Of a stretch of DNA of 64,000 nt, positions 1 to 64,000 are shown one piece after another. Every line of letters begins with the position of its first letter. Positions within the stretch are counted from its first letter, which is position 1. The notes below the pieces were generated by a model. The model saw only the letters and a list, made by a program, of their open reading frames with translations. It made no database searches and was not told the DNA's origin. The stretch is from a virus (Duplodnaviria; Heunggongvirae; Uroviricota; Caudoviricetes), in IMG/VR virus record IMGVR_UViG_2925891887_000001; one strand, written 5' to 3'. The position numbers were made by a program, and so were the translations under genes.

Positions 1-983
1 GTAATTTTAAGACCAAAGCAGAAGAGGTTGGTACTAAAGTGGGATCACCATGCTCTACTTGTGGCAAAGCCTACTGCGAAGAAGATCTATCAACGGTGAA
101 GGAGAATTTCATTGAACAAGCACGTCAGGAAATTGGTCAGGCGAAGACACTTGCAGAGGCAATGGCTAAACACAAAACGAATCTTGAGAAAGCGTTAAGC
201 ATTGAGTCTGCCCTTGTTAAAACGACACCTGATGTAACGGCTATCATTGCCCGGATTGAAGAGCTTACGAAACAACTCTCATCTTTGCGTCATCGTGAGA
301 AGGAGGTTGTCGCTATTGAGTCTCTTGTGACTCGTGCTCGTACTGAGGTCGATCGTATATCAAAAGAGATAAATCCGTTTATTGCTCTTATCGCCAGACA
401 CGAAGATAACCTGGTATCCAGTAAGTCTACCTTCAAGTCCTTAAAAGATGAGTTGAAGGCTATTCAGGAACAAACGTTGCTATTGGAAAAAGCTCGTCAG
501 GTCTACTCTCCTGCCGGGGTGCGTTCTCATATTTTGACGTCTGTTACGCCTTTCCTGAATACACGCACTGCCGAGTATCTCAATACGTTGTCTGACGGGA
601 ATATTACTGCTGAGTGGTCGACGATGGATGTCACTAAAAAAGGTGAGTATCGCGACAAATTCAACATTAGTGTGCAGAAGAAAGGTTCAAGTAAGTCGTT
701 CCAGACCCTCTCTGGTGGTGAGAAGCGGAAGGTTCGCATTGCGTGTTCTTTGGCATTGCAGGATCTGGTTAGTAACCGGGCGAGTAAAAACATCGATTTG
801 TTTATCGGCGACGAAATTGACGATGCACTCGATACAGCCGGTCTTGAACGCCTCATGGGTATTCTGGAGTCCAAAGCTCGCGAGCGAGGTACTGTGCTGA
901 TTATCTCCCATAAAGAGATGAAGTCATGGTTCCGGGAAACTATTACGCTGGAAGTTAAAGAGGGGCGCAGCTATGTCGTTTAA
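1..983 (+). CDS. SbcC/Rad50-like recombination ATPase, C-terminal portion (5' end upstream of window)
   Basis: Frame open to position 1; zinc-hook CxxC (CSTCGKAYC), long coiled coil, ABC signature LSGGEKRKV, Walker B/D-loop LFIGDEIDDALD, H-loop ISH. Confidence 0.75.
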   Translation, partial: NFKTKAEEVGTKVGSPCSTCGKAYCEEDLSTVKENFIEQARQEIGQAKTLAEAMAKHKTNLEKALSIESALVKTTPDVTAIIARIEELTKQLSSLRHREKEVVAIESLVTRARTEVDRISKEINPFIALIARHEDNLVSSKSTFKSLKDELKAIQEQTLLLEKARQVYSPAGVRSHILTSVTPFLNTRTAEYLNTLSDGNITAEWSTMDVTKKGEYRDKFNISVQKKGSSKSFQTLSGGEKRKVRIACSLALQDLVSNRASKNIDLFIGDEIDDALDTAGLERLMGILESKARERGTVLIISHKEMKSWFRETITLEVKEGRSYVV

Positions 984-1731
984 ATTAAGCCGCTCGCAGT
1001 TTTTGCAGGTATTTGCAGTGATGCAGTCGATAAAACTGATCAATGGGCATACTTCCAATGGTGCGGCTCCACGTATTCTGTGGGGCAGCAACAATATTGA
1101 CGGAGTACAATTTGCCGCGTTGCTTGGTCTAATATCCGAGACGCCATTGATGCAAAGTTTGAAATCACTACCACCTGGATGTATTGCGCCGATCCTGATT
1201 AATCCTTTTGTTGAGGGGGGATATCTTCCCAACGTCGGGCCTGGGTTTATTGCATCCCATGAAACTGAAGATCTTAACATTAATAGCGAAGGGTTCTTTG
1301 GGGGAATGGGTGCGCATCACTGTATGGCTTTCACGAACCTTATTCGACTTGCCAATAAGCGGGTGGATAGTTTGGCATCGCCAGGTGATGCTTTTACTGG
1401 TTTCCTTATCCAAAGGAGAGATAAAAAGTACAGTGCGGACAAACTACAGTTTGTTGGTAAGTATGGAGAAATGGTAGAAATCGAACTTCAGCTCCCTCAT
1501 GTTTTAGCAAACGATAGTGCAGACAGTCGGAGGCTGTTGGGCATCATGCGTCATTTCATAGCAAGTGGTGTTAAACATGCCGCAGATAAACATGCCGCAG
1601 ATAAACGTGTCACGCAGGAAAATGAGTATTCAGACTTTGCAAACTCTCCCCAACCAACGTTGCAAACGGCAATAGTAACCAATTCGTTGGAGGCGAGATT
1701 ATTGGAAAACCCTATATGGGGAACATGGTAA
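973..1731 (+). CDS. hypothetical protein (252 aa)
   Basis: ORF start overlaps end of upstream gene; no motif recognised. Confidence 0.45.
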   Translation: MSFKLSRSQFLQVFAVMQSIKLINGHTSNGAAPRILWGSNNIDGVQFAALLGLISETPLMQSLKSLPPGCIAPILINPFVEGGYLPNVGPGFIASHETEDLNINSEGFFGGMGAHHCMAFTNLIRLANKRVDSLASPGDAFTGFLIQRRDKKYSADKLQFVGKYGEMVEIELQLPHVLANDSADSRRLLGIMRHFIASGVKHAADKHAADKRVTQENEYSDFANSPQPTLQTAIVTNSLEARLLENPIWGTW

Positions 1732-1740
1732 GGAGACTAT

Positions 1741-2310
1741 ATGAGTAAAAAAATCAGCGTAGTTGGTGTTGATCCCTCTATGAGCAACTTTGGGCTTGCT
1801 GTGGGCACTTTAGACCTTGAAACGGACGAACTTGAGATTCACGGCCTTACTCTTGTTGAGACTAAGGCGGGGAGTGACAAAAAGACCGTTCGTGTGAACA
1901 GTGACGATCTGCGTCGTGCCAGTGAAATATGGCGTGTTGCGAAGCCAATCATTGATAAGGCAAATATGGTTTTTTGTGAGCTACCGGTTGGGAGCCAAAG
2001 CTCTCGTTCGCAGACGTCTTACGGTATTTGTATCGGTGTACTTGCGTGTGTGGATAAGCCATTGATCCAGGTTACTCCAAACGAAATTAAGCATTTTGTC
2101 GGCAATAAACTTACTACATCGAAAGAAGAGATTATCCAGTGGGCTACGAAAAAACACCCTAAAGCACCGTGGCTGCGTCGTAAGCAATCTGGACAGGATG
2201 TTCTCGTGAACAAAAACGAACATTTGGCTGATGCGGTGGCTGCCATCCATACCGGTATGCAAACAGATCAGTTCCGCCAGGTGCGCGATGTTCTTAAGTC
2301 TCTCATTTGA
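1741..2310 (+). CDS. putative RuvC-like Holliday junction resolvase
   Basis: SD AAGGAG upstream; N-terminal VVGVDPS acidic motif, later CELPV and DAVAAIH, resembling RuvC/A22-type resolvases. Confidence 0.45.
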   Translation: MSKKISVVGVDPSMSNFGLAVGTLDLETDELEIHGLTLVETKAGSDKKTVRVNSDDLRRASEIWRVAKPIIDKANMVFCELPVGSQSSRSQTSYGICIGVLACVDKPLIQVTPNEIKHFVGNKLTTSKEEIIQWATKKHPKAPWLRRKQSGQDVLVNKNEHLADAVAAIHTGMQTDQFRQVRDVLKSLI

Positions 2311-2344
2311 TTTCATTGATAGGTAAGTACTTATCTATTAACAT

Positions 2345-2377
2345 GGGCCACTATATTTAGTGGCCCTCTTTATTTGG
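2345..2377 (+). terminator. intrinsic terminator-like hairpin
   Basis: gggccactatatttagtggccc stem-loop followed by tctttattt. Confidence 0.5.
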
Positions 2378-2383
2378 TGATAC

Positions 2384-4699
2384 ATGATAAGCATCGTAAA
2401 ACGTAACGGCCAAACAGAGCCGTTATCCGAAGAAAAATACAACCGCGTCGTAATGTATGGCGTAGAAGGCATTCGTGGTGTAAGCGCATCCGCTGTAGCA
2501 ATGGGAGCTGCGGCCAGCATTTTTGATGGGATGACCACCAGCCAGTTGCATGAGGCTTTGGTTAAATCTGCCGCTGATTTGATCTCACCAGAAGCACCAA
2601 ATTACTCACAGGTGGCTGCCCGCCTGAACATTTTTAAAATCCGCAAAGATGCCTTCGGTCGTTACGACTATCCGAACTTCTACCAACACATTGTCAAGAA
2701 CGTTAACAAGGGCGTTTATGACAAGGATTTGCTGACACATTATTCGTTTGAAGAGATCGAAGAACTCGGCAATTACATTAAGCCTAAACGTGACGATCTT
2801 TTTGGCTATGCAGCTACGGTGCAGTTGCAAAGCAAATACCTCGTTCAAAACCGTGTTACTGGTGAGATTCATGAGGGGCCGCAACATATCTATATGCTGG
2901 TAGGCATGTGTCTGTTCCAGAATTGGGAAGACGACTGCGCTGGCAAAACACGTATGGAGATGGTCAAAGGTTTCTATGACGTTACAAGTACGTTCAAACT
3001 GTCTCTGCCCACACCAATCATGGCCGGCGTCCGTACTCCAACCCGTCAGTTCTCCAGTTGTGTGCTGATTGAGTCTGGCGATAGTCTGAAAGGGATTAGT
3101 GCAGCTTCAGCCGCAATTATCGACTACGTTTCACGTCGTGCTGGAATTGGTATTGGTTTTGGCCGTATCCGTGCGCTGGGCAGCGAGATCCGCAATGGTG
3201 AAGCCACCCATACCGGAGTTATTCCATTCCTGAAGCATTTCCAGACGGCTGTTAAATCTTGTTCGCAAGGTGGTGTTCGTGGTGGCGCAGCAACAGCGTT
3301 TTACCCGATCTGGCATCTTGAAGTTGAAAGTCTGCTGGTGGTGAAAAATAACCGTGGTATTGATGAAAACCGCGTTCGCCATCTTGATTACGGCGTCATG
3401 AGTAACCGTCTAATGTACCGTCGACTCGTCAGAAGCGAGAACATCACTCTGTTCAGCCCGCATGATGTGCCTGATATGTACGAAGCCTTCTTCACAGACC
3501 AGGAGCTGTTTGAAAAGCTGTACCATAAATACGAAGCCGATGATTCAATTCGCAAGAAGTCAGTACCTGCCATTGAGCTGTTCTCATCTCTGATGCAGGA
3601 ACGAGCGTCCACGGGCCGAATTTATATTGCGAACGTCGATCATATTAATGAGCATGGCGCTTTCATTCCTGCTCTTGCACCTGTCCGCCAGTCAAACCTG
3701 TGTATGGAGATCACCCTACCCACCCGTCCACTGGCATTTACCGACGACCCGAACGGTGAGATCGCGCTATGCACTTTATCCGCTTTTAACCTCGGAGCCA
3801 TCCGTTCACTGGAGTCTCTTAAAGAGGTGGCGTTCTATGCCGTTGCTGCACTGGATTCGTTACTGGATTATCAAGACTATCCGATGGAGGCAGCCGAAGT
3901 GCCTGCCAAAGCTCGTCGTAGCTTGGGAATTGGTGTAACCAACTTTGCTTATTACCTGGCAAAGAATGGCGTTCGTTATTCTGATACCGCTGGCAATAAA
4001 CTGGTGCATGAAACATTCGAAGCTATCCAGTATTACCTTCTTGATGCCAGCTGCCGACTTGCTGAAGCAAAAGGTGAGTGTGACTGGTTTGAGCAGACCA
4101 AGTACGCAATTGGTCAGTTGCCGATCGACCATTACCGTTCTTCATTAGACGAAAGTGGCGAAACCAACTTTGAGTTAAAGATGCCGTGGGAAGAACTGCG
4201 TGAACGTATTGCAAAATACGGCCTTCGCAACTCCACACTGACGGCACAAATGCCATGCGAGACTTCCAGCCAGATCACTAATTCCACCAACGGCATCGAA
4301 CCGCCTCGTGGCCCGGTGTCGGTGAAATCTTCTAAGGACGGCATCGTTAAGATGGTCGTGCCTGAGTTTGAAAAACTGAAGGAACAGTATGAATACCTGT
4401 GGGATATGCCGGACAACCGCGGCTATCTGACAAAGGTGGCGATCATCCAGAAGTTCTTTGACCAGGCTATTTCAGCCAATACCAACTATGACCCTTCTCG
4501 CTTTGAAGGCGATAAAGTCCCAATGATGACGCTACTGTCAGATTTGCTTCTCGCCTACAAGATGGGAGTTAAAACGCTTTACTACCACAACACCAGAGAT
4601 GGGGCAGGAAAGCGTGATGACGACGAACCGCAAAATCCACTGACGCAAGCTGTAGCCGTCGAGCCAGAAGATGAGTGCGACGGAGCCTGCAAAATCTGA
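2384..4699 (+). CDS. nrdA: ribonucleoside-diphosphate reductase alpha subunit (class Ia, with ATP-cone)
   Basis: 771 aa; near-colinear with E. coli NrdA as I recall it (PTPIMAGVRTPTRQFSSCVLIE, NLCMEI, C-terminal CDGACKI). Confidence 0.93.
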   Translation: MISIVKRNGQTEPLSEEKYNRVVMYGVEGIRGVSASAVAMGAAASIFDGMTTSQLHEALVKSAADLISPEAPNYSQVAARLNIFKIRKDAFGRYDYPNFYQHIVKNVNKGVYDKDLLTHYSFEEIEELGNYIKPKRDDLFGYAATVQLQSKYLVQNRVTGEIHEGPQHIYMLVGMCLFQNWEDDCAGKTRMEMVKGFYDVTSTFKLSLPTPIMAGVRTPTRQFSSCVLIESGDSLKGISAASAAIIDYVSRRAGIGIGFGRIRALGSEIRNGEATHTGVIPFLKHFQTAVKSCSQGGVRGGAATAFYPIWHLEVESLLVVKNNRGIDENRVRHLDYGVMSNRLMYRRLVRSENITLFSPHDVPDMYEAFFTDQELFEKLYHKYEADDSIRKKSVPAIELFSSLMQERASTGRIYIANVDHINEHGAFIPALAPVRQSNLCMEITLPTRPLAFTDDPNGEIALCTLSAFNLGAIRSLESLKEVAFYAVAALDSLLDYQDYPMEAAEVPAKARRSLGIGVTNFAYYLAKNGVRYSDTAGNKLVHETFEAIQYYLLDASCRLAEAKGECDWFEQTKYAIGQLPIDHYRSSLDESGETNFELKMPWEELRERIAKYGLRNSTLTAQMPCETSSQITNSTNGIEPPRGPVSVKSSKDGIVKMVVPEFEKLKEQYEYLWDMPDNRGYLTKVAIIQKFFDQAISANTNYDPSRFEGDKVPMMTLLSDLLLAYKMGVKTLYYHNTRDGAGKRDDDEPQNPLTQAVAVEPEDECDGACKI

Positions 4700-4804
4700 C
4701 ATATGGTGGGGTGTATCCCCACCTTCTCTTTGATTTGTAAGCCTTGTTTAAACAAATAAGATAACAACTTGTTTAAACACATCAAAAAGCAAAAGGAAAA
4801 ACAC

Positions 4805-5947
4805 ATGTCATATTCAACGTTCCGTTTGGGTGCTAATGATGCAACCAAAGAGCCTATGTTCCTCGGACAATCTGTCAACGTGGCACGTTACGATCAGCAA
4901 AAATACCGTGATTTTGAAAAGTTGATTGAACGTCAATTGTCTTTCTTCTGGCGGCCGGAAGAAGTTGATATTTCGAGCGATCGTATCGACTTCAACACGA
5001 AGCTGCGGGACCACGAACGTCACATTTTTCTGAGCAATCTCCGTTATCAAACGTTACTCGATTCAGTTCAGGGACGTAGCCCAAATGCAACGCTGCTGCC
5101 GCTTATCTCTATTCCTGAACTGGAAACGTGGGTTGAAACATGGTCTTTCTCTGAGACTATCCATAGCCGCAGCTACACCCACATTATTCGTGGCATGGTG
5201 GACGATCCGAGCATTGTTTTTGACGGTATTGTTACGGATGAAGAAATCATCAACCGAGCGATCAGTATCTCTGCTGAATATGACAGGCTTTATGGGATGA
5301 CCTGCGAGCGCCAGTCGTTAGGTGAGAAAGAGTTTGAACGTCTGTACGTAAATGAATATGGCTGGGAGCCATACCCTTTGCATCGTCAGCTTTTCCGCAC
5401 GTTGGTGTCCATTAATGCGCTTGAGGCGATCCGTTTCTACGTAAGTTTTGCATGTACGTTTGCCTTTGGTGAACGGAAGTTGCTTGAGGGTAACACCAAA
5501 ATTATGCGCTTTATTGCCCGTGATGAAGCTCTGCATTGCGAAGGAACTGAACGCATGATCCGCTTCATGCGTACCGGTCGCGAAGGTTTATTGTGGAAAG
5601 AGATTGCTGCTGATGAAGAAAACGTCATTTACGACACCATGAAATCAGTCGCCGAACAAGAAATGAACTGGGCAGACTATCTCTTCAAAGACGGTTCGAT
5701 GATTGGTTTAAACGCGGATATTCTCAAAACCTATGTAAAATACCGCACCAATCTGGCTATGAATCGTCTTGGCCTGAAGGCTTTATTTCCAGAAGTTACC
5801 ACTGATCCGCTGGTCTGGATGAACAAGTGGTTGTTAACCGACACACTGCAAATTGCACCACAAGAGGCAGAGCAAAGCACATATCTGGTAGGTCAGATAG
5901 ATTCTACCGTGGATAAGGCTTCTCTAAGCCAGTTTGCAGACCTGTAA
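4805..5947 (+). CDS. nrdB: ribonucleoside-diphosphate reductase beta subunit
   Basis: Start moved to internal ATG (MSYSTF...) preceded by AAAAGGAAAAACAC leader; colinear with E. coli NrdB ([29 protein letters not shown], di-iron ligands). Confidence 0.93.
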
Positions 5948-6024
5948 ACCGATACAAAGCATTATGTGGCCTGGCAACGCTGGGCCACAATGGATCACAA
6001 GAATTAAGAAGGAACAAAACTAGC

Positions 6025-6894
6025 ATGAACTTTACCAAACTGACTGACCACCTGAAACTTGCCACCGATCGACTCATTGGATTTAAGCCAGAACCATATG
6101 AGTTGCATGAAGGCCATGGTGTAGCCACTGAAAGTATTTACAAGATGGTCGATCAGTTTCATGAACTCTTCCAGCATCCGAGACGCGTTATGCCGACACC
6201 AGCGCTGCTTCGTCTCCGTGCAAGCCTGATTCATGAAGAAGCTGTAGTGGAAGGTATTCCAGCCGCAATGAATGGGGATATTGAGCAACTGCTGGATGCA
6301 ATGGCCGACTTTTTATACGTTGGTGTTGGTACGATGGTCGCCATCAAAGGTGGTATTTCTACCGGCATGACCTATTACACGCAGGAACAGAGCATTGATC
6401 GCTTTATGCAGACAATTTTTGTGCCTGGTAACACTGTTTTCGATGATATGGCAATGCCATTTCAGGAAGCTCGTGAGGCGTCATGTATGCTCGAAGAGCT
6501 GGCAGATAAACTTGAGAACAAGACTGTTAAGGATTCTGAGCTGATTCAGGAACTGCGCCGTGTAATGAACAAAATCTATGTGGCGTGCATGATGACCTAT
6601 CGACTGGCTGATTTCCTCGGTATCAATGTTGTCGAGCTGGTTGGCGAAATTCATCGGTCCAACATGACAAAATTATGGCCTGCAGATGCCGAAGAGCGTC
6701 GCCATGCTGTGGCCAACTGCAAATACGACTCTTCTGACCTGGGATTTCGCCATGCTGATGGCACCGATAAGATGATCGGTTTTCGAATTTCCGATGGAAA
6801 GATTCTGAAGTCTCCAACCTATAGTGATGTCGATTTATCCTCCTTTGTTGAGCAAGCTAAAGCCTCAGCAATGTACGGAATGATCAAAAAATAA
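6025..6894 (+). CDS. putative MazG-like nucleoside triphosphate pyrophosphohydrolase (tandem domains)
   Basis: SD AAGGAAC; two acidic helical segments resembling MazG/HisE EExxE motifs; tentative. Confidence 0.35.
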   Translation: MNFTKLTDHLKLATDRLIGFKPEPYELHEGHGVATESIYKMVDQFHELFQHPRRVMPTPALLRLRASLIHEEAVVEGIPAAMNGDIEQLLDAMADFLYVGVGTMVAIKGGISTGMTYYTQEQSIDRFMQTIFVPGNTVFDDMAMPFQEAREASCMLEELADKLENKTVKDSELIQELRRVMNKIYVACMMTYRLADFLGINVVELVGEIHRSNMTKLWPADAEERRHAVANCKYDSSDLGFRHADGTDKMIGFRISDGKILKSPTYSDVDLSSFVEQAKASAMYGMIKK

Positions 6895-7065
6895 TTGTAG
6901 GTAGTTATCTATCTGTGTATATTGCATTTGCGCGTTAAATTTCTGAAACAACTATTCGTTTTTGGTGGCCTATGGCCACCATTTTTTTATCTATCTGGTC
7001 TTGTTCTCTCAATAAATGTAAACTCACACAATGAATAAGTGGTTACTTATCTTTGTGAGGTTTTT

Positions 7066-8169
7066 GTGTCACTCCTTTTGAATCGTGAGCATACGAACGG
7101 TCAGGTAACAAACGCATCGTATGCAAAAGTTATTGAGACGGTGCTTAAAAGCGGCGTGCAGGCTGATGATCGCACAGGCACTGGTACTTTAAGCACCTGC
7201 TACGTTCCCTCTTACTACATGCTTACTGGTGGGACTGTGCCGCTTATTTCTGGAAAGGCGGTAAATCTTAAGCCACTACTTGTCGAACTTGAGTGGTATC
7301 TGAAAGGCACGGGCAACATCCAATTTCTCAAGGATAACGGCGTTAAGATTTGGGATGCATGGGCCGATGAGAATGGCGATTTGGGGCCGGTTTACGGTAA
7401 GCAGTGGCGTCGATGGGAAGATACCCGCATCGTGAGCCATAGTGAATATCTGAGCAAGATCGATACTTTCCGTGAACGCGGGTACAAAGTCGAGGGATAC
7501 CTGGGTATCAGTGAAGATCGCGTAGTGCTGTCCCGTGAAATCGATCAGCTACAGCGTATTGTCGATACACTGCGCACGAATCCTACCGATCGTCGCATCA
7601 TGCTTAACGCATGGAACGTAGGCGAGCTTGAGGATATGAAACTGCCACCTTGCCACTTTGTCTTCTCTTTGTGGAGTCGTGAGCTTGATTTTGAAACCCG
7701 TTTAACGATGGCAACTGACATTGGTCTTCAACACAGTCGCCTCGGTTATGAGTCTATCTACACCAAGATGCTATACGATCTGGAGATGGACGGCAGTGTT
7801 ACTGAAACTGAACTGGATGAACTTGGAATCCCCAAACGCATCCTCAACTCCTGCCTCGTACAGCGTAGCGTAGACACTTTTGTTGGTATGCCATTCAATA
7901 TTGCTGGCTATGGCATTCTCACTCATTTTCTCGCGAAGATTACGGGTCACATGGCCGGTGCATTTGTGCATTTTGGCTTTGACGTGCATTTGTACAACAA
8001 CCACATGGAAGGTGTGTGTGAGCTAATGCAACGACAGGCTCCAGAGCATTCAGATCCGGTCGTTATATTCCCTAATGAATGGTCTGAGCTGGATGATTTC
8101 AAATGGGACGAGATTCTTATTCTTGGCTATGCCCCTCTACCGTGGATCAAGGTTCCAGTGGCGGTGTGA
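7066..8169 (+). CDS. thyA: thymidylate synthase (with lineage-specific insertion)
   Basis: DRTGTGT, GDLGPVYGKQWR, catalytic LPPCH, QRSVD, MPFNIAGYG; GTG start with GAGG 6 nt upstream chosen (ORF track opens at 7039). Confidence 0.85.
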   Translation: MSLLLNREHTNGQVTNASYAKVIETVLKSGVQADDRTGTGTLSTCYVPSYYMLTGGTVPLISGKAVNLKPLLVELEWYLKGTGNIQFLKDNGVKIWDAWADENGDLGPVYGKQWRRWEDTRIVSHSEYLSKIDTFRERGYKVEGYLGISEDRVVLSREIDQLQRIVDTLRTNPTDRRIMLNAWNVGELEDMKLPPCHFVFSLWSRELDFETRLTMATDIGLQHSRLGYESIYTKMLYDLEMDGSVTETELDELGIPKRILNSCLVQRSVDTFVGMPFNIAGYGILTHFLAKITGHMAGAFVHFGFDVHLYNNHMEGVCELMQRQAPEHSDPVVIFPNEWSELDDFKWDEILILGYAPLPWIKVPVAV

Positions 8170-8170
8170 T

Positions 8171-8584
8171 ATGGCAAGAGGTATGTATGTCTTATGCGAA
8201 ATTGAAGGTGTGCTGGCAAATACCAGCCATCGTAAATCTGTATCTGACTCGGATGCAGGCCAATTCATTGCCGGTGATGAACTCATTTTCCCCACCAGCC
8301 GTATGTTGCGTGGTTTTGCTCGCTCAGGGGCTGAAGTGGTGCTTATCAGTAGCCGCTCTGAAACTCTTGAAGCGCCCACTAAACGATGGCTGAAAGATTT
8401 TGGTGTTGATTACGACTGGCTTCACCTCGTACCGAATAGCACTAGTTATGAGAAGCATATTAAGCGCACATTAGCGGAGCATAAAGGCGATCTGCTTATC
8501 GCTGCGCTGGTGCACGATCCTCGACTCCGTGCCGCTTTAGCTGACTCTCATCATAGACCGGTCATCTATGAGGTGAGCAAATGA
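8171..8584 (+). CDS. hypothetical protein, possibly HAD-like hydrolase fold
   Basis: ATG overlapping thyA stop; hhhCEIEGVL (HAD motif I-like with Glu for Asp), VVLISS, GDLLIAALVHD; weak. Confidence 0.3.
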   Translation: MARGMYVLCEIEGVLANTSHRKSVSDSDAGQFIAGDELIFPTSRMLRGFARSGAEVVLISSRSETLEAPTKRWLKDFGVDYDWLHLVPNSTSYEKHIKRTLAEHKGDLLIAALVHDPRLRAALADSHHRPVIYEVSK

Positions 8585-9057
8585 AGATGATAGCTGCTGT
8601 TGGCCGTAACTATGAGATCGGCATAGCGAACGAACTGCCCTGGCGTTGTTCTACCGATCTGAAGCTATTTAAGAGACTCACCAAAAACGCCACTGTCGTT
8701 ATGGGGCGTAAAACGATGGAAAGTCTCAAACGCCCTCTTCCAGAGCGTCATAACCTCGTTTTGACGCGCTCTCATGGCTTTGTACCAAATGGATTCTACC
8801 CTGCTGGTGTGGATGATGTGTTGCGATTACCAGAGCCAGTGTGGGTGATTGGCGGGGAACAAATTTACTCGCTATTCATGCCGCATGTTGAAGAGATTTG
8901 GCTCTCCCACATCGGCGTTGATGTGCCAAACGCCGATGCATTCTTCCCGGCAAGCATGATGCGTAATTTAGGCTTTGTGCCTGTTGAAACAGCTTATACC
9001 CAACGAGCCAGCGAGGAAGAGCCTGGCTTTTCGCAGATCGTATACAGAAGGTCGTAA
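8581..9057 (+). CDS. folA: dihydrofolate reductase
   Basis: 158 aa; MIAAVGRNxxIG, LPW, VVMGRKTxESLxRPLPxR, VIGGxQIY motifs as in E. coli FolA. Confidence 0.85.
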   Translation: MKMIAAVGRNYEIGIANELPWRCSTDLKLFKRLTKNATVVMGRKTMESLKRPLPERHNLVLTRSHGFVPNGFYPAGVDDVLRLPEPVWVIGGEQIYSLFMPHVEEIWLSHIGVDVPNADAFFPASMMRNLGFVPVETAYTQRASEEEPGFSQIVYRRS

Positions 9058-9701
9058 TGGATTACCGGATTGGGATCACTGGTGCTCAGGGCAGTGGGAA
9101 AACAACCCTGGCTAAATATATCGACAAACATTACGGAATCCCTTACGTGGATGCTGGTGTCGGAAGTTTGATGAGCCGCCTCGGTGTTCGAGTAGGTGAT
9201 TCTATGCCTCTATATGAGCGGCTTCAGATTCAAATGGAAATAGCAAAGCATATAGAGCTACTTACACGTGGTGTTGAAGGCTTTGTTATCGATCGCACAC
9301 CTGCTGATGTTATGGCCTACACGTTGGATTTGGTCGGCCATACCAATGAAGATCGGTGTATTGAGTTAGCCCTCGATATCGAAAAGTTTTGCCACAAAAC
9401 TGCTATTTCAAACTTTAACGCCATTGCTGGCTTACGCCCGGGAGTCGCTCTCTCAGAGCGAGATTACTTGCGATCACAACGAGCATCATTAGACCGTCTG
9501 TATGTCGCTCGTATTGATGCGTTGATGTGCGGGGAACTGACAAAAATTCACCTGCATCCGCAAAGGGGAGATCTGCAAACCTTCGTCGTTTCCAACCGGT
9601 ATCGCACAGTTGAAGCAAGAGCCAGATCAGTGATGAGAATGCTAGATAACGCTGTAGAAAAGATAGAAAACCGGTTCTGTGGCCGAGTGACCGTTCATTA
9701 G
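9057..9701 (+). CDS. P-loop NTPase (putative nucleotide kinase)
   Basis: Walker A GAQGSGKTT near N-terminus; start overlaps folA stop (TAATG). Confidence 0.45.
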   Translation: MDYRIGITGAQGSGKTTLAKYIDKHYGIPYVDAGVGSLMSRLGVRVGDSMPLYERLQIQMEIAKHIELLTRGVEGFVIDRTPADVMAYTLDLVGHTNEDRCIELALDIEKFCHKTAISNFNAIAGLRPGVALSERDYLRSQRASLDRLYVARIDALMCGELTKIHLHPQRGDLQTFVVSNRYRTVEARARSVMRMLDNAVEKIENRFCGRVTVH

Positions 9702-9762
9702 AAATTGTTCGCCTCTTCGACATTGCGACAATAAAACTCTCAAAATGGGTTAAGGATAAAAA

Positions 9763-10182
9763 ATGTTTAGTGAAATGTTGCTTGAAGATGAACTGGATCG
9801 GAAAACAACAGAGGCTTTGATTCGTGTAGCGGACGAACATTCCCGGTCGCTTATGAGCGATCGAGAGGCTCGTCTGGCTATTCGTGCCATATTCGAAACT
9901 GCGCAGGGGCTTGTTGGTACACAAGTGGGTGAAGCCATTAACATCGCCATGTCTCAGTTCAGTGAAGGCAGTAAAAAGCCTCTGTTTCCTATGCATTTGA
10001 TGCTGGCTGGTGGCACGGTGCTTTATATCTCTGTTTGTCTGGATAGCAACCAAATCAATATTCTCAACACTGTGTCAGGTAAGTGGAAAGATCCGATTGT
10101 CTGTGAAACCAGTGAAGAAACTTTGAAAAAAGCGGCTCAATTTGTACGTAGCGCACTACTTAAGGGCGCTAAGAAGTTGTAA
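9763..10182 (+). CDS. hypothetical protein (139 aa)
   Basis: SD TAAGGA upstream of ATG. Confidence 0.45.
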   Translation: MFSEMLLEDELDRKTTEALIRVADEHSRSLMSDREARLAIRAIFETAQGLVGTQVGEAINIAMSQFSEGSKKPLFPMHLMLAGGTVLYISVCLDSNQINILNTVSGKWKDPIVCETSEETLKKAAQFVRSALLKGAKKL

Positions 10183-10191
10183 GGAGTTCTG

Positions 10192-10749
10192 ATGACAACG
10201 ATTGTTGCAGGCATCGATATCGAGTCTACGGGACTGGATTTCCTTGCTGGTCATAAAATTATTGAAATCGCAATTACCCGCTATGAACTGGAGACACAGA
10301 GACATATTGATAGTCTGGAGATGCGTTTTAACCCTCGCAGAAACATAGATCCGAAAGCTCAAGCCGTTCATGGCATTTCATTGGAACAGCTCGCAGCTGA
10401 ACCTTTGTTGTCAAATCATGCCAGCGAAATTGGCGCTTATATGGGGGCATGTAGTGTGTGGGTTGCTCATAACGGCGAAGCATTTGATATACCATTTATT
10501 CGACACGAGTTTTCAGGGTATGGAGTAAGACTGCCAGAAGTTCCTGTTATAGATACTATGTTATCGGGATTTTGGGCCACAGAAGACGGAAAACGTCCCC
10601 GCCTTGAAGAGTTGGCCTTCTCTCTTGGCTTTATATACGATCATGCCAAAGCACATAGTGCCTTATATGACACAAACTTAATGATGCAATGCTTCTTTAA
10701 GGCACGTAATAAGTACGGATTTTTTAAATTACCCTCTGAAATTGTGTAA
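10192..10749 (+). CDS. DnaQ-like (DEDDh) 3'-5' exonuclease
   Basis: Exo I GIDIESTGLD, Exo II HNGEAFDIPF, Exo III HSALYDT. Confidence 0.7.
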   Translation: MTTIVAGIDIESTGLDFLAGHKIIEIAITRYELETQRHIDSLEMRFNPRRNIDPKAQAVHGISLEQLAAEPLLSNHASEIGAYMGACSVWVAHNGEAFDIPFIRHEFSGYGVRLPEVPVIDTMLSGFWATEDGKRPRLEELAFSLGFIYDHAKAHSALYDTNLMMQCFFKARNKYGFFKLPSEIV

Positions 10750-10907
10750 AACAAAAGCCTACTTTAAAAAGTTTAAAGTAGGCTTTCTTTTAAAGAACAG
10801 TCGCCTTTCAATCATTTCCTGCCTGTATTTAATACTTTTCCGCCTGATAGGTTTAGTCAAAATGCAGCCATCGAAATGCAAATGTAACCAAACAGAAGGA
10901 GACTTAC

Positions 10908-11717
10908 ATGAGTTCGGTTGAAAATGTAATGACAAATGATGATCTGGACGAGCTGACAGCCATGTTGCAATCACTTGATGAACCGGTAAAAAAAGCTGCA
11001 CAGGTTGAAAATACTGATGATATTGACGATCTGTTGCTCGGCCTAGATGCTGGCGTAGCCATGAGTTCTGATGATGTTGCCGAAGAACTGTTCAATGAAG
11101 AAAAAGCAGGTGATTTCAGCTCTGCTTTAAATGAGTTGGAGTTAGCGCATGAGCCTATAAACGTAATTAACGCTGAAAGTGTTGAAGCTGCCGAAAACGA
11201 GCCAGAACAATTGGGATTTATTGAGGTTGAAGAGTGTGTTGAGGCTAATGATGAATTAAAAGTTCAACAGTCAAATGATAGCAATACAAATAAAAAAGCG
11301 CGTACTGCAAGAGGTCCTCGTTTTACTTTAAGTGATAAAGATGATTCGTTTTTCAATAAAGCGGGCTTAGAAAAAGATATTTTCTTAGACGCTTACGATA
11401 ACGCGCCTGTCAAAGCAAAGGATAAGATATTAAACCTTCTTAATTGGTTTAGCGGAGGTCCAGATATTAGTGTTTACACGGTAATTTCCATGAGACACCT
11501 TCTCACAGAAAAGAAGGCAACAAGTAATAGTATTAAGATTGCTTTAATGAGCAATCCAGAAAAACCGTATCCGCTTAATACTGCGTCAACTCAGGCTGGG
11601 CAAATGATGGCTGTATTTCCAGCGACAGGAATTGCCGTTAGAGACGGTGGAAATCTAACATTGAACGAAGAATCACCGATCGTTAAGAAGTTTGTCGCGG
11701 AGTACACTATTGGATGA
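10908..11717 (+). CDS. hypothetical acidic protein (269 aa)
   Basis: SD AAGGAG; strongly acidic N-terminal half. Confidence 0.45.
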   Translation: MSSVENVMTNDDLDELTAMLQSLDEPVKKAAQVENTDDIDDLLLGLDAGVAMSSDDVAEELFNEEKAGDFSSALNELELAHEPINVINAESVEAAENEPEQLGFIEVEECVEANDELKVQQSNDSNTNKKARTARGPRFTLSDKDDSFFNKAGLEKDIFLDAYDNAPVKAKDKILNLLNWFSGGPDISVYTVISMRHLLTEKKATSNSIKIALMSNPEKPYPLNTASTQAGQMMAVFPATGIAVRDGGNLTLNEESPIVKKFVAEYTIG

Positions 11718-11900
11718 CGTTCCCCTACTTAAAATAAAGCCCATAGAGAGCTTTATAGTACTGGGTAAGCCAATCACATACCCAGCACCACAAAAACGCG
11801 CCAGAGAGCTTCTCGTTTGCATTTCTGGCGTGTTTTATTTGATTGCCAGACATAAAATCAAATGCAAAAATAGGTATATACTTACCTATCGAGAAAGAAG

Positions 11901-12494
11901 ATGATTGCAGCCGAAAAAATCAAACAGCGAAAGCGCGACAACTCTCTTCGTGACCTCTGGAGAACACCTGACTGGCTGTTTTCTGCCATTCAACGTTATC
12001 TTGGAGTGACATTTGATGTTGACGTTGCCTGCAACAAGGACAATGCAAAGCTGCCTAATTTCATAGGCGTTGAGCGTGATGCTTTGAAATCTGAATGGGG
12101 ACAGCCAGGTACAATTGCCTTCCTCAATCCACCCTACTCCAAAATCTACCCCTGGATTGATGCGGCTATACGTGAGCAGGCTCGCGGAGTTACAACAGTG
12201 ATGCTAATTCCTCAATCCCTCGATACAAAGTGGTATGAGCGTGCAACAGAGTGTGCGAATGAGACGATTATTCTGTCTGGTGGCCGCGTAGCGTTTGTCG
12301 AGCCTGACGTAAATCTGGGTCAGGTAGAAGTAAACATCAACCCAGGTGGCAGTATGCTCGTTGTTTTTCGAGGATTCTGTCAGGACGCTGGGCACTCTAT
12401 AAGCAAGATCCCTTTGGACGTCATGAAAAGTCTGGGAGGGTATGATCCTGCGAATGTGATCAGGAAAAAAAGACCATCAAAGAAGGCTGCTTAG
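11901..12494 (+). CDS. dam: DNA N6-adenine methyltransferase (phage Dam-type)
   Basis: 197 aa with catalytic NPPYS motif and phage Dam-like layout. Confidence 0.7.
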   Translation: MIAAEKIKQRKRDNSLRDLWRTPDWLFSAIQRYLGVTFDVDVACNKDNAKLPNFIGVERDALKSEWGQPGTIAFLNPPYSKIYPWIDAAIREQARGVTTVMLIPQSLDTKWYERATECANETIILSGGRVAFVEPDVNLGQVEVNINPGGSMLVVFRGFCQDAGHSISKIPLDVMKSLGGYDPANVIRKKRPSKKAA

Positions 12495-12500
12495 TTTGTT

Positions 12501-12600
12501 CTGGTGTCTGTAATTAGCCTGCTTCTGTATATATAAATAACTACATATTAATTATTAATATACGGAAGAAGGCTGTTTTGTATCAGAGACTCCAGACCTG
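12501..12600. repeat. nested inverted-repeat element R1 (copy of R2 at 39057-39154)
   Basis: gcctgcttctgtatatat ... atatacggaagaaggc arms around an AT-rich loop, outer ctggtgtctg/ccagacctg; about 75% identical to R2. Confidence 0.6.
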
Positions 12601-12679
12601 AACATCACTACAGAATCCACTAGAACCCCTTCCCAGACGCTTTAAAATCGATTTTATGAACCACTTTAAGGAAACCAAC

Positions 12680-12910
12680 ATGTCATACCCGACTAATGTC
12701 GTTGCGCTCGTAGAGAGCGATTTTCTGGCCCAGGCTCGTGAAATGATGAAAGATCGTGAGCAGGCTTTCAACTTGTACGAATGGGCAATTAAGTGCTTGC
12801 ATCTTGGCGAGCATCGCGAACTTGTTGAACAGCTTTTAGGTGAGTTGATCAATGAGGTGTTTGCCTTGAATGTTCAACTACATGGTAGAGAAAATAATCA
12901 ACCACAATGA
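12680..12910 (+). CDS. hypothetical protein (76 aa)
   Basis: Internal ATG with SD AAGGAAACC. Confidence 0.4.
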   Translation: MSYPTNVVALVESDFLAQAREMMKDREQAFNLYEWAIKCLHLGEHRELVEQLLGELINEVFALNVQLHGRENNQPQ

Positions 12911-13492
12911 TAGATAAGTACAAACTATTCATAAAGTGAATTGTAAGTGCTAAGATCTGATAGTTTCCAGTCGTAGACTGGAGACTCGACCTGATGGGTG
13001 GGGGTAAGCGTCACTGGCGTCAGGTTTAAAAAAGCTCACTACCAGCGTAGAACTGGTGCCGTTTAGGTGTCGGGGAAGGGGGAACCAAAGTGAGCAGAGA
13101 CAAGGGTCACTTTATGATTGTCGAGTCTGGGGTGTTTCGAGAGGTTGAATCCAGTACTCCCCTTCATAAAGTGTGGGAAGATCTCGGTTCTGGGGTGCTG
13201 TCATCCATAACTTCCCAAGTCTAAGCTGGCAGTAGACTTAGACCATAACTTTTCAGGTTATGAAACGACCAGGTTGGTGAGAGATTTTTATACTCACCTC
13301 CCTGGGAGAGTATTACCTGAAAAGACAACCTCTCACTTCGTTCGAGGTGAACTTCACTCACTTCGTTCGTTCAGTTCAGGTTTATAAAAACCTGTTCTGG
13401 GAAGTAATTTGTTTATTTTAATAATTATTAACACGCACGCGTGTGCGCACGCGCGAAGAAAAATCGGCGCGGCGCTTGATTCAGGAGTTTAT

Positions 13493-14083
13493 ATGACGAC
13501 GAAGACACCAGCCCGATCGCAAGCAAAAACTCGCAAAAAAGCCAAAAACAAAAATTCCCCCCGCACCAATCCCACAACGCCTGTCGTAGAGTTCAATCCC
13601 CAGCTTAAAACCGTGAAAATCTTTAGTGATGGCTCTTGCCTTAAAAATCCGGGTGGCCCGGGCGGTTACGGTATCGTTCTCCAGTATCGTGGTGAGGAAC
13701 GCGAGTTCTCAGATGGTTTTCATAGCACCACCAATAACCGCATGGAGATGATGGGGGCACTTATCGGGCTGGAGCGTTTGAAATATCCATGCAACGTTAT
13801 TTTGCACTCTGATAGCCAGTATCTGAAAAACGGCATGACACAGTGGATGAAATGGTGGAAACGCAATGGATGGATGACTTCTGACAAAAAACCGGTAAAG
13901 AATGTTGATCTGTGGAAGCGTCTGGATGAGGCCGCAAGTCGACATAATGTTCGCTGGAAGTGGGTTAAAGGTCACGCCGGGCATCGTGAAAATGAAATAT
14001 GTGATCGACTCGCGAAGATCGCAGCTTTTTCAGCAGCAGATATGCCTCACAAGAAAGATATTGGTTTTGTTTATAATAAATAG
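13493..14083 (+). CDS. rnhA: ribonuclease HI with basic N-terminal extension
   Basis: [41 protein letters not shown], [12 protein letters not shown] colinear with E. coli RnhA; SD CAGGAG. Confidence 0.85.
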
Positions 14084-14231
14084 TAAGTAAGTGTTTACCT
14101 ATCATTTTAAATCATGTATCTTATCGGCGTCAGGATGACAATGTGTCGGTAAGACACAGTTCCAGGATGGAACGAGAAAGGCGGCTGGCAATCGCCAGCC
14201 GCAACTCTTTCTGACACTGGATGGAGTCCAC

Positions 14232-14726
14232 ATGGCACGTCAAACCTATTTCACTTCTGTAACTAAACGCCCTCGTTCTTTACGTCAAATTTTGGCCGAA
14301 TTATTTAGCGGTCGTGTTATGTCACGCCTTGAAGAACTAGAGACTACCGTTCGGTTGCTGAATGAACGTTTAGATAATCAAGCGTCAGTTGTTGCGAACG
14401 TGGGGGCGATTGTTGCCTCTGGCTCTTCACGCGAAGCGAAAAATGCACGGCCTTTAGTGAAGGAGAAAAACAACAAGGACAGTTCGAATGGAAAATTTTC
14501 AAAGAAAGAGGCTGAAACCAATGGCCTACGTTCTCATTATAGTTTCACTGGCGACGGTAGCCGTTCCAGCCGGTCAGAGCCTTTTGATGCCGGATTCATC
14601 CACCACCACACCTTCGTCGACGACAATTATCACCACTCCAGTGGAGCGTCCTGTCACTCTGGATGGGATGGCGGTGGATGCGATACCTCAAGTTCATCCA
14701 GTTACTCAGGATCATGCTGTGACTAA
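14232..14726 (+). CDS. hypothetical protein (N-terminal coiled coil; 3' half overlaps next ORF in another frame)
   Basis: ORF with GGAG upstream; C-terminal third is low-complexity and may be non-coding. Confidence 0.3.
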   Translation: MARQTYFTSVTKRPRSLRQILAELFSGRVMSRLEELETTVRLLNERLDNQASVVANVGAIVASGSSREAKNARPLVKEKNNKDSSNGKFSKKEAETNGLRSHYSFTGDGSRSSRSEPFDAGFIHHHTFVDDNYHHSSGASCHSGWDGGGCDTSSSSSYSGSCCD

Positions 14727-14739
14727 GGCGGTTGTATGA
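14521..14739 (+). CDS. small membrane-anchored Thr/Pro-rich protein (72 aa)
   Basis: SD AAGAGG 9 nt upstream; hydrophobic MAYVLIIVSLATVAVPA then TTTPSSTT; stop overlaps next start (ATGA). Confidence 0.4.
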   Translation: MAYVLIIVSLATVAVPAGQSLLMPDSSTTTPSSTTIITTPVERPVTLDGMAVDAIPQVHPVTQDHAVTKAVV

Positions 14740-14924
14740 ACTGGTTTTCAAATCACTTTGGAAAAATTTGGCTGGCAATTCTTGCCCTCATGGCCGCCGG
14801 TTGGGTATCGAACATTATAAAACTTGTTTGCTCTGGCGATCTCCAGTTTCAGGCTGGCATGACCTTGGCTCGTGTAGTTGGGATTTTTGTTTTTCCAGTT
14901 GGTTCGGTACTTGGTTATTTCTGA
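14736..14924 (+). CDS. small membrane protein (62 aa, two predicted TM helices)
   Basis: Translationally coupled ATGA overlap; hydrophobic segments. Confidence 0.4.
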   Translation: MNWFSNHFGKIWLAILALMAAGWVSNIIKLVCSGDLQFQAGMTLARVVGIFVFPVGSVLGYF

Positions 14925-14977
14925 CGGCTGTTAGTGCATATGCATTGACCATCTCTGCGTAAGCAATTTATGTAATT

Positions 14978-14994
14978 AGAAAACAACTTGTTTT
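14978..14994. promoter_or_regulatory. motif A palindrome AGAAAACAAcTTGTTTT (operator/promoter-like)
   Basis: Palindrome 24 nt upstream of ATG 15018, followed by conserved leader AAAGGAAAACACATG. Confidence 0.5.
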
Positions 14995-15017
14995 GACAAA
15001 TAATAAAAGGAAAACAC

Positions 15018-15443
15018 ATGTTAGGTTTCTTCAAAAAGAAAACTCGTAAAGCTGTTATCGAAGTCAAAAAAATGGAGAACCGTGATGCGGTTGAGGCCAC
15101 CGTGTGGGGCGCGTACATGATCTCCTATGCCGACGGCACATGTGACGCAAAAGAAATTGCCATTCTTGAGAAGACAATTGCAGCTCTGCCTGCGTTTTCT
15201 CCGTTTGCTGGTGAAATTGCCCAAATGAGCGCCAATATCCGTGCTCGTTACGAAGCGTCCCCTCGTTCTGCTAATGCACAGGCTATTCGTGAGCTGTCTG
15301 ATATTGCGGGTACTCCAGAGGCGGTCGATGTTCTGTGTCTGTGCCTTGATATTGCCGATCAGGACGGCATTGGTGAACAAGAAGAGCAGGCACTGAAAAA
15401 GATCGCCCAGGCGCTTCAGTTGTCACTGGATGCTTATCTCTAA
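15018..15443 (+). CDS. TerB-like domain protein
   Basis: Two helical ADG/ADQDG...E segments (YMISYADGTCDAKEIAILEK, LCLDIADQDGIGEQEEQAL) typical of TerB-family proteins. Confidence 0.45.
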   Translation: MLGFFKKKTRKAVIEVKKMENRDAVEATVWGAYMISYADGTCDAKEIAILEKTIAALPAFSPFAGEIAQMSANIRARYEASPRSANAQAIRELSDIAGTPEAVDVLCLCLDIADQDGIGEQEEQALKKIAQALQLSLDAYL

Positions 15444-15601
15444 TGCTTGAGAGATTCCGGCTTGTGATCGTCATTGCTCTTCTGGTGATGGCGGTGTTGG
15501 TGGATTTTACGGGAAAGATGATGTCTGTCATTTCTGATGGCGTCCTCATTGGTCTGGCGATCTACTTCGCTTATCCGCTAGTCCGTAAAGCAACGTGTTA
15601 A
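15443..15601 (+). CDS. small hydrophobic protein (about 52 aa)
   Basis: ATG overlapping TerB-like stop (TAATG); two hydrophobic stretches; below ORF-track size cutoff. Confidence 0.3.
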   Translation: MLERFRLVIVIALLVMAVLVDFTGKMMSVISDGVLIGLAIYFAYPLVRKATC

Positions 15602-15706
15602 TGACAAGGGCCAAATGGCCCTTGTGTTTCGTTGACCGAAATAGAGAGTTTGCACCTTTACGTTTAGCTTGCTCCCCTTTTATGCCACATCACAATAAAG
15701 CCAATA

Positions 15707-15722
15707 AGAAAACAACTTGTTT
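15707..15722. promoter_or_regulatory. motif A palindrome AGAAAACAAcTTGTTT
   Basis: 18 nt upstream of ATG 15741 with AGGAAAAACACATG leader. Confidence 0.5.
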
Positions 15723-15740
15723 AAGCATTAGGAAAAACAC

Positions 15741-16307
15741 ATGTGCAAGAAATGCAAAGCGATAGCTGATGAACAAAACGCCTTATTCGAAGAAATGGAT
15801 GCTAATGAACTGGTCAAAATGTTAGCCATTCTTCGAGGAATAGAAGACGTTTCCATATTTGAGAGAGTGGTTACAGCACTTAATTTTGAGTCCACCTTTG
15901 AAGAGCCAACTCAGGTTGTAGCTTTAGCACATCATTTCGGTGTTCATTATCTTGCTGAAAAAGAGAGAGCTGATAAGTTGCAAGCGACTTTGGATATGGT
16001 GAGCGAGACTCCAGGACCTCATGACGGTAACAAAAGTGAGACGATTATTGCCAGCAAAGATCGTGAAATTGCCGGGCTTAAATCCTCTCTAACGATGTTG
16101 ATGTCTGCAATTAACCTTATGTCTTCTAAAGCAGGTTATAAAATGCCATCACTAAACAGCGACGATCCGATGGCCGTTCGCCAGCTTTTAGGTGCAATGG
16201 CCGACCAGCTCGAAGACACAAAGAGTCGCCTTGAAGACATGATGCGGGAGCTCACGCATCGCCATGACTTGAATAAGCAGCCGCACAAAACGCAATACGC
16301 ACTCTAA
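15741..16307 (+). CDS. hypothetical protein (188 aa)
   Basis: Conserved leader and ATG. Confidence 0.45.
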   Translation: MCKKCKAIADEQNALFEEMDANELVKMLAILRGIEDVSIFERVVTALNFESTFEEPTQVVALAHHFGVHYLAEKERADKLQATLDMVSETPGPHDGNKSETIIASKDREIAGLKSSLTMLMSAINLMSSKAGYKMPSLNSDDPMAVRQLLGAMADQLEDTKSRLEDMMRELTHRHDLNKQPHKTQYAL

Positions 16308-16448
16308 TACAGCACCAGTCGACAGGGGGCGACAGCCCCCATTTTTACGCCTTAAATCTGCTGTAACGCCTATGAATGCAGCTTTTATGCCTTTTCAAGT
16401 TTGCGATAATTACACCAATCAGAAAACAAATTATTTAATGGTGTAATT

Positions 16449-18134
16449 ATGAATACAGCCCTTTCCATCATCGACGATGCCAGCTCAAACACGGCTATCG
16501 ACTATCGTCAGGAAATGAATGTCATCCACGAAATCGTGGCCGAGTGCGAGAAAGAGATCGCCTTCATGTATCAGGTACACGACTTCGTTTATGGCGACGA
16601 ACGCCACAACATGATTAATCGCCTGCTGAGACTAAACCATCGACCAGATGAAGATCGCTCGCGTTTAAATCGAGGTTGGTTGGATAAAGTCGATCTGGAA
16701 TGGGTGAAACAGAATATTTGGGCCGAGTACTGGAGGAAGGTCACGGACATGACTAACGTTTTGCTGATCATGCCAGCTTCCCGTCGAGATGAGTGGCGCG
16801 AGCAGTTTATAGAGGGCAAACAGGAAGTCATCAAAACTGACAGAACCGGCTACCAGATGAAGGTTAAAGAGTTCGTTGGTGTACCGGAGTTCAAAGCAGA
16901 AACGGTCATACCCACGATGCTTAATTTGCTGAATGACAGGCACAAATATCTCTCTGAGCGCGTGTATGGCTTGTTTAAGGCGCTGAGTCCTGCGCACAAG
17001 ACAAATAAGACAAACGGTTTCAGCGAGCGGCTGATAATCGCTGACTGCATTTCTGATTTCTGGCGGGACAGCGTTAGCGTGAACTATCGCAAAGAGGACT
17101 ACATCGACGATCTGCGTGTCTTGCTTCATTTCTTCGCGCACAAAGAATTTATTACCATCAATCGCACTGCTGAGGTGCTATCAGCTGCGTATCGGGCAAA
17201 CGACTGCCAGACCGGTGACTGGATGAACGTCGATGGAAATCTGATGCGCGTGAAGATGTTCAAGAACGGCAACGTTCACTTTGAAATACATCCTGACGTG
17301 GCCTGGAAGTTGAATGAGGTGCTGGCTTACAGTATGCCTGCTGCAATCCCCGCGCCATGTCGCACCGCGCCAAAAACACGGGCACCAAAGCAGTTCGGGT
17401 TAATCCAGAAGACGATCTCCGTGCCGGTTCGCACTGCGCTTCGTGACGGGCGATTGAGCAAAGACAAAGGCGTATGGTACTTCTCTGATTCAGCTCTCCA
17501 GAAGTCGCAGGTGGAAGAGCTTGAGCGCACACTGAGCTTCATTGGCGGCGTGCAGGAGAAAAAACACTGGCAGTTCCCGTATGAGATCGGCCATACGCTA
17601 AATACGATTGTGGCTACCGGATTAATACCGGATACAAAATCACACCAGTTCTACCCTACCCCACGCTTGATTGCTGAGTACGTTGCCAGAGCCACTGAAT
17701 TGAAGTCTGGTGAGAAGCTGCTGGAGCCTCAAGCCGGACGTGGGGATCTTCTGGCCTATATCAACGCCGATCTGGAAGATGTTACCTGCATAGAAATCGC
17801 ACCTCTCTTCGCTGATATCCTGCGCGGAAAAGGGTATACGAACACGATTTGCTGCGACTTCATAAAGTGGTCTGAGGACAACGTAGGTTATCAGTTCGAC
17901 AAAATCGTTATGAACCCGCCGTACTCGCTTGGTCGTCATAGAGAGCACACGCTGGCTGCGCTGGGGCATCTGAAAGTCGGCGGGCGTCTTGTAGCAGTAT
18001 TGCCGGGCACTGCGCCAATACTGGACTGGATGACGATGGATAATTACGTTTATGCCAGAGGGAAGTCGTTTACCAACGAGTTTGAAGACACAGGGATCAC
18101 AGTCAGCGTATACGTTTTCAAACGCGTTAAATGA
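16449..18134 (+). CDS. DNA N6-adenine methyltransferase with large N-terminal domain of unknown function
   Basis: C-terminal about 170 aa carry gamma-class motifs: QFYPTP (X), EPQAGRGDL (I, SAM-binding), NPPYS (IV); N-terminal about 390 aa unassigned. Confidence 0.7.
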   Translation: MNTALSIIDDASSNTAIDYRQEMNVIHEIVAECEKEIAFMYQVHDFVYGDERHNMINRLLRLNHRPDEDRSRLNRGWLDKVDLEWVKQNIWAEYWRKVTDMTNVLLIMPASRRDEWREQFIEGKQEVIKTDRTGYQMKVKEFVGVPEFKAETVIPTMLNLLNDRHKYLSERVYGLFKALSPAHKTNKTNGFSERLIIADCISDFWRDSVSVNYRKEDYIDDLRVLLHFFAHKEFITINRTAEVLSAAYRANDCQTGDWMNVDGNLMRVKMFKNGNVHFEIHPDVAWKLNEVLAYSMPAAIPAPCRTAPKTRAPKQFGLIQKTISVPVRTALRDGRLSKDKGVWYFSDSALQKSQVEELERTLSFIGGVQEKKHWQFPYEIGHTLNTIVATGLIPDTKSHQFYPTPRLIAEYVARATELKSGEKLLEPQAGRGDLLAYINADLEDVTCIEIAPLFADILRGKGYTNTICCDFIKWSEDNVGYQFDKIVMNPPYSLGRHREHTLAALGHLKVGGRLVAVLPGTAPILDWMTMDNYVYARGKSFTNEFEDTGITVSVYVFKRVK

Positions 18135-18150
18135 TAGGTAAATACTTACT
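18133..18150. promoter_or_regulatory. motif B palindrome GATAGGTAAATACTTACT
   Basis: Overlaps stop codon of methyltransferase gene. Confidence 0.45.
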
Positions 18151-18194
18151 TAGTTTATGTAAGAATGTAGTAACTAAACGATAAGAGAAAACAC

Positions 18195-18899
18195 ATGAGC
18201 AACCTCCAGTTAGAGCATTTTAACGTCACAGGCCATTCCGATTTTCCTTTCAAGTTTACATTGAAAGGTTATGCAGAGGATGCGGTAGGCCAGATCATTA
18301 TTGATAAAGACATCGTTAAGTTTGAGGGGAATTTTGATGAATCCGCGAAAACATTCATAGACTTCGTTGCCAAACGTTGGAGCGAGCAATGGAAAAACCT
18401 GGAAAAGCGCGCCAATGAGTTTGATCGGTTCATGGATGCAATGGATACAGCAAAAGAGGCTCTTGATGCCGGGACTCCGTTAGATCTGGAGTCACTTTTC
18501 AACGGCGAAGTGGCCTCTGCGATGTTCGCCACCATGTTCGCGGGTGAGTTCGTCCGCAGCGGTGCCAAAAACTACCTTGAGCTGGATTACAACGTCCCTG
18601 CAATTGGCGATTTCGTCGTTACCATCCAACGCAAAGAAGGTAAGACGCCAGGTGAACGCGTCGCAGAGCTTGAGGCCGTTGTGGATCAGCGTAACGGAGA
18701 GTGTGACCGTTTGATCAACGAGCTTCATGCACTTCGGGAAGAAAGAATATGTGCGGGTAGCAATACACGTAATGCAGCGGATATCTACTTCCAGTTAGTT
18801 GAGGAATGCCAGATTCCACCAGGTGGCTCTCTTGTCGATTACGTCAGACATTTAATGGCGGAAGTTAACTCCAGCCATAAAGATGGTGAGGTGCGCTGA
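18195..18899 (+). CDS. hypothetical protein (234 aa)
   Basis: Conserved leader AGAGAAAACACATG. Confidence 0.45.
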   Translation: MSNLQLEHFNVTGHSDFPFKFTLKGYAEDAVGQIIIDKDIVKFEGNFDESAKTFIDFVAKRWSEQWKNLEKRANEFDRFMDAMDTAKEALDAGTPLDLESLFNGEVASAMFATMFAGEFVRSGAKNYLELDYNVPAIGDFVVTIQRKEGKTPGERVAELEAVVDQRNGECDRLINELHALREERICAGSNTRNAADIYFQLVEECQIPPGGSLVDYVRHLMAEVNSSHKDGEVR

Positions 18900-19279
18900 T
18901 GTTTGGCATTGACGCACAGCGTATAGCCGCTTTTGCAAAAAGCCCTCTTGATAATCCCTTGTCTCGTAGTGAGCAAATGGAGCTGGCAAGGCTTTTTATT
19001 CACATTCAAAAACAGGCAGACGTTTTCAATAACATGCCTAATCAACCTATTCTGGATGGTCACATCCAGATGGTCATTAACAGTCATGAGAAAGGCTGGG
19101 CTGCAATCGTCCCCTGCACAATTACATACAGGTTGGCGAAAGAGGTTCAAGAGTTTCGAAAAGCCAGTGTCGAATCGGAGTCTACCAAAGCCGCAATAAA
19201 CACTCTTATTCGCATGGGGTTCACATGGACCGGTGGAGCCTACTGGCAAGCACCTCACCCCATTTTATCCGGCAATTAG
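18899..19279 (+). CDS. hypothetical protein (126 aa)
   Basis: ATG overlaps upstream stop. Confidence 0.4.
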   Translation: MFGIDAQRIAAFAKSPLDNPLSRSEQMELARLFIHIQKQADVFNNMPNQPILDGHIQMVINSHEKGWAAIVPCTITYRLAKEVQEFRKASVESESTKAAINTLIRMGFTWTGGAYWQAPHPILSGN

Positions 19280-19441
19280 ACGCTACAAATCCTTCGGCAT
19301 GAATAAATAAAGGCCATAAGTTGTGGCCTTAAATAAATTGTTTTCTACCTTTTCTTATTTGTGAAAATAACCACAACTAGAAAACAACGGAGTTAAGAAT
19401 GTCTAGTATTTCCGAAGCTCATATGTTCGCCGCTGGCGCTC

Positions 19442-19568
19442 GGTGATGCTGCCAACTTACTGATTTAGTGTATGATGGTGTTTTTGAGGTGCTCCAGTGG
19501 CTTCTGTTTCTATCAGCTGTCCCTCCTGTTCAGCTACTGACGGGGTGGTGCGTAACGGCAAAAGCACC
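19442..19568 (+). mobile_element. IS1 fragment (left terminal inverted repeat through insA codon 24 only)
   Basis: Identical to IS1 positions 1-127 and to the reverse complement of the complete IS1 at 54445-55212; identity stops abruptly inside insA. Confidence 0.9.
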
Positions 19569-19577
19569 ACCTTTTTA

Positions 19578-20678
19578 TCACACTGCGCGGAATGCGATTT
19601 CGCCAGGTATTACTTCACCTTGCCAATACATTTGGGCAGCAACGCGATCTGCGAGGTCACGATAAATAGCCGTAAATTCACTATCTGGACGACTAATAAC
19701 GGTTGGTGTTCCGTTATCCAGATCTTCACGAAGAGAGATATGAAGTGGCATTTGGCCTAACAACTGCGTGTTGTATTTCTCGGCCAGTTTCTGTGCGCCA
19801 CCGGTGCCAAAAATTGGCTCGTGATGACCGCAGTTACTGCAAATATGCACACTCATGTTTTCAACGATACCCAGTACCGGCACTTCGACTTTTTCGAACA
19901 TCACAATGCCTTTCTTCGCATCGATCAGCGCGATGTCTTGCGGCGTAGTTACCACAACCGCACCAGTTACAGGAATGTTCTGCGCCAGCGTCAATTGAAT
20001 ATCACCAGTGCCCGGTGGCATATCGAGAACGAGATAGTCCAGATCAGGCCACAGTGTTTCCTGCAACATCTGCATCAGCGCCTTGCTGGCCATCGGTCCA
20101 CGCCACACCATTGCATTGTCGTCGGTGACCAGATAACCAATAGAGTTGGTTGCCAGGCCATGAGACATGATAGGTGCCATGTGAGTACCGTCCGGTGAGG
20201 TTGGACGTTGGTTTTCCGCGCCCAGCATGGTTGGAATTGATGGACCATAGATATCGGCATCCAAAATACCAACTTTCGCACCTTCAGCAGCCAACGCCAG
20301 TGCCAGGTTTACCGCCGTGGAGGATTTACCCACGCCGCCCTTGCCCGAGCTGACGGCGATAATGTTCTTAACGCCATTAATGCCTGGTTGGTTTTTGACG
20401 CGCTTAAGCGTGGCAATGTTGTACGACAGCTTCCAGTCAATAGCCTTTGCGCCAGTGATACGGAGCAGATCACCACTACATTGCTCTTTCAGGTCTTCAA
20501 AAGGCTTATTCCACACGAAAGGCATGATTAGTTCGACATGCAGTGTGTCATCCATCAACGCAACATGGTGTAACGCTTTAAGCGTAGTCAGGTTGTGTTT
20601 CAGGGTTGGGTGCTGAAAATTAGCCAGCGTACCGGCTACCATTGCTCTCAGGGCATCCGGCGATTTGGACTCGCTCAT
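19578..20678 (-). CDS. apbC: Fe-S cluster carrier ATPase Mrp/ApbC (E. coli chromosomal gene)
   Basis: 366-aa ORF with deviant Walker [12 protein letters not shown], CxxC pair (ICSNCGHH) and near-identity to E. coli Mrp as I recall it. Confidence 0.9.
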
Positions 20679-20835
20679 CCCGTCTCCTTTATTTTAATTT
20701 GCGCAATTGTCGCCTTGTAGTGTACTCCAGCTACGACATTTAATCATTTATGAGAAATGCTGTTATCACATGGCAGACATAAGGCCATTTTGTTACTATC
20801 AAGCCCCTTTTCACTACAAAGAAGTAATGCCTACT

Positions 20836-22869
20836 ATGACCCAAGTCGCGAAGAAAATTCTGGTGACGTGCGCGCTGCCGTACGCTAACGGCTCAATCCA
20901 CCTCGGCCATATGCTGGAGCACATCCAGGCTGATGTCTGGGTTCGTTACCAGCGAATGCGCGGCCACGAGGTTAATTTCATCTGTGCCGACGATGCCCAC
21001 GGTACGCCGATCATGCTGAAAGCACAGCAGCTTGGTATCACACCGGAGCAGATGATTGGCGAAATGAGTCAGGAACACCAGACTGATTTCGCAGGCTTTA
21101 ACATCAGCTATGACAACTATCACTCGACGCACAGCGAAGAGAACCGTCAGTTGTCTGAGCTTATCTATACTCGCCTGAAAGAGAACGGTTTTATTAAAAA
21201 CCGTACTATCTCTCAGTTGTACGACCCGGAAAAAGGCATGTTCCTGCCGGATCGTTTTGTGAAAGGCACCTGCCCGAAATGTAAATCCCCGGATCAATAC
21301 GGCGATAACTGCGAAGTCTGCGGCGCGACCTACAGCCCGACTGAATTGATCGAGCCGAAATCGGTGGTTTCTGGTGCTACCCCGGTAATGCGTGATTCTG
21401 AACACTTCTTCTTTGATCTGCCCTCTTTCAGCGAAATGTTGCAGGCATGGACCCGCAGCGGTGCGTTGCAGGAGCAGGTGGCAAATAAAATGCAGGAGTG
21501 GTTTGAATCCGGCCTGCAACAGTGGGATATCTCCCGCGACGCGCCATACTTTGGTTTTGAAATTCCGAACGCGCCGGGCAAATATTTCTACGTCTGGCTG
21601 GACGCACCGATTGGCTACATGGGTTCTTTCAAGAATCTGTGCGACAAGCGCGGCGACAGCGTAAGCTTCGATGAATACTGGAAGAAAGACTCCACCGCCG
21701 AGCTGTACCACTTCATCGGTAAAGATATCGTTTACTTCCACAGCCTGTTCTGGCCTGCCATGCTGGAAGGCAGCAACTTCCGCAAGCCGACCAACCTGTT
21801 TGTTCATGGCTATGTGACGGTGAACGGCGCGAAGATGTCCAAGTCTCGCGGCACCTTTATTAAAGCCAGCACCTGGCTGAATCATTTTGACGCTGACAGC
21901 CTGCGTTACTACTACACTGCGAAACTCTCTTCGCGCATTGATGATATCGATCTCAACCTGGAGGATTTCGTTCAGCGCGTGAATGCCGATATCGTGAACA
22001 AAGTGGTTAACCTGGCGTCCCGTAACGCTGGCTTTATCAATAAGCGTTTTGACGGTGTGCTGGCAAGCGAGCTGGCTGACCCGCAGTTGTACAAAACCTT
22101 CACTGATGCCGCTGAAGTGATTGGTGAAGCGTGGGAAAGCCGCGAATTTGGTAAAGCTATCCGTGAAATCATGGCACTGGCTGACCTGGCTAACCGCTAT
22201 GTCGACGAGCAGGCTCCTTGGGTAGTCGCAAAACAGGAAGGTCGCGATGCTGACCTGCAGGCGATTTGCTCAATGGGCATCAACCTGTTCCGCGTGCTGA
22301 TGACTTACCTGAAACCGGTACTGCCGAAACTGACAGAACGTGCGGAAGCATTCCTGAATACGGAACTGACCTGGGATGGCATCCAGCAACCGCTGCTGGG
22401 CCATAAAGTGAATCCGTTCAAAGCACTGTATAACCGTATCGACATGAAACAGGTGGAAGCATTGGTGGAAGCGTCTAAAGAAGAAGTGAAAGCTACTGCC
22501 GCGCCAGTTACTGGCCCGCTGGCAGACGACCCGATTCAGGAAACCATCACCTTTGACGACTTTGCCAAAGTTGACCTGCGCGTGGCACTGATCGAAAACG
22601 CAGAGTTTGTTGAAGGTTCTGACAAACTGCTGCGCCTGACGCTGGATCTCGGCGGTGAAAAACGCAATGTCTTCTCAGGCATCCGTTCTGCTTATCCAGA
22701 CCCACAGGCACTGATTGGTCGTCACACCATTATGGTGGCTAACCTGGCTCCGCGTAAGATGCGCTTCGGCATCTCCGAAGGTATGGTGATGGCTGCTGGC
22801 CCCGGCGGGAAAGATATCTTCCTGTTAAGCCCGGATGCTGGTGCTAAACCTGGCCACCAGGTTAAGTAA
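20836..22869 (+). CDS. metG: methionyl-tRNA synthetase (E. coli chromosomal gene)
   Basis: 677 aa from [26 protein letters not shown]; HIGH-type motif, KMSKS, zinc knuckle CPKC...CEVCG; essentially identical to E. coli MetG. Confidence 0.95.
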
Positions 22870-22889
22870 TTAAGCAACCTCTGTTCGCA

Positions 22890-22918
22890 ATGCCCGGCAA
22901 CACGCTGGGCATTTTCAT
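22890..22918 (+). terminator. terminator-like hairpin downstream of metG
   Basis: atgcccggcaacacgctgggcat followed by tttcat. Confidence 0.4.
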
Positions 22919-22952
22919 ATAGACACAATCCCTCCTGATTTACACAAGCCTT

Positions 22953-22967
22953 AAAACAATTTGTTTT
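22953..22967. promoter_or_regulatory. motif A palindrome AAAACAATTTGTTTT (second copy at 23002-23017)
   Basis: First phage-type element to the right of the host segment. Confidence 0.5.
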
Positions 22968-23030
22968 CTACCTTTTGTTGATTGAGATAATAAGCCACAT
23001 AAGAAAACAAATTGTTTCGGAGTGGTTGAA

Positions 23031-23330
23031 ATGTTGAACATTACCCAAGCCTACCAGGTGGCATTGATCAGTTCATCTCATACATCAGAGGAAGATGCTC
23101 GCCGATTCATGATCGCAAGCAATGAGCTGGATTGGGTTTCACAAATTGATGGCGGTTGTATTGTCCACGCCGGGTTACAGGATGATGTCTGGAAAGACGA
23201 CTTGCGTCGATATGGTATATCCGAAGGCGCGATTGCTAACATTCAGAAAGTACTTGATGTAGGCTTTGACTCTGTACATTTTGATTGTGGTGCGCCGATC
23301 GTTGAAGGGCTTGAGTGCTGGTGTTGGTAG
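23031..23330 (+). CDS. hypothetical protein (99 aa)
   Basis: Internal ATG after SD GGAGTGG. Confidence 0.4.
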   Translation: MLNITQAYQVALISSSHTSEEDARRFMIASNELDWVSQIDGGCIVHAGLQDDVWKDDLRRYGISEGAIANIQKVLDVGFDSVHFDCGAPIVEGLECWCW

Positions 23331-23500
23331 AGTGTATAAGCGGATCAATGAGTTACGGAAACAGTTAATAATGAGGAGCTTGTAATAAGCTGTATACCCT
23401 AGAAAAGCTAGACTAGGGAATAAAATGACGTGAAACTGGGCGAGACAGTAAATAATTCCGAATGATAATTGAACAAATAACCCCTTGCTCGGAGCTTGGA

Positions 23501-24691
23501 ATGACTGATACCGCTTTTTCAAAATCGTTACAAAAAGAAGTCGATCCTGAGCAGTACTTGGCGCTAAAGAATTTAGATGACAGCTCGGTTCATGCTATTG
23601 CCCGTGACGATATCATCTGCCCCATTTGCAAAGTTGGAGGTGGTTCGTTCGTTAGAGCCACTAGGAATGGTGGCTATCACAAGAAGGCGCATTTCAGATT
23701 TACCGGTGAAGATGGTCAAGGCCATCATCCATCATGTGATTTCTATGGAGATAGACTAACATCTGAGGTGAAGCAGCACCTTGTCTCATTCACAAAAGAT
23801 CGAACAAAGTATTCGCAGGTAATACGAAAGCTGGTCTGTGCCGGCATACAGGAAGGGATATTTACTCAAGAAAAAATGTGGCAGATGAGGGAATGGTTCT
23901 TCAATAAGCGAAAGGATTCCACATTTGAAATATGGTTAGAAAGCGAGCATTTAGACTGGCTTTATTATATTAGTGGGTTACGTGATGCATATCTAGCATG
24001 GACAACTCCTGATATTCTACCTTTCGCGCCCATTCAGGTTACTGTGCCTGGTTTTTCTTGGAAGCGTGCGATTGACAAAGAGGTGCTAAGAGTTCACATC
24101 AAGACTCTCCAGCAATTGCGTGAAATTTCAGTCTCACATAGAGACATTGCTGTAATCTTAGAACACATAAACAATAATCGTGACCGCACAATTCTCGATC
24201 CATCGCATTTGGAGGACGAGATAAGTAAGACCTGTAAGCTTACTAGTTTTGTGATGGGCAATTACATTGAGTTTCAGACAAAAACGGTTAGCGACAGAGC
24301 ATACGGGGAAGCTAAGTTTCTGGCATTTGCAGCACTTTTGTTGTTCGTGTCAGATTGGGACCTCAACATTGCTATTGGTAAGTTTTCTAAGATTGCCAGA
24401 GTGAAGGAGGTTGATGACATGCTGGCTGGTAATTTCATTGGTCTTAATCCTTACTTCCGATACGACCTGGCTAATGCAGTGAAGAGATTGCAGGATAACT
24501 GGCCGATTGAATACCAAGAGTTGGAGCATTGGAATGTTGAGAAATCCATGCGTGACGCATATGAAAAGTGGCGTGCGACAGAGCCTGAATTCGCTCCACC
24601 CCTATTGCCAGACTTGTATATTGCCAAACATGAGAAAGAAGTCGCACAAGACGAGCAAGTCAGGCAGTGGATTAAGAACGGGGATGTTTGA
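23501..24691 (+). CDS. hypothetical protein with N-terminal zinc-ribbon-like motif (396 aa)
   Basis: SD GGAG; CPICKVGGGS ... HHPSCDFYG cysteine/histidine cluster; no family recognised. Confidence 0.45.
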   Translation: MTDTAFSKSLQKEVDPEQYLALKNLDDSSVHAIARDDIICPICKVGGGSFVRATRNGGYHKKAHFRFTGEDGQGHHPSCDFYGDRLTSEVKQHLVSFTKDRTKYSQVIRKLVCAGIQEGIFTQEKMWQMREWFFNKRKDSTFEIWLESEHLDWLYYISGLRDAYLAWTTPDILPFAPIQVTVPGFSWKRAIDKEVLRVHIKTLQQLREISVSHRDIAVILEHINNNRDRTILDPSHLEDEISKTCKLTSFVMGNYIEFQTKTVSDRAYGEAKFLAFAALLLFVSDWDLNIAIGKFSKIARVKEVDDMLAGNFIGLNPYFRYDLANAVKRLQDNWPIEYQELEHWNVEKSMRDAYEKWRATEPEFAPPLLPDLYIAKHEKEVAQDEQVRQWIKNGDV

Positions 24692-24829
24692 GTGTAATTA
24701 GCTTAATCAATCAGTTGATAATGGCGGTCACAATTTGATTCTTTTCTATAAGAATCCGTTGATCGCCACTACTCTTCTTCCATACCTGCAATCACACCTT
24801 TAAATATCAATAGGTTAACGTTGTTTATA

Positions 24830-25675
24830 CCAATAAGAAAACAACTAAATAACAGATCAACGAAACATCAACGCTTTCACCCGATTTGGTCTAAAAAATT
24901 GACGTTTTCACACATCACTTCTTATACCCGTAATTCTACGCAGCAGATAGCGCTACAGCGTCCAAATTTCACCACAGACGACTCAACACACTACCAACAA
25001 AAACACACGCTCAAAATCGCTCCCGTTGCGTTACACAACCATATAAACAACTTATTTTCAGGTATAACAAAACAACTAAATAACACACATGCCATTACCC
25101 AAAACAACCAACCTCTTTATGGCAGGCTACCGAAAAGACCCACCTCTTCTCCCCAGGCTACCGGACAACCAACCTAACTTTCACAGGCAATCCGAAAACA
25201 TTCATACGCGCGATACCCACGACACGCCATTACCCAAACAGCGAAGAAACACCAGAATCACTGAAAACCCAACGAAGCCTGTTACCGCAAGGATTCTCTC
25301 AATCCCAAAAGACACGAAACAGAACAATCACGGGAAACGCCATTACCCAATACACGAATAACTACAAAAGCCTTTCACACACTCCAGACAAACAACTCAA
25401 ACACAATAACGAAAGGAATCGCCCACCTGCCATTACTCCATACACGGAGAAGAACAATCACCAAAACGACGAGAACACCCCATAGAAGAACCACCGCAAA
25501 ACGAACGAAACCACATACACCGACAGAGAGAACAACACACCCAATTCACCAACAGAAATAGTCGCCGTATAGAACGTTCTGGAAGGAGTGAGCATTAACG
25601 CCTATAGAGAGGTTGAGACAGATAAAACACAACATGTATAGCGAAGAAGCCAGGTATGTATAAGTGGGGAGGGAA
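24830..25675 (+). ncRNA. candidate long G-depleted (A/C-rich) non-coding transcript
   Basis: About 12% G over about 730 bp; begins at a half motif-A promoter-like element; four spaced GCCATTACCC copies; ends at terminator 25676-25697; only low-complexity chance ORFs. Confidence 0.3.
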
Positions 25676-25697
25676 GGAGGGGTGTCGCCTCCTTTTT
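25676..25697 (+). terminator. intrinsic terminator
   Basis: ggagg...cctcc stem followed by TTTTT. Confidence 0.5.
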
Positions 25698-25744
25698 CGT
25701 ATTTATTCAACTCCTGATTTTATCCCCCGTAACACCCCTACGGT

Positions 25745-25900
25745 CAGCCTTCGGTCCATACAGGGAAAAGGTTGCATCCCGCTACAGAAACGGCTGGGTT
25801 GCCTTCGGGGAACGGCTGGAGGTTTTCAGGGAAACGGTCGAGTTGCCTGTGTGGATTTCGGGAAAAGGCTCGATGCCGGTTCAGGAACGGTGGCGTACCG
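25745..25900. repeat. array of at least 6 degenerate 22-24-bp repeats with core (C/T)AGGGAAAcGG
   Basis: cagggaaaaggttgc, cagaaacggctggg, cggggaacggctgg, cagggaaacggtcg, cgggaaaaggctcg, caggaacggtggcg. Confidence 0.6.
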
Positions 25901-26271
25901 GTATAGCGAGAGGGAGAGTTGCGGCTACCCACCTGTAATGTGCGGGAAGAAGAGAGGCGCTCACGTAGGCGGACTTGCTTACCGCTGGATTCCCTCTGAA
26001 TGCCCAGCTACAGCGTAATTGTGCCAGACAGCCAGCGGGTCACAATCGATTTCAGTAGGTTTTTGGGGAGAGGATTACTCTGCCACCAGCCACTTTCGGC
26101 CACTAAATCAGAATAATGTAAAAAGTGCACTCGGTACTGAACCTGAAAACTCACTGCCAAAACCACATTCACCGGAATAAAATCCTTTTTCGCCTGTGCG
26201 TTATTGCGATAATAACACCAACAAGTAAACAACATGTTTAGACGTTATATAAACGAAGTGAGGATGAAGAG

Positions 26272-26490
26272 ATGATTAAGATGCCTGTGACGGTTGAGGT
26301 GTGGGGCGTGGATTCCCTGGCTGAGTGTCTGGATGCAGTGGGGCCGGAGTTGTACCGCAAGTTGTGGTCGTTCGTCCCGGCAGAAGGGGAACCGCCCAAG
26401 GGGAAGGATATCTGGCACCTGCTGAGTGAAGATGAAAAGCGGGAGCTGGTGGACGCGGTACACAGCGAGTTCCCGGGCGACGAAGATTAA
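26272..26490 (+). CDS. hypothetical small acidic protein (72 aa)
   Basis: SD GAGGATGAAGAG then ATG; terminator immediately downstream. Confidence 0.45.
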   Translation: MIKMPVTVEVWGVDSLAECLDAVGPELYRKLWSFVPAEGEPPKGKDIWHLLSEDEKRELVDAVHSEFPGDED

Positions 26491-26497
26491 GAGTGAG

Positions 26498-26520
26498 GCC
26501 ACCAGCACGGTGGCTTTTGT
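26498..26520 (+). terminator. intrinsic terminator
   Basis: gccaccagcacggtggc followed by TTTTGT. Confidence 0.55.
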
Positions 26521-26628
26521 CGCTATTAACCTCCGGGCAGCGCAACACCGTAACGATATACTTTGTGGCCGTTTTCTTACTGGTATTGTTTACGCAATTT
26601 AGAAAACAACATGTTTAAGGATTGCTTT

Positions 26629-26958
26629 ATGTTTACAAATATCGACATCAACCAAATCAAGAAATTAACTCAAAAAGAGTTTGATCAGTTTTATGAGTTA
26701 GAAGGTTGGTCTTCCACTCTGATCAATTCAAGATGGGTGCTGGAGCTGATGACTCGTGATGACGCACCTGCTTTGATGATTTGCGACATGGGTGAAGATG
26801 CTGACTTTATGGATATGAGCGAATTTTGTGTGGACACATACAACCGCAGCCAGAAGTACTACTTCACATGCGATAGCGAAAATGACGTGATTTCTAAGGT
26901 CTATCTTCACCTCGTCCAGCATTGGGACGTTCAGGAGTTTCTTGAAGTATTCGAGTAA
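26629..26958 (+). CDS. hypothetical protein (about 109 aa)
   Basis: ATG with AAGGA 9 nt upstream; alternative start 26611. Confidence 0.45.
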   Translation: MFTNIDINQIKKLTQKEFDQFYELEGWSSTLINSRWVLELMTRDDAPALMICDMGEDADFMDMSEFCVDTYNRSQKYYFTCDSENDVISKVYLHLVQHWDVQEFLEVFE

Positions 26959-27111
26959 CCCCAACCAAAGCCAGCATTGCTGGCTTAATTTCTCTATAGA
27001 CGCAGGGAAGAACCTGCATATCGCTCATGCGCCTGATCAATATGCTTTGTAGCCGTTTTCTTACTGGTATTATTTACGCCATTGAGAAAACAAGTTGTTT
27101 ACGGAGTTGTA

Positions 27112-27423
27112 ATGAAAAAATCATTGGTTCTTGGTCTGGACAAAGACCAGAAGAGAAAAGAGAAGCCTGCGCTGGTTGCTCAATTAACTTTGCTGGACAT
27201 CGTTGCCAATGGGACCTCTATTCGTCTGTTCCGTGAAACAGCGGTGTCTTTCGATAAAAACACCTTTACTCGTTATGTAATGAATGTTCGTCGCCAGCGT
27301 GGAAAAGGCTGGGTGGCATTTCAAAGAATGTGGCCGGAACATCAGCTCGAACTGGCTTTGATGGAAGTTAACCGCGTGGCCCAGCAAGAGATTCAGAGAG
27401 CATCAGTGATGGCAATAGCCTGA
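27112..27423 (+). CDS. hypothetical protein (103 aa)
   Basis: SD ACGGAG; motif A at 27085-27100. Confidence 0.45.
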   Translation: MKKSLVLGLDKDQKRKEKPALVAQLTLLDIVANGTSIRLFRETAVSFDKNTFTRYVMNVRRQRGKGWVAFQRMWPEHQLELALMEVNRVAQQEIQRASVMAIA

Positions 27424-27458
27424 TAATGTGCAAGTGGCAATTAGTCGACAGTACGACA

Positions 27459-27486
27459 GCCCCGCCATCCTTACGGGGCTTTTTTG
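27459..27486 (+). terminator. intrinsic terminator
   Basis: gccccgccatccttacggggc followed by TTTTTTG. Confidence 0.6.
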
Positions 27487-27490
27487 TATT

Positions 27491-27506
27491 GTAAGTACAT
27501 ACTTAC
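27491..27506. promoter_or_regulatory. motif B palindrome GTAAGTACATACTTAC
   Basis: Perfect inverted repeat between terminator and gene 27550. Confidence 0.5.
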
Positions 27507-27549
27507 GATCATAGAATAGAAAAATAACCAATACACTACGGAGAGTGAA

Positions 27550-27945
27550 ATGACCGTTAAACGCGAAAAACTGACAGTTGATGTTTACTATGCCTCTGAA
27601 ACCGCCGAAGGTAAGAATGTGGCAAAAATCACCGTTGTTACGTACAACACCGAAACTGGTGCCGAAGTACAGGCCAGTACGATCGTGCGTAAAGGTGATG
27701 CCTCCGGCGGCGAGTACGCGACTCAATACCAGTCCATTCTCGATGCAACTGACCCGCTGCTGCTGAAAATCGAGAACTACTTCCGCCAGGTTGATGAAGA
27801 GGTGTTTGAAACCATGATGAATATGGTTAACACCGTATTCGCCTCCAGCCTGAATACCAACACTACCTGGATTGGTCAGTACGGCCTGCGCATTACCTCT
27901 GGCATTCCTGCCGACACCTTAATCCCTGAAAGCGTATTCGCTTAA
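27550..27945 (+). CDS. hypothetical protein (131 aa)
   Basis: SD CGGAGAG then ATG. Confidence 0.5.
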   Translation: MTVKREKLTVDVYYASETAEGKNVAKITVVTYNTETGAEVQASTIVRKGDASGGEYATQYQSILDATDPLLLKIENYFRQVDEEVFETMMNMVNTVFASSLNTNTTWIGQYGLRITSGIPADTLIPESVFA

Positions 27946-27953
27946 TCCTCTTT

Positions 27954-27982
27954 AAATGGCGCGTAAACCGCGCCATTTTATT
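27954..27982 (+). terminator. intrinsic terminator
   Basis: aatggcgcgtaaaccgcgccatt followed by TTATT. Confidence 0.55.
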
Positions 27983-28062
27983 AAGCCCGATAACAATTTG
28001 TTTTCTGCCTTATCTGATTTGTGAAAATGATTTCACTGAAGCAAGTTAATAAGGAAACCATC

Positions 28063-28437
28063 ATGGGACTTGATATCTATATCGAGACACAGCCTAAAAA
28101 CGATCTGAATAACGAGGCATCCAGAAAGCAGGTTGCTTACTTCCGTAAGTTCAATGCGCTCGTTGGGTGGATGGAGCGCAACGTAGGTGAAGTCGAAAAT
28201 TGTGAGCTTTTAGAATTAACGATGAATGACATTTGTTTTCTGAAGGCTCATTTGATGCACATAAACGAAAGTAATTGCGAAGAGTACTTGCCTACCCGGG
28301 AAGGTTTTTTCTTCGGCAGTCAGGAGTACGATGAAGGTTACTGGCATGATGTGGGGCAGTTGAAAGAGCTTGTGGAAGATCTGATTAAGAACCACGACTT
28401 TCACAATAACAGACTGACCTTCTGCGCCTGGTGGTAA
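28063..28437 (+). CDS. hypothetical protein (124 aa)
   Basis: ATG after SD AAGGAAACC; motif A at 27990-28004. Confidence 0.45.
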   Translation: MGLDIYIETQPKNDLNNEASRKQVAYFRKFNALVGWMERNVGEVENCELLELTMNDICFLKAHLMHINESNCEEYLPTREGFFFGSQEYDEGYWHDVGQLKELVEDLIKNHDFHNNRLTFCAWW

Positions 28438-28439
28438 AT

Positions 28440-28583
28440 ATGGGCGATTTCAAGAAACGCCTGAAGGAAAGAGCCGAGATGGTCAGAAAGCAAAACGCCT
28501 CTTCTGTCATCAGATACGCAAGGCAGTTTAGTCGCAACAACAAATCAGTTGAGGAAAAGATCCTTAGCGTAATCGTGCGATAA
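28440..28583 (+). CDS. small basic protein (about 47 aa)
   Basis: ATG 3 nt after upstream stop; below ORF-track cutoff. Confidence 0.25.
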   Translation: MGDFKKRLKERAEMVRKQNASSVIRYARQFSRNNKSVEEKILSVIVR

Positions 28584-28609
28584 TTATTAAGGCCATCAGC
28601 ATTGGTGGC

Positions 28610-28725
28610 CTTAAATGACCATCTTGTTTCCCGCAGGCTAAAAACACCAACCTCTTACCTCCAGGCAACCGACAAACCCACCTGTTCCCGTCCGGCTACC
28701 GCAACTTTCCACTTTGACGCCTTAT
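28610..28725. repeat. second A/C-rich G-poor segment (related to 24830-25560)
   Basis: caggctaaaaacaccaacctcttacctccaggcaaccgacaaacccacctgttcccgtccggctaccg parallels caggctaccgaaaagacccacctcttctccccaggctaccggacaacc near 25.12 kb. Confidence 0.5.
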
Positions 28726-28751
28726 TCGTACAACGATAATTAACACCAACA

Positions 28752-28766
28752 AGAAAACAATTTGTT
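28752..28766. promoter_or_regulatory. motif A palindrome AGAAAACAATTTGTT
   Basis: 21 nt upstream of ATG 28788. Confidence 0.5.
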
Positions 28767-28787
28767 ATTTACGATAAGGAATTAATC

Positions 28788-29270
28788 ATGAATTTTATCG
28801 CTACTGTAAACGCACCCGCACATGGCAATATCGCTGTAACGTTCTCTGACATTGAAAAACGAGTACTTGGTGCATGGCGCGACAATGAGACGGTAGAACT
28901 GTCAGCACAAGAAAAATGCATTATTGCACGCGACATCATTGGCAATCGTCGTTACTCGCGGGTATTTGAGAAAGCGTATGTGGTAAATTCTGGATTCGGA
29001 ACGTTCGTCTTTCCGGTGCGCTCCGGGCGATTCTGCCAGTCCAAGCTGATTGAGTTCGCTACGCAGATTTCTTTCTGGATTAAAACTCAATCGTCGTTCA
29101 AATTTTCCGACGATGAAGCAGTATCGCAGGGGATGCGGATCGCCAACAATGCAATTAAATGCAAAAACATTACGTATACCGCTGGCGTTGATACATGGAA
29201 ACTGTTTTGCGCTAACTTTATGCTGAATGTATACGCAAGCAACCGCATCCACATCCTTGATGGCGTGTAA
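28788..29270 (+). CDS. hypothetical protein (160 aa)
   Basis: SD TAAGGA upstream of ATG. Confidence 0.45.
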   Translation: MNFIATVNAPAHGNIAVTFSDIEKRVLGAWRDNETVELSAQEKCIIARDIIGNRRYSRVFEKAYVVNSGFGTFVFPVRSGRFCQSKLIEFATQISFWIKTQSSFKFSDDEAVSQGMRIANNAIKCKNITYTAGVDTWKLFCANFMLNVYASNRIHILDGV

Positions 29271-29318
29271 CTGAGAAGAGGGCCAGAAACGGCCCTTTCT
29301 CTATAGCCACCAGCTGCC

Positions 29319-29479
29319 GCAGGGAAATTTTCAGAAACGGCGAGGAACGTATTCATGAGCCGACGGGGAACGGCCAGGATTTTTTCGGGAAACGGCTGCA
29401 TTTGCCTTTGTGTAGAAAAAACATCGGGAAGCTGGTGGAATCCAACCAGCGGTTGTCGGACAGGTGAGCGGGGAAAATT
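29319..29479. repeat. second array of degenerate GGGAAAcGG-core repeats
   Basis: cagggaaattttcagaaacgg, cgacggggaacggccagg, tttcgggaaacggctgc, catcgggaagctggtgg, gcggggaaaatt. Confidence 0.55.
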
Positions 29480-29805
29480 ATGATGACTTTCGTCACCTGA
29501 GACATCCAGATTTCTTTCGTAGCATAATCACATACGTGATTAAGTGGTGTGATTATGTGAAAAATCACGCGCACATAATACGCGAGCGGATACGGAACAA
29601 AACAAAATGCCGATCCGCGCCGACAAATAAACGCGGATCATAAAGCAAGACTAAAAGCCAATGATTAACTATGCGCTATAACGCGTTTTAAGCGCGTTAA
29701 TGTGTTAAGTAATGGGTATGTACTGGCAAGGATATAAAAGCGCGTCTATGGCGTTATTTTGGCGCTTATTTTTATGTTGTTGGAGTGAGTTAAAGACAAT
29801 AAAAA

Positions 29806-29876
29806 ACGCGCCATCAATGGCGCGTTATTGTGGAAGTATTGGAAACGAAAAAAGCGCCCATAGTGGGCGCTCGATT
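29806..29876. terminator. pair of bidirectional terminator hairpins at convergence of rightward and leftward transcription
   Basis: aacgcgccatcaatggcgcgtt and agcgcccatagtgggcgct, each flanked by A/T runs on both strands. Confidence 0.55.
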
Positions 29877-30107
29877 TTATTTGTGTAAACTGATTTTAAA
29901 TCCCATTTCTACGAACGCTTTTAACATTAAAAATATATCAGCGTCGTTCACGTCTGCTTTTTTTCGCTCCTGGTCGCTCAATAAGTCAATTTTGCGCGTC
30001 GTTTCATCTATAAGCTCGACTACACGCCCAGCGTAACCAGCGATCCCAGCGATGCGATTAACATAATATTCATTATGGACGTTAACGCCAGCGATAAGAA
30101 CAAACAT
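29877..30107 (-). CDS. hypothetical protein (76 aa), AT-rich cassette
   Basis: Leftward ORF, last gene before convergent terminators. Confidence 0.4.
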   Translation of the reverse strand: MFVLIAGVNVHNEYYVNRIAGIAGYAGRVVELIDETTRKIDLLSDQERKKADVNDADIFLMLKAFVEMGFKISLHK

Positions 30108-30128
30108 GATTAAGCTCCTTAAAAAAAA

Positions 30129-30332
30129 TTAAATAGAATTTTGAAGTTTTCCGATTAATGCGCTTAAGCGTAAGTATTCACGTTTGCGCTTGCAATCTCG
30201 CTTGCTGTTAAGCAAATCAGAAAACGTAAAATTTAATTGGTCGCGTTGCGCGATCAAATCGTCGATTAATTCCAGTTTATAAGCGCGATAATTTGCGCGA
30301 TATTCTGCGCGGATCTTGTCATAGCTGACCAT
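30129..30332 (-). CDS. hypothetical small coiled-coil protein (67 aa), AT-rich cassette
   Basis: Start moved to internal Met with AAGGAG 8 nt upstream; hairpin agcgcccacaatgggcgct just upstream. Confidence 0.4.
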   Translation of the reverse strand: MVSYDKIRAEYRANYRAYKLELIDDLIAQRDQLNFTFSDLLNSKRDCKRKREYLRLSALIGKLQNSI

Positions 30333-30380
30333 CTTTAAAGCTCCTTTAAAGCGCCCATTGTGGGCGCTTGATTCCATTAA

Positions 30381-31031
30381 TTACGCTTTAAAAGCATCAG
30401 CTAAATAATTGTAGAAATCATTCTTGATAAAGCGATATTGCTGTGTACCAGCTTTGGCGCTCCCAGCTCCTTTGACTTTTTCAACAAGTCCGAGACGTTC
30501 GCAAAGATTGATCAACTGGTTGGCTTGAGTATAGCCAGCGTCCAATTTAATTTCACACGCTTTTTTAGCTTCATTCATTAAATCGAAAACAGCGCCATTG
30601 GTGAACGTGTCGATCTCGTCGTTAATCATATCGATTAAAGCGAATACACGAGATCCAGACATATCAGCGATGGAATAAACGCATTTACCAGATTTAATGG
30701 ATTTAACCAGATAAACCAGTTTTTCCAGTGAATAACTATTAGTCATTGCATCACGGAAAAATACTTCTGGCGCTTGTTTGCTTGCTTTAATCGCATAGTA
30801 GAAAACAGAGCATAATTTTTCGTCTTCTACTGCGTTTACGACGTTGTTGATGAAGTAAGCAAGTTTAGTGGTCGCAGCTTGCATATTTGCTTTGTCTGCT
30901 TTGGTGTGCGTACCATTTTTATAATGTTCGTTATATGTTTGAGTTGCCAGATCTGCTTTTTCGCGCAGCTCGTCGGATACAATAGATGCAGCTTCAATGA
31001 TGGACTTTTTAGAAATGATAATGTTAGCCAT
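30381..31031 (-). CDS. hypothetical protein (216 aa), AT-rich cassette
   Basis: Start at Met-4 of track ORF (SD AAGGA); C-terminal region resembles a winged-helix segment. Confidence 0.45.
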   Translation of the reverse strand: MANIIISKKSIIEAASIVSDELREKADLATQTYNEHYKNGTHTKADKANMQAATTKLAYFINNVVNAVEDEKLCSVFYYAIKASKQAPEVFFRDAMTNSYSLEKLVYLVKSIKSGKCVYSIADMSGSRVFALIDMINDEIDTFTNGAVFDLMNEAKKACEIKLDAGYTQANQLINLCERLGLVEKVKGAGSAKAGTQQYRFIKNDFYNYLADAFKA

Positions 31032-31283
31032 GATGGACATCCTTACGAAAAATTAAAATGAATTTATTTTTTACTGTCGTTAGCTAGCTCGCTTTCGACG
31101 AGTTCAATTATCGATACGTGAAAAAAGATTGCAAGTATTTTTTTTAAATTTTCTGCAGGGATGAAAGTCCTAGAAATAAAAGCGAGATCGTCGAAGGTGT
31201 TCCCTAAATAAATAATCAATTCGGGCCTTTAACCTTATATATTTATACGGAGTGGCATCGAAAGAGTTTTAAATGAATGGCAT

Positions 31284-31312
31284 GTAAAATAATAACCGGA
31301 CTTAGCCGGTTA
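31284..31312 (-). terminator. intrinsic terminator inside leftward cassette
   Basis: Minus-strand taaccggctaagtccggtta followed by TTATTTTAC. Confidence 0.5.
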
Positions 31313-31326
31313 TTACCCTTATAGAT

Positions 31327-31851
31327 TTAAAATGGAAGGATTCGTTCAACCCAATCGAAGAAAACAAGTATTTTTCTGCCGTCTTCTAACTTAAGAGTGA
31401 CCTGGCAAGCATCAACGCCTCTTGACACCCCTTCTATTTCACGACCGTCTGTCATGTAGACCCTTATAGATTGGTCGTTTTGATAAGCCTTGCGACATAT
31501 CGCAAAAAAGTCACGGCGTGATGGCTGATTGTCAACATAGTCTGGATGTATTGTTAGCCTACCTTTGAACTCGCGAGCAATGTCATCGATTACACCTGAT
31601 TCAATTGTGCTAATGCGCTCAAGTGGGAGTCTTATACGATTTTCTTTATCATATGGAATCGGGCATAAATCTAGCTTATTGCGTGAAGGCATTGTCCCCT
31701 GAACGTACATGCAAAACACCTGACCGTCTTCAAGCGTGACTCTTACAGGAATGTTGTTCTTCCGCCAGAACATAAGTATGTTCTCAGCATGTTCGTAGTC
31801 TCGCGGCCAGACTTCAGCCGGTATGCCGTAGGTGATGTCCAATGTTCTCAT
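31327..31851 (-). CDS. hypothetical protein (174 aa), AT-rich cassette
   Basis: 4-nt overlap with upstream gene (translational coupling). Confidence 0.45.
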   Translation of the reverse strand: MRTLDITYGIPAEVWPRDYEHAENILMFWRKNNIPVRVTLEDGQVFCMYVQGTMPSRNKLDLCPIPYDKENRIRLPLERISTIESGVIDDIAREFKGRLTIHPDYVDNQPSRRDFFAICRKAYQNDQSIRVYMTDGREIEGVSRGVDACQVTLKLEDGRKILVFFDWVERILPF

Positions 31852-32462
31852 TCTGATACTCTTAGAGGTGTTTTCAGCAATCCAAATTTAAATTCTTTAT
31901 TACCAACGACCAAGAAGGGGACTTCAACATAGATTTTTTTATCGACGGATTTAGAGTTCGCTGTTTTCTTGATGTCGCGAACGATACGTTTTGTTGTGTT
32001 TTCATCAATAAACAATACCTTCCCACTGGTATTCCCTTCAGTCTTAGCATAAGTGACAATAGGTTCTTCATTGCCAACTCTGATGTTCACTTGGCAACCC
32101 GTTGTAGCCATTTCATCACAATAGAGTGTACCGTCTTGAATTTCTAAAACAATTCCAGATGGCTTCATGGCCTCGTTAGAGCTTACATTAGCGTTTTCTG
32201 GTACTGCGGTCCCGTTAATTTGCAACCGTAATCTTTCTGTTCCTGCATGAAGTATTGTTTCTTCTGCGTTATCTGAGAATCTATACCAGACTGGTTGAAT
32301 CAGACCTCGTGATTTGTATTTTAGTACGTCTTCAGAAGTATACATGCTGTACGTTTTTTGCATGTCAGAGACGAAATCTGATAATGCGTTGGCGGAAAAC
32401 GCCGGGAGGCATATACAAGCAAGGAATAACGAAAGTTTCATTTTCATATCATGATAATCCAA
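31848..32462 (-). CDS. predicted exported protein with signal peptide (204 aa), AT-rich cassette
   Basis: N-terminal MKMKLSLFLACICLPAFSANA with AxA-type cleavage site. Confidence 0.45.
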   Translation of the reverse strand: MDYHDMKMKLSLFLACICLPAFSANALSDFVSDMQKTYSMYTSEDVLKYKSRGLIQPVWYRFSDNAEETILHAGTERLRLQINGTAVPENANVSSNEAMKPSGIVLEIQDGTLYCDEMATTGCQVNIRVGNEEPIVTYAKTEGNTSGKVLFIDENTTKRIVRDIKKTANSKSVDKKIYVEVPFLVVGNKEFKFGLLKTPLRVSE

Positions 32463-32951
32463 TTATTTAACATCACACTTTCTAATTTTTTCTATTTGTT
32501 CTAATTTTTCATGATCATCATTTAGATTTCCTTTGACTATCTCCGTTTCAAGTTTGCTGATTAGCATGTTAAGTGCGTTGTAGTTATTGCATTTTACTTT
32601 GTAGGCGTAGTATGACCTTGTCCCTGGTTTTTGTACACCCATATCATTAAAGTTAGAGCTTAAAGTATAACCTTCAAGTTCAACCCCTTTTATTGTTGGA
32701 AGAATTATATTTAATGGTTCTAATTTAAATGGGTAGATATAAATATGTGATATGAAGTACTCTTCTGAAGAGATTTTCTTCATGTCTTTTGTGATTGAAA
32801 CTGAATATTTACGGTCCCGAGCGATATAAAATTTTGTACATTTGTACGGCTCTAAGTTGAATAGATAATATCTGTCTTTAAAAAGAACATCTTTTCCATG
32901 TGATATTTTATGTCGTAAAGAGTTAATTATTTTGTTTATAGAAATACTCAT
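32463..32951 (-). CDS. hypothetical protein (162 aa), AT-rich cassette
   Basis: Directly abuts downstream gene; Lys/Tyr/Ile-rich. Confidence 0.45.
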   Translation of the reverse strand: MSISINKIINSLRHKISHGKDVLFKDRYYLFNLEPYKCTKFYIARDRKYSVSITKDMKKISSEEYFISHIYIYPFKLEPLNIILPTIKGVELEGYTLSSNFNDMGVQKPGTRSYYAYKVKCNNYNALNMLISKLETEIVKGNLNDDHEKLEQIEKIRKCDVK

Positions 32952-33096
32952 CTACAGTATCCGACCTTAGTTATCAATTGAAAAGCCTACAAATATCGTT
33001 CAGCCAATCAAGAAATTTTTTCAGCCGGAGGTATGTACTTCAAAAAATGTGATGAATGTCACATGCAGGTGCTCTCATACACCTGCATGTAGACTA

Positions 33097-33663
33097 TTAA
33101 TCATTCAATAATCTATATTTTCTTTTGATTAAATCTTCACCTTTTTTGGTGAACACAAAACCAAATTGCGATTTTTTGTTCAGCCTAAGGACTCTGTTAT
33201 CCAACGCATCGGTTGATGGAATCAATGTTTGATCATCTATCCAATTAAGTAGCGTAAGAAAGTTCAGCAGCCTCAACGTTGTTGTGCGAAGCTCTTTCGA
33301 TATATTTTCAATGCTGGCAATTCGTCTTTCTTTTTTCTCAGGTGGTACAGATAATTGTTCTTGAGGTTTCGTGGGTAGATAATCAATTTCGTTTGCTGAA
33401 TCGAATGATATGTGTGGCGTAATTTTGCTAAAAAAGCCTTTCGCTGACTCACTTGATAATAAACCAGACCTATTCATATCGTTTGTTATTCTGTACAGGA
33501 GTGGACTGTGTTTCATTTCAGGATAACGTTGATAAAAGTTAAGCAATTCAAAAGCAGCATTAGCACCAACAAGAAAATCAGAAGGATCGCTGACTTTCCA
33601 GAAAGAATGATTTTTCTTAGCGCCAGTGGTGTCAACAAATGATAATTCTTTTAACCAACTCAT
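33097..33663 (-). CDS. hypothetical protein (188 aa), AT-rich cassette
   Basis: Start at internal Met (MSWLKEL) with AAGGAG 7 nt upstream. Confidence 0.45.
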   Translation of the reverse strand: MSWLKELSFVDTTGAKKNHSFWKVSDPSDFLVGANAAFELLNFYQRYPEMKHSPLLYRITNDMNRSGLLSSESAKGFFSKITPHISFDSANEIDYLPTKPQEQLSVPPEKKERRIASIENISKELRTTTLRLLNFLTLLNWIDDQTLIPSTDALDNRVLRLNKKSQFGFVFTKKGEDLIKRKYRLLND

Positions 33664-33728
33664 GATGTGCTCCTTTCTAACAAGTGAGCACATCATAGAA
33701 TTAGTAGATAGGGGGTAAATATGAAATG

Positions 33729-34007
33729 TTACGGCAACCTGCTCAGTATTTCCTCTAGATCTTTTTTTGTCATATTGGAGTTCTCATAGATGCGCATGAT
33801 TTTCTCACGCGTCTTAGCGGAAACCCCAACGGCAGATGTGACTTTGTCAAATTCAGCCATAGTCATCGTCTCCAGAATGGCATTGATAACTTCAGCCTTA
33901 GACATCTTGATTTTTTTCTCTTTGAGTTTTATTTGAAATTTTCCAAGTTTTTCATTGGCCTTATCAGACAATGCCACTTGGCAATAAGTTGTTTTCTTTT
34001 CGCTCAT
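33729..34007 (-). CDS. hypothetical small protein (92 aa), possible DNA-binding
   Basis: Lys-rich helical protein immediately downstream of helicase gene. Confidence 0.4.
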   Translation of the reverse strand: MSEKKTTYCQVALSDKANEKLGKFQIKLKEKKIKMSKAEVINAILETMTMAEFDKVTSAVGVSAKTREKIMRIYENSNMTKKDLEEILSRLP

Positions 34008-34009
34008 AA

Positions 34010-35569
34010 CTAATCTCGTTTCAGAACTCCAAAATCGAATGCGCCATCAACAGGCAATACACCTTCTGCAAAGCCAGGTGTGGTGTCGATGATGTGTTTT
34101 CGCTCATAAGAGTGAGACAACAGGTATTTGTTGCTAATGTCAATGAAATCAGTGATAAAACACACGTTTGCCTGATTCTTCTTGGCTCGTAAGCCACGAC
34201 CGACACGTTGTCTCATTTCAACTTCTGCTTTCCCACCACCAGCAAGAATGACCGCACCAACGCTTGGCACATCAACACCGACATCCAGAATAGTCGAGCC
34301 TATTAAAACATCTATGTCGCCAGACGCTAAACTGTTCAGCTTTGCTTGCCTTGTCGACTGGTTCGATTCCCCATAAATGAAGTCAACTCTAAGGCCGGAC
34401 TCTTTCATCATTTCCATCAGGATTTGCCCGTGGCGTTTAAGACGAACCAGAGTCATACAATTGAGAGAATGTTGCTTATAGAGCAATGCTTCGCGAACAA
34501 TGGCCTCATTACGTCCCAAATTATACACGATCCCCAACTGATAAGCCTTTTGGTAGGCAGTGCTCATACCTACTCTAAAATTGAGGTGTTTGTTGGCAAG
34601 TTCTGCCTTGATTCTGGCCTCGTCCGGCTTGTAGGCAACTTTATGATAAAGGAAGTATGGCTTTGCCAGAATGCCTCTATCAATCAGGTACTTTTCCGTG
34701 ACTTTTATTTCAATTCGCCCGGCCACTGCCATCAGACGCATGTTGGCTTCCGTAGAATCCTTCATGAACGGCGTTGCCGTAAGCGCCAGGCGATAGTCTG
34801 CGTTCGCACATAATCTGGCAATGTCATAGAAATTAGAGCCTGAAGACTCATGCGCCTCTTCCAGAATAAGAAGAGAGACACTTGAAAGGAAGCGTTTCAC
34901 CAAGTCCCGACGTTTGAGGTGGTAGCTCTTCTTATCTGGAGTTGCATCGCGTGGTGGTTCTTCAAGGAAACTTGCCAGAGTTTGAACTGTAGCGACGTTG
35001 ATATGTCGTGATACCTGGAACTCACCCGAGCCAATGACTCCAACCTTTTGGTCTTTTAACCACGGTTCGCCATTTTCGGCGCGGTAGTCGATGGATCTCT
35101 GGAAGTTTTCGGCCATCTGAAACATCAGAACAGAGCGGGTTGTTAAAAATAATGTCATTCGACCGATACGTGCAGCTGCTTTGCAGGCAACATTAGATTT
35201 CCCGCCACCAGTAGCGATCTGCGCAATCATCATTCCCTCTCGAACCAGTGTTTCCACAGTCTGATCCTGATATGCATAATCAGGATTGTATGGGAATGGG
35301 TTGACCGCCGGATTTGGCTTTCCAAGCGCCGGAGCTTTGTCTTTGCGGATATGAACACATTTGATGCCCGCCTTGTTCAAGTTCGCCGCTACAGGCTTGG
35401 CAAAGCCAGCAGGGAACGAGTTTTTACTCCAGTTGAACATCGTGCTTGTGCCCTTCCAGTCGCCAGTCTCGACTTCGTAGCTCAACATCTGTTGCACCAG
35501 TTGCTTTACCTTGTCATCTGCGCCAGAAATAAGTGCATTTACTGCGTTAGATACAATCCGAACAGTCAT
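34010..35569 (-). CDS. SF2 (DExH-type) helicase
   Basis: Walker A TGGGKS, motif II LEEAH, motif III LTATP, motif VI RQRVGRGLR; SD AAGAGG. Confidence 0.8.
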   Translation of the reverse strand: MTVRIVSNAVNALISGADDKVKQLVQQMLSYEVETGDWKGTSTMFNWSKNSFPAGFAKPVAANLNKAGIKCVHIRKDKAPALGKPNPAVNPFPYNPDYAYQDQTVETLVREGMMIAQIATGGGKSNVACKAAARIGRMTLFLTTRSVLMFQMAENFQRSIDYRAENGEPWLKDQKVGVIGSGEFQVSRHINVATVQTLASFLEEPPRDATPDKKSYHLKRRDLVKRFLSSVSLLILEEAHESSGSNFYDIARLCANADYRLALTATPFMKDSTEANMRLMAVAGRIEIKVTEKYLIDRGILAKPYFLYHKVAYKPDEARIKAELANKHLNFRVGMSTAYQKAYQLGIVYNLGRNEAIVREALLYKQHSLNCMTLVRLKRHGQILMEMMKESGLRVDFIYGESNQSTRQAKLNSLASGDIDVLIGSTILDVGVDVPSVGAVILAGGGKAEVEMRQRVGRGLRAKKNQANVCFITDFIDISNKYLLSHSYERKHIIDTTPGFAEGVLPVDGAFDFGVLKRD

Positions 35570-35633
35570 AAACCTCTTTCCTTAGTGCCTTTTGTATGTT
35601 ATTTGGCTATTATAATAAGTAAGTGATTACTTA

Positions 35634-36332
35634 ATGGATTGTAGCAATAAAATGGATGTAAAAATCACGATTTTGCAGGTTGATGTTGCCAACCTTCGCC
35701 CGAATACCTGGAACACCAATTCGGTTGGTGCGCAGAATTTCGAAAAACTGAAAGGTTCTATCGAAAAATTGGGCTTTTTTAAGCCAATTTTGGCTCGTGA
35801 ACTTGAAGATGGATTTTTTGAAATCCTCGGCGGCGAACATCGCTGGCGTGCCGCTATTGAGCAAGGAATTTCAACGGTTCCGGTGCTTTCTGTGGGCAAA
35901 ATTAGCGATGTCGTAGCTAAACAGATGTCACTGGTGGACAACGAGCGATACGGTGAAGACGACCAAATCGCATTGCAACGCTTCATTGAAGAAATTCAGT
36001 CAGAGCTTGACTATCAACTGTCTGAAATCGCCCCGTATGACGACGAAATCTCGATGGTTTTAGCAAAAGAGGCGGCAATCGACCTTGAAGCACTGGAGGC
36101 GTTGTCTCGTGGTAGTGATGAGCCTGTCGATACCGACAAACGAGAGAAAACCGAACGTGTGGGTGCGGAACATCAGACCATGCGCTTCAAAGTAACTTTC
36201 GATGCGTCAGATCGTGTTGCAGAAACCATAAAAAACATCATTAAAGAGCAGGCTATTAACACCGGTAATGAAATGGAGAACGCTGGTGAGGCTCTGGTGT
36301 GGCTGGTCGACTACTACAAGGAGCGTATGTAA
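35634..36332 (+). CDS. ParB/Srx-like nuclease-domain protein
   Basis: N-terminal ParB-type domain with box II-like GGEHRWRAA; acidic C-terminal half. Confidence 0.55.
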   Translation: MDCSNKMDVKITILQVDVANLRPNTWNTNSVGAQNFEKLKGSIEKLGFFKPILARELEDGFFEILGGEHRWRAAIEQGISTVPVLSVGKISDVVAKQMSLVDNERYGEDDQIALQRFIEEIQSELDYQLSEIAPYDDEISMVLAKEAAIDLEALEALSRGSDEPVDTDKREKTERVGAEHQTMRFKVTFDASDRVAETIKNIIKEQAINTGNEMENAGEALVWLVDYYKERM

Positions 36333-37000
36333 TGACCAAAAAGTTTGAAATCGTATATCGCGACCCGGCAGATCTTATTCCCTATGAGATGAATGCCAAA
36401 AAGCATGATGAACAGCAGATCCGAGATCTGGCCGCAGCCATTAAAAAGCGCGGATTTGACCAGCCAATTACGGTCGATAAGAACGACGTAATTATTACTG
36501 GCCACGGCCGCCGTGAGGCTGCAATTTTTGCTGGACTTGAGCGCGTACCGGTTATTGTTCGCGATGATCTCAGTGATGACGAGGTTCGTGCGAAGCGCCT
36601 TGAAGATAACCGACTTGCCAGCATTGATTACGATGCAATTAAGCTACAGAAAGAGCTTGAGTCGCTTGTTCTGGACGATATCGAGGTTTTCGGCTTTGAA
36701 GAGCGTGAGTTGAATGTTCTCGTTGGCAGTATGACAGAAGAAATGGACACCGACTCGCTAGTTATCGATCTTGGCGAAGAAACTAAACGACAGAAGGATG
36801 AACACACCGTGATCAGTCGTGAAGTTGCAGCGGAAGAAGTACGTGTTGTCGACGTATTGGGCTTTAAAACGCTCCCTGCTGGCTCTGCCATTGTTGTTGG
36901 TGATTTGCTTGCCCACATGGAAGAAATGACGGGAGAAAGCGGGGTAGACGCATTTGTGGCATATGCGGAGAAGATCTCTTCCGGGGAGATGGCTGCATGA
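36332..37000 (+). CDS. ParB/Srx-like domain protein (second copy)
   Basis: ITGHGRREAA motif; start overlaps upstream stop. Confidence 0.5.
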   Translation: MTKKFEIVYRDPADLIPYEMNAKKHDEQQIRDLAAAIKKRGFDQPITVDKNDVIITGHGRREAAIFAGLERVPVIVRDDLSDDEVRAKRLEDNRLASIDYDAIKLQKELESLVLDDIEVFGFEERELNVLVGSMTEEMDTDSLVIDLGEETKRQKDEHTVISREVAAEEVRVVDVLGFKTLPAGSAIVVGDLLAHMEEMTGESGVDAFVAYAEKISSGEMAA

Positions 37001-37635
37001 GCAAATACATCATCAACGTATCGTTTCAGACACGCGTAAATAAAACCACGCGCACGTTGGAAATCGCTGAGTCGTTCGGGCTTGGCCTGGACGAAAAAGA
37101 GTGGACGCTTTACGACAATCTGGAGCTGGAAGTGAAGCAGGGCGATGTGGTGTACATTACCGGCCAATCCGGTTCCGGCAAATCCGTTGTGCTGCGCGAG
37201 CTGCAACACCAGATGAAGGATGAAGGGCTATCTGTGGCCTCCATCGATGATTTTACCTTCGATAATGAGGTTAACGTCATTGACCAACTGGGCAAAACTA
37301 CCAGTGATGCGCTTGGGTTGTTATCTATGGCTGGTCTGAACGATGCATATCTGTTTGTTCGCAAGCCTTCTGAAATGTCAGACGGTCAGAAATATCGTCT
37401 CAAGATTGCCAAACTGATTGAGTCAGGCGCTAAAGTGTGGGCTGCTGACGAGTTCGGCGCTGTTCTCGACCGTGTAACCGCTCAGGTTGTGGCATCTAAC
37501 CTCCAGCGTGCCGCTCGAAAGGTTGGTGCGACGGTAATGGTGGCGACGACTCACGAAGACCTGAAGAACGCGCTGCGCCCGGATATGCAGATCACCAAGC
37601 ACTACAAAGAACGCGTGAAGGTGGAATATGCCTGA
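36997..37635 (+). CDS. ABC-type ATPase (single nucleotide-binding domain)
   Basis: Walker A GQSGSGKS, signature-like SDGQKYRL, Walker B/D-loop VWAADEFGAVLD, H-loop TTHED. Confidence 0.6.
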   Translation: MSKYIINVSFQTRVNKTTRTLEIAESFGLGLDEKEWTLYDNLELEVKQGDVVYITGQSGSGKSVVLRELQHQMKDEGLSVASIDDFTFDNEVNVIDQLGKTTSDALGLLSMAGLNDAYLFVRKPSEMSDGQKYRLKIAKLIESGAKVWAADEFGAVLDRVTAQVVASNLQRAARKVGATVMVATTHEDLKNALRPDMQITKHYKERVKVEYA

Positions 37636-37882
37636 TTTGAAGATCGTAGAGCTGAAGCCATCGAAAGAGACTGATAACAACAACGTGGAAGTCATCCGCC
37701 TGCTGGAAGAAGCACTTCAGCACGCCAGAGAAGGAAAAAGCCAGAGCCTGGCGCTGTTGATGATCAACAACGACGGCAGTGTTCTTGATTGCTGGCATAA
37801 CGGCGGGCGCCCGTATGTCATGGTAGGGGCGATGGAGTCTCTTCGCCTGGATTTCATCAATGCCAATATCGAGCGCAGGTGA
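37628..37882 (+). CDS. hypothetical protein (84 aa)
   Basis: Overlapping start/stop with neighbours. Confidence 0.4.
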   Translation: MPDLKIVELKPSKETDNNNVEVIRLLEEALQHAREGKSQSLALLMINNDGSVLDCWHNGGRPYVMVGAMESLRLDFINANIERR

Positions 37883-37887
37883 TCGAG

Positions 37888-38778
37888 ATGGCAGATATCA
37901 TCATCAAACGCTACCGCCCTGAAGAGTTTCCGCGTCATCTGGACTTTCTGGAGCGAATGACTGTCACAAAGGGAACTGTAGAGGACTGGCACGCTCTTAA
38001 GTCGCTTCACTACAAAACAGACGGCAAACCTTTCGCGCCAACTTACTATCGCTGCGAACTTGATGACCGTCTGGTGGGCGTCGTGGTTATGGCTTACCCG
38101 AAACTACTGCTGGCACCTCGCCACCGCATGTTTCCTAAGTTGAAACCAACCACTAATACCACCGTGGCTAACCAGTACTGGGGTCGGTACGTGAATAACA
38201 ACTTTGCGGTGATCAGTCGCTCAGTTGTGGATACTCAGTATCGTGGCGTAGGCGTCTCTTATCGAATGATTAACCTGGTTAGCAGGATGCATGACCGGCC
38301 AATCATTGAGATCCAGTCCTCGATGAGCAAATACAATCCCTTCGCCATGAAAGCAGGGTTTAAGTTCATCCGCCCTGAGCGACCGAAGAGCTATGAAAGT
38401 GCACTGCGTGTATTCCAGCGCCATTTCCGTTCCGACCCGGGTGATAACGAGGCGATCGTCAAAGAGTTGTTCGCAATGAGCGAGTCTCGTCGTCGCCGTG
38501 CACTGCGTGATCTGGTGGCGGACTACCACAAGAACAGTTCCCTGGCAAAAGCTGGGCGGAATCGTGGCACGACGATTCAGGACATTGCCGACAGTCTGGT
38601 GGACGAGGCCAGCATTGTGAAGCTGCTCAAGGACATTCACAACCTGAGCTTTACGTCTCCGTTGTATGGTGTGTACCGAAACCCTGACTTTGGCCGTCGA
38701 CTGCCTGACACGCTGCCACTGCTGGCATTCGACAAACAACCTTTGGATAAACCGTTAGAAATTGCTTTACCGGCATAA
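37888..38778 (+). CDS. hypothetical protein with GNAT-like acetyltransferase motif
   Basis: Motif A-like QYRGVGVS after a beta-strand segment; weak. Confidence 0.35.
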   Translation: MADIIIKRYRPEEFPRHLDFLERMTVTKGTVEDWHALKSLHYKTDGKPFAPTYYRCELDDRLVGVVVMAYPKLLLAPRHRMFPKLKPTTNTTVANQYWGRYVNNNFAVISRSVVDTQYRGVGVSYRMINLVSRMHDRPIIEIQSSMSKYNPFAMKAGFKFIRPERPKSYESALRVFQRHFRSDPGDNEAIVKELFAMSESRRRRALRDLVADYHKNSSLAKAGRNRGTTIQDIADSLVDEASIVKLLKDIHNLSFTSPLYGVYRNPDFGRRLPDTLPLLAFDKQPLDKPLEIALPA

Positions 38779-38787
38779 GGATTTGCC

Positions 38788-39054
38788 ATGACGTTAACCG
38801 ATAAACAAAAGGACATCATCAAAACGCTCAATCTCGGTTATGAGCGAGGTCATCTACTTGACCTGGACGAATTGCTTGAAGTTTTGCCGTACAAGACAAC
38901 CAAGCAAAGTATCCAGTTCTCAATTCGCGCTCTGATAAAAAAGGGGCTGGTGGAGAAAGGGCATACGCGCCAACGCAGTGACAATCGCTATCACCGCCGA
39001 ACTCTTGGGTTAACTACTTTAGGTCGAGCCAAAGCGAAGTTACTGGTGATGTAA
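38788..39054 (+). CDS. small putative winged-helix DNA-binding protein (88 aa)
   Basis: Basic helical protein; pattern only. Confidence 0.35.
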   Translation: MTLTDKQKDIIKTLNLGYERGHLLDLDELLEVLPYKTTKQSIQFSIRALIKKGLVEKGHTRQRSDNRYHRRTLGLTTLGRAKAKLLVM

Positions 39055-39056
39055 TC

Positions 39057-39154
39057 GGTCTGGGAGCTTATTTAAAGACCTGCTTCTGTATATATAAATA
39101 ATAAGTAACTTATTAAATATATACGGAAGCAGGCTTCGTAAGACATGCCAGACC
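39057..39154. repeat. nested inverted-repeat element R2, 95 bp upstream of terS
   Basis: gacctgcttctgtatatat ... atatatacggaagcaggc inside ggtctggg ... ccagacc. Confidence 0.6.
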
Positions 39155-39249
39155 TAATTAAACACCCCAGAAAACAAGTTGGTTAGCAGATGCAGTAAAC
39201 AAGTTGTTTTAGAGCGCATGGACGCGCTCTGTGTGTTTTAGAGGGATCT

Positions 39250-39882
39250 ATGACGGTCGAAAAAGACGAGGTAAAAACTCGCCTGACACCAGCGGAGTGG
39301 GCCGAAGCTGAAGCCAAATGGACGTCAGGCGAATATACACTCTCAAAGCTGGAGGAAGAGTACGGCATTCGTCGTGAAACACTCTCCAGACATTTCAAAA
39401 AGCGAGGATTAGAGAAAGGCGCGGACTCTGTTGGGAAGATGGTTCGTGAGTCTCTTAAATCTGACGCAGAGCTTCGCGCTAAAGCCCGTGCGGAAAAGAT
39501 AGAAGAACGTCGTACACGTTATGACGGCTGGGCGTATGCGTTGGGGCAGATGGTGATGGTCGAAGTCACTACGGCCAAACGTGAGGGTAAGCCTTTAGGG
39601 GCGATTGAGGATTCTCTCAAGAGCTTACAGAGAGCCAGTAATACCCTTGCAAAATGCTTTGAAGTTTCGTCCAAAGCATTGGGCATGGATCATGCGGAAA
39701 ATGACGAGGAAGAAATTCCGAACCTGGTATTTGGTGAGCTTACGCCTTCCCAGGTGGCGAAATTACGTCAGGAAGACGACGAGCCTGAAATCATCGATGA
39801 CGAATTGCTTGAGACGTTGGAAGAAGAAGCTCTAAGCGAATTTGATGCGACAGATGATGGAAGTGAAGGGGAGGACGAATAA
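39250..39882 (+). CDS. terminase small subunit (putative)
   Basis: Position immediately upstream of terL; N-terminal HTH-like region, very acidic C-terminus. Confidence 0.55.
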   Translation: MTVEKDEVKTRLTPAEWAEAEAKWTSGEYTLSKLEEEYGIRRETLSRHFKKRGLEKGADSVGKMVRESLKSDAELRAKARAEKIEERRTRYDGWAYALGQMVMVEVTTAKREGKPLGAIEDSLKSLQRASNTLAKCFEVSSKALGMDHAENDEEEIPNLVFGELTPSQVAKLRQEDDEPEIIDDELLETLEEEALSEFDATDDGSEGEDE

Positions 39883-41138
39883 TGGCAATCCCGTCCTCGC
39901 TCAGTCTTGTGCAACTGCATTCTGGACAGATGAAAGTCTTCCAGTCTCCGCATCGATTTAAAGTTGTTTGTGCTGGTCGACGCTGGGGAAAATCCCGGTT
40001 GTCGATCTCCACTATTATTCGTGCGGCGGCAAAGGAAAAAAAGCAAAGGGTCTGGTATGTCGCTCCTACTTACCAGATGGCTCGCCAGATTTTGTGGGAC
40101 GATCTACAGGAAGTTCTGCCTCGTAAGTGGGTTAGGAAAAAGAACGACACCACGATGACAATCGTGTTGAAGAACGGTTCGGAGATCGCCCTCAAAGGTG
40201 CTGATAAGCCTGACACTCTGCGCGGCGTAGCGTTGCATTTTGTAGTGCTTGATGAATTTCAGGATATGAAGGCTGACACCTGGTACAAGGTGTTACGACC
40301 TACTCTTTCATCGACACGCGGCGGTGCACTGATCATTGGTACGCCAAAAGGCTTCTCGGAATTTCACAAACTGTGGACTATAGGCCAGAACGTAGAGCTG
40401 CAAAGAAAGGGACAGTGGAAGAGCTGGCAGTTTGTAACTGCCGATTCTCCGTTTGTGCCTACGGCGGAAATTGAAGCTGCTAAGAACGATATGGACCCCA
40501 AATCGTTCGCTCAGGAGTACCTGGCCAGCTTTGAGAACATGTCCGGGCGCGTTTACTACCCGTTCGATCGTAACGTGCATGTAAAACCGCTTCAGTTCAA
40601 CCCTCGGTTGCCTATATGGGTAGGGCAGGACTTCAACATTGACCCGATGTCTTCAGTAATTTTGCAACCTCAGCCAAATGGTGAGCTATGGGCAATTGAT
40701 GAATTGGTGCTCTTTTCCTCTAACACGGCAGAAGTTTGTGATGAGCTTGAGAGACGCTTCTGGCGCTGGAAATCACAGGTAACGGTATTTCCAGATCCGG
40801 CAGGTGCTTATCGCCAACATGCTCGTGGGGAGTCTGACGTAGACATATTCAAAGAGAAGGGATTCTTACGTGTCGATTATTCGAAAAAGCACCCGCCAAT
40901 TGCGGATCGTGTTAATGCTGTTAACCGAATGCTGATGTCCGCATCTGGAGATATCCGGCTGTATATCGATCCGAAGTGCAAGCATTTGATTGATTCACTG
41001 GAAAAAGTCATCTACAAGCCTGGAACACGAGATATGGATAAGACAGGTGGCATTGAGCATAGTGCAGACGCATTGGGCTATCCAGTACATCGTAGGTATC
41101 CAGTCAAAAACCGTGTTATTCTTGGTGGTTCTCGATAG
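39882..41138 (+). CDS. terminase large subunit
   Basis: Walker A CAGRRWGKS, Walker B VVLDEF, C-terminal nuclease-type acidic residues (VGQDFN). Confidence 0.85.
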   Translation: MAIPSSLSLVQLHSGQMKVFQSPHRFKVVCAGRRWGKSRLSISTIIRAAAKEKKQRVWYVAPTYQMARQILWDDLQEVLPRKWVRKKNDTTMTIVLKNGSEIALKGADKPDTLRGVALHFVVLDEFQDMKADTWYKVLRPTLSSTRGGALIIGTPKGFSEFHKLWTIGQNVELQRKGQWKSWQFVTADSPFVPTAEIEAAKNDMDPKSFAQEYLASFENMSGRVYYPFDRNVHVKPLQFNPRLPIWVGQDFNIDPMSSVILQPQPNGELWAIDELVLFSSNTAEVCDELERRFWRWKSQVTVFPDPAGAYRQHARGESDVDIFKEKGFLRVDYSKKHPPIADRVNAVNRMLMSASGDIRLYIDPKCKHLIDSLEKVIYKPGTRDMDKTGGIEHSADALGYPVHRRYPVKNRVILGGSR

Positions 41139-41153
41139 GTAAGTAATTATCTA
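41134..41153. promoter_or_regulatory. motif B palindrome GATAGGTAAGTAATTATCTA
   Basis: Overlaps terL stop codon, 11 nt upstream of portal ATG. Confidence 0.5.
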
Positions 41154-41164
41154 AGGTTATTCAA

Positions 41165-42739
41165 ATGGAATTGAACGACAAACAAATTAAGGATCTGGTG
41201 GCGCGACGCCACCCGGAATACGAAAAGAAAAAAGAACATTGGGACTTCCTCGCCAGCACTTACGCTGGCGGGCGTGGTTGGTTTACAGACAATATCTTTC
41301 GTTACTTTAAAGAGGGAGATCAGGAGTTTAAGGAGCGAGTTGAACGTGCTTATCGCTTCAACCACACTCGTGAGGTGGTAAACCTCATCAACAAATATCT
41401 CTTTAAAGAAGACATTCATAGAAATATCGAAGAGGCACCAGAGCAGATCCGCAATTTCTGGAAACGTGCGACTCGCCAGAATGCCTCTATTGACTCATTT
41501 ATGGCCGCTATTGATTTGCAGTCGTCTATTTACGGTCGCATATGGGTTGTTGTCGATAGCACGATGAGTGGTGATGTTGAGTCAGTAGCTGACGAGAAAA
41601 AGAAAGATGCTCGCGCCTACGCCTACTGGATTTCACCTCAGCAAATGCTGGATGTGGCATGGGACGACGACGGGAATATGTTGTGGGCGTTAATTGTGGA
41701 AGTCGCTCGTGATGACGCAGATCCTTTTACTTCTACAGGTCAGGAATACCAACGTTATCGTCTGTGGACACAAAACGAGTGGTATCTGTTCCGTGAGGAA
41801 GTGAAGAAGGGCGCTGGTGGAGCAGGTCGCCGTCAGGCAAAAGTTATTTTAGAGGATAGCGGTGAGCATAATCTCGGCGTAGTTCCTGTGTTTCCTGTTG
41901 ATTGTATTGGAGAAAGTGAATCACCGTATTTCAGCCCATCGTTGATCGATGATATCGCTTATCTTGATCGTGCGGTTGCAAACTATCTGTCAAACCTTGA
42001 TGCCATTATTCAGGATCAGACATTTAGCCAGTTGGCTATACCGGTACAGTCGCTTTTACCTGGTGATGAAAACCACACTAAAGTGCTTGAAATGGGCACA
42101 AAGCGAGTCTTCACCTACGATTCTGAAGGTGGAAACCAGCCGTTTTATCTGTCACCAGACCCGAAACAAGCTCAGATGATCATCACTACGATTAAGACGG
42201 TGATTAACGAAATCTACCATTCAGTTGGTGTAGCTGGTGAGCGAACGAAGCAGGACAACGCACAGGGAATCGATAATTCATCTGGTGCCGCAAAAATGTA
42301 TGACTTCCAGCGTGTAAATAGCTTGCTTGTCACAAAAGCAGAGCGTCTGGAAAGGGCTGAACGCCAAATCATGCTACTGGTTGCGAAATGGATGGGGGCA
42401 GATCTGGACGAAGACCACTCTTTAATTGCGTATCCAGAAAGTTTCGATATTCGTGGCCTTACTGATGAATTTTCTGTTGCCGAGAAACTGTCATTACTTC
42501 AGGCACCGGACTCTGTACGTCGTCACCAGATGGAAATGCTTATTGAGAAGATTTTCCCGAACATTACTGAGGCGATGAAAAAGGAATTTGATAAAGATCT
42601 CTTGAATTTTCCTCCAAAAAATGATCTAAATACCCTTGAAAATAAGTCAGTACTTACTTATGATCGTGGTGCAGCCCAAGAAAGCGGGCAAGATCAACCC
42701 CGAGGGAATGGGGACTCATCTACTCAAGAGAACGAGTGA
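41165..42739 (+). CDS. portal protein
   Basis: 524-aa ORF directly after terL; size and position. Confidence 0.7.
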   Translation: MELNDKQIKDLVARRHPEYEKKKEHWDFLASTYAGGRGWFTDNIFRYFKEGDQEFKERVERAYRFNHTREVVNLINKYLFKEDIHRNIEEAPEQIRNFWKRATRQNASIDSFMAAIDLQSSIYGRIWVVVDSTMSGDVESVADEKKKDARAYAYWISPQQMLDVAWDDDGNMLWALIVEVARDDADPFTSTGQEYQRYRLWTQNEWYLFREEVKKGAGGAGRRQAKVILEDSGEHNLGVVPVFPVDCIGESESPYFSPSLIDDIAYLDRAVANYLSNLDAIIQDQTFSQLAIPVQSLLPGDENHTKVLEMGTKRVFTYDSEGGNQPFYLSPDPKQAQMIITTIKTVINEIYHSVGVAGERTKQDNAQGIDNSSGAAKMYDFQRVNSLLVTKAERLERAERQIMLLVAKWMGADLDEDHSLIAYPESFDIRGLTDEFSVAEKLSLLQAPDSVRRHQMEMLIEKIFPNITEAMKKEFDKDLLNFPPKNDLNTLENKSVLTYDRGAAQESGQDQPRGNGDSSTQENE

Positions 42740-42760
42740 TAAGTAACAAAAGGAATTTTT

Positions 42761-43648
42761 ATGAATCTGTGGCAAATGCTTTTGGCCCGTCGTGGTCTGA
42801 TGGATGTCGCTGAAGCGCATGAGCGTGGAGGCGCTGGCGGTGTAGCTGCTGATAATGAGCAGAGCACACAAGATCCTGACAAACAGGGTGAACAAAAAGA
42901 GCAGCCGAAGGGCGATGACGAATACGCTGGCATGACTCAGGAAGAGTTACTGGCCGAACTTCGTAAAACCAAGAAAGCTGGTGCTGAACTGCTGAAGGAG
43001 AACATGAAGCGCAAAGAGAAAGAGCGCACATTGGCCGATCAGCTTGCTCAGTACGGTGATATCGACCCGGCGCGTGCTCGCCAGCTTTTAGAAGCTGAAC
43101 AGGCCGCAGAAAATGCACGTCGTGAGGCGGAGCAAGCTGAACTGGAGCGTCGTGGTGAGTTCGATGCTGTTAAAAAACAGATGATCGAAGCACACCAGGC
43201 AGAGCTGGCACAGCGTGACGAACGTTATACAGCACTGGAAAGTGAAAACGCATCACTGAAATCTCAATTAGTCGAGATGACCGTGGGCGCTTCCTTCAGT
43301 AACTCTCTCTTCCTACGTGACAAAGTTCTGATGACCCCGGCAAAAGCCCGCGTGATCTACGGTTCTCATTTTGAAGTGGGTGAAGACGGTAGCGTAGTGG
43401 GTTATGACAAACCGGCAGGTCATAAAGAACGAGCTGTTCTGGTTGACGGTGAAGGTAAGCCGTTGCCGTTTGAATCCGCGATTGAACGCATTGTGCGGGC
43501 AGATCCGGAAGCTGACGCATTGATGCGTAGCGAAGCCAAGCAGGGTGTAGGCTCACATTCCAAATCGACCTACACAATATCCCAACCGAAGAACAAGTCG
43601 ACTATGGATAAGTTGGCCTCCGGTCTGGGGAAAATTGGACTTAAGTAA
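42761..43648 (+). CDS. scaffolding protein (putative)
   Basis: Charged coiled-coil-rich protein between portal and capsid genes. Confidence 0.5.
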   Translation: MNLWQMLLARRGLMDVAEAHERGGAGGVAADNEQSTQDPDKQGEQKEQPKGDDEYAGMTQEELLAELRKTKKAGAELLKENMKRKEKERTLADQLAQYGDIDPARARQLLEAEQAAENARREAEQAELERRGEFDAVKKQMIEAHQAELAQRDERYTALESENASLKSQLVEMTVGASFSNSLFLRDKVLMTPAKARVIYGSHFEVGEDGSVVGYDKPAGHKERAVLVDGEGKPLPFESAIERIVRADPEADALMRSEAKQGVGSHSKSTYTISQPKNKSTMDKLASGLGKIGLK

Positions 43649-43673
43649 CATCTAAATCAAAGGGAATTGATAG

Positions 43674-44549
43674 ATGCCATTACTGCGTGAAGAAGCTGAA
43701 AAGCTGTCTAACAACGAACTTGAACAGGGTGTGATCGAAACTATCATCGATCGCGATGACCTGTTTGCCATCCTGCCTTTTATGAAAATTAATTCAAAGG
43801 CATATCTGTACAACCGTGAAAAAACGCTGAGCGAAGCTACTTTCATTGATGTGAACGACACCATCACCGAAGGTGCAGCAACCTTCGAAGAGAAAGTTGC
43901 GAAGCTGCGCATTCTGGCTGGCGACGTTGACGTCGACAAATTCCTGGCTACCACTATGGCTGATACCAACAACCAGCTGGCTATCCAGGTTCGTCAGAAA
44001 GTCAAAGGTCTGGCTCGTGCCTTCCGTCGCAATCTGATTGTTGGCGACTCCACCACTAACAACAAGGCGTTTGACGGCATTCCACGCCTGATGCACGCAG
44101 ATCAGAAGATCGATATCGCCGGTGCATCTATGACTTTCTCCATGTTCGACGAACTGGTCGATGCGGTGAAAGATCTTGGTGCTGACTGCATCATGATGCG
44201 TTCAGAGCACCTGCGTGCTTACCGTGCGCTGCTGCGTACAGTAAACGTAGGTCCGTCTGAAATCATGATGGAGAACTTCGGTCGTCCGATGCTGTGCCAT
44301 AACGACGTTCCGTTTATCGTAAACGACTTCATTCCGACCGATGCTGGCAAAGCAAGCATCTACTGCCTGCATCTGTCAGAAGAGAACGGCGTTACTGGTC
44401 TGTATGGCGGCGACAACGCAGGTATCGTTGTTGAAAACATTGGTACTGTACAGAACAAAGACGCAGTACGTACCCGTGTGAAGTGGTACTGCTCTCTGGC
44501 GAATAAGCACGATAAGGCTATCGCTGCACTGACCAATGTAAAAATTTAA
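43674..44549 (+). CDS. major capsid protein (putative)
   Basis: Position after scaffold, followed by strong terminator. Confidence 0.55.
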   Translation: MPLLREEAEKLSNNELEQGVIETIIDRDDLFAILPFMKINSKAYLYNREKTLSEATFIDVNDTITEGAATFEEKVAKLRILAGDVDVDKFLATTMADTNNQLAIQVRQKVKGLARAFRRNLIVGDSTTNNKAFDGIPRLMHADQKIDIAGASMTFSMFDELVDAVKDLGADCIMMRSEHLRAYRALLRTVNVGPSEIMMENFGRPMLCHNDVPFIVNDFIPTDAGKASIYCLHLSEENGVTGLYGGDNAGIVVENIGTVQNKDAVRTRVKWYCSLANKHDKAIAALTNVKI

Positions 44550-44558
44550 TCAGTGTTG

Positions 44559-44576
44559 TAGATAAGTAATTATCTA
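44559..44576. promoter_or_regulatory. motif B palindrome TAGATAAGTAATTATCTA
   Basis: Perfect inverted repeat 10 nt after capsid stop. Confidence 0.5.
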
Positions 44577-44583
44577 TGTTTAA

Positions 44584-44610
44584 GGGTGGGCTATACGCCC
44601 ACCCTTTTTG
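44584..44610 (+). terminator. intrinsic terminator
   Basis: gggtgggctatacgcccaccc followed by TTTTTG. Confidence 0.65.
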
Positions 44611-44622
44611 TAGGAGCAAGAA

Positions 44623-45543
44623 ATGCCAGAACAAAAGATGAAGATTACGGAAGAGGCATTTTCGGATTTTACGGGGCATATGTGCCGCGCCGGATTTACC
44701 AATTCTATCTCCGATGAACCTTTAACCGAGCGGCAACAAAGTCAGCTATCTGCTTGTTTGCAGGCGGTTCCCTTCTCCCAATCCGTAAACATAACTCCGG
44801 CTTCACCATCAGTTTTGGTTGGGAAAACTGTTCAACTTAGTGCAGGTATTAGTATGGGTAAGAGTGCCAGTTCATTTACCTGGAAGTCAGCCAATGATCA
44901 AATTGCAACCGTTAACGGCACTGGATTAGTAACTGGCGTAGCCCCAGGCAAAGTGAAAATTACCGCAACTGATCAGGAAACCCAGCTTTCCGCGTCAGTG
45001 GAAGTCACCGTAAATCCGGTAGCCGTTAAATCCGTAACGGTAACGCCAGACTCAACCTCTGTTGAGAAAGGGAAATCAGTCAGTCTGAAAGCGAATGTTC
45101 AGCCGTCAAATGCGACGAATAAGGCAGTTACCTGGTCTTCCAAAAATGAAGACAAGGCAACGGTAGACCAGAGCGGGAACGTTACTGGTGTAGAAGTTGG
45201 CACTGCGACGATTGAGATCGTTTCCCAAGATGGCAGCAAAAAGGCAACTGCAACGGTGGAAGTAACTGCGCCTGTTGTGGCTGTTACCGGCGTCGAAATC
45301 GACCCAAATAGCACAACCGTTGAGGCAAACAAAACTGTTCAGCTGACCGCAAATGTCGAGCCGGCAGGAGCCACAAATAAAACCGTTACTTGGGAATCCA
45401 AAAATACCGAGTTTGCAACGGTGGACAGCGAAACCGGTGTTGTAACTGGTGTTGCGGCTGGTACTGCCACAATCGAGGTTACTACCCAAGATGGTAGCCA
45501 CAAAGCGACAGCGACCGTAGAGGTCACTGCCGCACAGGAATAA
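44623..45543 (+). CDS. Ig-like (Big_2-type) domain protein, probable virion decoration protein
   Basis: Three tandem about 80-aa repeats of the form VTP.S..V..G..V.L.A.V.P..ATNK.VTW.S....ATVD..G.VTGV..G.A. Confidence 0.55.
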   Translation: MPEQKMKITEEAFSDFTGHMCRAGFTNSISDEPLTERQQSQLSACLQAVPFSQSVNITPASPSVLVGKTVQLSAGISMGKSASSFTWKSANDQIATVNGTGLVTGVAPGKVKITATDQETQLSASVEVTVNPVAVKSVTVTPDSTSVEKGKSVSLKANVQPSNATNKAVTWSSKNEDKATVDQSGNVTGVEVGTATIEIVSQDGSKKATATVEVTAPVVAVTGVEIDPNSTTVEANKTVQLTANVEPAGATNKTVTWESKNTEFATVDSETGVVTGVAAGTATIEVTTQDGSHKATATVEVTAAQE

Positions 45544-45587
45544 CCGATATTGGGCGGCGAAAGCCGCCCAAGAGGAGAGAAAGCGTT

Positions 45588-46022
45588 ATGAAACCAGCAA
45601 AAATTGTTTTATTAGAACCGCAATTTTCCGGTTATTCGGGAATGCTGTGTGGCGTTCAGTTCGAGAACGGGGTATCCGTAGCGGAGTTGCCTTTTATCGA
45701 TCAGCAAAGGATTTGTGCCTCAATGCGAGCATCAACAGTCGAGGGCAAAAATGTTTCTCCGTCTGCCGCATACAGTGATCGTGGCGAGTTGACCGCAGAC
45801 CTGATTACCGAGCCAGCAGCACCTGGCATTGTGCCAATGAAACGTGGGACACCAGATGAACCGGCCAAACAGATCCAGACTTTCACACGAGAAGAGTTGG
45901 AGTCAATTGCAGACAATGAAGGCATTGCCGGTCTACGTGTGATTGGTAATCAGGTTGGTGTCAAAGCGAAAGGAATTGTCGAGATGATTGAAGGCATCCT
46001 GAAAGCACAAGGCGGTGAGTAA
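45588..46022 (+). CDS. hypothetical structural protein (144 aa)
   Basis: Position in head-tail joining region. Confidence 0.4.
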   Translation: MKPAKIVLLEPQFSGYSGMLCGVQFENGVSVAELPFIDQQRICASMRASTVEGKNVSPSAAYSDRGELTADLITEPAAPGIVPMKRGTPDEPAKQIQTFTREELESIADNEGIAGLRVIGNQVGVKAKGIVEMIEGILKAQGGE

Positions 46023-46855
46023 TGGCGCAGATCGACTCGTATCGTAGCGGTGAAGCTGTTTCCCTTTCATTTGCCTTCAACGTGCTGGATATCGAATCTG
46101 CTACCTACACAGTAAAGGACAGCACCGGGGCTATTCTCGTTGATGGCGAGCCGCTAGAAATTACCAGCGGTCAAATGTCGATTCCGGTTGTCGTGTCGGC
46201 TGAATATAACCAGCTCTCTGAGAAAGAGCGAGATCTGCGGTACGTCATTGTGAAGGCTGTTGCATCGGGTCTGACGCATGAAGAGCGGCAAATGTATGTT
46301 CTGCTGAATAGTTTTGAACTGTCGATACCAGAACAGTCGTTTGCAACTGTCGCTGATGCTCAAATGCAGGCGATCGATATGCTGAATGGGGACACTTTGC
46401 TGTCGGATGGTGAAGGCTTAATGCGCAAGCGTCTCATTGAGGCTACCAGACGAATTAAAACTTTACCGTTCTCAATCCGCAAAATTCTACGTATCGACTT
46501 TGACCGATACGATCGCCCTCAAAATATGCTGAATGTGTATGACATTCCGTGGGGAGCAGATGGAGCGTACCGGCATGATTTAGTCGATTGGGAAAAGATG
46601 ACGCAGGAGAAGTTTGAAGAGTTCCCTGACTACTTCAAAGAAGCGTTGATGCTTGCCGTTGTCAACGAAGCGTGTGAGATCGCAAATGGCAATGATGTAG
46701 CCGCAGCACGAGAGGATGGCATTTTGTCAGAGTCCATCGGTGAAACAACCAACATGTACCGTACCGGTAAAGCTGCAAACGTGCATGTGGCTCGTAGTAC
46801 CTGGCGCTTGCTGGTCAGTTACATCAACAACCGTATGATTGTTCGCCGTGCGTAA
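46022..46855 (+). CDS. hypothetical structural protein (277 aa)
   Basis: Start overlaps upstream stop. Confidence 0.4.
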   Translation: MAQIDSYRSGEAVSLSFAFNVLDIESATYTVKDSTGAILVDGEPLEITSGQMSIPVVVSAEYNQLSEKERDLRYVIVKAVASGLTHEERQMYVLLNSFELSIPEQSFATVADAQMQAIDMLNGDTLLSDGEGLMRKRLIEATRRIKTLPFSIRKILRIDFDRYDRPQNMLNVYDIPWGADGAYRHDLVDWEKMTQEKFEEFPDYFKEALMLAVVNEACEIANGNDVAAAREDGILSESIGETTNMYRTGKAANVHVARSTWRLLVSYINNRMIVRRA

Positions 46856-46934
46856 CGCCAGTCGCATTATTTACTTTTGGTCGAAAGGGTTTTTGGCCAG
46901 TAATGAGAGCGACCGACAACAACAGGGAGAGAGC

Positions 46935-47279
46935 ATGAATATTTCATGGCAAACAGAAATTGCGATCTACCGCTTTGGCGCAAAGAACGTTTACGGTGAG
47001 GCGCAATTACAATTCGTCAGGAAGACGAATGTCGGCGTGGTTAAGTTCGAACAGAGTAATGAGAAATCGTCAGTTCGTGCTGATAGCTCTGGTAGTCGTG
47101 GTAAGGCGAGTCTGGAGCTGTTTGATGCTGTGTTAGTAGTCCCTTTAGAAGCGGCTGTACAACTTGATGATGTACTGATCCTTGAAGGTCAAAAATTAAA
47201 GGTGTCCAGTGTTCATCGCCGCTGGGGGCTACGAGGAAGACCTGGGCATCTTGAAGTAGGGGCGAATATATGGGTCTGA
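46935..47279 (+). CDS. hypothetical head-tail connector-region protein (114 aa)
   Basis: ATG after SD CAGGGAGAGAG. Confidence 0.4.
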   Translation: MNISWQTEIAIYRFGAKNVYGEAQLQFVRKTNVGVVKFEQSNEKSSVRADSSGSRGKASLELFDAVLVVPLEAAVQLDDVLILEGQKLKVSSVHRRWGLRGRPGHLEVGANIWV

Positions 47280-47743
47280 AATACGATGCGCATCAGTTCA
47301 AACGTGCGGGGAATAGACTCAACAACAGCCAGAAAGCATTTAAGCGATATCTTATTCGGGACATGGAAAAGCTGGCGCGTTTGGTTGAGCGCCTCAGCCG
47401 TGCAATGGCCCCGCTGGAAACCGGATCTCTGGAGACAGCCATCTTTGCCAGGGTGATTAAAGAAGGTTATTCAGGGCTGCGCATTGAGCTTTCTGTGTCT
47501 GGAGCAAAACCACGTCAGGGGCATCCGGGCGTAGAAGTCGGTGACTATGCTAAGTACATGGAGCTGGGTAAATACCGACTCGGTTATCTTTCTCGAATGA
47601 AGAACGTGACAAACCCACCAATTGCCGGTGTTAAACCCCGTGTTGGGCCACACTTTCTGGAAAGAGCGGTGGAAATTAGCGAGAAGCAGTTCTCAGAAGC
47701 GATTCTTGAGGCTGCCAGAAAAGCCGGATTTACGAGAGGTTAA
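47270..47743 (+). CDS. hypothetical head-tail joining protein (157 aa)
   Basis: Overlapping start/stop with neighbours. Confidence 0.4.
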   Translation: MGLKYDAHQFKRAGNRLNNSQKAFKRYLIRDMEKLARLVERLSRAMAPLETGSLETAIFARVIKEGYSGLRIELSVSGAKPRQGHPGVEVGDYAKYMELGKYRLGYLSRMKNVTNPPIAGVKPRVGPHFLERAVEISEKQFSEAILEAARKAGFTRG

Positions 47744-47744
47744 T

Positions 47745-48128
47745 GTGTTTATTGAAGCGTTTGCAAGTTTGATGCAGAAGGCAAAGATTGGCACGGTCGG
47801 GACTGACATTTTCTGTCACTACTTGCCTGCCAATGTGAAATCTGGCGTCCTGCTTATTAACCCAAATACCGGTATCAGCATCGATCATGAGCTACAGGGC
47901 TTTTACCACGAATCATTCACAATAATTGTGCGTGGTTCGTCAATTACTACGACGGTTGAGAAAGCCAATAAAATCATTGAGATGTTTCCAGTAGAGGAAA
48001 CGGAATCTGGTGGTGTTTATTTTCGACTGGTACGACCGATGGCGATGCCAATCATTTATCCCAAAAATGATGGGGCATTAATAGAAGCAGGCATTCCTAT
48101 TGAATTTGCTGGCTATTTATTGAATTAA
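47745..48128 (+). CDS. putative tail completion protein (127 aa)
   Basis: GTG after SD GAGAGG; position just before major tail gene. Confidence 0.35.
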   Translation: MFIEAFASLMQKAKIGTVGTDIFCHYLPANVKSGVLLINPNTGISIDHELQGFYHESFTIIVRGSSITTTVEKANKIIEMFPVEETESGGVYFRLVRPMAMPIIYPKNDGALIEAGIPIEFAGYLLN

Positions 48129-48135
48129 CTCAATT

Positions 48136-48153
48136 GGTAAGTATATACTTACT
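48136..48153. promoter_or_regulatory. motif B palindrome GGTAAGTATATACTTACT
   Basis: 7 nt after upstream stop, 50 nt before major tail ATG. Confidence 0.5.
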
Positions 48154-48202
48154 ATTAGCGCAATGAATGCGTAGAATTAACGGAAAAAGGAGTTTTCCAT
48201 CA

Positions 48203-48949
48203 ATGTCTAATACCCATGTAAAAAACATCAAACTTGGTGCCTGTAAGGTGTCGTTTGGTGGTGTGGATTTGGGTTACACCAAAGGTGGTGTTCAGGTTGA
48301 AATCGCAACCGAAACGCTGAAAGTGACCGTAGACCAGCTGGGCCAGACCACGATCTCCGAGCTGATCCAGGGCCGCAACATCACCATTACTGCGCCGCTG
48401 GCTGAATCCGTGTTGAAAAACATGGTCGATCTGATGCCAGGTTCCACGCTGAGTTCTGGCGAAGATACCGTAACCATCACGTCTGCGCAGGGAGTGAACC
48501 TGATCGACGTTGCGAAAGAGTTGGTGCTGACCCCGCAGGATGCGACGGATTATGTTCTGACCATCCCTAAAGCAGCAACCGCGGGTAACTTCACCATGAC
48601 CTACCAGTCTGACGACGTTCGCGTGTTCTCAGTTGAGTTTTCCGCTTACCCGGACGACGCTGGCGTGTTGGGGAAAATGAGCCTCCCAAAGCCGGTTGAG
48701 AGCGTCACGCTGACCCCGTCTTCACCGACCGTAAAAGTGGGCACTAAAGTTCAATTGAGCGCAACCTTCACCCCGGCCGATGCAACCAATAAGACTGGCG
48801 TGTGGAGCTCTGATGCGACTGATAAAGCGACCGTAGATCAGAACGGACTGGTAACTGGTAAAGCTGTCGGTTCAGCCAATATCACCTTCACAACTAATGA
48901 CGGTGCCAAGAAGGCGACCAAAGCCGTCTCTGTAACTGCCGCAAGCTAA
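48203..48949 (+). CDS. major tail protein with C-terminal Ig-like domain
   Basis: SD AAAAAGGAG; C-terminal Big_2-like repeat as in lambda gpV-type tail tube proteins; position before G/T and tape measure. Confidence 0.75.
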   Translation: MSNTHVKNIKLGACKVSFGGVDLGYTKGGVQVEIATETLKVTVDQLGQTTISELIQGRNITITAPLAESVLKNMVDLMPGSTLSSGEDTVTITSAQGVNLIDVAKELVLTPQDATDYVLTIPKAATAGNFTMTYQSDDVRVFSVEFSAYPDDAGVLGKMSLPKPVESVTLTPSSPTVKVGTKVQLSATFTPADATNKTGVWSSDATDKATVDQNGLVTGKAVGSANITFTTNDGAKKATKAVSVTAAS

Positions 48950-49011
48950 ATTGTGATAACCCAAGAGGCCCATGGATGGGCCTCTGTATGAGTTTAAAAG
49001 GATTTTAACCA

Positions 49012-49329
49012 ATGACCAAATTACTCGATCTCGATTCCATTCTGCCTCCGAAGAAAAGCATCAAATTTGGCGGTCAGGAATATCCCATCGTTGAAATGAC
49101 GGTAGGTCTGTTCGTTTCCATCAAGCAGATGGAAGGCAAAGATCTCATGAACATGTCTCCTGTTGAGCAAGTGACAGCTTATGCAGATCTGGTTCGTAAG
49201 GTTATCCCTTCAGTACCTGACGAAGTTCTTGAAAAACTGACTGTTCCGCAACTCCAGCAGATCTTCACCTTCGCTATGGAAGTGATTGATGAAGAAAACG
49301 AAAAAGCGGCTGGCGAAGGGGCAAAGTAA
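49012..49329 (+). CDS. tail assembly chaperone (gpG-like)
   Basis: Small acidic ORF between tail tube and tape-measure genes. Confidence 0.55.
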   Translation: MTKLLDLDSILPPKKSIKFGGQEYPIVEMTVGLFVSIKQMEGKDLMNMSPVEQVTAYADLVRKVIPSVPDEVLEKLTVPQLQQIFTFAMEVIDEENEKAAGEGAK

Positions 49330-49409
49330 TTTCCCGCGATGAATCCGGGACAAGGACCGTCTCAATAGATCTCGGATTCTATTTCAGTCGTGTAGTTGCT
49401 CACTACGCC

Positions 49410-49679
49410 GTGTCGCCATTAGAGCTACTGAACGTTCCTCTCACGATGTTCTGGATGCTCAGTCGCAATATAGACCGTCTGCGTGCGGAAGAGGATGTCC
49501 GCAACTTACAAGTCGCTCGTGCGTCCCAGGCGGATGGCGAGGCTGTGAAGGCGTTCATGGAGGGTTTGCAACTCAGGATTGGAAGACCAGTCGTAACAGA
49601 TAAAGTCTACGATCCAAGCCAGGATAAGGCAGACCCTGACGCCAAAGAGCAACTGATGCAAATATTTGGCAGAGGATGA
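49410..49679 (+). CDS. gpT-like segment, probably the -1 frameshift extension of the G-like chaperone
   Basis: ORF in -1 frame relative to G; both frames open over 49293-49329, which contains an A-run (cgaaaaag). Confidence 0.4.
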   Translation: MSPLELLNVPLTMFWMLSRNIDRLRAEEDVRNLQVARASQADGEAVKAFMEGLQLRIGRPVVTDKVYDPSQDKADPDAKEQLMQIFGRG

Positions 49680-49686
49680 CAAGGGA

Positions 49687-52600
49687 ATGTCACAAAACGT
49701 AGAGTTTATCCTGTCGCTGGAAGACAAACAGTTTACAGCGTCAATCGATCGTGCGGGGAAACTGCTTACTCGATTTGGTGAGCAGGTAACAAAGCCTGCT
49801 CAAAAAATCCAAACCTTTGAACGCTCTTTGGGTTCGGTCGCCCGTATCATTGGCGTTCTGGAAAGCAAGCTCGATTCTACGGCAGATAAACTACAGGATG
49901 TAGCTGCCGGTTTTGAGCTTGCTTCAGATGCTACGCGTAAAATGCGTGGCAACATCACCAGCCTCAATTCTGGTCTTAAAGCCCTGATTGAGCGCGTCGA
50001 TACGACAACTTCTTCAGTAGATAAACTCACCGCGTCATTACGTAAAGTGCAATCAGAGCTAAATGATTTCTCTGATTGGGCGACCTATGCAAGCAAAAGC
50101 GCAAGCCGCTTTGGTACGGAGGTCAAAGAAGCCTCTGCGTCCGTGAGTGGCATGAATACGCGCCTTAATACCACGACGAAGCGACTCAGTAATTGGGGTG
50201 TCTCAACGAGTCAGGCTGCCGAGGGACTGAAAAAGGTTCGTGAGCAGATGGACGAAGTTATCGGACGTCAGCAACTGATTAGCAAGCCGGTACGCGTTCG
50301 TACATCTGGAGGTAGCGATGGTGGCAGCGGGCGGCGTAGCGGCTCTGGCCATAGCGGTAAAAGTAACGAAGGAGGTATGTTCTCTGGCCTTCGTGGCAAC
50401 ATTTTCCTGCTTGGCGAGATCGGAGATGCAGCCAGAACGGTTACTGACATCATGTTTGGGTGGCAGAAGCCTATTGTTGAAGCTGCGGCCGAAATGGAAC
50501 GTATGCGGGTGATGCTTCGAGGGTTGAATAAGGAGAAGTCCAACCCGGGCCAGGCTGCCGCTGATGATATGAAGTACATCGTAGACATGGCTCAAAATGC
50601 GCCGTTCGCGATGCAGGCGTTAACAGACTCCTTCGTGAAGTTTCGTTCTGCTGGCTTAGATCCAACCGATGGTTCTCTGAAGGCGCTGGTGGACTCCGTT
50701 GCTCGTTTTGGTGGTGATAGTGAGCTGTTGAAACGTGCGGCTGTGGCCGTTCAGCAGATGTCCGGTAAGGGCGTTGTGTCAATGGAAGAGCTACGTCAGC
50801 AATTAGGTGAAGCCGTTCCTAACGCGATGCAGGCAATGGCAGACGCCGCAGGCATCACTATGGGGGAACTGACTAAAGCCGTTGCCAGCGGTACGGTTGA
50901 GGCAAAACAGGCGTTGTCTCTGATGTTTGTTGGTCTGCGTGCGGAGAATGAGAACGCAGCGAAAGACATGATGCAAACCTACACAGGTGCGCTGGCGCAA
51001 CTTCAGACGTCATTCACGTTATTTGCTGATCGGGTTGGTCAGGCCGGATATCTGGATTCTCTATCGAAGGGGATGAAAGAACTGGCTTCAATCATGAATA
51101 GCGCCGAAGGGATTTCGTTTGCCAATTCTTTAGGTTCGGGGTTAACAACGGCAATCGATGGGTTGCGTCAGCTTGCTCAATGGTTAGCAAAGAACCAAGA
51201 GCTGGTAATTAATCTCGGTAAGGTCGTGGCCGCGATGGTTGCGTTCAAACTGATGCGAGCAGGGATCATGGGGGTAGTTGGCGCTGGGAGCCAGATGGTT
51301 AGCACCTTTGCCACGATGGCGACCGCCATACAGACTCCATTTAACCTCGGCGCTACAGCAGTAACTCGATTCAATCGTGCGGCACGTATGGGGCTGGCTC
51401 CGATCCCCTCTCTTATTTTCGCCATCCGTGGGGCGATTACGGGGCTTAAAGGCGCTTTTGCTGGATTAACGGCGTTCATTGCAGCAAACCCTATAGGGGC
51501 AGCATTTACAGTTGCCACAGTAGCTGTTGCTGGCCTAATCACGTACATGACCATGCTCCGCAGCGAAACTTCAAAGGTCGTTGACGAGATTAGGAAAATA
51601 CCAGAGGCGATGACGGCGGCCAAACGTGCACAGATGGCGGAGTATAAAGCGCGTCTTGAGCAACAAATCACGCAAAAGGAACAAGAGTTAAAATCTGGCG
51701 AAAAGGTGGTTTATGGGCCGGGTATGGCCGGAACTACAGTAAAGATTAATCAGGATGAACGTAAGCGTATAGAAAATGAGCTAAATGACCTTCGTGAGAA
51801 ACGCGATAAAACTACTGGGGCAATTGAACGCGGAGACACTGCTGTAGCCAAACGTCTTGCAAAAGATGCGGCAGAATCACAGATAGAGAAAATACGGGAA
51901 GAGAATAGAGACTTTGCGGCAACATTCGCTAAAGCTCGTCAAGAGGCTCTGGATAAGATCCAGAAAATCAATGATGACGGTTCACTTTCAGATGACGAAA
52001 AGAACAAGCTATTGGCACCGTTACGTGAAACGGTAAACAAAAGCTATCTGGAGCCTGCGCAAAAACTGGTTGATTCACTTTCTTCTCGTAAGAATGCGAC
52101 CGAGAAGCAAATTGCGACTCTTAATGATCAGCTTGAAAAAGCCAAAAAGGATGGAAATACCGAGCAGATCCAGAAACTGCAAGGCAGTATTCGTGGTTAT
52201 CAGGAGCATTTGGAAGCCGTTGCTCAGGAGCTGACTCAGGCAGAGTTCGAGAGAGATAACGCGGCCAAAACTGGTAAGGGCGTAATGTCAAACCAGGGGA
52301 CTGTTCTTGGGTTAGGTACAACTGATAAAGCTGCTCAGAAGGCGCTGGCGCAATATATGCGAAACCAGATGGATTCTGCGACTTATCAGCGTACTTTGCC
52401 TGACGGCACTCCGATGATGGACTTCGAAGGTAAGCCGATTATTGGGCCTAAACAACTCAAGACGCAGCTTAATTTGCAGAAAGCATCCAGCGCCAGCTCT
52501 CTGGAGAAAATGAGCGATGAAGAGCGTGCCGCAGCCATTGCTGCACTGACTAAAGCTCGTGAACAGGATGCCGCAGCCGCCGAGAAAGCAGCCCAACGAT

Positions 52601-54261
52601 CAGCTAACGCCTCGCAGCGTGCGGCCAAGAAGGAACAGGCAGCGCAACAGAAACTGGCAGCCGGATACCAGAAGGCTCTGGACAAAGCCGATCAGCTTAT
52701 GGGGCAAATGGGTGAAAGCTCTAAGGCTACGGTATCGTTTGATCAGTCTCTTCGCGATACAACGAAATCGCTGACAGATTTGGCTAATGCGGTTCCTAAC
52801 GAGTTCATCACTCAAGAGATGATCGACAAGGCGAAAAAACGTCTTGAAGACCTCAAAAATGCGACACCTGAATATCGCGAGATGTTTAATCGCCGCAATG
52901 TTGAGCAGATGATCTCCACCTGGGCACCGGAGGCGGATTCCATTATTAGTGCTGGCTATACGCCGTCTCGCGAAGAGAAAGTTGCTGATTTCGAAGACAC
53001 CTACAACCGCAATCTCAAAGCGTTGATAGAACTTCGTGATAAGGCGTCTGATCCTAAAGTTGTGGCGCTTTATACAAAGAAAATCAATCAACTGATTGCT
53101 GCTGGCAATACCGCGCTTATTAAAGAGACGGGGACTGCGACGCAGAAGTTGGCACTGGAATACGAAAACCTGGCAGAGCAGATCGAAAGCACCTGGACTG
53201 ATTTGTTTAGTGGCTTAACTGATGTCCTGACTGATTTCGTTATTAACGGGAAGATGAGCTTCTCCAGCCTATCTCAGTCCATTTTGAAAGATATCACCAA
53301 TATGGTCGTGAAGTCGCAAATCACGCTGCCTCTAATGAACATGTTGGGGATGGGAACCACCGCAGCTGGTAGTTCACAGAGTGGCAATTTGCTCACTGGA
53401 GTTGCTTCTGCCGTTGCCAATCAAGGTGTACGAATGGGCAACACTGTTAATGGCGACAAGTCGGTAGGAGAAGCCACGAAGGAGACGTCCAGTTCGGTAA
53501 CTGGATTGGGGCAAACAACACAGCAGACCACCAGCGCAATTGGCACAGCAACAAATGCGATTGGTAGCTGGGTATCGGGGCTATTTGATAGCACCGAAGC
53601 CAAAGATGCTGAGACAAAAGCAGTGAAGGACTCCATCTTCTCGATGCAGAACCTCAGCTCTGTTACCGGCGCTCTGTCTGCCGCGTTTGCAATGCTTGGA
53701 GCTAATGCTTCCGGCTCTGGTAATAAGTGGTTGAATTTCGGCGCGACAGTTGCATCTGGTTTGGTTTCAGTATGGGCTGGTGGTGGATTCGATGGATTGA
53801 TGTCCGGTTCTTCTGGCTCAACTTCCGGGTTCAACAATCTGACCAGTTCTGCTGCCGATGGCACGAATGGTATTCCTGCAATTCCGAAGTTTGCAAATGG
53901 TGGCATATTCGGAAAAGACGGCGTGATCCCGCTCCGGGCATACCAGAAAGGCGGTATCGCCAACTCACCTCAATTGGCGTTGTTTGGGGAAGGCGATATG
54001 AATGAGGCGTATGTTCCATTGCCTGATGGCCGAACAATCCCTGTAACGCTCAGTACCGATGGTATGAGTGGAGGCGGAAATGTTCTTTCTCCTGTATCAA
54101 TTGAGATCAACGTCCATAGTGACGGTAGCACGACAGAATCCGGCGATACAGAAAGCATATGGAACAATGCCGCTCAACGGATGAAAGCAATCGCGCTTGA
54201 GACTATCGCTCAAGAGAAACGCCCTGGCGGATCACTCAACCCAAACACTCAACGTAACTAA
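49687..54261 (+). CDS. tail tape measure protein
   Basis: About 1525 aa, coiled-coil rich with hydrophobic segments; canonical position. Confidence 0.9.
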   Translation: MSQNVEFILSLEDKQFTASIDRAGKLLTRFGEQVTKPAQKIQTFERSLGSVARIIGVLESKLDSTADKLQDVAAGFELASDATRKMRGNITSLNSGLKALIERVDTTTSSVDKLTASLRKVQSELNDFSDWATYASKSASRFGTEVKEASASVSGMNTRLNTTTKRLSNWGVSTSQAAEGLKKVREQMDEVIGRQQLISKPVRVRTSGGSDGGSGRRSGSGHSGKSNEGGMFSGLRGNIFLLGEIGDAARTVTDIMFGWQKPIVEAAAEMERMRVMLRGLNKEKSNPGQAAADDMKYIVDMAQNAPFAMQALTDSFVKFRSAGLDPTDGSLKALVDSVARFGGDSELLKRAAVAVQQMSGKGVVSMEELRQQLGEAVPNAMQAMADAAGITMGELTKAVASGTVEAKQALSLMFVGLRAENENAAKDMMQTYTGALAQLQTSFTLFADRVGQAGYLDSLSKGMKELASIMNSAEGISFANSLGSGLTTAIDGLRQLAQWLAKNQELVINLGKVVAAMVAFKLMRAGIMGVVGAGSQMVSTFATMATAIQTPFNLGATAVTRFNRAARMGLAPIPSLIFAIRGAITGLKGAFAGLTAFIAANPIGAAFTVATVAVAGLITYMTMLRSETSKVVDEIRKIPEAMTAAKRAQMAEYKARLEQQITQKEQELKSGEKVVYGPGMAGTTVKINQDERKRIENELNDLREKRDKTTGAIERGDTAVAKRLAKDAAESQIEKIREENRDFAATFAKARQEALDKIQKINDDGSLSDDEKNKLLAPLRETVNKSYLEPAQKLVDSLSSRKNATEKQIATLNDQLEKAKKDGNTEQIQKLQGSIRGYQEHLEAVAQELTQAEFERDNAAKTGKGVMSNQGTVLGLGTTDKAAQKALAQYMRNQMDSATYQRTLPDGTPMMDFEGKPIIGPKQLKTQLNLQKASSASSLEKMSDEERAAAIAALTKAREQDAAAAEKAAQRSANASQRAAKKEQAAQQKLAAGYQKALDKADQLMGQMGESSKATVSFDQSLRDTTKSLTDLANAVPNEFITQEMIDKAKKRLEDLKNATPEYREMFNRRNVEQMISTWAPEADSIISAGYTPSREEKVADFEDTYNRNLKALIELRDKASDPKVVALYTKKINQLIAAGNTALIKETGTATQKLALEYENLAEQIESTWTDLFSGLTDVLTDFVINGKMSFSSLSQSILKDITNMVVKSQITLPLMNMLGMGTTAAGSSQSGNLLTGVASAVANQGVRMGNTVNGDKSVGEATKETSSSVTGLGQTTQQTTSAIGTATNAIGSWVSGLFDSTEAKDAETKAVKDSIFSMQNLSSVTGALSAAFAMLGANASGSGNKWLNFGATVASGLVSVWAGGGFDGLMSGSSGSTSGFNNLTSSAADGTNGIPAIPKFANGGIFGKDGVIPLRAYQKGGIANSPQLALFGEGDMNEAYVPLPDGRTIPVTLSTDGMSGGGNVLSPVSIEINVHSDGSTTESGDTESIWNNAAQRMKAIALETIAQEKRPGGSLNPNTQRN

Positions 54262-54459
54262 CTATCGACTGCCCCGACCGGGGCAGTCTCACAAGGATGT
54301 GAGATGGAAAGACAAACGTTTAATTGGTATCCAGATTACGAATCTGAAAAGAGCGTAAAACCGAATGTAACGGTACTTAATTTTGGTGATGACTACGAGC
54401 AGCGACAGGCTCAAGGTCTTAATCGTATTAAAGAAGAATGGTCGGGTAATGACTCCAAC

Positions 54460-54963
54460 TTATTGATAGTGTTTTATGTTCAGATAATGCCCGATGACTT
54501 TGTCATGCAGCTCCACCGATTTTGAGAACGACAGCGACTTCCGTCCCAGCCGTGCCAGGTGCTGCCTCAGATTCAGGTTATGCCGCTCAATTCGCTGCGT
54601 ATATCGCTTGCTGATTACGTGCAGCTTTCCCTTCAGGCGGGATTCATACAGCGGCCAGCCATCCGTCATCCATATCACCACGTCAAAGGGTGACAGCAGG
54701 CTCATAAGACGCCCCAGCGTCGCCATAGTGCGTTCACCGAATACGTGCGCAACAACCGTCTTCCGGAGCCTGTCATACGCGTAAAACAGCCAGCGCTGGC
54801 GCGATTTAGCCCCGACATAGCCCCACTGTTCGTCCATTTCCGCGCAGACGATGACGTCACTGCCCGGCTGTATGCGCGAGGTTACCGACTGCGGCCTGAG
54901 TTTTTTAAGTGACGTAAAATCGTGTTGAGGCCAACGCCCATAATGCGGGCAGTTGCCCGGCAT
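54460..54963 (-). CDS. insB: IS1 InsB reading frame (transposase made as InsAB' by frameshift)
   Basis: ORF in -1 frame overlapping insA 3' end; matches IS1 insB. Confidence 0.85.
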
Positions 54964-55157
54964 CCAACGCCATTCATGGCCATATCAATGATTTTCTGGT
55001 GCGTACCGGGTTGAGAAGCGGTGTAAGTGAACTGCAGTTGCCATGTTTTACGGCAGTGAGAGCAGAGATAGCGCTGATGTCCGGCGGTGCTTTTGCCGTT
55101 ACGCACCACCCCGTCAGTAGCTGAACAGGAGGGACAGCTGATAGAAACAGAAGCCAC
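54882..55157 (-). CDS. insA: IS1 InsA
   Basis: [43 protein letters not shown]... matches IS1 InsA. Confidence 0.9.
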
Positions 55158-55498
55158 TGGAGCACCTCAAAAACACCATCATACACTAAATCAGTAAGTT
55201 GGCAGCATCACCGAATGGTCGTTAACCTTTACCAGATCATACAACGAAATTAATGCAATCGATGACTTCCTGACTGAGCGAGCAGGCGTTGAGTCGTTCT
55301 ATTGGGTTAATCCAAGAGGAAAACGGATTGTAGTTGTATGTGACAGTCATACGGTCAAGCGATATCAGGGGTACTGTGTCTTAACTGCTACATTCAGACA
55401 AGTATTTGAGGCTTAAGTATCTGGATAAGTAAGTACTAATTTACTATCATTGTGGCGCTGACAGGATGTTAGCGCCTACTTATTTCAAGGATGAAACA

Positions 55499-56197
55499 AT
55501 GGGAATTAAAGCTGATATTCAGAGCTTATCTCCCTCTGCACTCATTGAGTTGTTCGTACTGGATATGTCGAACACAACTTCAGGGGGGAAGTTATTCTTC
55601 CACGCCGGAACAAACGAACTGATGCAACCTGTCGTCTGGCAAGGAGTGACATACGAGCCGTGGCCAATCAAAGCATCAGGCTTTGACAAAACTGGCCAGG
55701 GAACGTTGCCACGTCCAAAAATTCAGGTATCGAACTTTGCCGGAACCGTCTCTGCGGAAGTTCAGGCGAACGACGATCTTGTTGGCTGCCGCATTATTCG
55801 CAAGATGACGCTGGCTCGCTTCCTCGATGCCGTTAATTTTAAAGACGGCAACCCAACAGCAGATCCAAACCAACATTTCCCGGATGAAATGTGGTTTATC
55901 GAACAGAAAACGCTCGAAACTCATCAGGTTGTCGAGTTTGAGTTGTCCAGTGTGTTCGATTTGATGGGGGTGCAACTGCCGTATCGTCAGATCATTAAAA
56001 ACACCTGCCCGTGGAAATACCGAGGGCCAGAATGCGGCTATACCGGTCCATATTTCGACAAAAATAACCAGCAGACGTCTATGTCTGGTGCTGATTACTG
56101 CACAAAACGTTATGACGCCTGTAATGCGCGTCGGAATTATTTTGCCAACGGAGTGATCCATTTTGGCGGGTTTATTGGAGCTACGCGATATGGGTAA
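55499..56197 (+). CDS. minor tail protein gpL-like
   Basis: WQGVTYEPWPIKASGFD, ARFLDAVNF, C-terminal cysteine cluster (CPWKYRGPECGY, CTKRYDAC) as in lambda L; SD AAGGA. Confidence 0.8.
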   Translation: MGIKADIQSLSPSALIELFVLDMSNTTSGGKLFFHAGTNELMQPVVWQGVTYEPWPIKASGFDKTGQGTLPRPKIQVSNFAGTVSAEVQANDDLVGCRIIRKMTLARFLDAVNFKDGNPTADPNQHFPDEMWFIEQKTLETHQVVEFELSSVFDLMGVQLPYRQIIKNTCPWKYRGPECGYTGPYFDKNNQQTSMSGADYCTKRYDACNARRNYFANGVIHFGGFIGATRYG

Positions 56198-56987
56198 TAA
56201 AGCAATCCCTGAGCTTGGCTCTGATGTTATGCAGCAAATCTATCTCTGCGCCATAAATCGCTACCCTAATGAAGCGTGTGGCTTTCTGGTGAGAACTAAT
56301 GGCGACAAATATCGCTTTATGGAAGCGCGAAATGTTTCGGAGAACCCGCAGAACACTTTTGTAATGCACGTTGACGACATTATAGCGGCAGAGGATGCAG
56401 GTGACGTAATCGCAATCTGGCATTCACATACTGATGAATCAGCAGAAGCATCTGATGCCGATCGTGCAGGCTGTGAAGCGACGGAAGTTCCGTGGATGAT
56501 TCTGGCTATTCGCAAGAATGTTGAGGGAGATGCCCCTTTCCATTTTAGCGAGATGAATGTGATCACACCTGATGGTTTCGAAATGCCATACCTGGGTAGA
56601 CCGTATGTATTTGGCGTATTCGATTGCTGGATGTTGTGTCGGGACTATTTGAAGCGTGAGTTTAACGTCGAGCTTAACCCGAACGCACACCTGCATATTC
56701 CATCGTGGTACACCGGCGATAACGACATTCTCGACCAGAACTACCGAAACGAAGGGTTGGTACGGCTTGCGCCTGGAACAGAGCCTCAACGTGGGGACGT
56801 CTTCTTTATTCAATACGGGAAAATGCCAGATCACTGCGCGGTTTATATCGGCGATGGAATGATTCTTCATCACCAGATCGACCGTCTTAGTTGTCGTGCT
56901 TATTACGGCGGAATGTATCAGAAACATACGACGCATCACTTGCGTCACAGAGACTTGCTCAAGGGAGATGAGACGTGTCTGAGTTAG
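56190..56987 (+). CDS. tail tip protein gpK-like (MPN/JAMM plus NlpC/P60 domains)
   Basis: JAMM-like IWHSHTD...D motif and NlpC/P60-like Cys/His (FDCWMLCRDY ... HH). Confidence 0.7.
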   Translation: MGNKAIPELGSDVMQQIYLCAINRYPNEACGFLVRTNGDKYRFMEARNVSENPQNTFVMHVDDIIAAEDAGDVIAIWHSHTDESAEASDADRAGCEATEVPWMILAIRKNVEGDAPFHFSEMNVITPDGFEMPYLGRPYVFGVFDCWMLCRDYLKREFNVELNPNAHLHIPSWYTGDNDILDQNYRNEGLVRLAPGTEPQRGDVFFIQYGKMPDHCAVYIGDGMILHHQIDRLSCRAYYGGMYQKHTTHHLRHRDLLKGDETCLS

Positions 56988-57568
56988 TTCATGTGCAGCT
57001 TGGCGGACCTATGGCTAAACATTTTGGTCGCCACTGGCATCTAAAGGTGCGCAATACAAAACAGGCTCTGGATTTAATTGAAGCCAACAAGCCTGGGTTT
57101 AAAGCATGGATGAAGCGCAATATCAAAACCTATGACAGTTACCACATCCAGATCACCAATAAACAGGGCCACAAGTGGTCTGTTGACGAAAGTGAATATC
57201 AGATGATGGGGCAGTCTGACAACATTGCCAAAATCCGCATTACACCTGTTCCGCGAGGAAGCGGTGGATCTGCTTTTGGGTGGTTTCAGACGGTAGTAGG
57301 GGCCGCTTTGTTGGTTGTATCGGCGGTAGTGATGCCTGCTTTAGCACCTCTCGGTTTGTCACTGATGATGGGCGGCATATCACAAATCATATCGCCGCAA
57401 GCCACTAACGAAAGTGTGAGACAGGCAGATAACTCGAACTCTTATTATTTCGACGGCCCTCAAAATACAGAAAACCAGGGCAACCCAGTACAACTTATCT
57501 ATGGCGAGGAAATTCTGGTTGGCTCACAGGTTGTGAGTTCTTCAATCACGATTGACCAGCTAATGTAA
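56975..57568 (+). CDS. tail assembly protein gpI-like
   Basis: GTG start; hydrophobic central segment and C-terminal LIYGEEILVGSQVV typical of lambda I-type proteins. Confidence 0.65.
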   Translation: MSELVHVQLGGPMAKHFGRHWHLKVRNTKQALDLIEANKPGFKAWMKRNIKTYDSYHIQITNKQGHKWSVDESEYQMMGQSDNIAKIRITPVPRGSGGSAFGWFQTVVGAALLVVSAVVMPALAPLGLSLMMGGISQIISPQATNESVRQADNSNSYYFDGPQNTENQGNPVQLIYGEEILVGSQVVSSSITIDQLM

Positions 57569-57585
57569 ACAAGGATTTTTTGAAC

Positions 57586-60500
57586 ATGGAACAGTTCAAG
57601 AAGAAAAAGCTACCGCTGTTTATTGCCGGTGCGGGTGGTAAAAAAAGCAGCAAAAGCTCTAGTCGTACACCGGTTGAAGCCGACGATACCGTAAATTCTC
57701 GTGCAATGGCCGCTATCCTCGATCTTCTTGGGGAAGGGGTAATTGGCGGCTTAGTAAATGGCGCAAGATCTATTTTTATCGACGATCTGCCGATTGTAAA
57801 TGAAGACGGTTCCTCCAACTTCAGCGGAATCACATGGGATTTTCGCGACGGTTCACAAGACCAGACTCCAATGTCTGGCTTTGATTTCGTTGAAACGCCT
57901 AAATCCGTCAATATCCAGTTAAAAAAAACACATTATGTAACGGTTTCAATCGATAACGATGAAGCTGATCGGGTTCGTGTCATCATGAAGTTTCCTTCTT
58001 TGCGAAGCATAGATAAAAAAACTGGTGACACGAACGGTACGACTGTTGAGTACAAGTTCCAGATAGCAAATGGCGACTCAACATTTGTAGATGTGGTCGC
58101 GGAAGGTGAAAAAAGCGTTGGCATTAAGCTAACAGCAAAGAAGACCGGCGTTTATTACCGTAGCTACGAGCTGAAGCTGCCTAAGCCTGGACGCGCATAC
58201 AAGGTTCGTGTAGTCCGTATTACCGATGATAACAGTAGCCAGTATCTCTATAACGATACATGGGTGGATTCAATCGGGGAAATTGTCGATACACCGATGA
58301 ACTATCCAAACTCTGTTTTGGTTGGATTGAAGGTAAACTCTGAGCAATTCGGCAGCACCATGCCATCTCGCTCTTATCTGGTGCGTGGCCTAAAAATTCG
58401 AGTACCTTCAAACTATAACGAGTCCAGTAACACTTACGCTGGGGTATGGGATGGCACTTTTAAGCTGTTGTCTTCTTCGAACCCCGCGTGGATTCTCTTT
58501 GATTTGCTGACCAATGCTCGATATGGCCTTGGTCAGTATGTGTCGGAATCTATGATTGACCTTGGCCAGTTGTACCAGATTGGTCGATATTGTGACGAAG
58601 AGGTCGATGATGGCTTTGGTGGCAAAGAGAAACGCTTTGCAATCAATACGCAGATCACCAGTCGACAGGACGCATACCGGCTAATTCAGGATATTGCCGG
58701 AGCATTCCGCGGCATGGTGTTTTGGGCTGGTGGGATGGTTAACATCATGCAGGATAGCCCATCAGATCCGGTAATGATGTTTACCAACTCTAACGTCAAA
58801 GATGGATTGTTTACCTATAAAGGTTCTGCGCGTAAAGATCGCCCATCCGTTGCGCTCGTAACCTACAACAACAAGGAGGACGGTTATAAGCAAAACATCG
58901 AGTACGTCGAAGATCAGGACGCAATGCGCCGTTATGGTGAGCGTAAAACAGAAGTCGTAGCATTTGGCTGTACAAGCCGAGGGCAGGCTCACCGAGTTGG
59001 TTTGTGGCTTTTATATACCGCCAGAATGGAGTCGGATGTAATTACATTTACTGCCGGCTTAGACGCGTCATTTCTGATGCCTGGTGAAACCGTTCTGATT
59101 CAGAACAAATATCGCGCAGGCAAACGTAACTCAGGTCGAATTGTGGCGTTTACCAAAAACAGCGTCACACTCGATGCGCCTGTGTCGTTAGCCAAAGGCG
59201 GCTGCTTTATTCGAATACTGAATCAGGAAGGCAAAATCGTTGAACGCGATGTTCTTGAAACTGGCGAAAATATAACAAAAGTTACGTTTTCAAAAGCCCT
59301 GTCTTCGGCTGAAACGCCTGTTTTGAACGGCGTCTGGACTATTACAGAACCAGACCTCGAACCTATGCGCGTTCGCATCGTTAACATCGCGCAGGGGGAA
59401 ACGCCGGGTAGCTTTGACATCACCGCTGTTGAGAACAATCCGTCTAAATATGAGGCAATCGACAATGGTGCAACGCTGATCCCACAGAATACGACGGTAT
59501 TGGACCCAACTTACTCCAAGCCATCTAATCTGCAAATCACTGAAGGGACTTATCTCTCAAGCCCGGGCAACCTGTCAGTAAAACTGACTGCAACATGGGA
59601 AGGGAAATCTCCAGAGTATTGGATCAGTTGGCGACGTTCTGATGAAAACAATGTATCGAACTGGCAATCGGCGCGTGTAACCGAAGAGCAATACGAAATC
59701 GTTAATGTCGCGGAGAATGGACGCTACGACTTCCAGCTGTATGCGGTTTCATTCAACGGTAAAAAAACAGAGATTATCAGTACCGTTTATCAGGTGTTGG
59801 GCACAATGACACCGCCGGATGCCCCAACGTCATTAACGGCCGTTGGAGACTATCGTAATGTGATACTGAATTGGGTTAATCCAGATTCGGTAGACCTTGA
59901 TCACATTAATGTTTACGCATCCCAGACCAACAATCTGGATACGGCGAAACTGATCGCAGAGTCTGCAAGCACCACCTTTACACATGCTGGTCTTGGGGAT
60001 AGCGAAACGTGGTATTACTGGGTTCGAGCATCGAACAAGCGAGGTATGTTAAGTCCTCCGAACTCAAACTTGGGTACAGAGGCGACAACTCGCGATGTAC
60101 TGTCGTTCCTGACTGGCAAAATTACATCTTCCGAGCTTGGTCAGGCTCTGCTTGAGGACATCAACAGCAAAGCCTCTCAAGAAGCAGTTGACGAGTTAAA
60201 TGAGCATATCAACCAGAGCGTCGAATCTTTGGAGGGGGCGGTAAACGACGTTAAGGAAGATATAGCTGAATTAGATAAGCAGTTCAGCGATAACCTCGCG
60301 GATTTTGAAATAAAATTCAACGAGCGTAGCGATGCTTTGGAGAACGCACAAACCGAGCTTAAAGGTGAGGTTTCGGCAACGATCGACAAGGTCAATGAAG
60401 CGTTTGAAAAAATTGATGCTACTGATGCTGCAATTGTTGAAATCGAAAACACCGTATCTGAACACGATAAAGCTCTCGCTAATACAGTCGAGGCAATAAA

Positions 60501-62313
60501 GGCTGCAAGAGATGAAGCGGCGGCTCTTATTGCTAAGGAAAGCGAGGCTCGTGTTGAAGGCGATGCTGCAAACGCTAAACAACTGGAAGTGTTGCAGTCA
60601 ACGGTAGAGGAAAGCTCCGCTGCCGTTGAAGAAATGAAAAAGACGGTTGCAGAGGTCGATCGTGCCAGTGCAGAACTGACTACGAACATTGAAGCGTTAG
60701 CTAAAACAAATATTGACCTGGCTCTTCGTCAAGATGAAGACCAGCACAAGCAGATGGTCAATAACGCGAAGATCGCAACAACACAGAAAACCTTTGCTGA
60801 TGATATGTCCGCAATGGCCACGAAGGTTGAGGAAATTCGCGTAGAAATTGGCGAAGACATTAAGGCCAGTATTCTGGAAGAGTCCACCGCTCGTGCCGAT
60901 GGCGATGAAGCGTTGGCAAAGCGTGTCACTCAGCTGCAATCTAAGTTTGAAGGAGATATCAGCGCGGCGATTAGTACAGAGCAGGAGGCTCGTACATCTG
61001 CCGATGAAGCTCTGACGACACAAATCACTCAGCTTGAGTCGAAAGTAAGCAACGATATCGTCGCAGCTATTAAGGAAGAGCAAGAAGCCCGAGCAACGGA
61101 AGATTCGGCTCTGGCAAGCCAGATCACCCAACTTCAGGCAAAAGTTGATGATGATATTTCTGCTGCAATACGCAGTGAGCAGGAGGCCCGAGCAAGCGGG
61201 GACTCTGCGTTAGCCAAACAAATAAACCAGCTTCAGTCAAAGGTTGACGGTGATATATCCGCTGCCATCACTCAGGAGCAGGAGGCCAGAGCAAGTGCTG
61301 ACCAGGCGCTCTCACGAGAAATTAACAGCCTGCGAGCACAAACCGGAACTGATATTGCCGCAGCGGTTGCTGTAGAGACAAAAGCAAGGACTGATGCCGA
61401 TAGTGCATTGTCTACCCAGATTACGTCTCTTACAGCAAAAGCTAATGATCTCAAGGCGTCTCTTGCCAGAGAAACAACGGCTCGTGCAGATGGTGATACC
61501 GCTTTAACAAAAGAGGTTTCAAGTTTAAAAGCACAGACAGCGAAAGATATTAGTGCGGCCGTTGCAGTTGAAACGCAGGCTCGAACTGATGCTGACTCGG
61601 CGTTGTCGTCTCAGATCACCAAGCTGACCTCTCAATACAAAGAGGATATTAAAGCGGCTGTAGCAACCGAAACGAAAACGCGTACAGAGCAAGATGCTGC
61701 ATTGGCGACTCAAATCACAAACTTAGAGTCTCAAACGGCAGCCAACATTTCCGCGGCGGTCACAACTGAAACGAAAGCGAGAACGCAGGCAGATAATGCT
61801 CTGAGTGGGCGAATCGATACTCTGAAAGCAGAGGTGAATGGAAATACCGCGACAATTCAACAGCAGGCAACAGCTATTGCTGATACCAACAAAAAAGTGT
61901 CAACCGCGTGGACGTTGAAAATGGAGACTTCAACGAGCGGAGGGCAGAAGTATGTTGCCGGTATTGCGCTTGGTATTGACACCACTGGGCTATCTCAGTT
62001 TTTGGTTCAGGCGGACAGGTTTGGTTTGGTCAACTCTGTTAACGGGAAGATCACAACGCCATTTGTTATCGAAAACAGTATCGCCTATATGAATGGAGCG
62101 TATATCAAGGATGGCACAATCACCAATGCAAAAGTAGGCGATCTGCAATCTACCAATTTTGTTAGCGGTAGATCTGGATGGCGGTTCGGCAAAAATGGAA
62201 CGCTTGAGATCAACGGTAATAGCGGCGGCAATGGGCGATTGGTTATAAATGGTCAGCGGATTGACGTTTATGACGATAACAACGTCCTACGAGTAAGAAT
62301 TGGCCGTCTGTGA
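57586..62313 (+). CDS. central tail fibre / host specificity protein gpJ-like
   Basis: About 1575 aa; colinear with lambda J over the N-terminal about 700 aa (NYPNSVLVGLKVNSEQFGS, GVWDGTFK, DAFGCTSRGQAHRVGLWLL); long internal repeat region. Confidence 0.85.
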   Translation: MEQFKKKKLPLFIAGAGGKKSSKSSSRTPVEADDTVNSRAMAAILDLLGEGVIGGLVNGARSIFIDDLPIVNEDGSSNFSGITWDFRDGSQDQTPMSGFDFVETPKSVNIQLKKTHYVTVSIDNDEADRVRVIMKFPSLRSIDKKTGDTNGTTVEYKFQIANGDSTFVDVVAEGEKSVGIKLTAKKTGVYYRSYELKLPKPGRAYKVRVVRITDDNSSQYLYNDTWVDSIGEIVDTPMNYPNSVLVGLKVNSEQFGSTMPSRSYLVRGLKIRVPSNYNESSNTYAGVWDGTFKLLSSSNPAWILFDLLTNARYGLGQYVSESMIDLGQLYQIGRYCDEEVDDGFGGKEKRFAINTQITSRQDAYRLIQDIAGAFRGMVFWAGGMVNIMQDSPSDPVMMFTNSNVKDGLFTYKGSARKDRPSVALVTYNNKEDGYKQNIEYVEDQDAMRRYGERKTEVVAFGCTSRGQAHRVGLWLLYTARMESDVITFTAGLDASFLMPGETVLIQNKYRAGKRNSGRIVAFTKNSVTLDAPVSLAKGGCFIRILNQEGKIVERDVLETGENITKVTFSKALSSAETPVLNGVWTITEPDLEPMRVRIVNIAQGETPGSFDITAVENNPSKYEAIDNGATLIPQNTTVLDPTYSKPSNLQITEGTYLSSPGNLSVKLTATWEGKSPEYWISWRRSDENNVSNWQSARVTEEQYEIVNVAENGRYDFQLYAVSFNGKKTEIISTVYQVLGTMTPPDAPTSLTAVGDYRNVILNWVNPDSVDLDHINVYASQTNNLDTAKLIAESASTTFTHAGLGDSETWYYWVRASNKRGMLSPPNSNLGTEATTRDVLSFLTGKITSSELGQALLEDINSKASQEAVDELNEHINQSVESLEGAVNDVKEDIAELDKQFSDNLADFEIKFNERSDALENAQTELKGEVSATIDKVNEAFEKIDATDAAIVEIENTVSEHDKALANTVEAIKAARDEAAALIAKESEARVEGDAANAKQLEVLQSTVEESSAAVEEMKKTVAEVDRASAELTTNIEALAKTNIDLALRQDEDQHKQMVNNAKIATTQKTFADDMSAMATKVEEIRVEIGEDIKASILEESTARADGDEALAKRVTQLQSKFEGDISAAISTEQEARTSADEALTTQITQLESKVSNDIVAAIKEEQEARATEDSALASQITQLQAKVDDDISAAIRSEQEARASGDSALAKQINQLQSKVDGDISAAITQEQEARASADQALSREINSLRAQTGTDIAAAVAVETKARTDADSALSTQITSLTAKANDLKASLARETTARADGDTALTKEVSSLKAQTAKDISAAVAVETQARTDADSALSSQITKLTSQYKEDIKAAVATETKTRTEQDAALATQITNLESQTAANISAAVTTETKARTQADNALSGRIDTLKAEVNGNTATIQQQATAIADTNKKVSTAWTLKMETSTSGGQKYVAGIALGIDTTGLSQFLVQADRFGLVNSVNGKITTPFVIENSIAYMNGAYIKDGTITNAKVGDLQSTNFVSGRSGWRFGKNGTLEINGNSGGNGRLVINGQRIDVYDDNNVLRVRIGRL
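60880..61840 (+). repeat. about 10 tandem about 99-bp (33-aa) repeats within J-like gene
   Basis: Units of form E(Q/T)(E/K)AR(A/T)xADxALxxQITxLxxKVxxDISAAIxx. Confidence 0.65.
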
Positions 62314-62343
62314 TGGTGGAAAAAAAATTTTATATCGGTAAAA

Positions 62344-62366
62344 ATAGGTAGGTATATACTTAATGG
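62344..62366. promoter_or_regulatory. motif B element ATAGGTAGGTATATACTTAATGG
   Basis: Between J stop and side-fibre start. Confidence 0.4.
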
Positions 62367-62406
62367 CGGGCAAGGATAGCCCGCCAAATCAAGGAGCATA
62401 TTCAAC

Positions 62407-64000
62407 ATGTGGTACAGGGAAGGTACTATCACATTTACACAGGGCAGCAATACTCTGGTTGGGGCAGGGACAGCCTGGAACGTAACAGCTAATGGTGTGT
62501 TGCCGGGGATGATCGTCATTGGCCCCGACAATAAGCTGTATGAGATCAAGCGCGTAACCAGTGATACGAACATTGTTCTCTCAGAACCTTATACCGGCGA
62601 AACTCAGTCTGAAGTTCCGTGCCGAATCATTACGACCTATGAAGGCGACTTAACACAGTTTAGCGCGCGCTTTACTGCGCTAATGTCGCGTATGTCGGCT
62701 GATTCCAAGTCCATACGCAGTTGGTTGACTGCGCTGGATGAGGTGACAATCGAGCGTGAAGACGGTACAGAAGTGACCGTTAAGCCGCTAATGCAGATCG
62801 TCAACGAGCACAACGAAAACGTTGAGTGGTATAAAAATAACACTGACGCGATTGATGCTGCTGGCGACAAAGCTCGTGAGGCGGCGGCCAGTGCTGCCGC
62901 AGCAGCAAAAAGCGCCAATGCCGCTGGAGAAAAAGCCTCTCAAGCGTCTCAAAGTGCATCCGCTGCGGCATCCTCACAAAGTGCCGCAAGTGCGAGTGCA
63001 ACTGCTGCGAAAAAATCTGAAACGAATGCTGCAGCGTCACAAAAATCTGCAGCCACTTCTGCATCCACCGCGACCACGAAGGCGTCAGAAGCTGCCACCT
63101 CAGCCCGGGATGCGGCGGCCTCAAAAGAGGCAGCGAAATCATCAGAAACGAGCGCAGCCTCGAGCGCCAGTAATGCCGCTTCCTCGGCAACGGCGGCAGG
63201 AAATTCCGCGAAGGCGGCAAAAACGTCCGAGACGAACGCCAGGTCTTCTGAAACGGCAGCGGGACAGAGCGCCTCGGCTGCGGCAGGCTCAAAAACAGCG
63301 GCTGCGTCGTCTGCCAGTGCCGCGTCAACAAGTGCCGGGCAGGCCTCAGCCAGTGCCACCGCCGCCGGAAAATCGGCAGAAAGTGCCGCATCGTCTGCTT
63401 CAACTGCCACAACGAAGGCTGGCCAAGCCACTGAACAGGCCAGCGCAGCAGCGAGGTCTGCTTCCGCAGCGAAGACATCCGAAACGAACGCGAAAGCGTC
63501 GGAAACCCGTGCAGAATCCTCAAAAACGGCAGCCGCATCGTCCGCCAGTTCGGCGGCGTCATCGGCATCATCGGCGTCTGCTTCAAAAGATGAGGCGACC
63601 AGACAGGCGTCAGCAGCGAAGGGCAGCGCCACGACGGCATCCACGAAAGCAACAGAGGCGGCAGGCAGTGCGACGGCAGCATCTCAGAGCAAAACTGCTG
63701 CTGAATCCGCTGCGACCCGTGCGGAAGCTGCTGCTGATCGTGCTGAAGAGATTGCCGGTGCAGTTGCGATGGAAGACGCAAGCCTTACAACTAAAGGTGT
63801 TGTGAAACTTAGCAGTGCTGTCGACAGCACCAGTGAATCGCTGGCCGCAACGCCAAAAGCAGTTAAAGCAGCCAATGACAATGCGAATAGCAGGGTGCCA
63901 TCTAACCGAAAAGTTAACGGTAAAGCACTGACTGCGGATATCAAATTAACGCCGAAAGATATTGGTACTTTAAATTCAGTAACGATGTCTTTCTCTGGCG
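62407..64000 (+). CDS. side tail fibre protein, lambda Stf-like (3' end beyond window)
   Basis: SD AGGAG; long Ala/Ser/Thr-rich collagen-like segment nearly colinear with lambda Stf as I recall it (KTSETNARSSETAA..., ATPKAVK); frame open to window end. Confidence 0.85.
   Translation, partial: MWYREGTITFTQGSNTLVGAGTAWNVTANGVLPGMIVIGPDNKLYEIKRVTSDTNIVLSEPYTGETQSEVPCRIITTYEGDLTQFSARFTALMSRMSADSKSIRSWLTALDEVTIEREDGTEVTVKPLMQIVNEHNENVEWYKNNTDAIDAAGDKAREAAASAAAAAKSANAAGEKASQASQSASAAASSQSAASASATAAKKSETNAAASQKSAATSASTATTKASEAATSARDAAASKEAAKSSETSAASSASNAASSATAAGNSAKAAKTSETNARSSETAAGQSASAAAGSKTAAASSASAASTSAGQASASATAAGKSAESAASSASTATTKAGQATEQASAAARSASAAKTSETNAKASETRAESSKTAAASSASSAASSASSASASKDEATRQASAAKGSATTASTKATEAAGSATAASQSKTAAESAATRAEAAADRAEEIAGAVAMEDASLTTKGVVKLSSAVDSTSESLAATPKAVKAANDNANSRVPSNRKVNGKALTADIKLTPKDIGTLNSVTMSFSG

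Follow-up and report, generated by a model that had tools for sequence, protein, structure and literature searches.

The palindromes dispersed through the 64,000-nucleotide stretch of phage DNA analysed here (the window) are rather likely to be operators of the type bound by SlmA, a TetR-family nucleoid-occlusion factor that prevents E. coli from dividing across its DNA and whose dimers bind in pairs, a dimer of dimers on each site. Where the host is E. coli, the copies would be candidate SlmA-binding sites (SBSs). The source element is an SSU5-like E. coli phage-plasmid with 98-99% identity to Cyrano/CMS-2020a, and E. coli K-12 encodes slmA. Because the motif matches the SBS and its density is ~40 times that of the chromosomal sites, the element probably recruits or soaks up host SlmA. 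The best reading is that the array controls access to phage promoters, harnesses nucleoid occlusion for the element, or does both. SlmA sites have hitherto been known only as sparse chromosomal landmarks of nucleoid occlusion, and full-text searches, one of them for the motif sequence, found no literature linking SlmA to phage-plasmids or SSU5.

A dispersed 8-2-8 palindrome

The initial annotation described a family of at least 14 AT-rich palindromes at gene junctions, and motif-like sequence is indeed present at 14 of the 14 coordinates it listed. The core as first written, GGTAAGTA-n-TACTTACC, had no exact match, however; the actual unit is an 8-2-8 palindrome with symmetric A/T-rich flanks. 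This 18-20 bp sequence, TA(A/G)GTAAG-YR-CTTAC(T/C)TA, occurs in the window in 12-13 strong and 3 weak copies, where fewer than one would be expected by chance. Most of the copies first listed are strong, but two (6896 and 39099) are weak variants and one (27491, 4 mismatches) is moderate, and a strong copy at the 3' end of the portal gene (42643-42660) had been omitted. The frequency is well above the expectation for the base composition: the degenerate palindrome TARGTAAGTNNTTACYTA with at most 3 mismatches gave 27 strand hits, corresponding to ~13 loci, against 0.87 expected, and PWM scans returned 13-16 loci in the window and ~25 in the entire Cyrano genome, with Markov nulls below 1. The whole 108-kb genome carries 21-25 copies, or ~1 per 4.5 kb. 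The window copies and the elements adjoining them are:

2316-2344: sigma70-like TTGATA-17-TAACAT, overlapping the site at 2320..2337
2320..2337: SBS-like palindrome TAGGTAAGTACTTATCTA in the RuvC/nrdA gap, 1 core mismatch
2345-2366: terminator-like hairpin 3' of the palindrome at 2320..2337
6896..6913: weak short-arm variant TAGGTA-GT-TATCTA, adjoining the MazG-like stop codon
7032..7049: SBS-like palindrome TGAATAAGTGGTTACTTA, thyX 16 nt downstream
11871..11888: SBS-like palindrome TAGGTATATACTTACCTA, dam-like methyltransferase gene 12 nt downstream; a TTGCCA-17-AAAAAT ends at 11871
12911..12928: half-site-only copy TAGATAAGTACAAACTAT
14084..14101: SBS-like palindrome TAAGTAAGTGTTTACCTA, directly adjoining the RNase H stop codon
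18135..18152: SBS-like palindrome TAGGTAAATACTTACTTA, directly adjoining the DUF4942 methyltransferase stop codon
27488..27505: moderate copy ATTGTAAGTACATACTTA, 1 core mismatch; terminator-like hairpin before it, TTGTAA-17-TAGAAT overlapping
35616..35633: SBS-like palindrome TAAGTAAGTGATTACTTA in the divergent gap between uvsW (minus strand) and the first ParB-like gene (plus strand), 1/18 mismatch
39099..39116: variant whose centre is a single base (AAGT-A-ACTT), lying in the loop that a long inverted repeat forms at 39081-39133; terS downstream
41136..41153: SBS-like palindrome TAGGTAAGTAATTATCTA, overlapping the TerL stop codon; portal gene 11 nt on
42643..42660: SBS-like palindrome TAAGTCAGTACTTACTTA within the 3' end of the portal gene
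44559..44576: SBS-like palindrome TAGATAAGTAATTATCTA, capsid stop codon 9 nt upstream
44584-44600: intrinsic terminator (stem from 44584, then TTTTT) 3' of the site at 44559..44576
48134..48151: SBS-like palindrome TTGGTAAGTATATACTTA upstream of the tail-tube/Ig gene, TTGAAT-18-TATACT overlapping
55426..55443: SBS-like palindrome TAAGTAAGTACTAATTTA in the gap separating tail genes M and L; hairpin 3' of it at 55454-55476
62345..62362: SBS-like palindrome TAGGTAGGTATATACTTA in the gap that separates tail gene J from the tail-fibre gene; 3' of it a GC-rich hairpin lacking a U-tract

The strong window sites are almost all non-coding (12/13, against an intergenic fraction of 12%; binomial p = 1e-10). 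Their placement at gene junctions was borne out, with the TerL stop codon inside the motif, those of RNase H and the DUF4942 methyltransferase abutting it and that of the capsid gene just upstream, as was their spread over both early-type and late-type regions. The distance of 10-50 nt to the next gene holds for most copies (11-51 nt), but some lie 100-152 nt away. Since the motif carries stop codons in two of three frames, this could partly explain the strict intergenic placement. The copies are, as originally stated, no classical terminators: their stems are A/T-rich and lack a T-run. Some stand upstream of a terminator. Genuine terminator-like hairpins adjoin several copies, after the motif at 2345-2366, 44584-44600 and 55454-55476 and before it at 27488.

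Recognisable promoters, sigma70-like and in gene direction, are found at only 30-40% of the sites. Among 242 low-GC sites, 95 are overlapped by a sigma70-like promoter in forward orientation, compared with 23 in reverse; among 162 high-GC sites, the counts are 44 and 4. Relative to the promoter, the motif takes several registers, lying for example in the spacer or at -7..+11. The site at 42643..42660 forms the 17-bp spacer of the region's best sigma70-like promoter, TTGAAA-17-TATGAT (42636-42664), and the first base of the site at 35616..35633 is the end of a TATAAT, a position kept in the Rhizobium relatives. In these relatives, the capsid-gene promoter is bracketed by two copies 52 bp apart.

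Conservation in related phages, proposed at the outset as a check, was found in phage-plasmids ranging from those of E. coli to those of Rhizobium (host assignment for the high-GC relatives relied on TerL homologues): motif, density (1 per ~4.1-4.5 kb) and junction positions are shared, with proteins that are 35-65% identical. The copy at the TerL/portal junction is kept in all relatives. This conservation bears on the idea of a selfish or recombinogenic repeat, whether REP/MITE-like or a module-boundary sequence promoting gene shuffling. The copies are dispersed, intergenic and often beside hairpins, as are the promoter-stem-loop cassettes of T4-type phages. However, orthologous junctions are occupied in elements as distant as those of E. 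coli and Rhizobium, the motif sequence is more conserved than the flanking genes, a length of 18-20 bp is insufficient for a mobile element and no transposase was found to accompany the motif, so that we regard such a repeat as scarcely credible.

Conservation within the palindrome is mirror-symmetric, with a central YR step in which TG (46) is about as frequent as CA (44), as duplex DNA predicts. Judged by its sequence, the palindrome is a site in duplex DNA with twofold symmetry. That it acts instead as a hairpin within polycistronic RNAs, whether for processing (one of the roles first suggested), as a stabiliser or as a translational operator, is by comparison highly improbable. The sites are intercistronic and near start codons, every copy can be folded into a 6-10 bp A/U-rich hairpin, and the phage encodes a homologue of FljA, which binds mRNA. 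Yet the conservation is at the level of sequence: A.C combinations at the variable pair 3-16 (52) are no rarer than G.U (38), with no compensatory pattern or covariation. In addition, the folding energies are merely -1 to -7 kcal/mol, no Rfam family matched, and the high-GC relatives yielded no FljA-like gene.

Similarity to the SlmA-binding site

In the SBS, GTGAGTACTCAC, positions 1, 2, 4 and 5 must be G, T, A and G, respectively, position 3 can be any purine (Kd ~60 vs 50 nM) and position 6 any pyrimidine (PMC3020112). Positions 4-15 of the phage consensus, GTAAGT.ACTTAC, obey the published rule GTRAGY.RCTYAC exactly, and the Rhizobium relatives have GTAAG-YR-CTTAC. The match continues beyond this core. 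The extended SBS consensus is AAGTAAGTGAGCGCTCACTTACGT (PMC4423959), and its inner 18-mer departs from the phage consensus at tolerant positions only. The 18-20 bp palindrome of the published form GTAAGTGAGCGCTCACTTAC is thereby matched too, and the high-GC relatives keep the outer G/C as well. A pattern taken from the literature only, TAAGTRAGYRCTYACTTA, matched 7 sites with at most 3 mismatches, against 0.13 expected. Individual window sites have 1-5 mismatches to the SBS over 18 positions (1-3 in the core), and none of them matches the 12-bp rule perfectly; the validated chromosomal sites SBS17 and SBS12 have 3-4 mismatches over 18 positions (2 in the core). The right half-sites are often degraded in the E. 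coli element.

Phage and chromosomal sites of E. coli thus have the same palindrome, sharing the core rule and the 18-20 bp extension, a length that suits dimer-of-dimers binding. They differ at position 3, which is A in the phage motif and G in the chromosomal SBS, and in that the phage array resides on a mobile element. The densities are also far apart, with ~1 site per 4.5 kb in the phage-plasmid and 24-52 SBSs per 4.6 Mb of chromosome. Furthermore, 22 of 24 chromosomal SBSs lie inside genes and 2 are intergenic, whereas the non-coding strong sites of the phage often overlap promoters.

Outside the phage-plasmids, the exact 18-mer lies no more than 200 nt from the start of a TetR-family gene or a linked efflux gene at 87 of 120 genome loci, in many phyla, among the matches listed. 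The autoregulatory operators of a widespread TetR-family subgroup (Acidobacteria and other phyla) carry the identical 18-mer, TAAGTAAGYRCTTACTTA, at or near the promoter. Those operators are single and stand beside their own regulator gene or its efflux operon, whereas the phage has ~25 sites and no TetR gene. This shared use as a TetR operator suggests that the DNA specificity of SlmA is an ancient and widely shared code. Neither tblastn nor the TetR_N/SlmA profile detected a TetR-family protein in the window, Cyrano, SSU5 or 232 related loci, and the sites have no adjacent regulator gene of the kind that marks a cis-autoregulatory TetR operator. A TetR-type regulator would therefore have to act in trans.

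Phage-encoded partners and P1-type promoters

Of the roles initially suggested, a binding site for a dimeric regulator came nearest, since the motif is a symmetric DNA site, but the regulator had been supposed to be the phage's own and the best match is host SlmA. Could the motif nevertheless be the operator of a conserved dimeric phage protein, either a global repressor or an elongation roadblock resembling the L5 stoperators, with a convergent or incidental likeness to the SlmA site? We consider this unlikely. A partner travelling with the phage is the simplest explanation for a motif and positions common to the E. coli and Rhizobium relatives, but a chance origin of the SBS match over 18-20 bp is very unlikely, and a second dispersed palindrome, AGAAAACAA-N-TTGTTTTCT, brackets promoters and looks like the operator of the phage repressor itself.

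The leading candidate for such a partner is a MarR-like winged-helix protein of 88 aa whose gene lies directly upstream of terS. It has a confident winged-helix model with MarR-type neighbours and occupies the same position in the high-GC relatives. However, its recognition helix is not conserved in distant relatives (21-26% identity), in which the motif is identical, and the protein is absent from the genes expressed in the lysogen. Second come the ParB-like proteins: two ParB_N proteins are encoded, and the promoter of their operon carries one copy of the motif in every relative examined. The KorB operators of RK2 and the dispersed SopB centromere sites of N15 are bound by element-encoded ParB-family proteins; these are likewise dispersed palindromes on a plasmid or phage-plasmid, tying partition-type proteins to global transcription control. 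On the other side, no canonical helix-turn-helix is visible, and no link between them and the specificity of the motif was found. ParB1 was set aside as a partner since, when its sequence was read by eye, it had no recognisable ParB-type helix-turn-helix.

Other proteins were rejected as well: the 'putative repressor' CYRAN_45, located in an insertion missing from SSU5; the FljA-like 174-aa protein, on account of its distribution; and an RHH-like 92-aa protein that is expressed in the lysogen but has too narrow a distribution. The sites of the host factors IHF, Fis, Fur, LexA, CRP/FNR, TrpR and LacI-family proteins are not known to fit, except that the inner 12 bp partly resemble the LacI type.

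The spread over early-type and late-type regions alike is stoperator-like. In mycobacteriophage L5, as Brown et al. reportedly described in 1997, stoperators lie in both early and late regions. Those of L5 and other cluster A phages resemble the phage motif in having dozens of copies of one protein-binding site in short gaps between genes, often touching stop or start codons, among early and late genes of a temperate phage. They are, however, asymmetric 13-bp sites in a single orientation that are bound by the phage repressor, whereas our motif is mirror-symmetric and matches the site of a host protein.

A phage-specific promoter, the remaining suggestion of the initial annotation, found no backing, as the element is symmetric and no homologue of a phage RNA polymerase or activator was found. 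Its most specific form would be the activator box of lytic promoters of the P1 late type, in which a palindrome bound by an Lpa-like activator replaces the -35; this we judge very unlikely. The late promoters of P1 consist of AAGT(T/G)ACTT, 4 nt and TAnnnT, and the box is the Lpa-binding site (PMC10695390). The centre of our motif is AAGT.ACTT, a TAnnnT begins 3 nt later in about half of the sites, and the small winged-helix gene before terS parallels lpa before pacA. P1, too, is a phage-plasmid with many dispersed transcription units under a shared operator or box. Nevertheless, the P1 box has a 9-bp geometry from which the motif centre (8 bp) differs by one base pair, and it depends on Lpa, which this phage lacks: tblastn found no Lpa homologue, and PF25716 matches Lpa only. 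The combination of a 9-bp box AAGTKACTT, a 4-nt gap, a -10 hexamer and Lpa was accordingly not found. TAnnnT occurs equally often on either side of the palindrome (127 vs 132 sites) and therefore belongs to the symmetric site instead of being a directional -10. The promoters occur in several registers, some with the motif downstream of the -10, and certain start codons lie just 2-13 nt past the motif. Some promoters have a good -35 and -10 with a 17-bp spacer and thus need no activator. A self-contained -10 at motif positions 17-22 was also rejected, as the hexamer is mirrored on the opposite side and lost in the high-GC relatives; the 88-aa protein has no similarity to Lpa. The C1 operators of P1, annotated as 17-bp sites, are asymmetric and unrelated in sequence to this motif.

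Possible use of host SlmA by the element

If the motif is an SlmA operator, the sites would be occupied by host SlmA in the plasmid-prophage state. SlmA bound at promoters and junctions might damp or block transcription of lytic genes in a TetR-like manner, and its occupancy would make every plasmid copy competent for nucleoid occlusion. There are precedents. SlmA on a high-affinity SBS repressed a reporter, and in Vibrio it regulates the chb operon (preliminary RNA-seq of an slmA mutant revealed no regulon beyond chb). SBSs on a multicopy plasmid delocalised SlmA and blocked Z rings at 10-fold lower SlmA levels. SlmA is not treated in the published lysogen transcriptome.

The cell contains 300-400 SlmA, which binds at 4:1, and 24-52 chromosomal SBSs (PMC4423959). 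The array would require ~84-100 monomers per genome and, at the published 5.5 plasmid copies per cell, 460-550. As this demand would exceed the supply, replication after induction should titrate SlmA away from the promoters, resulting in a release that senses copy number. Activated SBS-SlmA complexes would then spread through the cell and inhibit Z-ring formation.

We know of no description of SlmA in Alphaproteobacteria, and the motif is equally conserved in Rhizobium phage-plasmids. A partner common to the whole family would therefore be a phage protein that is conserved or an uncharacterised TetR protein of the hosts. Tentatively, and with considerable doubt, we propose that this phage-plasmid family, from Enterobacteria to Rhizobia, captures a host nucleoid-occlusion TetR protein by DNA sites alone. 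SlmA would silence ~25 lytic promoters in lysogeny and the plasmid would be invisible to the septum; amplification after induction would outnumber the SlmA pool and free the promoters as a replication-coupled timer, while the activated complexes block host division. If true, this would be the first phage or plasmid to exploit nucleoid occlusion through DNA sites alone, without a protein of its own, and a mobile element would place a demand on SlmA greater than the amount available. It may also account for the silence, stable inheritance and lytic-gene timing of the large plasmid-prophages that clinical E. coli, Salmonella and Klebsiella commonly carry.

Genome context and form of the palindrome

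The window shares 98-99% identity with two SSU5-like phage-plasmids of ~108 kb, Escherichia phage CMS-2020a and Cyrano (pLF82), and nearly all of its genes lie on the + strand:

1-19 kb, DNA metabolism genes
19-35 kb, accessory and lysogeny-type region
19438-19568, IS1 end fragment
35 kb onward, packaging, head and tail genes

An IS1 copy at about 54444-55212, 99.6% identical to IS1 of P1/SfIV, interrupts minor tail gene M; this copy is therefore probably a defective phage.

The initial annotation had described a family of AT-rich palindromes at gene junctions. A motif-like sequence was present at every coordinate that it listed, those at 6896 and 39099 being weak variants, while a strong copy at 42643, within the portal gene, was absent from its list. 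The core as it had been written out gave zero exact matches; the true unit is an 18-bp 8-2-8 palindrome, TA(A/G)GTAAG-YR-CTTAC(T/C)TA, with A/T-rich and symmetric flanks. The motif is more frequent than expected by chance (27 strand hits at about 13 loci vs 0.87 expected at ≤3 mismatches). By PWM scanning the window has 13-16 loci and Cyrano about 25, with nulls <1, and the most over-represented k-mers of Cyrano and of SSU5 were those of the motif. The placement at gene junctions was borne out as well: 12 of the 13 strong copies are non-coding, compared with an intergenic fraction of 12% in the window (p = 1e-10), and several copies touch the upstream stop codon.

The motif is conserved in related phages. 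SSU5, whose DNA is about 78% identical, carries it at orthologous junctions between diverged flanks, and pattern scans of IMG/VR detected it in many contigs of 85-120 kb, some with 55-63% G+C. These high-GC contigs are distant SSU5-like relatives (TerL identity 53-65%, capsid protein about 40%) that match Rhizobium phages B1VFA, V1VFA-S and RHph_X66 and plasmids of Rhizobium, Shinella and Ancylobacter. In them the motif is nearly invariant, TAAGTAAGYRCTTACTTA, with a density of one per about 4.1 kb, and it occupies the same junctions as in the window: the uvsW/ParB-like divergent gap, after ParB2, before terS, at TerL/portal, and on both sides of the capsid gene. Since the site is near-invariant at orthologous junctions of diverged relatives, we conclude that it is older and better conserved than the surrounding proteins.

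A role as an RNA hairpin, one of those initially offered, is disfavoured; our results favour recognition as duplex DNA by a symmetric protein over folding as RNA. Mirror-symmetric conservation reaches ±13 bp, and at the only variable pair, 3-16, A.C mismatches (52) were no rarer than G.U (38). The motif centre is a YR step whose mirror images are equally frequent in the high-GC set (TG 46, CA 44, CG 23, TA 17). Hairpin stability is predicted to be low (-1 to -7 kcal/mol), and an Rfam search gave no match.

Correspondence with SlmA-binding sites

The exact 18-mer TAAGTAAGYRCTTACTTA also occurs in bacterial genomes, at loci from many phyla. Among the matches listed, a TetR-family or linked efflux gene begins no more than 200 nt away at 87 of 120 loci; loci of this kind belong to Acidobacteria, Bacillota, Bacteroidota, Planctomycetota, Deltaproteobacteria, Bifidobacterium and others. 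In Acidobacteria the 18-mer follows closely on a TTGACA-type promoter and precedes a TetR-family gene. Isolated perfect sites were seen near glyA and gatC in Alphaproteobacteria. Because of the proximity to TetR-family genes, we considered SlmA, the TetR-family nucleoid-occlusion factor of E. coli, as the binder.

The experimentally defined SlmA core site is GTGAGTACTCAC, in which G, T, A and G are essential at positions 1, 2, 4 and 5, position 3 is any purine (Kd about 60 vs 50 nM) and position 6 is any pyrimidine (PMC3020112). Motif positions 4-15, GTAAGT.ACTTAC, obey this rule. Compared with the longer consensus AAGTAAGTGAGCGCTCACTTACGT (PMC4423959), the phage 18-mer is mismatched at two tolerant positions only, and the outer G/C of AAGTAAGTGAGCGCTCACTTACGT is also retained in the high-GC relatives. 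A pattern built only from the literature on SlmA-binding sites (SBS) matched seven window sites at ≤3 mismatches, against 0.13 expected, and the window sites resemble the consensus as closely as do the validated chromosomal sites SBS17 and SBS12. Judged by its sequence, the motif appears to belong to a known class, SBS; what is new is the density of the sites, their placement and their presence on a mobile element. A full-text literature search for SlmA with phage-plasmid and SSU5, and for the motif sequence, found no paper linking the two. Over the helix-turn-helix domain, E. coli SlmA is 35-43% identical to the acidobacterial regulators, and the shared residues include the recognition region GVSEAxxxRHFxSK. 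As the 18-mer stands beside TetR or efflux genes in many phyla, the DNA specificity of SlmA seems to be common to a widespread TetR subgroup.

A search of the window, Cyrano, SSU5 and 232 related loci found no encoded TetR-like domain. If the motif were instead the operator of a conserved phage-encoded dimeric regulator, the best candidate would be an 88-aa protein encoded just upstream of terS:

38788-39054, + strand, 88-aa protein, phrog_900, MarR-like winged helix (predicted structure, pLDDT 82)
39081-39133, long inverted repeat CTGCTTCTGTATAT...ATATACGGAAGCAG, in the gap that separates terS from the 88-aa gene

Its model resembles MepR/AF1382 (TM about 0.75) and its gene is kept in the Rhizobium relatives, but the distant relatives do not preserve its recognition helix. 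In Rhizobium, the partner of the motif could be an uncharacterised TetR protein of the host with the same class of specificity, which is plausible because this class is spread across phyla; it could also be a conserved phage protein. A variant of the motif with a single central base (AAGT-A-ACTT) lies inside the inverted repeat, which may be a structure for packaging or regulation.

Promoters at the motif and the supply of SlmA

Matches to sigma70-like promoters were depleted relative to shuffled sequence in all three 20-kb segments scanned (1-60 kb: 17 vs 29.7, 23 vs 31.5 and 11 vs 22). Several of the few + strand matches overlap the motif, the best being TTGAAA-17-TATGAT at 42636-42664. When sites were oriented by gene direction and promoter-like arrangements counted at ≥9/12, 95 of 242 low-GC sites had one in the forward direction and 23 in reverse, and the corresponding numbers for 162 high-GC sites were 44 and 4; after related sites had been clustered, the ratios were 48 vs 12 and 36 vs 4. 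The register between motif and promoter varies by site, with the motif forming the 17-bp spacer in some and spanning -7 to +11 in others. At the Rhizobium-type TerL/portal junction, the motif forms the spacer of TTGCAA-17-TACAAT, and Rhizobium-type capsid genes have an upstream promoter TTGTCA/TTGCGC-17/18-TATTG|T with a second motif copy 52 bp further upstream.

The late promoters of P1 share the AAGT..ACTT centre with the SSU5-family motif. Their annotated '-22 boxes' read AAGT(T/G)ACTT, then 4 nt and TAnnnT, so that the half-sites are identical and P1 has one extra central base. A P1-type late promoter is unlikely, as its geometry is different and no homologue of Lpa was found. TAnnnT at motif positions 17-22 was as frequent on either side (127 vs 132), and the only directional promoter element at the motif was the -35. 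Given several registers and complete promoters, an operator for a repressor-type protein fits better than a fixed-geometry activator box.

While 22 of 24 chromosomal SBS are intragenic, almost all phage sites lie between genes and are linked to promoters, a placement that suggests a function related to transcription. Bound to a high-affinity SBS, SlmA represses a reporter promoter, and it regulates chb in Vibrio (PMC5519180). It binds SBS as a dimer of dimers, with 300-400 molecules per cell (PMC4423959) and 24-52 chromosomal sites. The 21-25 sites per element copy correspond to 84-100 SlmA monomers; at the measured phage-plasmid copy number of 5.5 per cell (PMC9928086), the calculated demand is 460-550 monomers. 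In the plasmid state, SlmA would damp or block lytic transcription units, and genome amplification after induction would titrate it away. As a second effect, delocalised SBS-SlmA complexes might inhibit host division; when SBS were carried on a multicopy plasmid, SlmA became delocalised and a 10-fold lower SlmA level sufficed to block Z-ring formation (PMC4117426).

A second palindrome and neighbouring genes

A second family of dispersed palindromes, AGAAAACAA-N-TTGTTTTCT (core AACAA-N-TTGTT), is confined to 14978-39208, where the SlmA-type motif is rare. TTGTTTTCT occurs 16 times in the window, against 1.3 expected, and the family is also enriched in SSU5. Examples are:

19338-19387, second palindrome
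22955-23016, second palindrome
39169-39208, second palindrome

Pairs about 50 bp apart flank promoter-like sequence, and the family is therefore probably the phage's own repressor-operator system; the SlmA-type motif would then be available to a host factor.

Further genes of the window include:

20707-22869, + strand, methionyl-tRNA synthetase, full length, with domains for catalysis, anticodon binding and tRNA binding
31327-31851, - strand, FljA-family protein of 174 aa, full-length match to PF03614 (E = 3e-80)
35634-38778, + strand, two ParB_N-domain paralogues and two ABC-type ATPases, adjoining the terminase genes

The ParB_N/ATPase block is kept from E. coli to the Rhizobium relatives, with ATPases up to 59% identical. 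The FljA family is named for the repressor of phase-1 flagellin; the 174-aa homologue is kept in SSU5, and the phage-plasmid may use it to silence host flagellin.

Follow-up and report, generated by a model that had tools for sequence, protein, structure and literature searches.

The DNA analysed here (the window, 64,000 nucleotides) belongs to an SSU5-like phage-plasmid with 96-99% identity to Escherichia phage Cyrano. Such phage-plasmids are frequent in Escherichia, Salmonella, Klebsiella and Yersinia, where they may bear resistance and virulence genes. A palindrome, AAAACAA-n-TTGTTTT, recurs in the gene leaders of the window, and its sites and associated features are as follows.

4762..4774, plus strand: palindrome TAACAACTTGTTT before nrdB (ATG 4805), centre-to-ATG distance 37 nt, no -10 at the standard offset
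14981..14993, plus strand: perfect site before a TerB/TciA-like gene (ATG 15018)
15710..15722, plus strand: perfect site before a 188-aa gene (ATG 15741), with a -10-like CACAAT at 15691-15696
16402..16436, plus strand: full cassette, TGCGATAAT (16402-16410), 10 nt, then AGAAAACAAATTATTTA, before a DUF4942 gene (ATG 16449)
19331..19397, plus strand: double-site promoter, reversed palindrome 19331-19343, TGTGAAAAT at 19360-19368 and half-site AGAAAACAAC at 19379-19388; the downstream gene is interrupted by an IS1 remnant
22954..23017, plus strand: double-site promoter, reversed palindrome 22954-22966, TGAGATAAT at 22983-22991 and palindrome 23005-23017, with centres near -38 and +14 on the -10 assigned below; DUF5983 gene (ATG 23031)
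24838..24854, plus strand: degenerate site, left arm only; relatives have a full palindrome at the equivalent place (L048 position 5526)
25045..25085, plus strand: reversed palindrome 25045-25057 and, about 25 bp downstream, half-site 25069-25085, before ATG 25089
26205..26239, plus strand: cassette, TGCGATAAT (26205-26213) and palindrome 26227-26239, before a 72-aa gene (ATG 26272)
26581..26616, plus strand: cassette, TGGTATTGT (26581-26589) and palindrome 26604-26616, before ATG 26629
27065..27100, plus strand: cassette, TGGTATTAT (27065-27073) and perfect palindrome 27088-27100, before ATG 27112
27991..28028, minus strand: reversed palindrome 27991-28003, immediately behind a terminator-like hairpin, then TGTGAAAAT at 28020-28028, without a downstream partner; gene start 28063 (or GTG 28021)
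28735..28767, plus strand: cassette, GATAAT (28735-28740, no TG) and palindrome 28755-28767, before a 160-aa gene (ATG 28788)
39172..39209, plus strand: tandem sites 39172-39184 and 39197-39209 in the terS leader, centres 25 bp apart
39212..39240, plus strand: GC hairpin, GAGCGCatggacGCGCTC then TGTGTGTTTT, between the tandem sites and the terS Shine-Dalgarno sequence, maintained by compensatory changes in relatives

The first-pass annotation had listed 13 positions for this palindrome, and we found the motif at every one of them. Matches to AAACAANTTGTTT in the window numbered 15 (6 exact, 9 with one mismatch) against 0.42 expected; the largest count in 100 dinucleotide shuffles was 3. A weight-matrix scan at 14 bits or more gave 24 strand hits, one palindromic site being able to count on both strands, against 0.67 in Markov shuffles. 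The list had overlooked the strong reversed site 19331-19343 with its half-site partner 19379-19397, the reversed site 25045-25057 with its half-site 25069-25085, and the degenerate site 24838-24854. Gene leaders hold 13-14 of the 15 sites, and the site at 25051 falls within a doubtful annotated ORF. The core dyad is 13 bp long and the underlying unit is asymmetric, AGAAAACAAnTTGTTTa (17 bp).

Some details of the earlier description changed on measurement. The distance from site centre to start codon ranges over 18-72 nt rather than 18-60 nt. Tandem sites had been proposed for both terS and nrdB; the terS pair is real (39178/39203, 25 bp apart), but nrdB has one canonical site, 4762-4774, which comes after a terminator-like hairpin of nrdA (4705-4723) and is preceded by an everted TTGTTTAAACAA at 4744-4755. 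A tandem pair with a spacing of 51 bp (22960/23011) lies 5' of the DUF5983 gene. The shared ribosome-binding leader AGGAAAAACACATG also exists (4 matches at up to two mismatches against 0.78 expected, a count reached by 1 of 100 shuffles), but it is a feature separate from the palindrome because its copy at 18184 comes after a palindrome of another family.

The sites are embedded in a cassette of about 65 bp with the order TTG-like element, CCTTTTc, TGnGATAAT, AACACCAACA, palindrome and Shine-Dalgarno sequence. The extended upstream element described before (gcgataat..aacaccaa) is genuine, and we reread it as a -10 of the extended type (TGnGATAAT, with variants) followed by a conserved start-site region (AACACCAACA), both inferred from the sequence pattern. 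A -10-like hexamer (GATAAT, GAAAAT, TATTAT, TATTGT or CACAAT) ends 10-11 nt before AGAAAACAA in 8 of the 11 forward sites (background 2.9%), with TG in six of those eight, that is 6/11 forward sites (background 0.17%); binomial P values for these cassette statistics overstate independence, as the cassettes are paralogues. The standard offset holds no -10 at the forward sites 4768, 14987 and 39178. In all three reversed sites TGnGA(T/A)AAT starts 26 nt past the centre, each time with TG. Among 62 non-redundant cassettes from 71 relatives' loci the consensus was TTGnGATAAT, with TG, A at -11 and AAT at -9 to -7 conserved, and orthologous cassettes differ in the hexamer only at -12 and -10. TG, -11A and the AAT at -9 to -7 are the positions that matter for sigma-70. 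With TG one base 5' of the hexamer and with -11A and -7T in place, the element has the make-up of a sigma-70 extended -10. The proposal of a phage-specific early promoter class thus held in part: the palindrome at a fixed distance from an extended -10 does mark a promoter class, but the promoter looks like the ordinary host sigma-70 type. Several cassettes directly follow a terminator-like hairpin, as independent transcription units would.

If TGnGATAAT is the -10, the palindrome is centred near +14, a placing that depends entirely on that reading. At three promoters a reversed second copy lies exactly 51 bp further upstream, and the same -10 would put it near -38. At both places the site would overlap the RNA polymerase footprint. 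A palindrome near +14, downstream of the promoter, occupies the position of a repressor site rather than one used in promoter recognition.

All 15 sites of the window fall within 4762-39209, and the structural genes (39.3-64 kb) are without any. The whole Cyrano genome has 18 matches at up to one mismatch, none in its 28-kb structural block, and its sites extend to the parA, DNA helicase and cobT leaders. The idea of one regulon-like family, predicted to serve a symmetric DNA-binding protein, is supported. It is not specifically an early regulon, since it includes these three Cyrano leaders and the terS leader, which heads a late operon of about 28 kb.

In published RNA-seq of a Cyrano lysogen in LB, 14 of the 15 genes behind a site are near background, with a median of 9.8 (PMC9928086 table S1). 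The levels are 7.1 for terS, 21.1 for the helicase, 7.8 for cobT, 5.7 for gp58, 12.9 for nrdB, 7.0 for gp85, 7.1 for gp87, 6.3 for gp93, 7.5 for gp101, 12.8 for gp105, 12.2 for gp106, 5.7 for gp108, 6.7 for gp110 and 25.5 for gp111 (PMC9928086). Only parA is clearly expressed among the site-bearing genes, at 49.8 (PMC9928086). That parA bears a site yet is expressed in the lysogen counts against repression. In macrophages, the immunity-region gene gp46 rises about 90-fold and the cassette genes stay low (PMC9928086).

On balance we favour the palindrome as a repressor operator within a promoter-operator cassette with a sigma-70 extended -10, repressing the lytic units, and regard this as probable. 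Most likely, the cassette stands before about 20 lytic transcription units so that one repressor silences them all during plasmid life. Host sigma-70 RNA polymerase would use the extended -10 unaided, the -35 region being of a weak TTG type. Occupying about +5 to +21, a symmetric phage protein would block polymerase binding or escape, and at some promoters the reversed copy 51 bp upstream, over the -35 region, would strengthen the block. Each genome has about 17 strong sites, so that one repressor would govern almost all lytic transcription units during plasmid replication, among them those for nucleotide metabolism and replication, numerous small early genes and the late operon of terS. Within this reading the motif with its statistics, geometry and conservation, the lack of RNA-type covariation and the silence of downstream genes in the Cyrano lysogen are observed, whereas the start site, the act of repression and the choice of binder are inferred.

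Silence in the lysogen is equally expected from an absent activator. Two small proteins had been proposed as binders.

38788..39054, plus strand: 88-aa winged-helix protein, always directly 5' of terS
33729..34007, minus strand: 92-aa protein, possibly ribbon-helix-helix, fast-evolving

The 88-aa protein was predicted by AlphaFold2 as a winged helix-turn-helix fold (pLDDT 81, pTM 0.71), and Foldseek matched it to MarR, MepR, ZitR and AF1382 (TM 0.69-0.77). As a binder it has a conserved MarR-like winged helix in its favour, but it is silent in the lysogen, where its supposed targets are silent too. That joint silence would suit a lytic-only phage activator acting through the palindrome at an activator-dependent promoter class. 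The confident fold, the 84-100% conservation with an invariant recognition helix, and the constant place of the gene directly 5' of the tandem sites and terS are consistent with such a role, as are the terS leader without a good -10 and the reversed sites near -38, close to the class II activator position. However, activators hardly ever work from near +14, downstream of the -10, which is where most of the sites lie, and promoters with TG and a good -10 should need no activator. Moreover, relatives in Morganella, Xenorhabdus and Halomonas have the same recognition helix but no canonical palindrome in the terS leader. We consider positive control of this kind unlikely.

A temporal switch was weighed as well, and we judge it to have a similarly low probability. 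Here a lytic-phase protein, possibly the same winged helix, would act at +14 to shut early promoters and would open late expression through the terS tandem sites and hairpin, lysogenic silence being achieved by other means. The winged-helix gene is indeed the last before the late operon, at the end of the ParB-ATPase operon, with the tandem sites and the covarying terminator-like hairpin in between, and one site type serves early-type and late leaders. The rise of gp46 in macrophages with low cassette genes also suggests a second control layer. Yet this scheme does not account for how about 17 extended -10 promoters that look constitutive are kept silent in the lysogen, no late promoter could be positioned with respect to the tandem sites, and the distant relatives retain the 88-aa protein without the sites.

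The cassette is invariant in Escherichia, Salmonella, Klebsiella, Kluyvera and Yersinia relatives. All enterobacterial relatives retain the terS tandem sites, which are fused to one site in two of them (L224 and L233). Cyrano has one hybrid cassette, at 95807, that combines the two at 26233 and 26610 of the window; one unit of cassette plus gene is absent there. Many homology breakpoints lie within 50 bp of a cassette. The repeated promoter thus flanks variable genes and has recombination junctions inside it, as do PeSL (promoter-early stem-loop) repeats. PeSL repeats belong to T4-type virulent phages and have no operator; like the cassette they place a repeated early promoter next to a stem-loop at small variable genes, where recombination adds or removes gene units. 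Unlike them, the repeat of the window is part of a temperate phage-plasmid and includes a conserved dyad site. The hybrid cassette, the fused terS pairs and the clustered breakpoints would all fit repeats that are mainly recombination modules, or a host-factor site, with no dedicated phage regulator, but recombination is expected for any repeated promoter and leaves the position-specific conservation of half-sites, TG, -11A and -7T unexplained. We know of no E. coli transcription factor with such a palindrome consensus. This explanation is quite improbable.

The 6-bp arms show 43 single-arm changes, none with a compensating change in the other arm, and the leader RNAs are no more stably folded than shuffled sequences (z from -0.85 to +0.69), so the palindrome is best taken as a DNA site for a protein. 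It is dyad-symmetric with independently constrained half-sites, as is an operator, and Rfam gave no family in the window. Action in RNA, as a 5'-UTR hairpin for translation or mRNA stability or as the target of an RNA-binding protein, is very improbable: the palindrome would be transcribed immediately 5' of the Shine-Dalgarno sequence if the -10 assignment is right, and the two terS sites could pair together (z = -2.6), but single leaders reach only -0.9 to -2.9 kcal/mol, the arm changes are uncompensated and reversed copies near -38 would not be in the gene's transcript.

The repressor that would bind the operator is probably not encoded within the window. The 92-aa protein at 33729-34007 is an unlikely binder, with 51-58% identity and divergence at its predicted DNA-facing residues while the motif stays constant. 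A weaker motif match (17.4 bits) lies over codons 4-9 of its gene. Two other candidates were also disfavoured: gp43 is absent from all relatives, and the promoter of the putative repressor gp45 has a different palindrome, GGTAAGTGCTTACC. As the best candidate we tentatively put forward Cyrano gp29 (119 aa), which follows a type-Ib parA directly; the genes concerned lie outside the window.

29265, Cyrano: site at the start of the parA-gp29 operon
29307-29975, Cyrano: parA
29975-30334, Cyrano: gp29 gene, annotated RelE/ParE

Of 80 loci, 79 share the arrangement of parA with a small downstream gene, which also recurs in distant lineages, and the site at the start of the operon is conserved in every lineage. 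The gp29 core, RPQGRPTRGK..IKSRTMS.EDE...FTRSDVIRAAI, is invariant even in homologues of 48-64% overall identity, whose genomes keep the motif; where identity falls to 30-40%, AAACAA-type elements are still found before parA. A ribbon-helix-helix fold can be proposed from the sequence pattern (beta strand IKSRTMS, helix A, FTRSDVIRAAI), and the candidate target of a gp29-like protein is AGAAAACAAGTTGTTTA. Searches with gp29 gave no Pfam hit and no PDB sequence hit, and an hhalign probability of 0.1 to ParG. The protein is expressed in the Cyrano lysogen, at 89 (PMC9928086).

By its sequence, gp29 looks like a ParG/omega-type partition protein that may double as a global repressor. Omega of pSM19035 and ParG of TP228 are ribbon-helix-helix partition proteins that also repress promoters. 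Like them, gp29 is small, has a basic flexible N-terminal tail, directly follows a type-Ib parA and has a site before its own operon; the half-sites are likewise heptad-like (AAAACAA) and mostly inverted, being direct in one distant relative. Sequence similarity of gp29 to ParG, omega or any ribbon-helix-helix Pfam family was not demonstrable. A further step, which we regard as possible though doubtful, would make a gp29-type partition adaptor the master silencer of the lytic programme, the approximately 20 sites being both operators of extended -10 promoters and partition/loading sites.

Dispersed operators are known from other systems. The C1 regulon of P1 comprises at least 17 dispersed operators that control lytic genes genome-wide, each an asymmetric 17-mer, ATTGCTCTAATAAATTT. 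P1 is likewise a plasmid prophage with one operator type before many separate lytic units instead of one immunity region, whereas the window site is a dyad at a fixed distance from an extended -10. The P1 operator has no match in the window at up to three mismatches, and no C1-like protein was recognised. The main lac operator, O1, is centred at +11, with an auxiliary operator upstream. The cassette resembles it in having a main site just past the start site (at about +14) and an upstream second copy, but here the partner is only 51 bp off, over the -35, and the arrangement is repeated at many promoters. KorB of RK2 uses a 13-bp palindromic operator at many promoters, at some of them just upstream of the -35, and the window site is also a 13-bp palindrome at many promoters; the KorB operator TTTAGCSGCTAAA is not enriched (2 matches at up to two mismatches against 1.65 expected, both within structural genes). 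Our literature searches found no published description of the palindrome cassette, none of a partition protein silencing phage lytic promoters, no mapped transcription starts for any SSU5-like phage, and on lysogeny control in SSU5-like phage-plasmids only the label 'putative repressor'.

The cassette provides a testable map of nearly all lytic promoters with their common control site, together with a short list of candidate binder proteins. It points to a second layer of control in addition to the immunity-region repressor, whose own palindrome seems to be a different one. The cassette also marks points of gain and loss of gene units in SSU5-like genomes, and is predicted to be a compact, apparently strong and repressible promoter module. 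If a partition protein is the binder, there would be a simple mechanistic link for the switch between plasmid and phage lifestyles. With a gp29-type silencer, a single protein would enforce both lysogeny and plasmid maintenance, and its loss or titration, for instance when copy number rises, would send the element into lytic growth.

The palindrome was present at all 13 positions reported for it in the first-pass annotation. We found 15 matches to AAACAANTTGTTT at no more than one mismatch in the window, six of them exact, where 0.42 were expected and 100 shuffles gave a maximum of 3. A weight matrix built from those 13 sites returned 24 strand matches of at least 14 bits versus 0.67 in shuffles, and revealed sites that had been overlooked. 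These are listed here after the putative operator (orientation is relative to the downstream gene):

Operator site (putative): AAGAAAACAAGTTGTTTACGG
19337, reversed: strong site, with a half-site partner at 19388
25051, reversed: site with a half-site at about 25077
24845: degenerate site

All sites were confined to 4762-39209, with none in the 25 kb taken up by structural genes. Their distance from the start codon, previously put at 18-60 nt, measured 18-72 nt. Of the two genes proposed to be preceded by tandem sites, terS has them and nrdB does not; nrdB has one canonical site and an everted TTGTTTAAACAA instead, and the other tandem pair precedes the gene at 23031. The near-identical leader AGGAAAAACACATG, described together with the palindrome, is real (4 matches vs 0.78 expected) but separate from it, because the 18184 copy comes after a different palindrome.

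By megablast, window 14000-24000 is 97% identical to Escherichia phage Cyrano (OV696614) and CMS-2020a, and 87% identical to Salmonella phage SSU5. Direct alignment placed window 1-39116 on Cyrano 65580-108379 and 39117-64000 on Cyrano 1-24104, at 96-99% identity with a few indels, so the window is about 60% of an SSU5-like phage-plasmid. Its gene order starts with SbcC and nucleotide metabolism, continues with numerous small genes and closes with terS and the structural genes; parA, the replication genes and the immunity region lie outside. The entire Cyrano genome contains 18 matches at no more than one mismatch, again none in the structural block, and its sites beyond the window's set stand in front of parA, the DNA helicase gene, cobT and gp58. 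When viral contigs were scanned for the exact pattern, single chance matches predominated among the matches listed.

Weaker motif matches were also seen inside two minus-strand genes, both kept in Cyrano. One (31359-31377, 16.7 bits) lies in a gene of the low-GC accessory block at 30-34 kb (31327-31851, minus strand) encoding an FljA-like protein, a repressor of phase-1 flagellin (Pfam Flag1_repress, E = 3e-80); the other (33979-33997, 17.4 bits) covers codons 4-9 of the gene for a 92-aa protein. Window 24700-26000 is A/C-rich (AT skew 0.17) and without convincing ORFs, and a 17-bp direct repeat, AAAACAACTAAATAACA, occurs at 24838 and 25069, each copy overlapping a motif half-site. Possible explanations for this stretch are a non-coding RNA or the decay of former cassettes. 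An IS1 fragment (about 19438-19571), 99% identical to IS1 of P1 and SfIV, occupies the place of Cyrano CYRAN_93 to 98, an S24 peptidase gene among them, and the gene downstream of the 19388 cassette is truncated. Beyond it, an ApbC/Mrp iron-sulfur carrier gene (19578-20678, minus strand; NCBIfam PRK11670, 759 bits) diverges from a methionyl-tRNA synthetase gene (20707-22869, plus strand). The host mrp-metG locus has this arrangement, and the phage-plasmid has apparently acquired it by capture. In RNA-seq of the Cyrano lysogen (PMC9928086), the ApbC homologue reaches 92.

To describe the site, we used a collection from the window, Cyrano and 71 related loci retrieved via the DUF4942 protein. 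The site is asymmetric rather than a simple palindrome: written in the direction of the downstream gene, its sequence is AGAAAACAAnTTGTTTa. Of the two arms the left is far better conserved, with 5 changes versus 38 in the right (six core positions, 98 non-redundant sites). Removal of contexts more than 85% identical left 62 forward cassettes (promoter-plus-palindrome units of about 65 bp), with the consensus ..TTtT...CCTtTTc....TTG.gATAATaACACCAAcAAGAAAACAA.TTGTTTA followed by a Shine-Dalgarno sequence. The TGnGATAAT block looks like an extended -10 element. Among orthologous cassettes its hexamer varies between GATAAT, GAAAAT and AATAAT, and TG, the second A and the final AAT are invariant; these are the positions required by sigma-70. 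In the window, a -10-like hexamer ends 10-11 nt 5' of AGAAAACAA at 8 of 11 forward sites, with TG in 6 of these 8, against a background of 2.9% for the hexamer and 0.17% with TG; formal P values overstate independence because the cassettes are paralogues.

If transcription starts 6-8 nt 3' of the hexamer, the palindrome would be centred at about +14. Three promoters (19337/19388, 22960/23011 and 27997) have in addition a copy in the opposite orientation, centred exactly 26 nt 5' of the hexamer (near -38, given the inferred -10) and exactly 51 bp upstream of the downstream site where one exists; this spacing is identical in all relatives. At both about +14 and about -38, it is the better-conserved arm that points towards the promoter core. 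A number of cassettes lie directly 3' of the preceding gene's terminator-like hairpin and so head independent transcription units.

Judged by its pattern of change, the palindrome behaves as a protein-binding DNA site. None of 43 arm changes in the 98 non-redundant sites was compensated, predicted folding of leader RNA was no better than that of shuffled sequence, and an Rfam search of the window found no family. Cassette and consensus were unchanged in every enterobacterial relative examined. Both were kept in relatives with just 70% identity in the DUF4942 protein, in contigs of Kluyvera and Yersinia pestis, and in lineages whose putative repressor is 65-70% and cobT 72% identical. The tandem terS sites were likewise kept throughout the enterobacterial clade, fused by a 25-bp deletion in two relatives. 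In more distant relatives, with terL 58-82% identical (Morganella, Xenorhabdus, Halomonas and others), no canonical site was found within 10 kb on either side of terL, a span with too few cassette positions, and parA beyond it, to discriminate motif-protein covariation.

RNA-seq values for every Cyrano gene in the lysogen are given in table S1 of PMC9928086 (background median 9.8). Fourteen genes directly behind sites have values at this level or close to it: terS 7.1, helicase 21.1, cobT 7.8, gp58 5.7, nrdB 12.9, gp85 7.0, gp87 7.1, gp93 6.3, gp101 7.5, gp105 12.8, gp106 12.2, gp108 5.7, gp110 6.7 and gp111 25.5; only parA (49.8) is clearly expressed (PMC9928086). About 17 apparently self-sufficient promoters are therefore silent in the plasmid state. 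The Cyrano prophage is induced by ciprofloxacin. A repressor at the shared site would be expected to produce this silence, but so would the lack of an activator, and we count the observation as support and not as proof. We favour, as the somewhat more probable reading, a repressor operator on a sigma-70 extended -10 promoter that holds lytic units off. The operator would be built into the promoter just downstream of the start, and at some promoters a second operator over the -35 region would reinforce the block.

We then considered which protein might occupy the site. When all small cassette-downstream proteins and the candidate regulators were scanned with Pfam, PHROGs and NCBIfam, useful matches came only from ParB_N, TerB, DUF5983, FljA and ApbC. 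The best remaining candidate, which we put forward tentatively, is gp29 of Cyrano, a 119-aa protein encoded directly 3' of the type-Ib parA and annotated RelE/ParE. A conserved palindrome site opens the parA-gp29 operon, and gp29 is expressed at 89 in the lysogen (PMC9928086). The N-terminal tail of the protein is basic and variable and leads into IKSRTMSLEDE...FTRSDVIRAAI; the pattern resembles ParG, omega or CopG. This core is invariant in every motif-keeping lineage, including homologues 48-64% identical overall. Where homologues are 30-40% identical, AAACAA-type elements still precede parA; one such case has direct repeats, the other a variant palindrome. For the predicted gp29 fold there was no Pfam or PDB match, hhalign to ParG gave a probability of 0.1, no remote homology to RHH proteins was detected, and a profile search found only 18 representatives.

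The two binders suggested in the first-pass annotation fared less well. The 88-aa protein (38788-39054) is confidently predicted to be a MarR-like winged helix, is 84-100% conserved and always adjoins terS. Against it as lysogenic repressor are its background level in the lysogen (7.8; PMC9928086) and a recognition helix unchanged in distant relatives with site-free terS leaders; it may act as a lytic-phase regulator. The 92-aa protein (33729-34007) may be a ribbon-helix-helix protein (its single-sequence model is poor, pLDDT 65) and is expressed at 114 in the lysogen (PMC9928086). It is an unlikely binder: it diverges to 51-58% identity between lineages with identical motifs, with variation at the residues that would contact DNA. 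In the lysogen, gp43 (Cyrano 40268-40822, minus strand) has the highest transcript level, with 7084 reads, about 720-fold over background (PMC9928086); it had no family or structural match, and none of 52 related loci carries it, making it an accessory gene. Its signal reflects either a highly expressed accessory gene or overlap with an abundant small RNA. The S24 peptidase gp98 is missing from the window's element, which retains all sites, and the putative immunity repressor gp45 is set aside since the gp45/gp46 intergenic region of Cyrano has GGTAAGTGCTTACC in place of the site.

A second dispersed palindrome family, (a)ATAGGTAAGTACTTACCTA(t), was found at window 2322-2335, 11873-11886, 14086-14099, 18137-18150 and 41138-41151, and in Cyrano (L002) at 22451, 26660 and 42606. 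In the window its members lie upstream of nrdA, dam, the portal gene and the genes at 14232 and 18195; in Cyrano they also lie upstream of the tail fibre and holin genes. Directly 3' of the TTTACA-N17-TAATAT promoter of the gene for gp45, an annotated putative repressor encoded outside the window, there is a perfect GGTAAGTGCTTACC, invariant in both lineages. The family is probably the regulon of gp45, and probably the first motif family of the first-pass annotation.

The terS leader differs in having two sites 25 bp apart and no good -10 at the standard offset. Between them and the Shine-Dalgarno sequence lie a GC hairpin, GAGCGCatggacGCGCTC, and a T-rich run, TGTGTGTTTT (39212-39240). Compensatory changes in relatives (GAGCAC/GTGCTC, CGGCGC/GCGCCG) preserve the hairpin, which may be a leader terminator; this suggests that the late operon is subject to an extra step of termination or antitermination. 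Two copies of another hairpin, long, AT-rich and GC-clamped (CCTGCTTCTGTATATATAAAT...ATATACGGAAGCAGG), occur 3' of dam (12517-12575) and 3' of the 88-aa winged-helix gene (39079-39133); possible roles are termination, protein binding or packaging.

Cassettes also act as recombination points for gene gain and loss. The window (26227-26616) has a unit of cassette plus 72-aa gene (26272-26490) that Cyrano (95798-95816) lacks; the single Cyrano cassette (95807) is a hybrid of window cassettes 26233 and 26610, joined within the palindrome. The PeSL repeats known from T4-type phages behave alike. Functionally, the closest system is the C1 regulon of phage-plasmid P1, in which one operator is likewise dispersed over many lytic units, although P1's asymmetric operator is absent from the window; in operator position, the cassettes resemble lac O1 with its auxiliary site. 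In a full-text literature search we found neither the palindrome motif nor the control of lysogeny in SSU5-like elements described. Should gp29 be the binder, the best parallels would be two partition proteins that are global repressors, omega of pSM19035 and KorB of RK2, though the KorB operator itself is not present in the window. The cassettes would thus form a regulon with dispersed operators, as in other temperate phages. One symmetric phage protein would keep nearly all lytic units off during plasmid maintenance, and a partition protein may be what silences them in lysogeny.

Follow-up and report, generated by a model that had tools for sequence, protein, structure and literature searches.

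The stretch of DNA that we analyzed (64,000 nt; the window) is an SSU5/pHCM2-like phage-plasmid, in which the gene for a 76-aa protein and the RNase HI gene flank an unusually long gap. A preliminary description had noted that no ORF of 60 aa or more occurs on either strand at 12911-13408, which would be unusual for this genome. Indeed, the longest ORFs inside are 46 aa and 44 aa, and these 498 nt are the longest stretch in the window lacking an ORF of at least 60 aa (the runner-up is 350 nt). Moreover, the TTG at 13409 opens a merely mechanical ORF, while annotation of relatives places the RNase HI start at the ATG at 13493, preceded by AGGAG (13484-13488); therefore, the true non-coding gap is 12911-13492. 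An alternating purine-pyrimidine tract described earlier does exist (25 nt, 13431-13455), but since RNase HI starts at 13493, the tract lies upstream of the gene and not in its first codons, as had been thought. The hairpins and the duplicated unit of that description were all located: a ggtgag...ctcacc hairpin at 13277-13299, caggtttataaaaacctg at 13377-13394, and two copies of ctcacttcgttcg at 13332-13344 and 13357-13369. The conserved element begins near 12963, rather than at 12911. The features of the locus, with paired segments named P0 to P14, are as follows.

12680-12910, + strand: gene for the 76-aa protein (84 aa from ATG 12656), PHROG 5343, always directly upstream of the RNA
12928-12956, + strand: predicted sigma-70 promoter, with -35 TTCATA (12928-12933), a 17-nt spacer and extended -10 TGcTAAGAT (12948-12956)
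12962-12986, + strand: 5'-terminal hairpin P0, present in every clade, each with unrelated sequence
12989-13025, + strand: helix P1 (12989-13003 with 13009-13025), carrying the G-rich GGGUGGGGG
13035-13094, + strand: domain P2-P4 (P2, 13035-40 with 13089-94; P3, 13042-46 with 13069-73), also holding a variable inner hairpin and the conserved single-stranded GGGGAAGGGGGAACCAAAG
13103-13173, + strand: P5-P7 region, with the 5' strand of the 3-bp P5 (13103-05 with 13316-18) and with P6 (13108-16 with 13165-73) enclosing P7 (13127-31 with 13150-54), whose loop bears AGAGGUUG (13140-13147)
13140-13333, + strand: pseudoknot between the P7 loop (13140-13147) and CAACCUCU (13326-13333)
13174-13305, + strand: central domain, with P9 (13174-80 with 13211-17), P10 (13193-97 with 13202-06), P11 (13219-28 with 13233-43), P12 (13244-50 with 13256-62) and P13 (13269-81 with 13293-305), which includes the ggtgag...ctcacc hairpin
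13326-13378, + strand: paired adjacent hairpins, each loop showing the duplicated CUCACUUCGUUCG (13332-13344, 13357-13369); P14 is 13348-53 with 13373-78
13377-13420, + strand: 3' region, with the hairpin 13377-13394, the conserved UUCUGGGAAGUAA (13395-13407) and a U-rich tract (13408-13420)
13405-13431, no strand assigned: spacer of 20-45 nt, AT-rich in every lineage and variable in sequence and length
13431-13464, no strand assigned: alternating purine-pyrimidine GC tract (13431-13455), ending in a conserved GCGCGA(A/G)G plus A-run (13450-13464)
13493-14083, + strand: RNase HI gene, with a basic N-terminal extension of ~39 aa; a neighbor of the RNA and not part of it

We found that the core of the gap (13000-13400) is 90-99% identical to relatives from Escherichia, Salmonella, Klebsiella, Enterobacter and Cronobacter, compared to 66-83% in the coding sequence on either side; part of the high core identity could be due to the segment having spread by recombination. 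The RNA is conserved in all SSU5/pHCM2-type phage-plasmids that we examined; the region is present in 686 PLSDB plasmids and 12 phage records, and the RNA in 231 of 5426 complete E. coli genomes (~4%). Beyond those genera, a contig scan of genomes identified it only in Buttiauxella and two Kluyvera, two further matches being due to chance. The syntenic region of the L093-95 lineage yielded neither a BLAST match nor a covariance-model match (E about 0.7), and we rejected its homology to the RNA; this region nonetheless folds strongly (z = -5.1).

We observed no resemblance to known RNA families. Rfam 15, in a set that includes GOLLD, ROOL, OLE, HEARO, raiA, RNase P, 6S, tmRNA, CsrB, C4, RNAI and group I/II introns, gave no match at gathering scores in the whole window and only noise at E <= 10 in 12800-13600 (at most 21 bits, to eukaryotic or viral families). 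ARAGORN found no tRNA or tmRNA genes in the 64 kb, and the preliminary description had seen no canonical tRNA T-loop. RefSeq carries no annotation of the RNA, and our literature search found no paper tying SSU5, pHCM2 or phage-plasmids to an ncRNA or origin at this locus.

The support for the structure comes from an alignment of 18 sequences (A2), assessed against slid controls. Among 99 pairs, 99.3% of pair cells are paired (33-49% in the controls), the covariation score is 0.286 (<=0.071 in the controls), and 30 pairs show two-sided changes (1-4 in the controls), although the compensatory changes come mostly from a few deep splits (JZ38 clade, L091, L096, and the Klebsiella and Salmonella Anatum lineages) and independent events are therefore modest in number. 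Fifteen helices and one pseudoknot are supported by the comparative evidence, and L096 and L091 add further compensatory changes. In P1, 4 of the 13 pairs have two-sided changes and 100% of cells are paired, and L091 has GUUACG/CGUAAC instead of CCUGA/UCAGG. Two-sided changes are likewise found at 2 of 3 pairs in P5, 3 of 9 in P6, 3 of 5 in P7 and 3 of 6 in P14; the 3' hairpin (13377-13394) covaries inside the main clade, and L091 has a large insertion in domain P2-P4. The pseudoknot, of 8 bp, is invariant in A2 and undergoes a G-C to U-A change in L096 and L091; its pairing competes with a local CCUC/GAGG hairpin. A covariance model of the central domain (R1) scored 95-168 bits in four lineages, all similar in P9-P10 sequence. 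The duplicated loop motif is UCACUnCGUUC or CGCUUCGC in other clades, and UCUGGG(A/U)A is retained in all four RNA lineages. Loops and junctions are conserved to the same degree as stems.

The asymmetry between strands is pronounced. Folding of the + strand (12960-13422) gave z = -4.6, and the alifold energy is -107.6 for the + strand compared to -65.4 for the - strand. The + strand structure has 212 G-U cells and 17 mismatches, while the mirrored - strand structure has 226 mismatches. Thus, the G-U pairs indicate that the + strand is the functional one.

The promoter stretch is poorly conserved in A2, except for the invariant -35 TT and -10 TA..AT (TTnnnn, 17 nt, TAnnAT), and a promoter scan recovered this site in both SSU5 (TTTAAA-17-TAAAAT, with TG) and L091 (TTTACT-17-TATGAT). 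Its geometry would place the transcription start at ~12963. At the other end, conservation drops beyond about 13408, and we found no canonical intrinsic terminator, so the 3' end (13377-13420) is a putative one. The purine-pyrimidine run that follows (25 nt) far exceeds the next longest in the window (12 nt); in 200 mononucleotide shuffles the longest run averaged 16.3 nt, with a maximum of 25. Its length differs among relatives by CA/CG units, and the GCGCGAG(G) plus A-run is retained even in relatives without rnhA. We considered this motif as a repeated operator or promoter, and rejected that idea based on its single occurrence in the window. The AT-rich spacer and GC tract accompany the RNA and may signal either the 3' end of the RNA or a cis site linked to it, their fixed linkage to the RNA being a hint of a cis role.

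The flanking genes differ in their attachment to the RNA. RNase HI is clearly identified (Pfam RNase_H, E = 1e-44, residues 40-178; PHROG 531); some relatives have a Tad2-like gene, an unknown gene (222-aa protein) or betT in place of rnhA and still retain the RNA. Thus, the association of the RNA with RNase H is non-obligatory. Homologs of the upstream 76-aa protein are confined to this phage-plasmid group. We considered that it might be a Rop-like RNA-binding helical hairpin, but AlphaFold models it as a fold of three helices (pLDDT 79), for which the PDB holds no significant match, and we rejected this possibility.

We also looked for antisense relationships. Across the window and the other 44 kb of PhiR41_1, complementary sites are at chance level (the longest is 12 nt), and in the same sequences no targets of the duplicated loop rise above chance. 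Shuffled RNAs give ~14 complementary 11-mer matches, and an 11-nt complementary match covering the Shine-Dalgarno sequence of ORF 26272-26490 was rejected as within this expectation. We found no RNA I-like antisense gene and no - strand terminator inside the RNA; the sole - strand promoter-like site (12969 to 12940) faces away from the RNA, in non-conserved sequence.

Published RNA-seq counts for phage Cyrano, which is 97% identical to this phage, indicate that the region is transcribed in lysogens. CYRAN_81, whose value is a gene-level count over 135 nt inside the RNA region, stands at ~117 fpkm in LB, compared to 9.5 and 8.4 fpkm for its neighbors CYRAN_80 and RNase H, and is comparable to the Cyrano repressor (96 fpkm) (Table 1 and S1 Table of PMC9928086). 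Expression thus falls about 14-fold from the RNA to the RNase H gene, and the upstream 76-aa gene is silent while the RNA is on. Under each of the five conditions, CYRAN_81 exceeds its neighbors, rising to log2 10.3 after 6 h in macrophages, and the region, among the few phage loci active in lysogens, increases about ten-fold inside macrophages (PMC9928086).

We conclude that the locus is a real RNA gene, apparently undescribed, with the hallmarks of a structured ncRNA: a conserved fold supported by compensatory changes and by strand-specific G-U pairs, a dedicated promoter and signs of transcription. Among the three readings in the preliminary description, a structured ncRNA is therefore strongly supported by conservation, covariation, strand asymmetry, the conserved promoter and published expression; small peptides are rejected (see below), and a replication or recombination site is a minority reading for the 3' part only (AT-rich spacer and GC tract). 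With moderate confidence, we propose that the + strand at ~12963-13420 is an independent gene, encoding a highly structured ncRNA of ~460 nt that is expressed in lysogeny and acts in trans as a folded RNA. The host-type sigma-70 promoter (12928-12956) would drive a transcript that begins with a stabilizing 5' hairpin, folds into about 15 helices in three domains joined by the pseudoknot (13140-47 with 13326-33), presents the identical loop motif on two hairpins, and probably terminates in the U-rich tract ahead of the RNase HI gene. It is made in the plasmid-prophage state, with the surrounding lytic replication and nucleotide-metabolism genes silent, and may work as a protein-binding or scaffold RNA or as a regulator of the lysogenic state. 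By exclusion, a trans-acting RNA of the lysogenic state is the most likely function; a DNA site, leader or mRNA is less likely, because loops and junctions are conserved like stems, the phage genome offers no extended antisense target, and different genes can take the downstream position. It is highly probable that the RNA constitutes an undescribed class: a large tertiary-structured RNA (~460 nt, 15 helices, a pseudoknot), specific to SSU5/pHCM2 elements in Enterobacteriaceae, expressed from the plasmid-prophage and with a function of its own, perhaps as a ribonucleoprotein or scaffold, as a catalytic RNA, or as the structured pre-primer of an RNase H-processed origin. The novelty lies in the RNA family.

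We considered that the RNA might be the pre-primer of an R-loop (transcription-activated) origin, like ColE1 RNA II, T4 ori(uvsY), T7 or mitochondrial LSP/CSB, which we regard as an unlikely but serious rival. The transcript would enter the AT-rich unwinding region and the GC tract, form a persistent hybrid there, and yield a primer for lytic or auxiliary replication once RNase H cleaves it at the conserved GCGCGAGG plus A-run. The order of elements fits (promoter, ~450 nt of structured G-rich RNA, AT-rich tract, GC tract, purine A-run, RNase HI gene), the candidate switch region (13450-13464) lies ~500 nt downstream from the promoter (12928-12956), as in ColE1-type geometry, and the GC tract occurs once in the window. 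The GCGCGAG(G) plus A-run, which follows the RNA even where rnhA is lost, resembles the ColE1 RNA-DNA switch, GGAAAAA|CGCC. Moreover, an unrelated lambdoid lineage (L027/L018/L054) has an identical 27-nt hairpin, ACAACCTCTCACTACGTTCGAGGTTGT, then ACGTGCGCGCACG, inside an O-like replication initiator gene at the position of lambda's origin; this single phage lineage accounts for the match, two further pattern matches being chance, and we rejected it as a general origin motif. Against this reading, the plasmid replicon lies elsewhere, comprising the Rep-like ORF 23462-24691 and iteron arrays (25.1 and 28.6 kb). The phage encodes a Pol III alpha-like polymerase, a primase and a FEN, rather than a polymerase of the Pol A type that serves the ColE1, T7 and mitochondrial origins, and the overlapping antisense RNA I gene of ColE1-type systems is absent. 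Furthermore, the RNA is abundant in lysogens with lytic genes off, the U-rich sequence right after it disfavors a stable hybrid, and GC skew, which tracks gene orientation, has no inflection at the locus that could signal an origin.

Another serious rival, similarly improbable, is that the RNA acts in cis, as a leader or attenuator, on the early-lytic or accessory operon that follows it (RNase H, two small genes, TciA/TciB-like or Ant). In this model, the RNA would be constitutive and transcription would usually stop before the genes until a signal or phage factor permits read-through, as in P1 c4-icd-ant, P4 CI or a very large riboswitch-like sensor. The drop in expression from the RNA to the RNase H gene in lysogens is consistent with this arrangement, as are the lack of a detectable sigma-70 promoter from the RNA to rnhA and the antirepressor gene a few genes downstream in SSU5. 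Alternative folds are suggested by two copies of UGGGAAG (13174-80 and 13398-404), each of which can pair with CUUCCCA (13211-17). However, this alternative pairing, found in the main clade, is lost in the JZ38 clade without covariation: P9 covaries, and the 3' copy does not. The immediate downstream gene varies as described above, no sequences complementary to the loops occur downstream, and ~460 nt with 15 helices is far beyond any known leader in size.

A DNA-level element, either folded single-stranded DNA or a protein-binding site (for primosome assembly or single-strand initiation, packaging, or recombination) at which transcription is incidental, is very unlikely. G-T pairs in single-stranded DNA would yield the same strand asymmetry, the direct repeats of CTCACTTCGTTCG, 25 bp apart, are iteron-like, and the GC tract is unique in the window; but the conserved promoter of the right geometry, the 5' hairpin and lysogenic expression far above the neighbors all indicate an RNA product, the stems flanking the repeats covary, which simple double-stranded iterons would not need, the terminase genes are distant, and known ssi/pas elements are much smaller than ~460 nt. 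Finally, a small protein gene, whether the 44-aa ORF (13090-13224), annotated as the CDS CYRAN_81 and listed as an expressed 'moron' in Cyrano (PMC9928086), or another micropeptide, is scarcely credible and was rejected, because the ORFs are broken despite conserved nucleotides (for the 44-aa ORF, L053 and Klebsiella carry frameshifts, Salmonella Anatum in-frame stops and the JZ38 clade no start codon, such that 4 of the 6 sequence groups compared have a frameshift, internal stop or lost start; the 46-aa ORF on the - strand and a 37-aa ORF on the + strand are likewise disrupted in relatives) and because substitutions track base-pairing rather than codon position.

Since CYRAN_81 is not a protein, its annotation needs correction. 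If our reading of the locus as a new RNA class is right, this class has been overlooked in ~4% of complete E. coli genomes, where it was mistaken for a hypothetical protein. The RNA occurs in the bacterial family that has been studied best, on phage-plasmids that also disseminate resistance genes and are frequent in clinical E. coli, Klebsiella, Salmonella Typhi and Enterobacter. The expression in lysogens and the rise in macrophages suggest that the RNA may act in plasmid-prophage maintenance, the lysis-lysogeny decision, replication or host interaction. Few bacterial RNAs exceed 300 nt and have a complex conserved fold, and to our knowledge every such large RNA with a solved function showed unusual biochemistry, as ribozymes, ribonucleoprotein machines or RNA cages.

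Several known systems resemble this RNA in part. Like the P1 c4 and P4 CI immunity RNAs, it is an ncRNA of the lysogenic state with a constitutive promoter upstream of silent lytic or antirepressor genes. Those RNAs are about 70-80 nt and act via short complementary sites on their own operon; in contrast, this RNA is six times larger, has no Rfam match, and its complementary sites are not above chance, including between its loops and the downstream operon. T4 ori uvsY and ori 34, T7 and mitochondrial LSP/CSB also have a promoter followed by an AT-rich or G-rich region for a possible transcript hybrid, and RNase H takes part in primer processing there. Their leader transcripts are short and unstructured, whereas here 450 nt of conserved tertiary-type structure separate the promoter from the AT-rich tract. 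ColE1/pMB1 RNA II is a further parallel, as a structured transcript of ~500 nt from a constitutive sigma-70 promoter, read toward an RNase H-linked site, with G-rich segments and a purine A-run following a GC-rich stretch. Unlike RNA II, this RNA has no RNA I partner and no Rop-like protein, is followed by a U-rich tract, shows no sequence or covariance-model similarity to RNA II, and resides in an element with a Rep/iteron replicon elsewhere and a Pol III-type polymerase. Large structured orphan RNAs of phages and prophages (GOLLD, RF01998; ROOL, RF03087; also OLE, raiA and HEARO) share no covariance-model similarity with it, even at E <= 10. They occur in Firmicutes, Actinobacteria and marine phages, while this RNA is found in Enterobacteriaceae phage-plasmids, does not lie beside tRNA genes and is expressed in lysogeny. 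Nevertheless, like this RNA, these large RNAs are several hundred nt long with many covarying helices and pseudoknots, are likewise carried on mobile or phage DNA, are more conserved than the neighboring genes, and came to light as long conserved intergenic regions whose function was unknown at discovery.

The interval 12911-13408 is free of ORFs of at least 60 aa on both strands, as the preliminary description had stated, and an ORF scan showed that nowhere in the window is an interval of this kind longer (the runner-up is 350 nt). By sequence search, the surrounding segment (12600-13600) belongs to an SSU5-like phage-plasmid: identity is 98-99.5% with Escherichia phages CMS-2020a, PhiR41_1 and Cyrano, and 80-84% with both Salmonella phage SSU5 and phage-plasmids of Klebsiella. 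The non-coding stretch alone has matches in 12 phage records and 686 PLSDB plasmids (from Klebsiella, Escherichia, Enterobacter, Salmonella, Citrobacter and Cronobacter); among the PLSDB plasmids listed, nearly all are non-mobilizable and ~100-115 kb. It is found in 231 of 5426 complete RefSeq E. coli genomes, with no annotation under the match in any of 25 rows sampled across the ranking of these 231. In a nine-sequence alignment across genera, 13000-13400 is 90-99% identical to the window, compared to 66-83% for the flanking coding sequences and 57-59% for 12900-13000. The non-coding core exceeds the adjacent genes in conservation and is thus under nucleotide-level selection.

The suggestion that this stretch encodes a structured non-coding RNA (~460 nt, ~12963-13420, + strand) is borne out by conservation, covariation, strand asymmetry, a conserved promoter and published expression. 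The hairpins claimed earlier are present, as is the duplicated unit CTCACTTCGTTCG (13332-44 and 13357-69). For 18 representative sequences, including four from the Cronobacter JZ38-type clade that are only ~68% identical, RNAalifold predicted ~100 pairs, 33 with compensatory double changes. In the curated structure, with 15 helices (pseudoknot included), standard pairs fill 99.3% of 1782 pair cells, compared to 33-49% in slid controls, in which pairing partners are moved by 1-3 alignment columns. Furthermore, the check on covariation in related phages yielded 30 pairs changed on both sides (1-4 in slid controls) and a score of 0.286 (at most 0.071 in slid controls), resting on a handful of deep lineages. 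Two further divergent lineages, L096 (82% identity) and L091 (without a BLAST match), were found via the linked upstream protein and carry independent compensatory replacements in helices P1, P10, P11, P12 and P13. In the pseudoknot, AGAGGUUG (13140-47) pairs with CAACCUCU (13326-33), and one pair is changed from G-C to U-A in both L096 and L091. A covariance model of the central domain (13174-13305) scored 95-168 bits in the lineages tested, with no other match in the 200 kb of sequence searched. The functional strand is the + strand: read on +, the structure has 212 G-U cells and 17 mismatches, compared to 3 G-U cells and 226 mismatches on -, and the alifold energy is -107.6 (+) versus -65.4 (-). 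The Infernal search of Rfam matched no family, and the tRNA scan was negative, in agreement with the T-loop reported missing at the outset. In a more distant lineage (L093-L095), the corresponding position holds a ~710-nt gap (3226-3938), with two RNase H genes after it; homology to the RNA was undetectable in this syntenic region, though it folds strongly (z = -5.1), and the gap represents an analogue or else a relative that has diverged greatly.

Sequence 5' of the core is poorly conserved except at key promoter positions: the -35 TT, a 17-nt spacer, the -10 TA..AT and, usually, a TG extension. In the window, these conserved positions point to one site:

12928-12956, + strand: putative sigma-70-type promoter, TTCATA-17-TGcTAAGAT

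It scores 8/12, under the scan threshold; the scan detects the same site in SSU5 (TTTAAA-17-TAAAAT with TG) and in L091 (TTTACT-17-TATGAT). Transcription probably starts near 12963. Every clade has a hairpin at this presumed start, its sequence differing completely from one clade to the next, and a 5' hairpin of this kind is typical of stable RNAs. Conservation stops near 13408, past an invariant UCUGGG(A/U)A, at a U-rich tract; since the terminator scan detected no canonical terminator, we infer the 3' end of the RNA. We also note that the -35 region (12928-12940) repeats TTCATAAAGTG of helix P6 (13107-13117, 13163-13173), complementary to the other P6 strand, in the E. coli clade only; the repeat is not conserved in other clades.

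Phage Cyrano (E. coli LF82), 97% identical in the region, annotates a 44-aa ORF within the RNA as CYRAN_81, which is among the prophage genes 12-fold over local background in lysogens (Misson et al. 2023; PMC9928086). Published RNA-seq counts place coverage inside the RNA well above that beside it.

Expression of Cyrano genes in LB (S1 Table, PMC9928086; library strandedness uncertain)
CYRAN_80, upstream gene: 9.5 fpkm
CYRAN_81, within the RNA: ~117 fpkm
CYRAN_82, RNase H: 8.4 fpkm
CYRAN_45, repressor: 96 fpkm

CYRAN_81 exceeds its neighbours in all five conditions, and in macrophages at 6 h its log2(fpkm+5) is 10.3, compared to ~5 for the flanking genes (PMC9928086). Thus, the locus is transcribed as a separate unit, and either its transcription or the stability of the RNA gives out ahead of rnhA. 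Outside the window, CYRAN_43 (OV696614 40268-40822), annotated as a 'hypothetical protein' and adjoining the genes for integrase and repressor, has an expression 723-fold over prophage background in lysogens (PMC9928086); it may represent a second misannotated RNA or else a gene of major importance in lysogeny.

A ~76-aa gene always immediately precedes the RNA; it belongs to PHROG 5343, with no function assigned, and is restricted to this phage group, and a structure search with its modelled three-helix fold gave no PDB match. Most relatives have RNase HI 3' of the RNA, but this gene varies: the JZ38 clade carries a Tad2-like anti-defence gene there, one Klebsiella plasmid encodes a 222-aa protein of no assigned function, and a rearrangement has brought in betT. 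In the Cronobacter sp. JZ38 plasmid, for instance, a Tad2-like (Thoeris anti-defence 2) protein (3529-3840) directly follows the RNA, replacing RNase HI. This slot behaves like an accessory or anti-defence slot.

The alternating purine-pyrimidine tract described previously is present (25 nt, 13431-13455; the second-longest run in the window is 12 nt; shuffles, mean 16, maximum 25), but its placement in the first codons of the RNase H ORF was wrong. ORF "13409" opens merely at TTG, while RNase HI annotation in relatives begins at ATG 13493, preceded by AGGAG, and in a Pfam search the RNase H domain falls at residues 40-178 of the protein read from that ATG; thus, the tract lies upstream of the gene. 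The phage protein has a basic, low-complexity N-terminal extension of ~39 aa (13493-13610) that is absent from E. coli RnhA and could be a nucleic-acid-binding tail. In every RNA-bearing lineage, an AT-rich spacer of 20-45 nt follows the RNA, then a CA/CG alternating tract varying in length by repeat units, then a conserved GCGCGAG(G) and A-run; the tract occurs only once in the window. Since the motif is retained even in JZ38-type elements without rnhA, the module travels with the RNA. It could mark the 3' end or a processing site, or act as a roadblock, as an element prone to Z-DNA or as an RNA-DNA switch.

The most likely reading, which we hold with moderate confidence, is that the folded RNA stands alone and acts in trans in the lysogenic state, based on loops and junctions conserved like stems, interchangeable downstream genes, its own promoter, abundance in lysogens and the lack of antisense targets. 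The test for a c4-like mechanism was negative: complementary matches did not exceed chance in the window or in the remainder of the PhiR41_1 genome. A leader or attenuator would account for the drop in expression after the RNA, but the alternative fold lacks covariation and the downstream gene varies, so that the RNA is not a dedicated RNase H leader; we consider this unlikely.

We likewise doubt that the RNA is an R-loop pre-primer. The layout, the RNase H neighbour and a link to the lambdoid phage L027 are consistent with such a role, but an RNA I analogue is missing, the RNA end is U-rich, the polymerase is Pol III-type (the phage replisome has a Pol III alpha-like protein, plus primase and FEN) and the Rep/iteron replicon is separate. 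This replicon lies 10 kb away, with a Rep-like ORF (23462-24691; 409 aa, no match in a Pfam search) and iteron arrays. The replicon region (23462-28770) has four GCCATTACCCA iterons (25079-25444), two clusters of three ~30-bp repeats (25101-25197 and 28612-28705) and, upstream of four small + strand genes, 26-55-nt repeats with a GAAAACAAnnTGTT palindrome that look like operators. The phage-plasmid also carries a divergent pair of host-type genes (19578-22869):

19578-20678, - strand: Mrp/ApbC-like ATPase
20707-22869, + strand: methionyl-tRNA synthetase, full-length

A purely DNA-level element is very improbable. A coding gene is extremely unlikely: the small peptides envisaged earlier would come from three ORFs inside the stretch (+ strand, 44 and 37 aa; - strand, 46 aa), which in L053, Klebsiella, Salmonella Anatum and the JZ38 clade are frameshifted, stopped or without a start, and thus selection is not on a peptide.

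A hairpin, ACAACCTCTCACTACGTTCGAGGTTGT, occurs in one lambdoid phage lineage (L027 6200-6360; also L018 and L054) and is absent from all other lineages searched. Its first 23 nt are the JZ38-type sequence of the RNA's loop hairpin, while the remainder completes a local stem. The lambdoid hairpin is followed by ACGTGCGCGCACG, a GC purine-pyrimidine tract, and sits midway through an O-like replication-initiator gene, directly behind iteron-like repeats and an AT-rich segment, at the place of the lambda origin.
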